Assembly (NCBI GenBank): GCA_018333715.1 | Contig: JAGXSW010000188.1 | Coordinates: 1-34,957, forward strand | Direction: 5' to 3' | DNA: 34,957 nucleotides | Origin: Syntrophaceae bacterium | Lineage (GTDB): Bacteria; Desulfobacterota; BSN033; UBA1163 | Part shown: piece after piece, positions 1 to 34,957 of the stretch | How positions within the stretch are numbered: position 1 is the first letter of the stretch | Layout: the number at the start of each line of letters is the position of its first letter | Translations under genes and position numbers: made by a program | The notes under the pieces: model-generated | What the model was told of the DNA's origin: nothing | Seen by the model: the letters and a program-made list of their open reading frames with translations, nothing else | Databases searched by the model: none

Positions 1-1587
1 TGGGACTGAAATCAACGATCGAATTCCTGATTGAAAATGGGGGAGAAGATTAGGCAACGTAGCCATTACCTCTTGGACATCTTTTTCATCTCGAATCAGG
101 ATGAAAATGCTCGACTTGGTCTTCATTAAATATTCATTGACCGAACCTGTCAAAGGAAAAATATCCCCAACACGGCGGTCTGGCACATCAAGTCCAAGTG
201 CGTAGGCAACCGTAACAGTATTGTTCTTGAAATTGGTAATATTAATTGAAATCCTGTTGAAAGGGATGAGTTTGTGTACTTCTTCAGCGAAGCGCTGATA
301 AACTTCTTCGATATTGAGGGTTGAGCTGATAATCCGCCCAATCTCCGCTATGGCAACATTCTCTTTGGCCAGATTCTTTGATTCTTCTTCACTCCTATGC
401 AGAGCCTCCTCTGCTTGTTTGCGTTCACTGATATCTCTGGCCCAGACCTGAATTCCGGGTTCTCCTAAAAAACTGATAACTTTGGCGTGGATCTCCCCCC
501 AAAATGAAGAGCCATCTTTTCGAAGGAATTTTACCTCATAGGTGGATGGGACAGATTCTCCTTGCATACGCGCCTTCGCTCTTTCCCGCGTGAGAGCCTG
601 ATAGTCAGGATGATAGACGAGCCAGTGGTCAAGCCCTACTAATTTACCTTCTTCAAAGCCAAGCATTTTATGGAGGCGACGATTGGCAAAGATGATCCCG
701 CCCCCCTTTTGAATGAAAATTCCGTCAAAACTCTCCTCAACCAGAGTCCGGTATCGTTCTTCACTCTTTTCAATGGCTTCTTCGAGCTTCTTACGTTCGG
801 TGATGTCCCGAGAGATACCGCGAAATCCTATCGGTTGACCCGATGAATTTTTTCTTAAGGAAACGGATGCTTCAATATATAGCTTTGTCCCGTCTTTTCT
901 AATAACACCCCAATCGAAACCTTTGGTAGGTTCTCCTGTTCTGTAGACATTATTGAAAGCTTGGTATAATTTTTTTGCGTTTTCCTCATCCATATACTGC
1001 CGGTTATTCATGCCAATGACTTCATCTCTGGAATAACCGAGCATTCGGCAGACTGAATCATTGAAAAAGGTAAAATTACCGGAAAGGTCCACCTCAAAAT
1101 AGCCATCTTCGATGTTTTCAAGAATGGCTCGATATTTTTCCTCTGACTCCCGAAGTGCTTCTTCATCTCGTTTTCGCTCAGTAATATCGCGGACATATTC
1201 AATGGCGCCTTTTACCTTTCCATCTGCGGCATCAAAAAGAGGGAAACTATATAGTTCAAGCCACCCGACACCTTTTCCATTTGCTCCTGTTCTTGGAATA
1301 ATTTTATAATTAGCCCTCCCAGTCTTCATCGCCTGGTATGTTGGGCAATCTTCGCATCGTTCATTTATCCGGAGGTAGGCCTCATAGCATTTCTTTCCGA
1401 CAAGCGGCATGGCGTGGGAATACCACTTTTCCATTGTCGGATTTACAAGAACGATGTTCATATCCCTGTCGAGGATACTGATGCCATCCTGTATACTTGT
1501 AAAGATGTTTCTAAAAAGTTGGGTACTTGTTTTAGGGTCACTTCTCTTGTTGTCATGCTGGTCTGTTTTTTTCTTCTTTTTTCCCAT
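1..1587 (-). CDS. Multi-PAS/PAC plus GAF sensor protein, partial (runs off left edge); probably a histidine kinase or other signalling protein
   Basis: Not in ORF track (no stop in window). Manual translation from ATG 1587: MGKKKKKTDQ...IFTSIQDGISILDRDMNIVLVN...RDITERKRDEEALRESEEKYRAILENIEDGYFEVD...RDITERKKLEE...RDISERKQAEEAL...AEIGRIISSTLNIEEVY...GIRSLISVP. Three PAS-PAC units, then a GAF domain. Confidence 0.9.
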   Translation of the reverse strand, partial: MGKKKKKTDQHDNKRSDPKTSTQLFRNIFTSIQDGISILDRDMNIVLVNPTMEKWYSHAMPLVGKKCYEAYLRINERCEDCPTYQAMKTGRANYKIIPRTGANGKGVGWLELYSFPLFDAADGKVKGAIEYVRDITERKRDEEALRESEEKYRAILENIEDGYFEVDLSGNFTFFNDSVCRMLGYSRDEVIGMNNRQYMDEENAKKLYQAFNNVYRTGEPTKGFDWGVIRKDGTKLYIEASVSLRKNSSGQPIGFRGISRDITERKKLEEAIEKSEERYRTLVEESFDGIFIQKGGGIIFANRRLHKMLGFEEGKLVGLDHWLVYHPDYQALTRERAKARMQGESVPSTYEVKFLRKDGSSFWGEIHAKVISFLGEPGIQVWARDISERKQAEEALHRSEEESKNLAKENVAIAEIGRIISSTLNIEEVYQRFAEEVHKLIPFNRISINITNFKNNTVTVAYALGLDVPDRRVGDIFPLTGSVNEYLMKTKSSIFILIRDEKDVQEVMATLPNLLPHFQSGIRSLISVP

Positions 1588-1634
1588 CTCCCTTTGCCTT
1601 ACTTTGACATTCAGTTTCATATTATAAATAAAAT

Positions 1635-1650
1635 AGCAATATTTGTTCCA
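1635..1650 (-). promoter_or_regulatory. Putative sigma-54 (-24/-12) promoter of the PAS/GAF gene
   Basis: Minus strand TGGAACAAATATTGCT, GG-N10-GC spacing, ~47 bp upstream of ATG 1587. Confidence 0.55.
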
Positions 1651-1828
1651 AAATGTTCCAAATTTTCATAAAAATTCAAATACTGCGCCTATGTGTTTAA
1701 TATTAAAGATGTATTCAGGTATTAAAGGCGTGGAGTAAGTAAATTATTAAGAAGGGGTAATACGCTAAAAGTGGATAATTTATGACAAATTCGCAAAAAT
1801 GATGACAATTTTGGACAAAAAAAGAGAA

Positions 1829-1864
1829 TGGAATAATGGAATAGTGGAATGATGGAATAATGGG
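1829..1864 (+). repeat. Octamer tandem repeat (TGGAATRN)x4
   Basis: TGGAATAA TGGAATAG TGGAATGA TGGAATAA TGGG. Confidence 0.85.
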
Positions 1865-1903
1865 TGAAGATGTAAAAAGAAAGAGAAGCACAATTTCCAG
1901 AGC

Positions 1904-1932
1904 TTGACATTGAAGGAACATTTATTTATAAA
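1904..1932 (+). promoter_or_regulatory. Sigma-70 promoter, probably giving a leaderless transcript
   Basis: TTGACA (1904-1909), 17 bp, TATAAA (1927-1932); ATG starts at 1939 with no Shine-Dalgarno. Confidence 0.65.
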
Positions 1933-1938
1933 TAACCC

Positions 1939-2187
1939 ATGCAAATAACTGAAGAAATAAGAACTTCGCTAAGGCGGGAATACCTACTCTGCTCAAATGC
2001 TATTGCTTTTTATAAAAGGGCAATAAAGGATTTTGAACAAAAATACAATTTATCTACACGGGCCTTTTTGAAGAAATTTGAGGCAGGCGAAGTAGGGGAT
2101 GATGCCGATTATTTTGATTGGTATGGTTTCGCTAAACTTCTTGACCAATGGCAGAAAACACAATCTGCCATCCGTTCAGAATTGTAG
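1939..2187 (+). CDS. Small antitoxin-like hypothetical protein of the type found next to DUF6516 genes
   Basis: 82 aa with FEQKYNLSTRAFLKKFEAGEVGDDADYFDW, a pattern I associate with these small TA partners; lies upstream of a DUF6516-like tail. Confidence 0.6.
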   Translation: MQITEEIRTSLRREYLLCSNAIAFYKRAIKDFEQKYNLSTRAFLKKFEAGEVGDDADYFDWYGFAKLLDQWQKTQSAIRSEL

Positions 2188-2247
2188 CGCCCCCATTTAT
2201 TGGGGGCGAATTCAGAATCTTCGTCGGCAATAAATGCCGACGCTACA
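2183..2247. repeat. REPIN (inverted GTAG-REP doublet)
   Basis: TGTAG-CGCCCCCA-TTTAT-TGGGGGCG ... CGTCGGCA-ATAAA-TGCCGACG-CTACA. Confidence 0.75.
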
Positions 2248-2331
2248 TCTTGTTTGTTTTCTAACAACTGCCCCGAAGGGGGCACCTCCCGTGGTCGGGT
2301 CTTATCGACTTCCGGGCGAAGTCCCGGACGA

Positions 2332-2448
2332 GGCGTAGCCTCTTATCCACACCACAAGCACACTCCCGATAACGTCATACCCTCATCTGAGACCTCCCTT
2401 AAAGATGTCCTGAAAGAAATAAGCGCCATCATCATTGGGAAACCTTAA
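2332..2448 (+). pseudogene. C-terminal remnant of a DUF6516 (TumE-like) toxin gene
   Basis: Tail SYPHHKHTPDNVIPSSETSLKDVLKEI resembles the DUF6516 C-terminus; the N-terminal part is replaced by hairpin/REP sequence. Confidence 0.55.
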
Positions 2449-2514
2449 GCCATAAATAAAAATGGAAGACAAAAGGTGGAAGCCAGGAGGCAGAAGGCAG
2501 GGGTCAGTATAAAT

Positions 2515-2542
2515 CCCGTCATTCCAATATTCCACTATTCCA
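2515..2542 (-). repeat. Octamer repeat array, inverted relative to 1829-1864
   Basis: Reverse complement reads TGGAATAG TGGAATAT TGGAATGA CGGG. Confidence 0.7.
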
Positions 2543-2546
2543 ATTG

Positions 2547-2688
2547 TGATGATCTCGTAAAAAGTCGTCTCACCGGTCCTGCGGCAGGAACCATTGTCCA
2601 GTGTTTTATAAGTGTCTGGGATTACTGGATTCCGGCTTTCGCCGGAATGACGGTCATTAGAATTTTTCGATTTTTTACGAGACCATCA
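2547..2688. mobile_element. MITE family A, copy 1
   Basis: 21-bp TIRs TGATGATCTCGTAAAAAGTCG / CGATTTTTTACGAGACCATCA (2 mismatches); internal hairpin ACTGGATTCCGGCTTTCGCCGGAATGAC; homologous to 9833-9962. Confidence 0.8.
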
Positions 2689-2692
2689 ATGG

Positions 2693-4987
2693 TTACTTTG
2701 TTTTTTCTTTCAACGCTGCCAGCACCTTCTCAGGAGTAATCGGAAGTTCTTTAATTCTCACCCCTACCGCATCGTAAATGGCATTGGCAATGGCAGGGGC
2801 CGTGGGGACGAGGCCTGGTTCGCCAATGCCTTTGGCTCCGAAGGGACCAGAGGGGTCGTCTGTTTCGATCACAACAGCTTCAATATTCGGAACATCGGCG
2901 GCGGTTAGGATCTTATAATCCCGGAAATCTGGGTTGATCACCTTTCCGTTCTTAAGAATGAGCTGTTCAGTCAGGGCATATCCGATTCCCATTGCCGCCC
3001 CGCCATAGACCTGACCTTCTAAAAGCATCGGGTTAATCGCCCTGCCCACATCGTGGGCGGCTACATATTTCAGGATTTTAACCTGACCTGTCTCTTTGTC
3101 CACCTCGACCTCAACACCGTGTGTCCCGTAGGCATAGGTGACGGATAGATTTCCCTTGAATTCCCTATCGAGGTTTTCATTGGGAGGATCATAAAAATGC
3201 TCTGCCATAACCATTCTTCCGCCGGCGGTGTAGTGTGAAGCCCTGAGGATCTTTCCAAGAGGAGATTTCTTTTCCGGATCCAGTTTTGAAAAGATGGTGC
3301 GATCACGAATATCGAGATTTTCAGGGTTCTCTCCGAGAGATCGGGAAGCCACTTCGAGGAGTTGTTCCTTCACTTTTTTGGAAGCGCCTCTGGCTGAATT
3401 TCCTGCCACGAAGGTCGTTCGGCTGGCATGGGCTCCCACATCCCAGGGGCAGATGTCCGTATCGGTGTGGGTGACAATTACATCTTCTACCCTCACCCCG
3501 AGTTCTTCGGCGACGATCTGAGCGATGACCGTATCGGCTCCCTGTCCCATATCCGTGGCGCCGGTGATGACATTGACTGTTCCGAAATCATCGATCTTAA
3601 TGATTGTTCCACAACCGTCCGATTTGTAGACCCGGGCGCCTCCTCCTACATGGATCATCGATGCCATGCCAATTCCTCTTCCATCCCTTTTCCCCCGGTT
3701 CTGGCGCCAGTCTAACTTTTGGGCCACAACATCGATGCATTCCCTCAAGCCGCAGGTGGTGATGTTGAAATGCTGAGGGGTGACTTCTCCGGGCGTATTG
3801 GCGTTTCTCATTCTGAAGTCCAGGGGATCGATTCCAGCCATTTCAGCAAGGGCGTCAATTTGAGACTCAATGGCAAAGGTCGCCTGGGGGTTCCCATATC
3901 CTCGAAAGGCCTGGGAATAGGTGTTATTGGTATAGACGCATTTCGCCACATATCGAACATTGGGAACTTTATAGAGAGAGGAGATGGGCATCATCATGAC
4001 CGAAGGCGTGGTCGCTCCCCAGGAGGTATAGGCTCCGTTATCGAGAACCATCCGGACATCCCTGAAAGTGAATGTTCCATCTTTTGTGCAGCCCTGGGCG
4101 ATATCAATGACCGCAGGCTGTCTCGGCGAGGTGGCGAAAAACTCCTCTTCACGGGTGAAAATGATCTTCACAGGCTTACGGGTCTTGTAGGCCAAAAGGA
4201 TGGCGATGTATTCATAGGCGTAGGTGTCGAGTTTGCTTCCGAACGCCCCTCCGATCGTTGTCTTGATCACCCGGGCCTTTTTCCCCTCGAGCCCCATGGC
4301 AGCAAGCGCCTCCGTGTAATCCCGCTGTGCCAGCGCGGGAATCTGGGTATTGCTATATATCGTGAGATTGTTCCTGAGATCGAACCGAGCAACGCATCCG
4401 CTCGTTCCCATGCAGCAGTGGTTGACCCAGGTGAGTTTGAACCGGTCCTCTGCGACATGGGCCGAATTTTTTCTTGCTTCGTCCACATCTCCAGCGACAA
4501 GCCTCCATGGAAGGTTGAGGATATTGGTCGGTTTTTTCTCCTTTCCGCCCAAATGCTCCTCATGGATGAGGAGCGCTCCTTCTTTCATTGCATCTTCCGG
4601 ATCGAAGATGGCAGGAAGGATTTCGTATTCGACTCTGATCAAGCCCAATGCTTCCTCGGCAATATCCGGGTCTGTCGCAGCGACGGCCGCAACCTCATCG
4701 CGGTAGGAACAAACCTTATTCGCCTTCAGAGGCATATTGTCCTTGTAAAAACCGAATTTGATGAGCGGCGTATTATATCCCGTTAAGACTGCCTTGACCC
4801 CCGGGAGTCTCTCGGCCGCAGAGGTGTCCATATTGAGAATTCTTGCATGGGGATGGGGGCTGTAGAGGATTTTCCCCCAGAGCATCCCCGGGACTTTAAG
4901 GTCCTGGATATAGACCGCCTTTCCTGTGACTTTGTCCTCGGCATCCATTTTGGGAATTCGTTTTCCGATGTTGATGAAGTCTTGCAT
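2693..4987 (-). CDS. Xanthine dehydrogenase-family molybdopterin-binding large subunit
   Basis: 764 aa; GGAFGSK, AFRGYGNPQ, DMGQG, ASRTT and GAKGIGEP (catalytic Glu) motifs; SD AAGGAGGT. Confidence 0.95.
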   Translation of the reverse strand: MQDFINIGKRIPKMDAEDKVTGKAVYIQDLKVPGMLWGKILYSPHPHARILNMDTSAAERLPGVKAVLTGYNTPLIKFGFYKDNMPLKANKVCSYRDEVAAVAATDPDIAEEALGLIRVEYEILPAIFDPEDAMKEGALLIHEEHLGGKEKKPTNILNLPWRLVAGDVDEARKNSAHVAEDRFKLTWVNHCCMGTSGCVARFDLRNNLTIYSNTQIPALAQRDYTEALAAMGLEGKKARVIKTTIGGAFGSKLDTYAYEYIAILLAYKTRKPVKIIFTREEEFFATSPRQPAVIDIAQGCTKDGTFTFRDVRMVLDNGAYTSWGATTPSVMMMPISSLYKVPNVRYVAKCVYTNNTYSQAFRGYGNPQATFAIESQIDALAEMAGIDPLDFRMRNANTPGEVTPQHFNITTCGLRECIDVVAQKLDWRQNRGKRDGRGIGMASMIHVGGGARVYKSDGCGTIIKIDDFGTVNVITGATDMGQGADTVIAQIVAEELGVRVEDVIVTHTDTDICPWDVGAHASRTTFVAGNSARGASKKVKEQLLEVASRSLGENPENLDIRDRTIFSKLDPEKKSPLGKILRASHYTAGGRMVMAEHFYDPPNENLDREFKGNLSVTYAYGTHGVEVEVDKETGQVKILKYVAAHDVGRAINPMLLEGQVYGGAAMGIGYALTEQLILKNGKVINPDFRDYKILTAADVPNIEAVVIETDDPSGPFGAKGIGEPGLVPTAPAIANAIYDAVGVRIKELPITPEKVLAALKEKTK

Positions 4988-4999
4988 GAAACCTCCTTA

Positions 5000-5071
5000 A
5001 GCAGGTCAGGAGACCTGCTTCTACCCGATGATTCTTTGTTATTTGGCAGGTCAGGAGACCTGCCCCTACCC
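5000..5071 (-). repeat. Tandem REP doublet (27-bp GTAG-REP x2, 18-bp spacer)
   Basis: Minus strand GGGTAGGGGCAGGTCTCCTGACCTGCC (5045-5071) and GGGTAGAAGCAGGTCTCCTGACCTGCT (5000-5026); 45-bp period. Confidence 0.85.
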
Positions 5072-5128
5072 TGGTAGTTTCGAGGTTTCTAACCCTCACA
5101 GGGTAGTTTCGGGTCTCCTGACCCGAAA
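5072..5128 (+). repeat. Opposite-orientation REP(s) overlapping the RAYT 3' end
   Basis: GGGTAG-TTTCGGGTC-TCCT-GACCCGAAA at 5101-5128, plus a degenerate GGTAGTTTCGAGG... copy at ~5073. Confidence 0.7.
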
Positions 5129-5398
5129 TAACGCTTGATGTCTGAAAATTCGTATTGGAATATGTCGTTACATAGACCTTTTCTCAAAGGGTTTTGATAC
5201 ATATATCTTAATTTCTCAGTTAATTTCTTTTCGCTGAGAATGTTAAAATCGTAATAATCCGGCTGCCATAATTGATAAGTGTGTCCTTTCTTCTTTGGAA
5301 TCGGGAGCTGGATTTTAAATAGTGTTTCTTTATCCCATACCAAAAGATATTCAATGGCTTTTTTTGCAATATATTTCTTTATATCTCGTATGATGTCT

Positions 5399-5470
5399 GG
5401 AAGGTCAGGAGACCTTCCGCTACCCGCGGGTTGATTATTGCTCGGAAGGTCAGGAGACCTGTTGTTACCC
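5399..5470 (-). repeat. REP doublet in-frame inside the RAYT ORF
   Basis: REPs at 5399-5425 and 5444-5470, spacer GCGGGTTGATTATTGCTC; encodes GNNRSPDLPSNNQPAGSGRSPDLP. Confidence 0.85.
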
Positions 5471-5665
5471 AGTGATTCGCAAATCATGTGAATATGATCG
5501 GGCATGACAATAAATCCTTTTAATTTAAAATCCCCTCGTTCTTCATAGAACAACAAAGTGTTTACAGCTGCTTTAGCGATGTCTTTGTACTTAAATATCT
5601 CGACACGCTTATTTGTGACCATCGTAATAAAATGGTAGCCTTCGTTATATTTTCGTTTTTTCGAT

Positions 5666-5737
5666 GGAAGGTCAGGAGACCTTTCGCTACCCGCGGGTTG
5701 ATTATTGCTCGGAAGGTCAGGAAACCTGCCGCTACCC
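5666..5737 (-). repeat. REP doublet in-frame at the RAYT N-terminus
   Basis: REPs at 5666-5692 and 5711-5737 with the same 18-bp spacer; encodes GSGRFPDLPSNNQPAGSERSPDLP. Confidence 0.85.
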
Positions 5738-5771
5738 ATTGGTCTATCCATCACTGTTTCGTGCTTCGAAT

Positions 5772-6242
5772 TTATATTTTTTTGCTTGCTTCTTTAATAG
5801 CCTGGATGATCTGGAGATAACCGGTGCAGCGGCAGAGATTTCCCGCGATTGCGTTGCGGATCTCCTCCTCGGTGGGTTTCGGAGTTTCATCGAGAAGGGC
5901 CTTGGCCGACAAGACCATTCCGGGCGTACAGAAGCCGCACTGGACGGCTCCATTCTCGACAAAAGACCGCTGGATGGGGTGGAGATTCCCATCAACATCA
6001 GCCAATCCTTCAATCGTGATGACGTTTTTTCCATCCGTCTCCATTACGGGAAAGATGCAGGAATTGACGGCTTTCCCATTGATAAGGACGGTGCAGGCGC
6101 CGCATTCTCCCAGGCCACAGCCTTCCTTGGTTCCGGTGAGTTCCAGTTTCTCCCTCAGAACCTGTATCAGGGTGAGGTTGGGTTCAGCCTCGATTTGGAC
6201 GGGTTCGCCATTTAGTTTGAAATGAATGGTCTGTTTCATCAC
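5772..6242 (-). CDS. XDH-family [2Fe-2S] small subunit
   Basis: GTKEGCGLGECGACTV, QCGFCTPG and GNLCRCTGY motifs. Confidence 0.95.
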   Translation of the reverse strand: MMKQTIHFKLNGEPVQIEAEPNLTLIQVLREKLELTGTKEGCGLGECGACTVLINGKAVNSCIFPVMETDGKNVITIEGLADVDGNLHPIQRSFVENGAVQCGFCTPGMVLSAKALLDETPKPTEEEIRNAIAGNLCRCTGYLQIIQAIKEASKKI

Positions 6243-6341
6243 TTAACGTTCCTTTCTACGAAATGATTTTCCCCCCCGGATACCCGCCTGCAATGGGCAG
6301 GAAAGAGGGCGGGTTAGTCACCCTCGAACAATGAAAATTGA

Positions 6342-6398
6342 GTAGGGGCGGCTCTCTGTGGCCGCCCTATGTGGGAGCCCACAGAGGGGCTCCCCTAC
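6342..6398. repeat. REPIN (inverted GTAG-REP doublet, different family from the RAYT-proximal REPs)
   Basis: GTAG-GGGCGGCTCTCTGTGGCCGCCC ... GGGAGCCCACAGAGGGGCTCCC-CTAC. Confidence 0.8.
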
Positions 6399-6420
6399 GT
6401 TTTTTTTGATTGGAACGCTG

Positions 6421-7287
6421 TTATTTTCTAGGCAATTTCACAGACTGCTTGATGGCTTTTGCAACAAGAACTGCGACCATTTCTCTCCGGTATTCCGCAG
6501 AACCCCGGATATCGGTGATTGGAGAGCACTCCTGTTTGGCCCAATCCCCCGCCCTTATGATGAGGCGTTCATCGAGGAGATTTCCCTCAAGAATCTTTTC
6601 TGTCTCTTTTGCCCTCAGGGGAGTTGGGGCCACTGCGCCGAGTGCGATCCGGGCCCGTTCGCATATCCCTGTTTTTGGATCAAGGGTTAAGAGAACAGCC
6701 ACATTGACCACAGAAAGATCCACGCTCTTTCGCCGCCCCAGCTTCAGATAGGCTCCCAGACTATTGGGAGGAGGAGAGGGCAGGATGATCTCCTTTAAGA
6801 TCTCTTTTTTATCGAGGGCGGTTTCACCGGGTCCAAGAAAGAAAGATGGGAGGGAAAGGCGTCTCTCTTCCATCCGGCTTACAAGAAGAACCTCTGCTTC
6901 ATAAACGAGCAGGGACGGAGCCGTTTCAGCCGAGGGAGAAGCCGTGCAGAGATTGCCGCCGAGGGTTGCCACATTGCGGATCTGAACCGAGCCGAGAACG
7001 CTGGAGGCCTCCGCCAGAAGGGGGAATCTCTTTTTGATCCGTTCGGACTGTTCGATGGTCCGGTGAGTGACCAGCGCCCCGATTTTAAACGTCCCATTAG
7101 ACTCAATTTGATCCAGCCCCTGGATTCCCTGGAGGGAGATGAGGACATCAGGGGATATCTTTTTCTGCTTGTTCATCACGATGGCATCGGTTCCGCCCGC
7201 GATCAATCTTGCCTTGTCCCCGTATTGACTTAGAAGAGAAAGGGCCTCCTCAAGGGTATGGGGTTTGAGGTAGTCGAACTTTTTCAT
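6421..7287 (-). CDS. XDH-family FAD-binding medium subunit
   Basis: AGGTD, IRNVATLGGNLC and DIRGSAEYR motifs; 288 aa with no Cys-rich 4Fe-4S insertion. Confidence 0.95.
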   Translation of the reverse strand: MKKFDYLKPHTLEEALSLLSQYGDKARLIAGGTDAIVMNKQKKISPDVLISLQGIQGLDQIESNGTFKIGALVTHRTIEQSERIKKRFPLLAEASSVLGSVQIRNVATLGGNLCTASPSAETAPSLLVYEAEVLLVSRMEERRLSLPSFFLGPGETALDKKEILKEIILPSPPPNSLGAYLKLGRRKSVDLSVVNVAVLLTLDPKTGICERARIALGAVAPTPLRAKETEKILEGNLLDERLIIRAGDWAKQECSPITDIRGSAEYRREMVAVLVAKAIKQSVKLPRK

Positions 7288-8024
7288 AGACGCCTCCGTT
7301 TCTCGCGGTAATCATTGCCGAGATAAGCCTTCTTAACCCCTTCGTCTTCGATTAAAACCTTTGCGTTTCCTTCCATGGTAATTCTGCCGGTCTCGAGCAC
7401 ATAGGCCCGATCAGCGATCCTGAGCGCGGCCCTTGCATTCTGCTCAACGAGAAGGATCGTCGTTCTATCCTCCTGCAATTTACGGATGACATTAAAAATC
7501 TCTATGACGACGAGGGGAGCCAAACCCAGAGAGGGTTCATCCAGGAGCATCAATTGGGGTCTTCCCATGATTGCCCGTCCGATGGAGAGCATCTGTTGCT
7601 CCCCGCCGCTCAATGTGCCGGCTTTTTGTTCTCTTCTTTCCTTAAGAATGGGGAAGAGTTCCATCACATAGCGGAGGTCTTTTTCAATATCTTTTCTCGA
7701 TTCTCTGGAGAATCGGAGAAACGCCCCAAGTTCCAGATTTTCGAAGACAGTGAGAGGGCCAAAGAGTTGCCTTCCCTCGGGCACATGAACAATTCCCTGT
7801 GCAACGATTTTCTCCGGAGAGCGCCGGGAGATCTCGGTCTTATTAAAGCGGATAGAGCCTGTTCGGGGCGGAGTGACTCCCGAAACCGTGTTCAGAAGGG
7901 TTGATTTGCCCGCGCCATTCGAGCCGATGAGGGCGACGATCTCTTCCTTTTCGATATGGAGAGAGAGGTCTTTCAGGGCATGGATCTGACCATAGTAAGT
8001 ATTGATGAGGTCAATGTTGAGCAT
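7284..8024 (-). CDS. livF: Liv-type ABC transporter ATP-binding protein (LivF-like)
   Basis: GSNGAGKST, HVPEGR, LSGGEQQML and LDEPSLGLAP motifs. Confidence 0.9.
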   Translation of the reverse strand: MLNIDLINTYYGQIHALKDLSLHIEKEEIVALIGSNGAGKSTLLNTVSGVTPPRTGSIRFNKTEISRRSPEKIVAQGIVHVPEGRQLFGPLTVFENLELGAFLRFSRESRKDIEKDLRYVMELFPILKERREQKAGTLSGGEQQMLSIGRAIMGRPQLMLLDEPSLGLAPLVVIEIFNVIRKLQEDRTTILLVEQNARAALRIADRAYVLETGRITMEGNAKVLIEDEGVKKAYLGNDYREKRRRL

Positions 8025-8027
8025 CCT

Positions 8028-8795
8028 TCATTCCTCTCCCAGGTAGGCCTGAATCACTTTTGGATCCTTCTGTACTTCTTCGGGGGTTCCTCCTGAGATC
8101 TTCTGCCCATAGTTGAGGACTGTAATTTTATCAGAGATTCCCATCACCAGGTTCATATCATGTTCAACCAGGATGATCGTGATTCCCATCTTTTTGATCT
8201 TCAATATCAGTTCCGCCATCTCTTCTGTCTCCCTGATGTTGAGACCTGCGACAGGTTCGTCAAGGAGGAGGAGTTTTGGTTTTCCGGCGAGGGCCCGGGC
8301 GATCTCGAGGCGTTTTTGCTCTCCGTAGGGAAGGCTGGAGCTGAGCCAGTCTGACTTGCTTTCGAGATGGAAGAAGCGGAGCAGGGAGGCCCCCTCTTCG
8401 GCCACCCGCCTCTCCTCCCTTTTAACCTTCGGAAGATGGAGGAGACAGTTTAGAAATTCTGATTCGGTCTGAGTATGAAGGCCGACCATGACATTCTCGA
8501 GGACGGTCATGTTGTGAAAGACCTGAAGGTTCTGGAAGGTCCGGGTGATTCCCTGATAGGCGATATGGAACGGTTTGAGTCTGGAAATCGTCTTACCTTC
8601 GAAGATGATCTTTCCGGAGGTGGGAGGATAAATTCCTGTGATGAGGTTGATCAGGGTGGTTTTGCCTGCGCCGTTAGGCCCGATGATCGCCGTGATCTCA
8701 TTCCGTCTGACCTCGAACGAAACGTCGTTGAGTGCGGCGACCCCGCCAAAATACTTCCGAATCCCCTCAGCCTTCAATATGATTTCGGAATTCAT
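8028..8795 (-). CDS. livG: Liv-type ABC transporter ATP-binding protein (LivG-like)
   Basis: GPNGAGKTT, RTFQN, LPYGEQKRLEIARAL and LDEPVAG motifs; likely start ATG 8795 (ORF extends to 8831). Confidence 0.9.
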   Translation of the reverse strand: MNSEIILKAEGIRKYFGGVAALNDVSFEVRRNEITAIIGPNGAGKTTLINLITGIYPPTSGKIIFEGKTISRLKPFHIAYQGITRTFQNLQVFHNMTVLENVMVGLHTQTESEFLNCLLHLPKVKREERRVAEEGASLLRFFHLESKSDWLSSSLPYGEQKRLEIARALAGKPKLLLLDEPVAGLNIRETEEMAELILKIKKMGITIILVEHDMNLVMGISDKITVLNYGQKISGGTPEEVQKDPKVIQAYLGEE

Positions 8796-8799
8796 AACT

Positions 8800-9810
8800 C
8801 TAAACTCTAAACTCTCCTCCTCTTTTTTCAATCATAGATTTAATCTTTCGCCTTCGATAGAAGTTGTAGAAGCCGACCACAATCCCTTCCGGAAGAAAGA
8901 CAAGGACAAGGGTGAGGATGGCCCCATAAGCGATGATATTATATTTTTCTGCGACATGAAGGAACTCTGAAAGAACGGTCAGAAGGCCTGCTCCGAAAAA
9001 AGCGCCCCAGACGCTTCCCATTCCTCCCACGATGACCATAGTGACCGCCTGGATGGAGTAATAGAAGTCGAAGCTCCGGGGGCTGATGAAGGTGATGTAA
9101 TGGGCATAGAGGCTTCCTGCAAGGGAGGCGAAGACGGCGCTCAGGACAAAGACCTTGGTCTTGTATTTATCCGTATCGATTCCCAGGGTGTTGGCGGCCA
9201 CTTCACTGCCGTGGATGGCCTTAAGCGCCCTTCCCACACGGGAGTTGACCAGGTTAACCGAGACGAGAATGCAGAAGAACACAAACGTCCAGATCAAATA
9301 GAAATTTTTGAAATCATTATCAAAGACGAATGCGCCGATGGAAAGGTGTGGAATTCCGGGGAAACCGGATGGACCTCCTGTGATCCGGTCCAGTTCCACC
9401 ATGAAGATGTGAACAATGATGCTGAATCCGAGCGTGGCCATCACCAGGTAGTGGCCCTTTAATTTGAGGGAAGGGTAGCCGACGAAGTAGGCGACCATCC
9501 CGGTGATGATCATGGCGAGGACGATCGTCGGCCAGGGGGGGAATCCGAAGGTGGCGGTGAAAATGGCGGAGAGATAGGCTCCCATCCCGTAGAAGGCGGC
9601 ATGGCCCAGGGAGATCTGTCCTGTAAAACCGATGAGCAGATTGAGGCCGATGACCACGATGGTATTGAGGCCGACGATATTCATCACCATGAAGTGGTAT
9701 TTATTCTTTACGAACAGTGGAATGAGGATGATAGCGAGGGCAAATATAATTAAAAATAAGGTCTCTTTCTTTCGGGTGAACGGCGCCATAGATTTAAATC
9801 GATTTCTCAT
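8800..9810 (-). CDS. livM: Liv-type ABC permease (LivM-like)
   Basis: GQISLGHAAFYG, LKGHYLVMATL and TGGPSG motifs; hydrophobic. Confidence 0.9.
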   Translation of the reverse strand: MRNRFKSMAPFTRKKETLFLIIFALAIILIPLFVKNKYHFMVMNIVGLNTIVVIGLNLLIGFTGQISLGHAAFYGMGAYLSAIFTATFGFPPWPTIVLAMIITGMVAYFVGYPSLKLKGHYLVMATLGFSIIVHIFMVELDRITGGPSGFPGIPHLSIGAFVFDNDFKNFYLIWTFVFFCILVSVNLVNSRVGRALKAIHGSEVAANTLGIDTDKYKTKVFVLSAVFASLAGSLYAHYITFISPRSFDFYYSIQAVTMVIVGGMGSVWGAFFGAGLLTVLSEFLHVAEKYNIIAYGAILTLVLVFLPEGIVVGFYNFYRRRKIKSMIEKRGGEFRV

Positions 9811-9832
9811 TGCAAAATTAGCATTGCAATTT

Positions 9833-9962
9833 TAATGGTTTCGCAAAAAGTCGTCTCACCGGTGAAAACCGGTGTCCAGGGTTTTGTATGAAATTACTGG
9901 ATTCCCCGATCAAGTCGGGGAATGACGATCTTTAGTTTTTTTGACTTTTTAAGAAACCATCA
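9833..9962. mobile_element. MITE family A, copy 2
   Basis: TIRs TAATGGTTTCGCAAAAAGTC / GACTTTTTAAGAAACCATCA; internal ACTGGATTCCCCGATCAAGTCGGGGAATGAC; AATTT direct repeat on both sides. Confidence 0.8.
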
Positions 9963-9988
9963 AATTTGCATTTTCCAATGATCTCTTT

Positions 9989-10873
9989 TTACACCCGCTC
10001 TGACTCCCCATAACCTAATAGTCCTGTCGGTTTGAAAAAGAGGACGAGCAGGAGGATCAAAAAGGCAAAAGCATTCTTAAACTTGGAAGAGATCAATCCG
10101 GCGCCGAGGGATTCCAGGACCCCCAGAATCAGTCCTCCGGCAACGGCGCCCGCATTATTTCCATAGCCGCCCAGGATTGCGGCAGAGAACCCCTTAAGGG
10201 CCAGCATGATTCCGGTGTCATAGGAGGAGGTGGTGATGGGCGCGATGATCATTCCTCCCACGGCGCCGATTCCTCCGCTCATGGCAAAAGAGAGCAAAAC
10301 CATCCGGTTGACGCTGATCCCCATGAGGGAGGCGGCCTTTCGATTGACTGCCGTGGCTCTCATCGCCTTTCCGATCAGGGTTCGATGAAAAAAGTATTGG
10401 AGAAAAATGACGACCCCGACCGTAATGCCAAAGATCCAGAGGTGTTGAGGAAGGATGGCTGCGCCTAAAATACGGATCACATTCTCTCCGGAGAAAGAGG
10501 GGAGGGGGACATTATCAGGGCCCCATGCCAGAAGCGCCGTTCCCCGGATGGTTGAGGAGAGGCCGATTGTGATGAAGACGAGGACGATGATGGCCTTCGA
10601 TCTGGCGGCCCGGATAGGTCCTCTTTCGATCAGAGCGCCCAGAAGGATTATCGTTGCCATGGAGAGAAAGAAGGAGAGGATGAGGGGAATTCCCAGAAGC
10701 GAATAATAGGTATACATCATCATCCCGCCCAGGGTGACAAACTCACACTGGACAAAGTTGACGATCCCCGTGGCGTTGTGGATGATATTAAAACCAAGGG
10801 CCACCAGGGCATAGATGGCCCCTATGGTGAGGCCGGTAAGGACAAATTGCAGTATCTGCTCGTAAATTCCCAT
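9989..10873 (-). CDS. livH: Liv-type ABC permease (LivH-like)
   Basis: GAIYALVALGFNII, GKAMRA and LKGFSAAILGG motifs. Confidence 0.9.
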   Translation of the reverse strand: MGIYEQILQFVLTGLTIGAIYALVALGFNIIHNATGIVNFVQCEFVTLGGMMMYTYYSLLGIPLILSFFLSMATIILLGALIERGPIRAARSKAIIVLVFITIGLSSTIRGTALLAWGPDNVPLPSFSGENVIRILGAAILPQHLWIFGITVGVVIFLQYFFHRTLIGKAMRATAVNRKAASLMGISVNRMVLLSFAMSGGIGAVGGMIIAPITTSSYDTGIMLALKGFSAAILGGYGNNAGAVAGGLILGVLESLGAGLISSKFKNAFAFLILLLVLFFKPTGLLGYGESERV

Positions 10874-10918
10874 GACGAGGCATCTCTGATTGTGAAAAGA
10901 GTTGCGATTGACGGGTTA

Positions 10919-10959
10919 AAACTGGCCGAAGCCCCTGTCAGGGACTTCGGCCTCAGTTT
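10919..10959 (-). terminator. Hairpin after the binding-protein gene (partial terminator or mRNA stabiliser)
   Basis: AAACTGGCCGAAGCCCCT-GTC-AGGGACTTCGGCCTCAGTTT, an imperfect inverted repeat just after the stop. Confidence 0.5.
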
Positions 10960-12099
10960 TTATTCAACCAATGTAAATCTTCCCTTTTCCGCTTTCACCA
11001 GAGCGATATCTTTCACCGTTGTCCCGGTGTGGTCTTCAGATGAGAGGTTGTAAACTCCGCTGAGTCCAACGTAGCCCTTCATTCCTTCGAGACCATCTCG
11101 GATCTTGGCCCGGTCAGGTCCTGCCTTCTTAATGGCTTCGAGGAGAAGATAGGCGGCATCCGCTCCGTAAGCCACCATCGTTCCCGGCGTGTCTTTGAAA
11201 CGCGCTTCATATTCTTTGATGTAATCTACGAGTTTTTTCTTTTGAACATCGGAGTCAGGAAGCTTATCCGCCACTACGATTTTGGTCGAAGGCATCATCA
11301 CCCCTTCTGCGGCATCGCCTGCCAGTCTAAAGAAGATGGGCTCGGCGGCGCCGTGGCACTGAAAGAGGGGGACCTTAATGCCGAGGGCGCGGGCATTCTT
11401 AGTAGTAATGCCCATCGGAGGACCAATGGTCCATATGATGATGGCCTGAGGGCCTCTCGCATTGATGCGGGTCAATTGAGCGGTCATGTCCACATCTTTC
11501 ATGTCGAAGGTCTCTTTTGCCACAAGCTCAAATCCATGCTTGGCCGCCAGCCGGTCCACAATGGCCGCCCCATCCTTTCCAAAGCCATCCGAGGCATGGA
11601 GAAAGCCAACTTTGTTGAGGTTATGTTTCTTCAGATGGAGAGCAATTCGTTCCATGGCGTCGGCGGCCCGGTAGGGCGATTTGAAGATCCATTTTCTAAC
11701 GGGCGTGATGATGACGTCTCCACCGGCATGCATGAAGGTGGGAATTCCCTCCTTTTCGAGTGTGGGGATCATGGCCATTCCCGTATCGGTCCGGGTTGGT
11801 CCGATCAGGGCGACGATCGGTTGTGTCTCGACCATCTTTTTGAGGACCATGACGGCCTTGGTGGGATCGCTTTCGTCGTCACCGACCACCATCTCGACCG
11901 GTCGGCCTCCCACTCCGCCTTTTTTGTTAAATTCATCGATGGCGATCAGGACGGAATTCCTCTGCGCCACCCCGATGTGGGCTCCGGGGCCGGTCAGGGA
12001 AAAGATCGCTCCGATCTTGATGGGTTCGGCTCCATCGCTGATACCCGAAGAGAACATGCAGAATCCAAAAACAAGAATAATCAATAATCCTTTTTTCAT
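10960..12099 (-). CDS. Liv-family ABC substrate-binding protein (aromatic-acid-type inferred)
   Basis: Signal peptide followed by IKIGAIFSLTGPGA and DDESDPTKA; typical type 1 periplasmic binding protein sequence. Confidence 0.9.
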   Translation of the reverse strand: MKKGLLIILVFGFCMFSSGISDGAEPIKIGAIFSLTGPGAHIGVAQRNSVLIAIDEFNKKGGVGGRPVEMVVGDDESDPTKAVMVLKKMVETQPIVALIGPTRTDTGMAMIPTLEKEGIPTFMHAGGDVIITPVRKWIFKSPYRAADAMERIALHLKKHNLNKVGFLHASDGFGKDGAAIVDRLAAKHGFELVAKETFDMKDVDMTAQLTRINARGPQAIIIWTIGPPMGITTKNARALGIKVPLFQCHGAAEPIFFRLAGDAAEGVMMPSTKIVVADKLPDSDVQKKKLVDYIKEYEARFKDTPGTMVAYGADAAYLLLEAIKKAGPDRAKIRDGLEGMKGYVGLSGVYNLSSEDHTGTTVKDIALVKAEKGRFTLVE

Positions 12100-12233
12100 A
12101 TTTTATCACCTCCGGCATAATGGATAGTAAAACAAACCTGAAACTTCTTTCTCCTTAAGATTTAACGACGGGCATCCCTCCTTTGTGATGGTTTCTGTTC
12201 TAATTGTCTTGTCAAGTCACCGATCAAATTTCA

Positions 12234-12267
12234 TGGATACTGTATACAGTAATATCAACCTTGTCAA
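12234..12267 (-). promoter_or_regulatory. Sigma-70 promoter overlapped by a putative GntR operator
   Basis: Minus strand TTGACA (12267-12262), 17 bp, TACAGT (12244-12239); TGGATACTGTATACAG at 12234-12249 matches the gntR site 15/16. Confidence 0.7.
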
Positions 12268-12309
12268 GTTCTTTATCCGGTCTTTGCCTCTCCGTCCACA
12301 ATCATGAAT

Positions 12310-13605
12310 CTAAGACTCGTCCCGGTGGTCGAAGACCCGCTTGCTCTTCCGTTCTGATCTCGGGAGCGAACCGTAATCGACCACTTCCACTTTACCGCTT
12401 ACCAGTATCTGTTTTTTAATCTCCTCCTCAATGGTTCCGGCCAAAGCTCCGTCTCCTGAGAGGGACGCTCCTTCGGCTCTCTCCAGCTTGATGGTCATAT
12501 AATCCTTTCCATCCTCCTTGCGATGCAGATGAATCTGGTATTCACTCCCAGCCCCTTTTGTCCCGGAGAGGATGTGATCGATCTGGCCCGGATAGATATT
12601 GACCGCCCGGATAATGAACATATCGTCGGATCTTCCGAGGAGACGATCATGTATGGGGAGGATGGACCCGCAGGAACACCGTTTGGGAATGAGCCGGGTC
12701 AGGTCCCGGGTGCGGTAACGCACCAGGGGGGCGGCTTCTTTACGGAGGGTGGTGACCACCATCTCACCGGTCTCTCCGGGTTGAACCGGCTGGAGCGTTT
12801 CGGGGTTGAGAAGCTCAAGAATATAATAATCGGCCCAGTAATGAATCCCCTCATGATAAACACAATCAATGCCAGTTCCCGGACCATAGAGTTCCGTGAG
12901 GCCGGTGATGTCGAAGACATGTTCCACTCCGAGAAGTTCCTTCATCCTCGTTCTCATGGCATCGCTCGAACGCTCCGAACCCATGATCACTTTTTTTAAT
13001 GCGATCTTGTCGGTCAACCCTCTTTTTTCCACTTCTTCTCCCATGAGGAGGGCCATCGAGGCTGTAGCACATAGGACGGTCGACTGGAAGTCCTCCAGAA
13101 ACTGGCACTGCATATCGATATTTCCGGGACCGATGGGGATGGCCATGGCGCCCAACCGTTCGACCCCCGACTGAAAACCCACACCGGCTGTCCAGACACC
13201 ATAGCCCACAGCGATCTGGACACGATCTTTCGTCGTCAGACCGGCCATCTCATAACAGCGGGCGAACATATTGGCCCAATCGTTAATATCTTTCTGCGTA
13301 TAGCAGAGAACCTTCCGCTTGCCCGTGGTTCCCGAGGAGGCGTGAATGCGAACAATTTTTTCAAAAGGGGTGGAGCGCAGAGGAAAGGGGTATCCCTCCT
13401 GAAGGTCTTTGGCTGTCGTAAAAGGAAGTTTTGAGATATCTTTTAGAGTTTTAATATGCTTTGGTTTAACTCCTGCCTTGTCGAATCGTCTCTGGTAAAA
13501 CTCGGAATTCTTATAGGTATGGTTGACTGTTTTCTGAAGCCCCTCTAATTGAATCCGCTTGAGTTCTCTCTCGGTGCGAATCTTCGGCATGAAACTCTTT
13601 CCCAT
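12310..13605 (-). CDS. Phenylacetate-CoA ligase family (PaaK-like) aryl-CoA ligase
   Basis: RIHASSGTTGK, GLTELYGPG, RYRTRD and GRSDDMFIIRAVNIYP motifs. Confidence 0.92.
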   Translation of the reverse strand: MGKSFMPKIRTERELKRIQLEGLQKTVNHTYKNSEFYQRRFDKAGVKPKHIKTLKDISKLPFTTAKDLQEGYPFPLRSTPFEKIVRIHASSGTTGKRKVLCYTQKDINDWANMFARCYEMAGLTTKDRVQIAVGYGVWTAGVGFQSGVERLGAMAIPIGPGNIDMQCQFLEDFQSTVLCATASMALLMGEEVEKRGLTDKIALKKVIMGSERSSDAMRTRMKELLGVEHVFDITGLTELYGPGTGIDCVYHEGIHYWADYYILELLNPETLQPVQPGETGEMVVTTLRKEAAPLVRYRTRDLTRLIPKRCSCGSILPIHDRLLGRSDDMFIIRAVNIYPGQIDHILSGTKGAGSEYQIHLHRKEDGKDYMTIKLERAEGASLSGDGALAGTIEEEIKKQILVSGKVEVVDYGSLPRSERKSKRVFDHRDES

Positions 13606-13632
13606 ATCTTCCTCCGGATTAAATTCGTTCTT

Positions 13633-13661
13633 ATCCTATATAAAAAACAGAGCTCCGTCAA
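13633..13661 (-). promoter_or_regulatory. Putative sigma-70 promoter of the CoA ligase gene
   Basis: TTGACG (13661-13656), 17 bp, TAGGAT (13638-13633). Confidence 0.45.
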
Positions 13662-13690
13662 GAATGTACGGATAATAATTTATCGGCCTT

Positions 13691-13903
13691 TCATGTGAAC
13701 CTTTTTTCCTTTTCAATGTCAAAAGAGTGGGCTTTCTCTTTTTTGAATAAAGCCTGCTGGCTGATCGATATCAAAGCCACTGAACCGATGATGATTGTGG
13801 CAGCAATGATCGTAAAGACAGTGACCGGTTCTCCGGCGATGAGGTGGCCAAGCAAGACCGCAACCACAGGGATGATCGATGAGATCGATGGTTCCTGGAC
13901 CCA
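13691..13903 (-). pseudogene. EamA/DMT-family permease, C-terminal remnant
   Basis: Start-less frame reads ...IIPVVAVLLGHLIAGEPVTVFTIIAATIIIGSVALISI...EKRFT*, matching the EamA C-terminal PVVAVLLG...GE motif. Confidence 0.65.
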
Positions 13904-15652
13904 TCAGGGATCAATCCTTTTGCGGTCATTTCCCTTCTTTAAACTTTCTCTCAGTTTTCTTGTTAATTCTTCCTCCACTTTCAGTGTTTCAGGATGAATG
14001 GCGACCCCATAATCGTCTCTGGCTTTTTCGAGGCTGACATATCCTTCGAGCACATCTCTCTCGACCCTTTCAGGTTCACGCTCCATGGGATTCCCACAGC
14101 CTCCTCCGCCGGCCGCATCGATTGTCACTACATCCCCTGGTTTAAGCTGCGTCAAACCAAAAGGATTTCCAGGGACTCCATTGACCAGGAATTGTGCCCT
14201 GGCTCCAGGGTTTCCACCAAAGAGCCCTTCTGGGGCATGGATGTGCCTTCCTGCCTGGATTCCAAGATTAACAGGTGACTGAGGTCCATACTGATCATCT
14301 GGGATTCTAAAGACCTCCCTTTGTCCAAGACCTCCCTTCATCCTGCCCGGCCCCCCTGAATCGACAAGGAGTTCCCTTTTCTCAATGATCAGAGGCGTGT
14401 CGCTTTCGATTATTTCAACGGGCGTGTTCGCGCCGTTGGCGGGAAAGATGTAAACATAATGCCCGTCACTGGAGGCGCTGGCTCCCATTCCCCCCCCCCT
14501 GATGATCACGGAATGCCAGGGTTTCCCATTCCTCCTTTTCCCATAGAAAACATTCATCTGAGCGGGTGTTCCTCCGCTTGCGGCAATCACTTTATTGGAG
14601 GCGACTCCGGAGAGGGCTCGATAAATAATCTCGGTCAGAAAATGTCCGATGACGAGCCGCGCCGCCACGGCCGCGGGGAATTTGCAGTTGACCACCGTGC
14701 CCTCCGGCGCCTTGAGTGTGATGGGACTTGCGCAGCCGTCGTTGTTAGGGATGTCCGGGCCAAACATGCTTTTTATGGCCATGAATACATAGGCATAGGT
14801 GAAGTTATAAACGACATTTCCTCCCCAGTTCACCTGAGGGGAGGATCCATTTAGGTTCACGATGATATCGCTTCCCTTGACTTCAACCGTTGTTTTAATC
14901 ACCACATCTTGTTGGCCCTTCATCTGCTCGATCATGCCTTCAGCTTGATAGATACCATCCGGAATCTTCTCAATCTCTTCCCTCATGCTCTTTTCTGTGC
15001 GGCTGATAATCTGGTCTGCCAGGTCATCGAGATGATCCAACCCATTTTCCCTGAGCATCTGACAGATCTTCTCGGCGCAGACATGGTTGGCTGCAATCTG
15101 AGATCGAATATCTCCAATCACCTCATCGGGAGTCCGGACATTCCAGCGGATCATGTCCATCACGGATTGGTTCAGGATTCCTCCGTCGTAGAGTTTCACG
15201 AGCGGGATGAAGAGTCCTTCCTCGAAGACATCATGATTGTCAGAGGAGACACGACCTCCGATATCCGAGTGATGAAAAACGCAGGCGGTAAAAGCAACCA
15301 ATTTTCCATTGTAAAAGACAGGACTCATGACACAGACATCATTCAGATGTCCTGCCAGAGCCCAGGGGTCATTGGTAATGAAGATGTCCCCGGGTTCGTA
15401 GGTTTCCAGAGGAAGCTTGGTTACAAGATTCTTGATTCCCAGCGCCATGGCTCCGGATTGGCCGGGTGTTGCGAAGGATCCCTGCGCCAACTCTCTCCCT
15501 TTCTGGTCCGTGAACATGCAGGTATAATCATGGGCATCCCTGAGCAAGCTGGAGAAGGCGGTCCGGGCAACTGCGCTATCCGCTTCATCCACAACGGAAA
15601 TCAATCTTCGCCACAGTATTTCTAACGTAATGGGGTCAAAGGTTCCTCCCAT
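13904..15652 (-). CDS. Hydantoinase B/5-oxoprolinase-family subunit
   Basis: RTAFSSLLRDAHD, TNDPWALAGHLND, HHSDIGG, FEEGL and DSGGPGRMKGG motifs. Confidence 0.93.
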   Translation of the reverse strand: MGGTFDPITLEILWRRLISVVDEADSAVARTAFSSLLRDAHDYTCMFTDQKGRELAQGSFATPGQSGAMALGIKNLVTKLPLETYEPGDIFITNDPWALAGHLNDVCVMSPVFYNGKLVAFTACVFHHSDIGGRVSSDNHDVFEEGLFIPLVKLYDGGILNQSVMDMIRWNVRTPDEVIGDIRSQIAANHVCAEKICQMLRENGLDHLDDLADQIISRTEKSMREEIEKIPDGIYQAEGMIEQMKGQQDVVIKTTVEVKGSDIIVNLNGSSPQVNWGGNVVYNFTYAYVFMAIKSMFGPDIPNNDGCASPITLKAPEGTVVNCKFPAAVAARLVIGHFLTEIIYRALSGVASNKVIAASGGTPAQMNVFYGKRRNGKPWHSVIIRGGGMGASASSDGHYVYIFPANGANTPVEIIESDTPLIIEKRELLVDSGGPGRMKGGLGQREVFRIPDDQYGPQSPVNLGIQAGRHIHAPEGLFGGNPGARAQFLVNGVPGNPFGLTQLKPGDVVTIDAAGGGGCGNPMEREPERVERDVLEGYVSLEKARDDYGVAIHPETLKVEEELTRKLRESLKKGNDRKRIDP

Positions 15653-15719
15653 TTTCTCCTCCTTGAGAAATACGAATGACAGGAACAGATTCTATTTGTG
15701 TAATTCGTTTCCATTCGTG

Positions 15720-17813
15720 CTATTCGTTTTTAAGGTTTATCCACAGGAATCCAAAATCATCCACTGAAATCGAACCATCCTCGCCGACAATGACCGTGGA
15801 CTCTTTTTCTTCAATAATAGCAGGCCCTTTGAAGGTTGCCTTCGGAAAAAGCTGGTAGCGATCATAGACCGTGTAAAAGATAAAGTCTTTTGCCTTAGGG
15901 GAGTAAGCCTTGCGCTTCCCTTTGATTGCCTTAATCAGAGAATCTCCCGTCTTATTAATATGTTGAAATTGAATCAGCCGTTCAGGGAGACTCGCTCTGA
16001 CTTTGAAATTGATGAACTCCACTTCGGAATCGGGATACGTCCTTCCGTATAATTTTTCATAGACCTCATCAAATCTGCGGCGGACCTCCTCCCTCCCCAT
16101 CTTTGCGAAATCTCTTCCGGAAATCGGGACGTTGGTTTCCGAACCCTGGCCGACAAAGCGCATATCAAGAGATCTTTCGAATTGGATATCTTTTTCTGAG
16201 GCCTGTTTCTTGAGTATCTTTGCCGCCTCCTCTTCCAGTTCCTTCAAAATCCCTTCAATTTCATTAAAATCAGAAGCCGTTAGAGCAACCTTGTGACTTC
16301 TGAGCAGGTCAAAGGCTCGAGGGGCGGTAAAAAAGCCAAGAGCCGAGCCCACTCCGGCGTTGGGCGGGACAAGCAGGCGGGGAGCCCCCAATTTTTTAGC
16401 AAGACCATAGGCATGTACCGGTCCTGCTCCACCAAAGGCAACAATCGTTACGAGGCTGGGGTTTCCTCCTTTTTCGGCGATGTGTGTTTTGGCGGCGGCG
16501 GCCATAGTTTCATTGATAAGGTCGTGGATTCCCCATACGGCCTGGATGAATTTGACCCCCAGAGGCCTGGCCACCTTTTCCTCGACCCCGAGTCTTGCTG
16601 CTTCCTTGTCGAGCTTCATTTTACCGCCAAGGAAGTAATTCTCATCGAGATAACCCAGCAGGAGATCGGCATCGGTGACACAAGGGTCCATCCCTCTTAT
16701 GCCATAACAGATGGGTCCAGGATCTGCGCCGGAGCTTTCCGGCCCCACCTGAAGTGTTCCCAGGCGACTCACCCTTGCGATGCTTCCGCCTCCTGCCCCA
16801 ATCTCCATCAAGTCAACGACAGGCACCTGAATGGTTAGTCCGCTTCCCTTCATAAATCTCTGGACACGGCCGACTTCAAATGTTGGGACGACGCCGGCCT
16901 CCCCTTTCTGAATCAAGCAGGACTTGGCGGTTGTGCCTCCCATATCGAAACAGAACATTTCTGGAATATTGAAAAGCCGGCCATAAAATTGACCCGCAAT
17001 GACTGCAGCCGTAGGTCCTGACTCGATGATTCGGACCGGAAACTCTGACGCTGTTTCGACAGAGGTGACTCCTCCACTGGAAAGCATGATGAAGAGTTTC
17101 CCCTTAAAGCCAATGGCCTCCAGCCTTTTCGCCAATTTGGAAAGGTATCGACCTGTCAGAGGTTTCACATAGGCGTTGGTGACTGTGGTGCTTGTTCTCT
17201 CGTACTCCTTAATCTGCGGCAAGACCCTGAAGGATATGGAGACCGATATTTCGGGCGCTTCCTTTTCAATGATCTCTTTGAGCATCAGTTCATTGGCCGG
17301 GTTCTCGAAAGAGTTGATCAGGCAGACCGCAATCGATTCCACACCAAGCTTGAGAATCGCCCGAACGACCTGTTTTGCCTCACGGGGATCCAACGGCTTC
17401 AGGACGCTTCCATCGCTTCGGATTCTCTCGTCCACTTCAAAACGGAGATGCCGCGGGATGAGAGGTTTTGGAAATTCGGCGAACACATCGTAAGGGGCAT
17501 ATCGAATTCCCCTCCCGATCTCCAGGACATCCCTGAAGCCCTTTGTGGTGATCAGCCCTGTTTTGGCTCCCTTTCTCTCGATAATCGAATTGATGACCAG
17601 GGTTGTTCCATGAATCACTTCATCGAGTTTCTCCACGAAATCCGGAGTATATTTCTCCATTCCTCGAATTCCATCCTCCACGGCATCCGAGGGGTCTCTG
17701 GGGGTGGTCAGACATTTGTAAGTTTTTATCTCTCCGGTTTGATCGTTCAGCAGGACAAAATCGGTGAAGGTGCCTCCAATGTCACAACCCAGCCGATAAA
17801 CCTTGTCAGCCAT
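15720..17813 (-). CDS. Hydantoinase A/5-oxoprolinase-family ATP-binding subunit
   Basis: DIGGTFTD, HGTT, EYERTSTT, ESGP, DMGGTT, GAGGGSIA and GADPGP motifs. Confidence 0.95.
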   Translation of the reverse strand: MADKVYRLGCDIGGTFTDFVLLNDQTGEIKTYKCLTTPRDPSDAVEDGIRGMEKYTPDFVEKLDEVIHGTTLVINSIIERKGAKTGLITTKGFRDVLEIGRGIRYAPYDVFAEFPKPLIPRHLRFEVDERIRSDGSVLKPLDPREAKQVVRAILKLGVESIAVCLINSFENPANELMLKEIIEKEAPEISVSISFRVLPQIKEYERTSTTVTNAYVKPLTGRYLSKLAKRLEAIGFKGKLFIMLSSGGVTSVETASEFPVRIIESGPTAAVIAGQFYGRLFNIPEMFCFDMGGTTAKSCLIQKGEAGVVPTFEVGRVQRFMKGSGLTIQVPVVDLMEIGAGGGSIARVSRLGTLQVGPESSGADPGPICYGIRGMDPCVTDADLLLGYLDENYFLGGKMKLDKEAARLGVEEKVARPLGVKFIQAVWGIHDLINETMAAAAKTHIAEKGGNPSLVTIVAFGGAGPVHAYGLAKKLGAPRLLVPPNAGVGSALGFFTAPRAFDLLRSHKVALTASDFNEIEGILKELEEEAAKILKKQASEKDIQFERSLDMRFVGQGSETNVPISGRDFAKMGREEVRRRFDEVYEKLYGRTYPDSEVEFINFKVRASLPERLIQFQHINKTGDSLIKAIKGKRKAYSPKAKDFIFYTVYDRYQLFPKATFKGPAIIEEKESTVIVGEDGSISVDDFGFLWINLKNE

Positions 17814-17950
17814 GAATACCTCCGAAAATATAAAATGCGGAATTTGTCTGCCTATCGCATGAAGGGATTGGGGATTTCCAGGTCTTATTCTGCCTTACGA
17901 AAATGAAGGCTTCCTTTGGTGCGGTTTTTCCTGTATCCTGTAATTAATTA

Positions 17951-18029
17951 GTGTCTGTTTATAAACTAACGGTTTCCCCAAAGGTCGTCATTCCGGCATG
18001 ACAGGAAAAGAGCATTTATAAACAGACTC
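17951..18029. mobile_element. Small MITE family B
   Basis: TIRs GTGTCTGTTTATAAA / TTTATAAACAGACTC; TAATTA on both flanks; internal GTCATTCCGGCATGAC. Confidence 0.65.
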
Positions 18030-18032
18030 TAA

Positions 18033-20054
18033 TTAATTGTGGACAAAATTTGCATTGACTCTTGGGCCATTTTTCATGAAATTGTCAATTCCGATATTTC
18101 TATCCTGCGTTTTGAAACAATCGCCAAAGATCCTGGCTTCGATTTTCAATCCTTCCGCAAGAGTCGTTTTTGCCCCATCCAAAATTGCCTTTTGAAGAAG
18201 GGCATCGATCTTCCGACTCAAATGGCCAATATCAACCTCTGGAAGCTTTGAGGGAATAGGAATCGGGCCTTTTGGAATGGCAGGAACTTTGGCTTGCCCT
18301 GAAAGAATCTTGCTAACCCATCCCATGGCGGCTTCAATGAGATCACCCTCCACTTCCTCCTGAATCAGACCGATCTCTTTGGCCTGGGAGGAAGAGATCG
18401 GGTTCGAATGCCGGAGGATGGGCCACGCCTTTTCCAATCCTACCAGTCTCGGCAACCTCTGTGTTCCACCCGCTCCAGGGATGAAACCGAGCTTGGGTTC
18501 GGGTTGGGCTACAAAAACCTTCTGGCCCTTTGTGGCAATGCGGCCGGTACAGCACATGGCTATTTCATTTCCTCCGCCAAAGGCCAATCCATTCATGGCG
18601 CAGACCACAGGTTTACCCAAATTCTCGATGAGATCAAGAACAGAGTAGTTGTTGAGGCAACCGGTTTCTCCTTCCTCGGCTGTTTTTTGAGCAGCCAGCA
18701 TCCCGATGTCTGCTCCTGAAACAAATGCCCTTGTTCCGAATCCGGTTAGCACCGCTCCCTTTATTTTCGGGTCCTTCTGTATCCCTGTGAAAATCTCTCT
18801 CAATTGCTCAAAGACATCCGCATTGAGGGCATTGAGGACTTTAGGCCTCCGGATTTTAACGAGGGCGACATCTCCCTTATCTTCCCTGAAGACAACAGGT
18901 ATCTTCCATGGTTGACCTGAAGCCGCCTGTTTTTTTAGCATGTCAGCCACTTTAAACCCGGTGTTCTCTTTGGCATAGACTTCAACCAGTTCAAGGGCCT
19001 TTTTGACGCCGATCTTATTCATCATGGAGAAGGGAGAATTCAGAACCAGTCCGGCATCCATGGCCAATTCAAGATCGCCGATATTGGAAATGCCGCTTTC
19101 GACAATTTCGCAGATCATTCCGAAATAGGCCCCGATGACCCGATTCGAAACCGATTCATACATTACAGGCGTATAGTCAACGGTTTCGCCTTTTGCGGCT
19201 GTCTCCCAGGGTTTTCCGGATTTCACCTGATCATCAAGAATCTTCGGGGAGCGATACCAGGGCATGATCTTGGAGGTCATTTCATTTAGCCCATGCTGGG
19301 TGATGGGGTTTCCTCCTGCGAGATTATGAGCGGTGAATGGACCCACGCCCATTCCAAGGGCTTTCTGGACGATCACATCCGCCTGTTTGACATTGGCCAG
19401 TCCTTTTTCAACGGTTAGGGCTGTGGCTTCGAAGAGGCCTTCAAAGATGGGATCGACCGCATAACCATAACGGCTTTTCACTTTAATCGGAGCCTTTCCA
19501 ATGAATTCGTATAATTTCATCAAATATTCCGTCAGGGCAGGGTCGGTGTCTTTTCCGGGAACAATTTCCACCAGGATATTTCTTTCCGCCGGGAAAAAAT
19601 AGTGGATAACCAAACACCTGTTTTTATCTTCCATCTTCCCAAAGATCACCTCCGGCTCCATGTGTGAAGAATTGGAAGCAAAGATCGCTGTTTTCGGGCA
19701 GGATGCCTGACATTGATCGAAGATCTTATGCTTGACATCCTCTCTCTCAAAAGCGGCCTCGACCACAAAGTCAGCATCGGCGATTTTTCCATAATCGGTT
19801 GTGAAGAGGATGTTTTTGAAGATGGCATCAGCGGCCTCTTTCTTGAAGAATTTCTTTTCAGCAGCTTTCGCCATCTTCGATTCCGCCTTCCTGGAACCTG
19901 CATCGAGGGCCGCCTGAACGATATCTACCACGACGACAGGCACCCCGTATAAATACAGATTCTGGCTGAAATGAAGAGCAATGTCCGGGCCGATATTCCC
20001 CGAACCAATGACACCGATCTTCCGAATGGTCCGACCAAATAGTGTAAATGACAT
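18033..20054 (-). CDS. Fused 3-hydroxyacyl-CoA dehydrogenase (N-terminal) / enoyl-CoA hydratase (C-terminal)
   Basis: GVIGSGNIG Rossmann motif, ASNSS, HYFFP; C-terminal crotonase AFVSGADI, GGGNE, QPEPKLGFIPGAGGTQRLPRLVG. Confidence 0.93.
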   Translation of the reverse strand: MSFTLFGRTIRKIGVIGSGNIGPDIALHFSQNLYLYGVPVVVVDIVQAALDAGSRKAESKMAKAAEKKFFKKEAADAIFKNILFTTDYGKIADADFVVEAAFEREDVKHKIFDQCQASCPKTAIFASNSSHMEPEVIFGKMEDKNRCLVIHYFFPAERNILVEIVPGKDTDPALTEYLMKLYEFIGKAPIKVKSRYGYAVDPIFEGLFEATALTVEKGLANVKQADVIVQKALGMGVGPFTAHNLAGGNPITQHGLNEMTSKIMPWYRSPKILDDQVKSGKPWETAAKGETVDYTPVMYESVSNRVIGAYFGMICEIVESGISNIGDLELAMDAGLVLNSPFSMMNKIGVKKALELVEVYAKENTGFKVADMLKKQAASGQPWKIPVVFREDKGDVALVKIRRPKVLNALNADVFEQLREIFTGIQKDPKIKGAVLTGFGTRAFVSGADIGMLAAQKTAEEGETGCLNNYSVLDLIENLGKPVVCAMNGLAFGGGNEIAMCCTGRIATKGQKVFVAQPEPKLGFIPGAGGTQRLPRLVGLEKAWPILRHSNPISSSQAKEIGLIQEEVEGDLIEAAMGWVSKILSGQAKVPAIPKGPIPIPSKLPEVDIGHLSRKIDALLQKAILDGAKTTLAEGLKIEARIFGDCFKTQDRNIGIDNFMKNGPRVNANFVHN

Positions 20055-20078
20055 AAGTTCCTCCTCTCAAAAGATCAT

Positions 20079-20159
20079 TGCAAAATAGTCAATTAGCAAT
20101 GCAAAATTATCAATGGATAAATTGCTAATTTTGTAATGCTAATTTTACATTGCTAACTG
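20079..20159. repeat. Inverted pair of short-period (7/14-bp) degenerate repeats
   Basis: TGCAAAATAGTCAATTAGCAATGCAAAATTATCAAT ... ATTGCTAATTTTGTAATGCTAATTTTACATTGCTAA; the same motif flanks the MITE at 9810-9978. Confidence 0.6.
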
Positions 20160-20163
20160 TTTT

Positions 20164-21792
20164 TTAAAAGATTGATGGTTCCTTGAATTCTCCGTAAACC
20201 TCTTTGAAGACCCTGGTCATCTCTCCCACAGTGGCATAGGCCTTACAGCATTCGAGAAGATAGGGCATCACATTTCTTTCCGCTCTTGCGGCGTTTTCAA
20301 GGTCTTTCAACAATTGGGCCACCGTCCGGTTATCCCTTTCCCGTTTCACTTCTTTAAGCCGCCGGATCTGTTCTTCCGCAGACCCCAACCGGTACTCATG
20401 GAGTTCGACCTCCATCTCCTCGCCTTCGGTATATTTATTCACTCCAACTTTAATCAATTCCCCCTTCTGGACCCCCTTTTCAAATTCATAAGCCTGCCTC
20501 GCCACCTCTCTCTGGACATAGCCCGTTTCCACGGCCTTGGTCATTCCACCCATCTCATCGACCTGTTTCATCTCTTCCACGATCTTCTCTTCCATCTGTT
20601 TGGTCAGTGTCTCAATGAAATACGAACCGGCCAAAGGATCAACCGTGTCGCGCATTCCTATCTCCTCCATCAGAATCTGGAACGTCCTGAGAGAGAGAAG
20701 GGCTGCCCTCGGCGTGGGGATGGTATAGGCTTCGTCAAAGGAGCAGAGCGCAGTGGTCTGGGCGCCGCCCAGCGCAGCGGCAAGCGCATAGTAAGCGCCA
20801 CGGATGATATTGTTTTCCGGCTGGGCTTTGGTCATTCCATATCCTCCGCCTCCGAAGATGCCGCGGAGAAGAAGAGACCGGTTATCCTTTGCCCCGTAAC
20901 GCTCTTTGAGATTTTTCGCCCAGAGTTTTCTTGCTGCTCGGAATTTCGCCACCTGCTCCCAGAGATTTCCGAAAATATTGAGATTGAAGGTAAACCCTCT
21001 TACGAAATCGTCGATGGAATGGCCTCGGCGGAGAACCTCTTCGATATAAGTGTTGGCAATCTGGAAGGCATACGCAATTTCCTGGGCGGGAGAACACCCT
21101 GATTCACGGATATGGTATCCGCAGATGCTGACCGGATTCGTCCGGGGGAGCTCCTTCATCGAATATTCGATCGTATCCCCGATCAGACAAACCGAAGGTT
21201 TCACCGGAAAGATCCAGGCCCCTCGGCCAATCATTTCTTTAAGGATATCGTTTTGAGGAGTCGCGCTCACCCGATCCTTTTTGAATCCGAACTTTTCGGA
21301 CGTCGCCTGAAACATGGCGAGCATGATGCTTGCCACAGCATTGATAGTGAGTCCCGCGCCAATCCGGTCGAGTGGAATTTCCCGAAAAGCCGCCTCAAAA
21401 TCTCTCAGGGAATCAACAGCCATCCCGACTCTTCCGACTTCTCCTTCGGACAATGGGTCATCGGAATCGAGGCCCATCTGGGTGGGAAGGTCGAAGGCGA
21501 CATTGAGGCCGGTCTGCCCATGGGAGATCATCAGTTTAAAGCGTTCATTGGTCTCTTCCGGAGTCCCGAACCCCGTATACTGGCGAGTTGTCCATTCCCT
21601 GCTCCGGTAGCCCTGGGGGTGAATTCCACGGGTGAAAGGATATTCACCGGGATAGGCCAAATCCTTCTCAGGATCGAAACCGGCGTCCTCCATATCCTTC
21701 CGGGTATAGACCGGTTTGATATGGATGCCCGACTGGAGAATCACATCAAGTATTTCATCTTTATCGTTTTTGATATATCTGGCGACACCCAT
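20164..21792 (-). CDS. B12-dependent acyl-CoA mutase, large (substrate-binding) subunit, MCM family
   Basis: PGEYPFTRG, RQYTGFG, AFDLPTQMG, QNDILKE, GYHIRE and DPLAGSY motifs; likely start ATG 21792 after GGGAG. Confidence 0.93.
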   Translation of the reverse strand: MGVARYIKNDKDEILDVILQSGIHIKPVYTRKDMEDAGFDPEKDLAYPGEYPFTRGIHPQGYRSREWTTRQYTGFGTPEETNERFKLMISHGQTGLNVAFDLPTQMGLDSDDPLSEGEVGRVGMAVDSLRDFEAAFREIPLDRIGAGLTINAVASIMLAMFQATSEKFGFKKDRVSATPQNDILKEMIGRGAWIFPVKPSVCLIGDTIEYSMKELPRTNPVSICGYHIRESGCSPAQEIAYAFQIANTYIEEVLRRGHSIDDFVRGFTFNLNIFGNLWEQVAKFRAARKLWAKNLKERYGAKDNRSLLLRGIFGGGGYGMTKAQPENNIIRGAYYALAAALGGAQTTALCSFDEAYTIPTPRAALLSLRTFQILMEEIGMRDTVDPLAGSYFIETLTKQMEEKIVEEMKQVDEMGGMTKAVETGYVQREVARQAYEFEKGVQKGELIKVGVNKYTEGEEMEVELHEYRLGSAEEQIRRLKEVKRERDNRTVAQLLKDLENAARAERNVMPYLLECCKAYATVGEMTRVFKEVYGEFKEPSIF

Positions 21793-21807
21793 CTTCAACT
21801 CCCATGT

Positions 21808-21881
21808 GAATGGTGAATCGTGGTTCGTGAATCGTGAAAGATTCAAAATACGAGTCACCAATCACCTATCACAATTCACGT
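21808..21881. repeat. Inverted heptamer repeat arrays
   Basis: GTGAATG GTGAATC GTGGTTC GTGAATC GTGAA ... TCACCAA TCACCTA TCACAAT TCACG. Confidence 0.6.
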
Positions 21882-22277
21882 TCTCTGTTTAATGTGTTCT
21901 TTGATCCACTTAATCGATTCGTCAAAAGGAGTGCCTCCAGGGAAAACCCCCTCGATCCCCATCTTTTGCAGGAGGGGGATATCTCTTGTGGGAATGACGC
22001 CGCCGACCACGACGGTGGCGTCCTCGAATTCCTTTTCTTTCATCTTCTTCATTAATTTTTCACAGATGGGCAGATGGGCGCCTGACATGATGGATAAACC
22101 GATGACATCCACATCCTCCTGAAGGGCGGTTTGGATGATCTGATCAACCGTTTGATGAAGGCCGGTATAGATCACCTCCATTCCGGCATCGCGCAGCGCC
22201 TGGGCAACCACCTTCGCGCCACGGTCATGGCCGTCCAGGCCGGGCTTTGCAACTAAGATGCGGATCTTTCTTTCCAC
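21876..22277 (-). CDS. Acyl-CoA mutase B12-binding small subunit
   Basis: KPGLDGHDRGAK (DxHxxG), GLSIMSG and VGGVIP motifs; likely GTG start 22277 after GAGGG. Confidence 0.95.
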   Translation of the reverse strand: MERKIRILVAKPGLDGHDRGAKVVAQALRDAGMEVIYTGLHQTVDQIIQTALQEDVDVIGLSIMSGAHLPICEKLMKKMKEKEFEDATVVVGGVIPTRDIPLLQKMGIEGVFPGGTPFDESIKWIKEHIKQRT

Positions 22278-22313
22278 TTTATTCCCTCGATCTACCAATC
22301 TACAATCTGAAAT

Positions 22314-22519
22314 CTAACCAAAGATATTTGAATTTTTCTAAATAATTCCCTCCCCCTTCGACGCCTGCCTGCGCGAAGCCGCTTCGGCGAAGGCAGGGGG
22401 GAGGGTGAGGGTGGGGGTGGACAAAGCAGAGACCGATTGGTCCCCCCTCCCCTTCATCCCCTCCCGCCGTGGGGAGGGGAGATTTTTTTGGGCCAAAATG
22501 TTAGAGATAAATTCTCAGA
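22314..22519. repeat. Dispersed composite hairpin element family C, copy 1
   Basis: Begins CTAACCAAAGATATTTGAA...AATAATTCCCTCCCCCTTCG, ends GTTAGAGATAAATTCTCA; same ends at 34449-34567; nested GCCTGCCTGCGCGAAGCC core also at 31674-31750. Confidence 0.65.
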
Positions 22520-22540
22520 CTTTAATGTGTAAGAATCCAA

Positions 22541-23227
22541 CTATGGAGCCATTCTCCCTTCGTTGATCTCTTTGAGAACGATTTCCATTCCCCTTTCGAG
22601 ATGGGCTCTGACAAGGTTTTCCACAAGCCGTGGGTTATTTTTCTTCATCGCTTCGAGCATCTGACGATGGTCTGCAATAGAAGTCTTAAAACCGTTGGGC
22701 GTATGGAGCAGGGCAGAACGGTAACGGTAAAAATAGTCGCGATAGCCATTGATCATTTCGATCAATTTTTTGCTCTTGCAGGATTTATAAAGGAGGTCAT
22801 GAAATTCCGTATAGAGCTGAACCGCCTTCTCATCCTCTCCTTTTTTCAGGGCCTTCTCCGATTCATCCACCTTTTTTTCGAGGGCCGCGATTTTGTCCGG
22901 CGTAATGTGTGTAGCGGCCATATAAGAGGCGTAGCTTTCAAGAGCAATTCGAATGCCGAAGATTTCTTCCACATCCTCATTTGTGAATTCCCTGACGGCA
23001 AACCCTCCTTTTGGAAGCCGTGAGACGAGATCGTCTCGTTCCAGTTTGTGAAAAGCTTCTCTGACAGGGGTGCGGCTGATCCCTATCTGGTTGGCCAGCG
23101 TTTCCTCAACCAGCCGTTGCTTAGCCTTTAATTTTCCGTGAAGAATGGACTTCTTTAATGACTCGTAGACCATTTCACGCATAGGTTTCCTCTTGCCTAC
23201 CTTGATTGCTCCAAATATGTTTTCCAT
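22541..23227 (-). CDS. GntR-family (FCD domain) transcriptional regulator
   Basis: wHTH LVEETLANQIGISRTPVREAF; FCD domain FHDLLY and DHRQMLEAM. Confidence 0.95.
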   Translation of the reverse strand: MENIFGAIKVGKRKPMREMVYESLKKSILHGKLKAKQRLVEETLANQIGISRTPVREAFHKLERDDLVSRLPKGGFAVREFTNEDVEEIFGIRIALESYASYMAATHITPDKIAALEKKVDESEKALKKGEDEKAVQLYTEFHDLLYKSCKSKKLIEMINGYRDYFYRYRSALLHTPNGFKTSIADHRQMLEAMKKNNPRLVENLVRAHLERGMEIVLKEINEGRMAP

Positions 23228-23250
23228 GGGGTCCTCCTTGGTGATCGGTT

Positions 23251-23305
23251 CTGTATACTGTATCCAATCCTAACTTTTTATACGCTAAGGACGTGGGGTT
23301 GTCAA
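23251..23305 (-). promoter_or_regulatory. gntR sigma-70 promoter with downstream putative operator
   Basis: TTGACA (23305-23300), 17 bp, TATAAA (23282-23277); CTGTATACTGTATCCA at 23251-23266. Confidence 0.75.
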
Positions 23306-23421
23306 GATTTATTTCGGCAGATCTGTAATGCGTCACGCATTACTCCATTTGTCATCTCTATTTGCCATTTGTTGAGAGAAAGGGATTGTGTTAATAATAA
23401 AAGCTCTAAAGAGATTAGGCA

Positions 23422-24867
23422 ATGCGTATTACAGAAGATATTTTAAAACTATTCGGGCCGGAACAGCTCTATTATAACCCTCAAACCCTTGATCATTATT
23501 CGAAGGATTACAGCCTTTTCCCATCCAAGAGACCGGATTGTGTGGTCAAGGCAAGAAACGCAGAAGAGATTCAACATGTTCTAAAATATGCCGGATCCAA
23601 CGGTATTCCTGTTGTTCCCTCAAGCTCAAGGGTTCATTTTTATGGAGGGACCATCCCTCAAAAAGGAGGAATTGTTCTCGATCTGACAGAGATGGATAGA
23701 GTTCTGGAGATCGACGAATTGAATCGGAGGGTAAGGATTGAGGTTGGCCTGACCTGGGGAAAGCTTTCAAAGAGGCTGGAAGAAAAAGGATTAAGAGTGA
23801 TGATGCCTTTATATCCACATCCCTTACGTTCGGTGGTCACAGATTTATTGGAAAGGGAAGTGATCACGAATACCGTATATGAATATGGGGAGTCCCTTCA
23901 AGGGATGGAGGTGGTTTGGCCTAACGGAGAGGTCTTCAGAACAGGTTCGGCAAGCGTTGAGGGTTACCCCGAATCGATCTGCAAAGGGGTCAATCCCTCC
24001 GGGCCAGGACTCGATTTTTACCGGCTATTGCAAGGAGCCCAGGGAACGATGGGGGTTGTGACCTGGGCGAACGTGAAGGTTGAATACCTGCCAAAGATGG
24101 ATAAAATCTTTTTCATTCCTGTTTCCAATATCTCCAGAGGCATTGAATTTCTTTCTCAAATCATGAGGCTTCGAGTGGGTCAAGAGTGCTTTTTTCTTAA
24201 CCGGATGAACATTGCCTTGATCTTTGATGTTGATTTTAAGAAGAGGGGAGAAAGGGTTCCCCCCTGGACTCTTTTGATCGTTTTAAGCGGGTTTCAAAGG
24301 TATCCTGAAGAGAAAATAAGGTATGAAGAAGACCTTTTGAGAAACCTTGTTAAAGGGGAGTTCCAAGAACTTCTTCTTCTCGAAGAACTCCCTAACTGTC
24401 CATTTTCTAACCTTGAAATTGTGAGGATGCTTCGGAGAGCCTGGCCGGACCCCCTGACTTACTGGAAGCAGCGATACAAGAAGGGATGCCAGAGCCTATT
24501 TTTTGTCACAAAACCTTCGTATGTAGAGAAATTTGTTGGCATCGTGGAAGCGCTTGCCATTCAGTCTGGTTACAAAAAGGGAGATATTGGAATGTACATT
24601 CAGCCCATCGAGCAGAATCGGGCCTGTCACCTTGAGTTCAACTTCTACTATGATCCTGAAAACGGTCCTGAAAAAGAGGGGATGGCCCAATTATATCAGA
24701 AAGCTGTTCTTCGTTGCCTCAACGAAGGGGCCCACTTCACCAGACCCTATGGTGAAGCTTCACGGGTGATCTATGAACGAGCTCCAGAATATGTCAGGAC
24801 GCTGAAAAGGGTGAAGGCGATCTTCGATCCTCAAAACCTGATGAACCCAGGAAGATTATGTTTTTAA
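23422..24867 (+). CDS. FAD-binding oxidoreductase (GlcD/VAO-type)
   Basis: PDCVV...EEIQHVLKYA, GGIVLDLTEMDRVLEID, PGLDF...GAQGTMGVVT and FDPQNLMNPG motifs. Confidence 0.88.
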   Translation: MRITEDILKLFGPEQLYYNPQTLDHYSKDYSLFPSKRPDCVVKARNAEEIQHVLKYAGSNGIPVVPSSSRVHFYGGTIPQKGGIVLDLTEMDRVLEIDELNRRVRIEVGLTWGKLSKRLEEKGLRVMMPLYPHPLRSVVTDLLEREVITNTVYEYGESLQGMEVVWPNGEVFRTGSASVEGYPESICKGVNPSGPGLDFYRLLQGAQGTMGVVTWANVKVEYLPKMDKIFFIPVSNISRGIEFLSQIMRLRVGQECFFLNRMNIALIFDVDFKKRGERVPPWTLLIVLSGFQRYPEEKIRYEEDLLRNLVKGEFQELLLLEELPNCPFSNLEIVRMLRRAWPDPLTYWKQRYKKGCQSLFFVTKPSYVEKFVGIVEALAIQSGYKKGDIGMYIQPIEQNRACHLEFNFYYDPENGPEKEGMAQLYQKAVLRCLNEGAHFTRPYGEASRVIYERAPEYVRTLKRVKAIFDPQNLMNPGRLCF

Positions 24868-24876
24868 GGAAAATTA

Positions 24877-26205
24877 ATGGCCCAAAAACAATTTGATTTT
24901 GACATCACCCGGATCGACCATTTCCTGTATGATATGAGAGGTTGTATCAAGTGCAAAGGGTGCATGTGGGTGGACCATATCTATATGCCGGGCATCCGAT
25001 TCAGCACGAGATGTCCGAGCGCAACCCGATATTTTTTTGACTCCTTCGGCGCTTATGGAAAAATGAGGATAGGGTTGGCTTATATCGAAAAAAGATTGCC
25101 TCCGTCGGATACCCTGCGCCATATCTTTTATGTCTGCACCCTCTGCGGAGCCTGCGATGTTGGTTGCAAGCGGAATCTCGATCTTGAAATAGGGCTCTCT
25201 CTGGAGGCCCTTCGGGTGAAACTGGTAAGGGATGGCGTCGGACCTATGCCCGCCCATCAAAAAAAGGCTGATGAGATATTCCTTTGTCATAATGTTTTCG
25301 GATACCCTCATAAGAAAAGGGGAGCCTGGATTCCTCAGAAGATTAGCCCTACGAAGGGGGCAAAAACGCTCTATTTTGCAGGGTGTTATGGTTCTTATAT
25401 TCACACTGAGGTCTCGAGAGCCACAGTGAAGATTTTAGAAGCCTCCGGAACTCCATTTCAGATGATGGATGATGAATGGTGCTGTGGAAATCTCCTCTTT
25501 TCCGTGGGAATGATTGAGGAGGCGAAAAGGCAGGCTGAACGTAACCTATCCATTGTCAGAGAGTCCGGAGCGACCACCCTTTTGACCAGCTGTGCGGAAT
25601 GTTACCGGATGTGGAAGGTGGATTACCCCAAGATTCTCCATCTTTCCACCTCTGAGTTAGGGTTTGAGGTGAAACATCTGACCGAGTTTGTGCATGAGGC
25701 GATCAGCGAGGGGAGGATAAAATTTTCCATTCCCTTTGAAGGAAAATTGGCTTATCACGATTCATGCAGTTTAAGCAGGCTCAGTGAACCCTGGATTTCG
25801 TGGTCAGGAGAGCGACAGCAATGGGGGATTCTTCAGCCCCCCTTATCGAGGCGTCGTGGGACCTGCGGAGTTTATCAGTCCCCACGGGAGATTTTGAATC
25901 TGATCCCAGGAATTCACTGGGCAGAATTGCACAGGAAAAAAGAGAACGGTTTCTGTTGCGGCGCGGGGAGAGGAACGGAGGATGCCTTTCCAGATTTTGC
26001 AATGTGGGCGGCTGAACAGAGATTGGAAGAAGTCGTCGCCATCGGCGCAGAAGGGATTATATCCGCTTGCCCCCGCTGTAAGAGCAATTTTCTTAGGGCT
26101 GTTAAAAAGAATCAGCAGGAGTTGCAGGTTTTCGACATCTCTGAGATCATCCTTGCATCGATTGGGGGCGTCAAGAAAGAGCGATCGGGAGACAGAAGGC
26201 ATTGA
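24877..26205 (+). CDS. Fe-S/CCG-domain oxidoreductase subunit (GlcF/HdrD-like)
   Basis: CIKCKGC...CP and CTLCGACDVGC ferredoxin motifs; YFAGC, WCCG, YHDSC, FCCGAG, ACPRC. Confidence 0.9.
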   Translation: MAQKQFDFDITRIDHFLYDMRGCIKCKGCMWVDHIYMPGIRFSTRCPSATRYFFDSFGAYGKMRIGLAYIEKRLPPSDTLRHIFYVCTLCGACDVGCKRNLDLEIGLSLEALRVKLVRDGVGPMPAHQKKADEIFLCHNVFGYPHKKRGAWIPQKISPTKGAKTLYFAGCYGSYIHTEVSRATVKILEASGTPFQMMDDEWCCGNLLFSVGMIEEAKRQAERNLSIVRESGATTLLTSCAECYRMWKVDYPKILHLSTSELGFEVKHLTEFVHEAISEGRIKFSIPFEGKLAYHDSCSLSRLSEPWISWSGERQQWGILQPPLSRRRGTCGVYQSPREILNLIPGIHWAELHRKKENGFCCGAGRGTEDAFPDFAMWAAEQRLEEVVAIGAEGIISACPRCKSNFLRAVKKNQQELQVFDISEIILASIGGVKKERSGDRRH

Positions 26206-27833
26206 TTCCAAAAGAGGCAATCAAAGAATTCGAATCGATTGTAGGGAATGAATATTTCACAGTGGATCCGGTCATCTGTGAAGGATACAGGGGCGGGCCA
26301 GGCGGCTACGAATGTGGGCTCGGATATGAAAAGATGATGGTCCGGATTCCCAAAGGAATCATCCTGCCCAGGCAGACTTCAGAAGTCCGGGCCATTGTCT
26401 CGGTATGCTATCAATACGACATTCCCTATGTCCCTTATAGCACCGGTTTTTATGGAGCCAAATCTCACCCTCATGTGGAGAATGCCCTCCTGATCGATCT
26501 CAAGCGAATGAATGGTTTTGAAATCGATGAGAGGCATCTTCTCGCAGTGGTTGAGCCCGGCATCATCTATTCTCAACTTCAGGAAGAGGCATTGAGAAGA
26601 GGGATGTATGTTTCGGTTGGAGGGGGAGGCGGCCAGGTATCGGTGATTGCCAATATGATCAATGATGGCACCTCTCCCCACAGTTACCGTTTTGGTCTTG
26701 CGCAACGCCGCATTCTGGGAACGGAGATGGTGCTCCCTGATGGAGATCTTTTACGGTTAGGATCACTGGCGATCCAGGAGGATCCTTTCTGGGGAGAAGG
26801 GCCTGGACCGGATCTTCGGGGATTGCTGAGGGGGGGGACAGGATGGAGAGGCTCATTTGGAATCGTCACCAAAATGGCAATCAAACTCATGCCCTTTCAG
26901 CCTGAAGCGCTTCGACCTGAAGGGGTTTCTCCTCAGACCTCATTAAGGCTTCCCCAAAATAGGGTGAAATGGGTAAATATTCGAATGCCCGACCACATGT
27001 CATTAAAGAAGGCGGTTTATGAAATCGGGAAGGCAGAGATTGGGGCGGCGGTGATGAAGGTTCCGCTCTTCTGGCGTGCCGTTGCCAGAGCCAAGAGTAA
27101 GGAGGAATTTTGGGAGATCTGGTCAAAGGAAAGTGAAGAAAGGATCCAGAGTTTCCATCTCCTGCGGGTCCTCCTCATTGCGTATGGTTCCGAAGACCAA
27201 ATGAAATATGAAGAACGAGTCCTCACCGATATTGTCACAGAGCTTGGGGGTCAGGCGCAGAGGACAAAGCAGACTGATGAATCATGGTTTAAGAATGCGG
27301 ATTCAGCGGGCATGTGGCTGATGTGTGGGGGTTATATTTCAGTGGATTATATCTCTGAGACATTGGATCACGCCGTTTCCCAGGGAGAGAGGATGGCGGA
27401 TCTCAAGAGGAACTTTACTCCTCCCTTGATGCCGGATTACGGGGAGAGAGGATGGTTCCAGAGCTTAGAGATGGGCCATCAGGGTTATTCAGAATATTTG
27501 ATCTATTGGGATCCCGAAGAGAATACAGAAAGGGTGGATCAATTTTATCTGGAGAGCGCAAAGGAGAATATCAGAAGGCGGTTCTATACCGCACTTCTTG
27601 GTCCCAATCAACCTCTCTATTTGACAGGTCCTGCCTATGGGCGGGATTACCATCAATGGCTTCTTGCGATCAAGAATGAGTTTGATCCCAAATGGCTCTG
27701 CCACCCGCCCTTTCCCCTTGCCCACGATCAGTTCATTGACGAGGCCGAATGGATGAAAACTTTGAAAGACTGGAAGGAGCCGGGCTTGAAGGAAAGAAAA
27801 GTCTTCCCATCCGTGAAAAGTCAAACGGATTGA
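26202..27833 (+). CDS. FAD-binding oxidoreductase (GlcD/VAO-type), second paralog
   Basis: LIDLKRMN, VEPGIIYSQLQEEA, EMVLPDGDLLRLGS, GPGPDLRGL and FGIVTK motifs; TTG start overlaps the upstream stop. Confidence 0.85.
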   Translation: MIPKEAIKEFESIVGNEYFTVDPVICEGYRGGPGGYECGLGYEKMMVRIPKGIILPRQTSEVRAIVSVCYQYDIPYVPYSTGFYGAKSHPHVENALLIDLKRMNGFEIDERHLLAVVEPGIIYSQLQEEALRRGMYVSVGGGGGQVSVIANMINDGTSPHSYRFGLAQRRILGTEMVLPDGDLLRLGSLAIQEDPFWGEGPGPDLRGLLRGGTGWRGSFGIVTKMAIKLMPFQPEALRPEGVSPQTSLRLPQNRVKWVNIRMPDHMSLKKAVYEIGKAEIGAAVMKVPLFWRAVARAKSKEEFWEIWSKESEERIQSFHLLRVLLIAYGSEDQMKYEERVLTDIVTELGGQAQRTKQTDESWFKNADSAGMWLMCGGYISVDYISETLDHAVSQGERMADLKRNFTPPLMPDYGERGWFQSLEMGHQGYSEYLIYWDPEENTERVDQFYLESAKENIRRRFYTALLGPNQPLYLTGPAYGRDYHQWLLAIKNEFDPKWLCHPPFPLAHDQFIDEAEWMKTLKDWKEPGLKERKVFPSVKSQTD

Positions 27834-27863
27834 TTGACAAGTGGAATAAGATGTGTGTAAAAA
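27834..27863 (+). promoter_or_regulatory. Putative sigma-70 promoter of the small gene pair
   Basis: TTGACA, 18 bp, TAAAAT. Confidence 0.45.
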
Positions 27864-27919
27864 TGGATTGTTATCTGCTCCAGCCGACAACGGTAGATGA
27901 AGTTTGACAGGAAAAAGGG

Positions 27920-28183
27920 ATGGAAATCAAGATCGATTTGCATACCATAGAACGTGCTGAGGAGCGAGGTACGAATGAAAAGGAAGTCAATGACGTGATC
28001 AATACAGGTTTTTCCATCCCGGGGAAGTATGGTCGTATAGGAAAAGCCAAAATCTATGAATTTAAACAGAAACGACACGATAAGTACTATGAGCAAAAGA
28101 AGGTTGAAGTATTCTATACGATTGAGAAGGATGTTATAATAACGGTGACAGTCTATGTTTTTTATGGGAAATGGGAGGGATAA
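27920..28183 (+). CDS. DUF4258-like putative toxin
   Basis: 87 aa with HTIERAEERG...VITVTVY; adjacent to a DUF2283-like gene. Confidence 0.65.
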   Translation: MEIKIDLHTIERAEERGTNEKEVNDVINTGFSIPGKYGRIGKAKIYEFKQKRHDKYYEQKKVEVFYTIEKDVIITVTVYVFYGKWEG

Positions 28184-28184
28184 A

Positions 28185-28400
28185 ATGAACATTGTTTATA
28201 ATGATAAAATAGACCTTCTTTACATCCGATTGGATGACAAAAGGCAAGAGGTTATCAACAGGCGGGTCTCGGAAGATATCGTGTTGGACATCGGGGAAGG
28301 TGACAGGATTGTAGGGATAGAGATTCTTGATGCCTCCAAACGCCTTAATCTGGAGAGGTTACTTCCTGTAAAATATGAATTTTTGTCTAAAGTGGTTTAG
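28185..28400 (+). CDS. DUF2283-like putative antitoxin
   Basis: MNIVYNDKIDLLYIRL...DIVLDIGEGDRIVGIEILDASK; start 28185 after GGGAGG. Confidence 0.75.
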   Translation: MNIVYNDKIDLLYIRLDDKRQEVINRRVSEDIVLDIGEGDRIVGIEILDASKRLNLERLLPVKYEFLSKVV

Positions 28401-28473
28401 GGAAGGACTATGTCCAACGACATATCATCCGGAAGTGGATGGACAAATTTATCTATCTAATGGAGGATTCATT

Positions 28474-28734
28474 ATGGCCGCAGAAGAGATTAAAGTTTAT
28501 TCGACCCCGACCTGACCCTACTGCAGGATGGCGAAAGAGTTTCTTTCGCAGAAAGGCTACCCTTTTACCGAACACGATGTGACCAAGGATCGAGCGGCTC
28601 TGGATGAGATGGTGAAAGTTTCGGGAGCGCGAAGCGTCCCTGTGATCACCGCCTGCAACGAGGTAATGGTGGGATTTGAAAAAACGCGCCTCGAGCAGAT
28701 GCTCAGCTGCATCAAACAGAGAAGCGAAGTCTAA
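28474..28734 (+). CDS. Selenocysteine-containing glutaredoxin-like protein (UxxC)
   Basis: GGAGG SD, ATG 28474, MAAEEIKVYSTPT-TGA(28513-28515)-PYCRMAKEFL...GARSVPVI...GF; the UGA replaces the first Cys of CPYC; SECIS-like hairpin follows. Confidence 0.9.
28531..28549 (+). promoter_or_regulatory. Bacterial SECIS-like stem-loop
   Basis: GCGAAAGA-GTT-TCTTTCGC, with a G-containing loop ~23 nt after the UGA. Confidence 0.6.
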
Positions 28735-28736
28735 AA

Positions 28737-28841
28737 CTGGAATGCTGGAATAATGGCATAGTGGAATGTCGGGGAAAATTCATTTTAAATAAGTTTTATG
28801 TTTAACCCATTCTTCCATCATTCCAACATTCCATTATTCCA
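28737..28841. repeat. Inverted pair of octamer (TGGAATNN) arrays
   Basis: CTGGAATGCTGGAATAATGGCATAGTGGAATGTCGGG ... CCCATTCTTCCATCATTCCAACATTCCATTATTCCA. Confidence 0.8.
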
Positions 28842-28844
28842 AAG

Positions 28845-31598
28845 TTATTTTTGAAGGCGTTGCCTTAAGAACTGCCCCGTATACGATTGTGGCGAAGCCA
28901 TGATCGTCTGGAGGTCTCCCTCCACAACAATCCTGCCTCCTTCTTCGCCGCCTTCCGGTCCCAAATCGATGATATAGTCCGCACATCGAATCAAGTCAAG
29001 GTTATGCTCGATCACGATGAGAGAATGGCCATTGGAGAGGAGTTTTTCGAAGGTTTTCAGGAGAAGCTCAATATCAGCCATATGGAGTCCTGTTGTCGGC
29101 TCATCGAAGATAAAGAGATCCCTTCCCGGATGGACCTGGCCGATGTGTTGAGCGAGTTTTAATCGCTGGGATTCCCCTCCGCTTAATGTATTGGTGGATT
29201 GGCCCAGGGTGAGATACCCCAATCCAACCTCCTTCAGAATCTGAAGTGTTATGATGATCTTCTGATGGCCCTTAAAGAAGGCAAGAGCTTCTTCAACGGT
29301 CATGTTCAACACTTCTGAGATGTTGAGGCCCTGATAACGAATCTTTAAGACCTCATGACGAAACCTTTTTCCATCACACGCCTCACAGGTAATGATCACA
29401 TCCTCTAAAAACTGCATATCCAGAACCTGAAGCCCGGCTCCCTGACAGGTTTCACACCTGCCCCCCACGGTGTTGAAGGAGAAATGGCGGGGTTGAAGAC
29501 CATGCCTTCTGGCCTCTCGAGTTCGGGCAAAAAGGTCACGGATATCGCTGAAGATATTGACGTAGGTGACGGCATTTGATCGGATACTTTTACCAATCGG
29601 GGATTGATTGACCAAGATGAGGTCGTCGATTTGATCTAACCCTTCGATGGAATCGAACCCCCCTTTTTTAAATTCCGAATTATTATTGCCTTTTACTCCG
29701 GCATAGAGAATATTATGCGCCAGAGTGGTCTTCCCCGCACCGGACACGCCTGTGATGCAGACCATCAACCCAAGGGGAATACGGACATCAATTTCTTTAA
29801 GATTATGCTGACGGGCATTGCGGATGGTCACCCACCCCGCAGGTGTCCTGTGCGATTTAATCGGAAGAAAAGGGATTCCATCCCTCAGGTATCGGGCAGT
29901 GATGGAGCCCTCTTTTTTTAAAAGGGACTCGATATCTCCTTCAAAAATGACATGGCCTCCCTCTCTTCCTGCTCCGGGACCGAGATCAATGATCGAATCG
30001 GCAGCCCGAATCATATCCGGATCGTGCTCCACCACGACAATGGTGTTGCCACGGTTTCGTAAATGAAGAAGTGTCCTGATGAGTCTGTCTGTATCTCTGG
30101 CGTGGAGGCCAATGCTCGGTTCATCGAGAACGTAGAGCGTGTCAGTCAGGGATGAACCCAGGGCCCTGGCCAGGGTAATGCGCTGGTATTCACCGCTCGA
30201 AAGGGTGCGGGTTTGTCGGGAAAGAGAAAGATATCCCAATCCGACATCGACCATGAAACCGAGGCGATCGTTGATCTCCTTGAGAAGGCGTTCTGCCGCC
30301 TGTCGCTGAAAATCTTTTAGGGGGATGCTTCTGAAGAATTGCTGAAGTTTGGAGACAGACATCTCGCTGAGCTGGCATATATGTTTTCCGGCCAGACGGA
30401 TATAGAGCGCTTCTTCTCTGAGCCGGGACTCATGACAGGCGGGGCAGGGGGCATAGGCCCGGTATTTGCTGAGAAAGACCCTGTAATGGACTTTATATCG
30501 TTTTCCCTCCATCCAATCGAAGAATCCCTTCAGACCTATGAATTCCCCTTTTCCATTGAGAAGGATCTCTTTCTGGCGGGGTTCGAGTTCGTCAAAAGGC
30601 TTCTGAATTGAAATACGATGCCTGCGGCAGGCTTTCCATAGATACTCGTAAAGGTTCTCATAGGCAGGTGTGTTCCAGGGGGCAAAGGGTTTCTCTTTCA
30701 GAGTCTTTTTGGGATCGGGAATGACCTTCTGCCAGTCGATTCCAATCACCCGTCCAAAACCCTGACAGGTCGGACAGGCTCCCACCGGACTGTTAAAGGA
30801 GAAGAGGAGAGGTTCCGGTTCTGAAAAGGTCCTTCCACAATGGTTACAGGAGTGGCTCGAATAGTAGGTCCGCTTCTCTCCATCTTCTAAAAGGACCTCA
30901 AGCCTTCCGCCTCCGGGTACAAATCCTTTCTCAATGGCCTCGGTCAATCTCGATCGGTTCTTTTCCTCGGAGGATAACCGATCGATGAGCAGAAGAATTT
31001 GCCGGCGATTCTGGAGAGAGGATGAAGAGAGGGCTGTCAGGTCAAGCGCTGCTCCATCTTCCCAGATTCGGTAATATCCATTCTGGATGAGTTCTTTTAT
31101 CCTGACCTCGGTCTTTTCGCCCTTTGCAAATGAGACCGGACTGAGAATGGATACCTTTTTTTGAGGGTATTGGCTCAGGATGGCATCGGAAACAGTTTCG
31201 ACCGTATCGCCGGAAACCTTTATCTGGCACTGGGGGCAAAACACTTCTCCTATTTTAGCGAAGAGGAGCCTCAAATAGTCATAGATTTCAGAGACCGTCC
31301 CAACGGTGGAGCGGGCGTTCTTCACTGTGTTCTTCTGCTCAATGGCAATGGCAGGAGGGATTCCATGGATGGCTTCGACATCGGGCCGGTCCATCTTTTC
31401 GAGGAACTGCCGGGCATAGGTGGACAGCGATTCGATATAGCGTCTCTGACCTTCTGCAAAAAGAGTATCGAAGGCCAGAGTTGATTTCCCCGAGCCGGAT
31501 ACACCGGTTATGACCGTGATTTTTCCTCTCGGTATTCGGCAGGAGATATTTTTGAGATTATGAGATCTAGCGCCAATGATTTCGATGAACTTTTCCAT
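28845..31598 (-). CDS. uvrA: Excinuclease ABC subunit A
   Basis: GARSHNLKNI, GVSGSGKSTL, EGQRRYIESLSTYARQF, zinc fingers, second Walker A GVSGAGKT, LSGGESQRLKLA. Confidence 0.95.
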   Translation of the reverse strand: MEKFIEIIGARSHNLKNISCRIPRGKITVITGVSGSGKSTLAFDTLFAEGQRRYIESLSTYARQFLEKMDRPDVEAIHGIPPAIAIEQKNTVKNARSTVGTVSEIYDYLRLLFAKIGEVFCPQCQIKVSGDTVETVSDAILSQYPQKKVSILSPVSFAKGEKTEVRIKELIQNGYYRIWEDGAALDLTALSSSSLQNRRQILLLIDRLSSEEKNRSRLTEAIEKGFVPGGGRLEVLLEDGEKRTYYSSHSCNHCGRTFSEPEPLLFSFNSPVGACPTCQGFGRVIGIDWQKVIPDPKKTLKEKPFAPWNTPAYENLYEYLWKACRRHRISIQKPFDELEPRQKEILLNGKGEFIGLKGFFDWMEGKRYKVHYRVFLSKYRAYAPCPACHESRLREEALYIRLAGKHICQLSEMSVSKLQQFFRSIPLKDFQRQAAERLLKEINDRLGFMVDVGLGYLSLSRQTRTLSSGEYQRITLARALGSSLTDTLYVLDEPSIGLHARDTDRLIRTLLHLRNRGNTIVVVEHDPDMIRAADSIIDLGPGAGREGGHVIFEGDIESLLKKEGSITARYLRDGIPFLPIKSHRTPAGWVTIRNARQHNLKEIDVRIPLGLMVCITGVSGAGKTTLAHNILYAGVKGNNNSEFKKGGFDSIEGLDQIDDLILVNQSPIGKSIRSNAVTYVNIFSDIRDLFARTREARRHGLQPRHFSFNTVGGRCETCQGAGLQVLDMQFLEDVIITCEACDGKRFRHEVLKIRYQGLNISEVLNMTVEEALAFFKGHQKIIITLQILKEVGLGYLTLGQSTNTLSGGESQRLKLAQHIGQVHPGRDLFIFDEPTTGLHMADIELLLKTFEKLLSNGHSLIVIEHNLDLIRCADYIIDLGPEGGEEGGRIVVEGDLQTIMASPQSYTGQFLRQRLQK

Positions 31599-31673
31599 CG
31601 GAGTTATTATAACATAGAACTATCTTTCTCTCCCTTTGCACAAATGTTTAATAGACCCTTTGGCAGGCTCAGC

Positions 31674-31750
31674 CTGCCCTCCGCAAGGCTTCTGGAGGCG
31701 GGGCTTCGCGCAGGCAGGCGTCAAGGGAGAGGGAACTATTTTAAAATTTC
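31674..31750 (-). repeat. Partial family C element
   Basis: Reverse complement AATAGTTCCCTCTCCCTTGACGCCTGCCTGCGCGAAGCC matches ~22340-22380. Confidence 0.55.
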
Positions 31751-31757
31751 GTAACAC

Positions 31758-31902
31758 TTTAGCGCTTTGAAAAATTACCTCGACTGTCATTCCCGCGCAG
31801 GCGGGAATCCAGGGAGGTTTTTAAAGAAACTGGATTCCTGCTTTCGCAGGAAAGACAACCTCAAGGGACCATCTATTTCATGTCTTTTTTCAAAAGGCTA
31901 AA
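31758..31902. mobile_element. MITE family D containing a GTCATTCC/GGAAT hairpin doublet
   Basis: TIRs TTTAGCGCTTTGAAAAA / TTTTTCAAAAGGCTAAA; inner TGTCATTCCCGCGCAGGCGGGAATCCAG ... CTGGATTCCTGCTTTCGCAGGAAAGACA. Confidence 0.7.
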
Positions 31903-31953
31903 TTGATATAAAATTTCTAAATCGGGATTTGGGGGTAATCCCTCAGTTATGGT

Positions 31954-32790
31954 TTGCTTAAGTTTACCACAACCTGTAAGGGAAAAACCTTCCTAACATT
32001 TGTAATGCTTTTGTGCTTTCTTATTTCCGGTTTGTCGGGATGCGGCAAGGAAGCAAAAAAGGAGAAGCACTGGAAGAGGGGAGAGAAGTATTTCTCGGAA
32101 AACAAATTCAAAGAAGCCATCATCGAATACAAGAATGTTCTCCAGATCGACCCGAAAGATTCAAAAAAGATAACCCAAAATCTTTTATGGGACATCACTT
32201 CCTTGGCCTTGCCCATCTCGGCAACAGGGATATCCAGCAGGGAAAGACGGCGCTGGCCGAGGCCGTCAAACTGAATCCCAACTGGATTGAAGGGAGGTTG
32301 CTGATTGCGGATATCCACCTCAGGACAGGGGCTTTAGATTTAGAGCTTATCCGTAAATAATGATTGTTTGTAATATCCCCCTTTGGAAAAGGGGGATTTA
32401 GGGGGATTTGCCCAAGGTTGCCACTTTAAATCCCCCCCCACCCCCCTTTACTAAAGGGGGGAAAGTTATTTATGGATAAGTTCTTAGTCATTGAGGAAGC
32501 GCAGGAGATTTTAAAAAGGGATCCCAAATCGATCCAGGCCCATTTAGCCCTCGGGAATGCCTATCTCCTGAAGAGGGATATCCCGAAAGCCGGCAAGTCT
32601 TTTGAAGAAGTCATTCAGATCGCGCCTGATAATCCCGCAGGATATTTCCATAAAGGACGAATCCTTTTGGCGCAAAGGAACAGTTTCCGGATGCCCCCCA
32701 CATCTCGGATACCCTCGGATGGGTTTATTACAAAAAGAATATCTTCACCCGTGCGATTACCTATTTGAGAACCCTTCGCAGGCTCTGACC
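31954..32790 (+). pseudogene. TPR-repeat lipoprotein (PrsT-like) pseudogene
   Basis: Lipobox LSGC followed by TPR fragments in changing frames (AIIEYKNVLQIDP; HHFLGLAHL; AHLALGNAYL; DTLGWVYYKK); frameshifts/deletions plus a MITE insertion. Confidence 0.75.
32343..32483. mobile_element. 141-bp MITE family E with TTA target duplication
   Basis: TIRs GAGCTTATCCGTAAATAA / TTATTTATGGATAAGTTC; TTA at 32340-32342 and 32484-32486; internal CCCCCTTT...AAAGGGGG hairpins. Confidence 0.85.
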
Positions 32791-33043
32791 GGGGTCCTCT
32801 TTTGGCCAACCCCTCCTCAACCCTGATTGAGATTATTCGTCAACTCGATCCCCCTCCAGACCGTCAAGTTTCCCAATCCGATATCCAGACCTTTTTGGAT
32901 GAGGGATGGGAAAACTTTTTCACTTTTTAGTGGTAATCCATCGGGACAAAATGGAAAATATTTTCCATTATTAAGAATCTTAAAGTATTCAGAATAAATC
33001 CATAATATAATGATTATCAATAGTTGGGATTCTACCTCAAATG

Positions 33044-33059
33044 TGGTATCAAAATTGCT
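33044..33059 (+). promoter_or_regulatory. Putative sigma-54 promoter
   Basis: TGGTATCAAAATTGCT, GG-N10-GC spacing, 31 bp before ATG 33091. Confidence 0.5.
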
Positions 33060-33090
33060 TTTAAAGCATTGGATAAGAACCATATAAAAT

Positions 33091-33942
33091 ATGAAAAATA
33101 ATTCTATTTTTAATGCCCAGAACGATTTATTCAATTCTATTTTTCCTCAATCGGATAAAAGCGATCCCGGCTCACTCGAATTTAAAAAACAATCCAATGA
33201 ACCGCATGGTTCATTCAAATCTTCTCTTCTCATCGAATTGATTCAACGCATTGACCATTCACTTGAATCCATCAAATATTTTACGCAAATATCCCGAGGA
33301 AAATTCAGGGATAAAACCTTCGATGATCATTTCCATCATATTCTCAATGAGGAGATCGGGAAGGTCGATCTGCTCCTGAGCTCTGTTCTGAATTACCTCA
33401 AGGTCAATTCCACGGAAACAAAAATAAATACGGTGCACGCCCTCATTGAAAATGCGCTGAAGAAGAACCAAACCCAAATGGAAGAAAAGAAGATTCGAGT
33501 GTTTAAAAAATTTGAAGAAGACCTTCCCGAAACCGTCACTCCAGATGAACATTTGAGATATATTTTAGACTCCACCCTCAAGTATGCAATCCGATGGATG
33601 CCTCTCAATGGAGGGGTTGGCTTTATGACCAGATTGTTTATCAATCAGAAGGGCCCTGGAGGGGGCGGCGCCTCATCCATCGGGGAAGGAAAATATATTG
33701 GAATATCGGTCCTCTTCGATGGTTATAGAAAAACGATAGAGCCATTTGAGACAATCCTGAAAGGCCCCCCTCCAGAAAAGAAAGAAACGCTCGATTTTGA
33801 GTTAAAACTCATTGACCAAATGGTCAAAAAAAATCAAGGGATGATGGAATTTAAAATAGATGCCCAAAAGGGAAGGACATTAATCACTTTAAAATTTCCA
33901 GTGGAGAGAAGGAAGGTCGTTTATTATCCATCGATCAATTAA
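33091..33942 (+). CDS. Degenerate HisKA/HATPase-like protein
   Basis: DHp-like helices (EEIGKVDLLLSSVLNY), INTVHALIENAL, EEDLPE...EHLRYILDSTL, MVKKNQGMMEF...GRTLITLKFP; canonical H, N and G boxes are not evident. Confidence 0.65.
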   Translation: MKNNSIFNAQNDLFNSIFPQSDKSDPGSLEFKKQSNEPHGSFKSSLLIELIQRIDHSLESIKYFTQISRGKFRDKTFDDHFHHILNEEIGKVDLLLSSVLNYLKVNSTETKINTVHALIENALKKNQTQMEEKKIRVFKKFEEDLPETVTPDEHLRYILDSTLKYAIRWMPLNGGVGFMTRLFINQKGPGGGGASSIGEGKYIGISVLFDGYRKTIEPFETILKGPPPEKKETLDFELKLIDQMVKKNQGMMEFKIDAQKGRTLITLKFPVERRKVVYYPSIN

Positions 33943-33967
33943 ATAATGCCCCAAGCCCTGAGGGCAC

Positions 33968-34054
33968 ACACGAATGATGAAAATGACGAATTTCACGAAT
34001 GGTAACAAATGGTTCTACATTCGTGTCATTCGCTTTAATTCGTGTTATTTGGTT
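33968..34054. repeat. Inverted ~9-mer (CACGAAT/ATTCGTG) repeat arrays
   Basis: CACGAATG...GACGAATTTCACGAATG ... ATTCGTGTCATTCGCTTTAATTCGTGTT; similar tract at ~15703-15730. Confidence 0.5.
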
Positions 34055-34072
34055 CTATTTCCTAATTAAAGG

Positions 34073-34342
34073 ATGAGAGATATGGAACATATGTTGGCCT
34101 ATGAATTCTACCATCACGATCATGAGAACGAACCTCAATTAATTGGAATTCTTCCTGAAAGAAGAAAGGACCCGCAACGAATCAACCCTGAATCGATAAT
34201 GAATTGGGCGAAAAAGATTTTAGGGAACGGTTGGAATATGAGCAGAATTGATTTTGTTGAAGTGACCATCGACAAGATGACAGGTGAAATGATGGAATCT
34301 AAACAGAATGTTAAAGATTTCGAAGAAGAGAAAAAATATTGA
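34073..34342 (+). CDS. Hypothetical protein
   Basis: 89-aa ORF with protein-like composition (AYEFYHHD...LIGILPERRKDPQRI...IMNW); exact start uncertain. Confidence 0.65.
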   Translation: MRDMEHMLAYEFYHHDHENEPQLIGILPERRKDPQRINPESIMNWAKKILGNGWNMSRIDFVEVTIDKMTGEMMESKQNVKDFEEEKKY

Positions 34343-34448
34343 TCGTCCCTCCATAAAATGAGTGATTGATTTCGACGGCGATCTCCTCCTCCCGGGAATA
34401 TTCCGGCCCTAATCGCTTGGGCCTCCATCCAGGAACCCGTTCTAAATT

Positions 34449-34567
34449 CTAACCAAAAATATTTGAAATTCTTTAAATAATTCCTCCCCCTTCGCGCAGG
34501 CAAGCGCCGTGGGCAGGGGAGTTTTTTGGCAAAATCGATTTTATAAGTGTTAGAAACAAATTCTCAA
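34449..34567. repeat. Family C element, internally deleted copy
   Basis: CTAACCAAAAATATTTGAA...AATAATTCCTCCCCCTTCG ... GTTAGAAACAAATTCTCA. Confidence 0.6.
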
Positions 34568-34580
34568 ATCTTATTTCCTT

Positions 34581-34659
34581 GTAGCCGCAACCTTCAGGTT
34601 GCGTTTCAGGATCGGTATTACATTGGAGGCCGATACGCAGGCTAAAGCCTTCGCCTGCC
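34581..34659. repeat. Degenerate REPIN
   Basis: GTAGC-CGCAACCT-TC-AGGTTGCG ... CGCAGGCTAAAGCCTTCGCCTGCC. Confidence 0.55.
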
Positions 34660-34842
34660 ATTTTTTTTCAAATTATCGACTATCTTTTGTTGAATGATTT
34701 GAAAAAGGGCCTAAAAGGTCTTGACATAAAACAGAACATTTTCATAAAATGAGCCGATCCGTCCAGATAGAAAGAATTCTCAAGGAGGAATAAATTTGGC
34801 ATCACTCTTGTTGCTAATAGATAAAATTTGTTTTAGATATTC

Positions 34843-34871
34843 TTGACGAAATAATATAAAAATCATATTGT
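34843..34871 (+). promoter_or_regulatory. Sigma-70 promoter of the tRNA gene
   Basis: TTGACG, 17 bp, TATTGT, 11 bp before the tRNA. Confidence 0.6.
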
Positions 34872-34882
34872 TGGATTGAGTT

Positions 34883-34957
34883 GCCCCTGTAGCTCAGGTG
34901 GATAGAGCAACGGATTCCTAATCCGTGTGCCGCCCGTTCGAGTCGGGCCAGGGGCGC
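34883..34957 (+). tRNA. tRNA-Arg (anticodon CCT); 3' CCA cut by the window edge
   Basis: Acceptor GCCCCTG/CAGGGGC; D-arm GCTC...GAGC; anticodon arm ACGGA-TTCCTAA-TCCGT; T-loop GTTCGAG. Confidence 0.95.

Follow-up and report, generated by a model that had tools for sequence, protein, structure and literature searches.

The gene block at positions 2693 to 23227 of the window, together with an operon on another contig (C202) of the same genome, is quite probably the Desulfobacterota form of the iaa system, which would serve the degradation of indole-3-acetate without oxygen and whose ring-opening lactamase belongs to a lineage other than that of IaaCE. Indoleacetate is the likely substrate. Neither the iaa pathway nor its occurrence in strict anaerobes is new; the variant features of this cluster are its non-orthologous hydantoinase and its PaaK-type ligase, which differ from the features that the first-pass annotation had named.

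Gene content, operator sites and layout

The window is the whole stretch of DNA that we analysed, 34,957 nucleotides of contig JAGXSW010000188.1 from a Syntrophaceae bacterium, whose genome assembly comprises 2.63 Mb and is 88.6% complete. All the named genes of the block lie on the minus strand (Table 1), and the gene content first proposed was confirmed: a GntR/FCD regulator, a split B12 mutase, a fusion of 3-hydroxyacyl-CoA dehydrogenase and enoyl-CoA hydratase (HAD-ECH), hydantoinases A and B, a PaaK-like ligase, a LivKHMGF transporter, and the FAD, FeS and Mo subunits of an XDH-family enzyme. The large mutase subunit most likely starts at 21792 instead of 21861, since the resulting 542 aa is the length of nearly all the 120 homologues among the matches listed.

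Table 1. Features of the cluster, with positions in the window and amino acid identities to Iaa proteins.
Feature	Position	Strand	Remarks
15-bp operator-like site TGGATACWGTATACA	23252..23266	-	Kept upstream of gntR in close relatives; one of three exact genome copies
GntR/FCD regulator, IaaR-like	22541..23227	-	30% to IaaR; not a reciprocal best hit
B12-binding small mutase subunit, IaaG-like	21876..22298	-	48%
Acyl-CoA mutase large subunit, IaaH clade	20164..21792	-	55%
HAD-ECH fusion	18033..20054	-	IaaP-like role inferred
Hydantoinase A, ATP-binding subunit of ATP-dependent lactamase	15720..17813	-	35% to IaaC
Hydantoinase B, metal subunit of lactamase, W clade	13904..15652	-	30% to IaaE
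PaaK/F390-type aryl-acetate CoA ligase	12310..13605	-	Outside the IaaB family
Second exact operator copy	12234..12248	-	Overlaps putative -10 element upstream of livK
LivK-type binding protein	10960..12099	-	Best genome match of EbN1 IaaM, 29%
LivH, LivM, LivG and LivF ABC transporter subunits	7284..10873	-	
XDH-family FAD subunit, IaaI-like	6421..7287	-	38%
XDH-family 2Fe-2S subunit, IaaJ-like	5772..6242	-	48%
REP-associated tyrosine transposase (5089-5754) and three REP-like doublets	4999..5754	-	NF047646
XDH-family Mo subunit, IaaK clade	2693..4987	-	50% to IaaK

The operator-like site has exactly three copies in the genome, before gntR, livK and the C202 operon, while none appeared in any of five shuffled genomes. 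The first copy is located directly downstream of a conserved putative gntR promoter (-35 TTGACA at 23300-23305, a 17-nt spacer, -10 TATAAA at 23277-23282), which was absent from the output of a consensus promoter scan. The block probably consists of two transcription units; the second copy and a putative promoter, at about 12234-12267, precede livK. The site differs by one base from those of our Aromatoleum reference, locus L081, which has the iaa gene order and encodes four proteins 94-98% identical to IaaF, IaaB, IaaL and IaaM of strain EbN1. This near match is nonspecific, since the motif is present in 16 other genomes of the phylum, 15 of which lack this mutase; its value as proof of IaaR orthology is weakened likewise, and the GntR regulator failed the reciprocal-best-hit test against IaaR.

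The transposase gene (91 bits against the NF047646 cut-off of 80) separates the gene of the FeS subunit from that of the Mo subunit. The ribosome-binding site of the Mo subunit gene is intact after the insertion, and the transposase is a passenger outside the pathway. In the plasmid collection no iaa cluster was found, the best matches reaching 45.7% for the mutase and 39.8% for hydantoinase B. In four RNA runs, all from a single sediment study, 6-9% of the words occur; the contigs are mostly less than 95% alike and stem from relatives, and the runs give no support for expression or habitat.

Relationship to the known iaa systems

The iaa cluster of Aromatoleum aromaticum EbN1 and A. evansii, reportedly the subject of work by Ebenau-Jehle in 2012 and Schuehle in 2016, has in common with our genome IaaGH, IaaIJK, an IaaF with the GGG motif, IaaL and an IaaA-like thiolase, as well as a GntR regulator, a Liv-type binding protein and the HAD-ECH fusion. 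It differs in that our genome has a lactamase of another clade, a PaaK-type ligase in place of IaaB, a full Liv transporter, genes distributed over at least three genome places, etfBA-fixCX beside iaaF, and the transposase insertion.

Comparison with the characterised Iaa proteins was based on FastTree or quick IQ-TREE trees, which include few outgroups and carry long-branch warnings. The mutase forms one clade with IaaH relative to three outgroup mutases (support 100); its pocket keeps Tyr72 and Arg190, and has Gly314 and Cys350 at the positions of the Gly/Ala and Cys of IaaH. The Mo subunit groups with IaaK (support 100) and has motifs in common with it at seven sites, most of which are not conserved in the other aligned XDHs. 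The fusion protein has the domain content of IaaP and is 52% identical to a fusion adjoining an IaaC-type gene; no named IaaP sequence was found among the matches listed (120 of 2223), and locus L081 ends at what may be the first codons of IaaP.

The acyl-CoA dehydrogenase, CoA transferase and thiolase are absent from the window, which had been taken to indicate a possible variant route; a search of the genome overturned this reading, since the first two are on C202 and an IaaA-like thiolase is on contig C107. Behind the third operator copy, C202 carries an IaaL-clade transferase (38% to EbN1 IaaL, support 100), an IaaF-clade dehydrogenase (support 99) and etfBA-fixCX. The dehydrogenase is the best match of EbN1 IaaF and has the GGG motif, described as the IaaF hallmark in the available part of PMC8360864. 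A separate iaaL-iaaF-etf operon with the operator is also present in three genomes of the same genus, and in six related loci this operon adjoins gntR. The C107 thiolase is 42% identical to IaaA and 58-63% identical to the in-cluster thiolases of five related loci; its gene is cut by the contig end and has no operator copy.

The genome also has part of a dsrB gene and the benzoyl-CoA pathway (oah and had above cut-off, and two BamB-like sets). Together with the grouping of the mutase, Mo-enzyme, dehydrogenase and transferase with Iaa proteins, this supports the earlier proposal that the cluster is of iaa type and its host probably a strict anaerobe; neither dsrA nor class I benzoyl-CoA reductase A was found above cut-off in this incomplete genome. 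The lineage had also been presented as a different one, but it is not new: the available part of PMC8360864 already predicts iaa operons in Desulfatiglans anilini, strain NaphS2, Desulfocarbo indianensis, Ferroglobus placidus and other sulfate reducers. Like our organism, itself a probable strict anaerobe, these strict anaerobes have an orthologue of iaaF and a paralogue of ETF; the hydantoinase is not a topic of that part of the paper.

Synteny is conserved in other genomes. Among 80 GTDB loci containing the mutase, whose flanks end at 10 kb or at contig ends, the small subunit is present in 77, hydantoinase A in 61, hydantoinase B in 55 and the ligase in 33, all with identities of at least 55%, and the Mo subunit in 19, with at least 50%. 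This sample is biased to the window's type because the loci were picked with window-derived peptides; the conserved neighbours indicate that the association is not due to chance. The transporter varies: most relatives have TRAP transporters, or none nearby, where the window has Liv, whose LivK is 29-30% identical to IaaM.

The lactamase, the ligase and alternative readings

In the same tree comparison, the hydantoinase falls outside the IaaCE clade. It belongs to a separate clade, which we call W, a single clade with IaaCE being rejected (p-AU 4.5e-7); the sequences thus indicate that it is no IaaCE orthologue. Both phosphate-binding motifs of hydantoinase A and the Asp42-His102-Asp105-His127 tetrad of hydantoinase B are intact, although the pocket of the latter differs from that of IaaE, and the remainder of the genome, which is 88.6% complete, yielded no IaaC-type gene. 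The caprolactamase CapAB (PDB 6YRA; PMC8453981) likewise consists of two subunits and has the same phosphate-binding motifs and an Asp-His-Asp-His metal tetrad, but the window proteins do not reach the cut-off of 1000 for either CapA (529) or CapB (246), and hydantoinase B lacks the four-residue loop bearing CapB Tyr136. A structure predicted for hydantoinase B from its single sequence had a mean pLDDT of 36.8 and was set aside. Among the matches listed (120 of 3119), no cultured named strain has a W-type enzyme. As for the ligase, it has no BLAST match to IaaB at E 1e-3, scores below the TIGR02155 (PaaK) cut-off (402 against 646), and has annotated phenylacetate-CoA ligases as its closest solved structures; the best IaaB-like genes lie elsewhere in the genome, at no more than 35% identity.

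In 42 genomes of the phylum with this mutase, the W type alone occurs in 23, the IaaC type alone in 16, both in one and neither in two. This near-exclusive distribution fits gene displacement; its Fisher p, 1.4e-8, is too strong a value because related genomes are not independent. The two types interleave on the mutase tree, with seven changes among 84 labelled rows, and clusters with true IaaCE orthologues have mutase, PaaK-type ligase and Mo-enzyme of the same clades as the window.

These data bear on another, rather unlikely, explanation, in which the W-type lactamase marks an undescribed sister pathway, either for another N-heteroaryl-acetate (e.g. a ring-substituted indoleacetate) or with entry of free oxindole-3-acetate, leading to a substituted arylsuccinyl-CoA. 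The proteins that see the intact ring, namely lactamase, ligase and binding protein, are those least like the Iaa proteins, and the available part of PMC8360864 reports three IaaF paralogues in Desulfocarbo indianensis. However, the Mo-enzyme also binds the intact ring and yet has the IaaK motifs, clusters with true IaaE orthologues use ligases and Mo-enzymes of these same clades, and the two lactamase types substitute for each other across genomes and are seldom found together. Where they do stand side by side, in loci L146 and L147, different substrates would also fit, but the additional enzyme has a module of its own and is an IaaE-like paralogue of greater distance (57-59%). If the sister pathway existed, more than half of the sampled iaa-like clusters in the phylum would be mis-assigned, and one scaffold of mutase, hydroxylase and dehydrogenase would have changed its substrate on several occasions through exchange of the ring-opener.

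A broad-range cluster, whose mutase-dehydrogenase core would receive a number of aryl-acetates, heteroaryl-acetates and arylsuccinates, with indoleacetate as just one of them, is improbable. The PaaK fold is that of a general aryl-acetate ligase, relatives add a second ligase and other transporters, and IaaF and IaaL take analogues without the amino group according to the available part of PMC8360864, but the dedicated lactamase and hydroxylase are retained in most loci, which points to a main substrate whose ring forms a lactam. Least probable, and largely refuted by the synteny and the shared operator, is a chance assembly or a set of unrelated functions, such as those of a 4-hydroxybenzoyl-CoA reductase, a ketone carboxylase and an ordinary methylmalonyl-CoA mutase. 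The Mo subunit has HcrA as its top NCBIfam match, yet the scores are below the HcrA, HcrB and HcrC cut-offs (626/995, 120/405 and 167/258), the acetophenone carboxylase models (ApcC 313/1500, ApcD 130/1500) and the Cap models are far below cut-off, and the mutase pocket is unlike those of the outgroups.

Proposed route and its meaning

The sequences themselves establish the gene content, the clades to which the proteins belong, the motifs in common, where the operator lies and the near-exclusive distribution of the two types of lactamase. In the preferred reading, an iaa system for indoleacetate with a W-type lactamase, all the steps are derived from orthology. The Liv transporter would import indoleacetate and the PaaK-type ligase would convert it to indoleacetyl-CoA, which an indolepyruvate oxidoreductase encoded on contig C52 could also supply. 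The Mo-hydroxylase would introduce a water-derived oxygen at C2, and the W-type ATP-dependent lactamase would open the 2-oxo lactam to (2-aminophenyl)succinyl-CoA, a ring-opening step that the consulted part of the literature on anaerobic auxin degradation treats as proposed. The C202 transferase would shift the CoA to the other carboxyl, and the B12 mutase would form (2-aminobenzyl)malonyl-CoA, from which the GGG-type dehydrogenase would yield 2-aminocinnamoyl-CoA by decarboxylation, with EtfAB and FixCX receiving the electrons. From this product the HAD-ECH fusion and the thiolase on C107 would then give acetyl-CoA and, as input to the benzoyl-CoA pathway, 2-aminobenzoyl-CoA. The GntR protein would repress the three promoters via the common operator. 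The first-pass annotation had the enzyme classes right but placed CoA activation after ring opening, whereas the Fig. 1 legend of PMC8360864 puts it first.

If this reading is true, the same reaction is carried out by two lactamase clades that are distant from each other, which offers a natural comparison for the ring-opening step, and in 23 of the 42 genomes sampled an annotation by similarity to IaaCE would overlook the enzyme for it. The operator defines a testable regulon. The available part of PMC8360864 leaves the electron acceptor of IaaF unidentified, noting ETF and making no mention of FixCX; the etfBA-fixCX genes co-regulated with iaaF are a concrete candidate for this acceptor.

The conserved iaa-type block

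The minus-strand block is a real, conserved iaa-type regulon, and indoleacetate is quite probably the substrate of its pathway. ORF listing and family scans recovered all the genes named in the first-pass annotation, every one on the minus strand; its suggestion that the lineage is new for such a cluster does not hold, since iaa operons have already been predicted in the lineage of the host.

Features of the window and of related loci
Sequence	Position	Feature	Remarks
Window	1-1620	Multi-PAS sensor	Cut by window edge
Window	1939-2448	Two small ORFs	Possibly a toxin-antitoxin remnant; second ORF has a below-cut-off Pfam TumE match (E 2.9e-4)
Window	4999-5754	REP-associated tyrosine transposase and three REP-like doublets	Between FeS and Mo subunit genes
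Window	12234-12248	15-bp operator, putative GntR site	Before livK, which also has a putative promoter upstream
Window	21792	Mutase large subunit	Probable start
Window	23252-23266	15-bp operator, putative GntR site	Before gntR
Window	23422-27833	FAD-linked oxidase, CCG/4Fe-4S protein, second FAD-linked oxidase	Divergent three-gene unit
L081	11131-12825	IaaE	Aromatoleum-type reference locus
L105	11045-19702	Accessory module	IaaCE-like paralogue (51-59%)
L146	7069-16364	Accessory module	IaaCE-like paralogue (51-59%)
L147	424-6570	Accessory module	IaaCE-like paralogue (51-59%)
L170		Accessory module	IaaCE-like paralogue (51-59%)
L157	901	15-bp motif	Upstream of central-metabolism-like gene, other family
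L158	6035	15-bp motif	Upstream of central-metabolism-like gene, other family
L160	6026	15-bp motif	Upstream of central-metabolism-like gene, other family

EbN1's own IaaF, IaaB, IaaL, and IaaM served as references, with L081 standing in for the remaining Iaa proteins; two metagenome contigs were retrieved with a primer from PMC8360864. The gene order of L081 is GntR, thiolase, ligase, hydantoinase A/B, dehydrogenase, mutase, Mo-enzyme, transferase, and binding protein. Its proteins fall in common 90% clusters with the four EbN1 references (identity 94-98%), and its hydantoinase B has 564 residues, the length listed for IaaE in PMC8453981.

The proposed comparison with characterized Iaa proteins places the mutase with IaaH (55% identity; FastTree with three outgroups, 108 rows left after 8 duplicates were dropped, long-branch warning) and the Mo subunit with IaaK (50% identity; 39-row tree), both with support 100. 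The mutase retains the pocket Tyr and Arg, which we take, by methylmalonyl-CoA mutase, to bind the substrate carboxylate. The pocket pair is Gly/Cys in the window mutase, Ala/Cys in IaaH, and Gln/Asn in the three outgroups, from which we infer that Gly/Cys may leave space for an aryl group. In the family scan the Mo subunit lies under the HcrA cut-off. It closely matches IaaK at seven motif sites, and at most of these the other aligned XDHs differ. Seven related loci (L019, L024, L025, L096, L100, L101, and L102) carry a second, divergent XDH-family enzyme beside iaaL/iaaF/etf, 35-39% identical to the window's and devoid of several usual motifs.

The transposase gene is single-copy in the assembly, with one REP-like doublet inside its reading frame, and 8 of the 37 genome matches of the REP unit sit on the window's contig. 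None of the 35 related loci with both FeS and Mo subunits has a transposase gene between them, and the gap there is -1 to 499 bases. The divergent three-gene unit, whose second oxidase is GlcD-like and far under the cut-off, adjoins the cluster in only 1 of 80 named loci. In two genomes of the same genus, the Mo subunit is followed by a sensor related to the one at the window edge.

Genes outside the window, shared operator, and host genome

The genes that the first-pass annotation had found missing were located elsewhere in the genome: the transferase and dehydrogenase on one contig (C202), and a candidate thiolase on another (C107). On C202, a family III CoA transferase, acyl-CoA dehydrogenase, etfB, etfA, fixC, and fixX run in a single direction. 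The dehydrogenase is the best match of EbN1 IaaF in the host genome, groups with it (support 99), and has the GGG motif described as an IaaF hallmark in PMC8360864; the transferase groups with EbN1 IaaL (support 100). The thiolase is 42% identical to IaaA and 58-63% identical to the in-cluster thiolases of five loci. A separate C202-type operon with the 15-bp motif also occurs in three same-genus genomes, and such genes are divergent from gntR in 6 of 80 named loci. Among 35 IaaF-class loci, some of them overlapping and with cut flanks, the fetched stretch includes etfB in 20 and fixC in 9.

The 15-bp motif ties three promoters together within the host genome: its exactly three copies precede gntR, livK, and the C202 transferase, five shuffles of the genome gave 0 occurrences, and close relatives keep it upstream of gntR. 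In L081, copies with a single mismatch precede iaaR and lie at the far end of the locus. The motif does not prove IaaR orthology, because 15 of the 16 other phylum genomes with an exact copy (reversed control, 2 hits) are without this mutase, and no iaa cluster was found at the five sites inspected in other phylum genomes. Its positions in L157, L158, and L160 suggest a wider GntR regulon type.

The host genome (2.63 Mb, 269 contigs) is 88.6% complete; at that completeness no dsrA over the cut-off was found, and dsrB is incomplete, running off the end of a contig, at 324 bits against a cut-off of 341.5. The named records closest to the mutase carry the labels Thermodesulfobacteriota, Deltaproteobacteria, Syntrophorhabdus, or Syntrophaceae, from which the host is taken to belong to Desulfobacterota. 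Oah, had, and indolepyruvate oxidoreductase alpha exceed their cut-offs. Two BamB-like gene sets (contigs C164 and C5), one followed by bamC-I-like genes, were identified via gene order, their NCBIfam match being only to aldehyde oxidoreductase, under the cut-off.

Probably displaced lactamase and ligase

The lactamase and ligase appear, on sequence comparison, to be displaced in the host's iaa-type regulon. Hydantoinase A is 35% identical to IaaC and hydantoinase B 30% to IaaE, and the PaaK-type ligase, under the PaaK cut-off, has zero matches to IaaB. The window (W) type and IaaE form separate clades in a 77-row tree with 54 of 150 representatives, those added being picked as closest to W. 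An AU test (26 rows) rejected W and IaaE as one group (p 4.5e-7); it was not blind, as the groups were named after the 77-row tree and the added representatives chosen nearest W. In the lactamase tetrad, the position expected to hold the first metal-binding His is Gln in the IaaE clade, so IaaE is the atypical enzyme, not the window lactamase. A literature search, with Ebenau-Jehle 2012 and Schuehle 2016 outside its scope, showed no paper describing iaa clusters with a hydantoinase other than IaaCE, nor any on the 15-bp operator, and a search within PMC6449761 yielded nothing of relevance; the lactamase swap may already be in print.

The mutase occurs at E 1e-200 or better in 45 of 201 phylum genomes, and W-type hydantoinase B in 24, all within those 45. 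Three genomes were left out, their mutases being 59-61% identical and outside the main clade; the remaining 42, among which kin do not count as independent, comprise 23 with W only, 16 with IaaC type only (55% or more; one called from a fragment), 1 with both, and 2 with neither; three further genomes with IaaC-like matches but no mutase match reaching the threshold were not counted. The types require 7 changes on the mutase tree (84 labelled rows), and clusters of both types have common ligase and Mo-enzyme clades.

Two loci carrying both lactamase types run counter to a shared function, although the second lactamase there, an IaaE-like paralogue at 57-59%, belongs to a module that brings its own transporter and ligase. 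The accessory modules of L105, L146, L147, and L170 also have a TRAP or Liv transporter and an F390-type ligase; three of these loci add a small protein that resembles the glyoxalase/epimerase type. The modules possibly feed a related lactam into the pathway. Near-exclusive types, repeated changes, and common partner clades are together the pattern that would be expected if the two lactamases do the same job.
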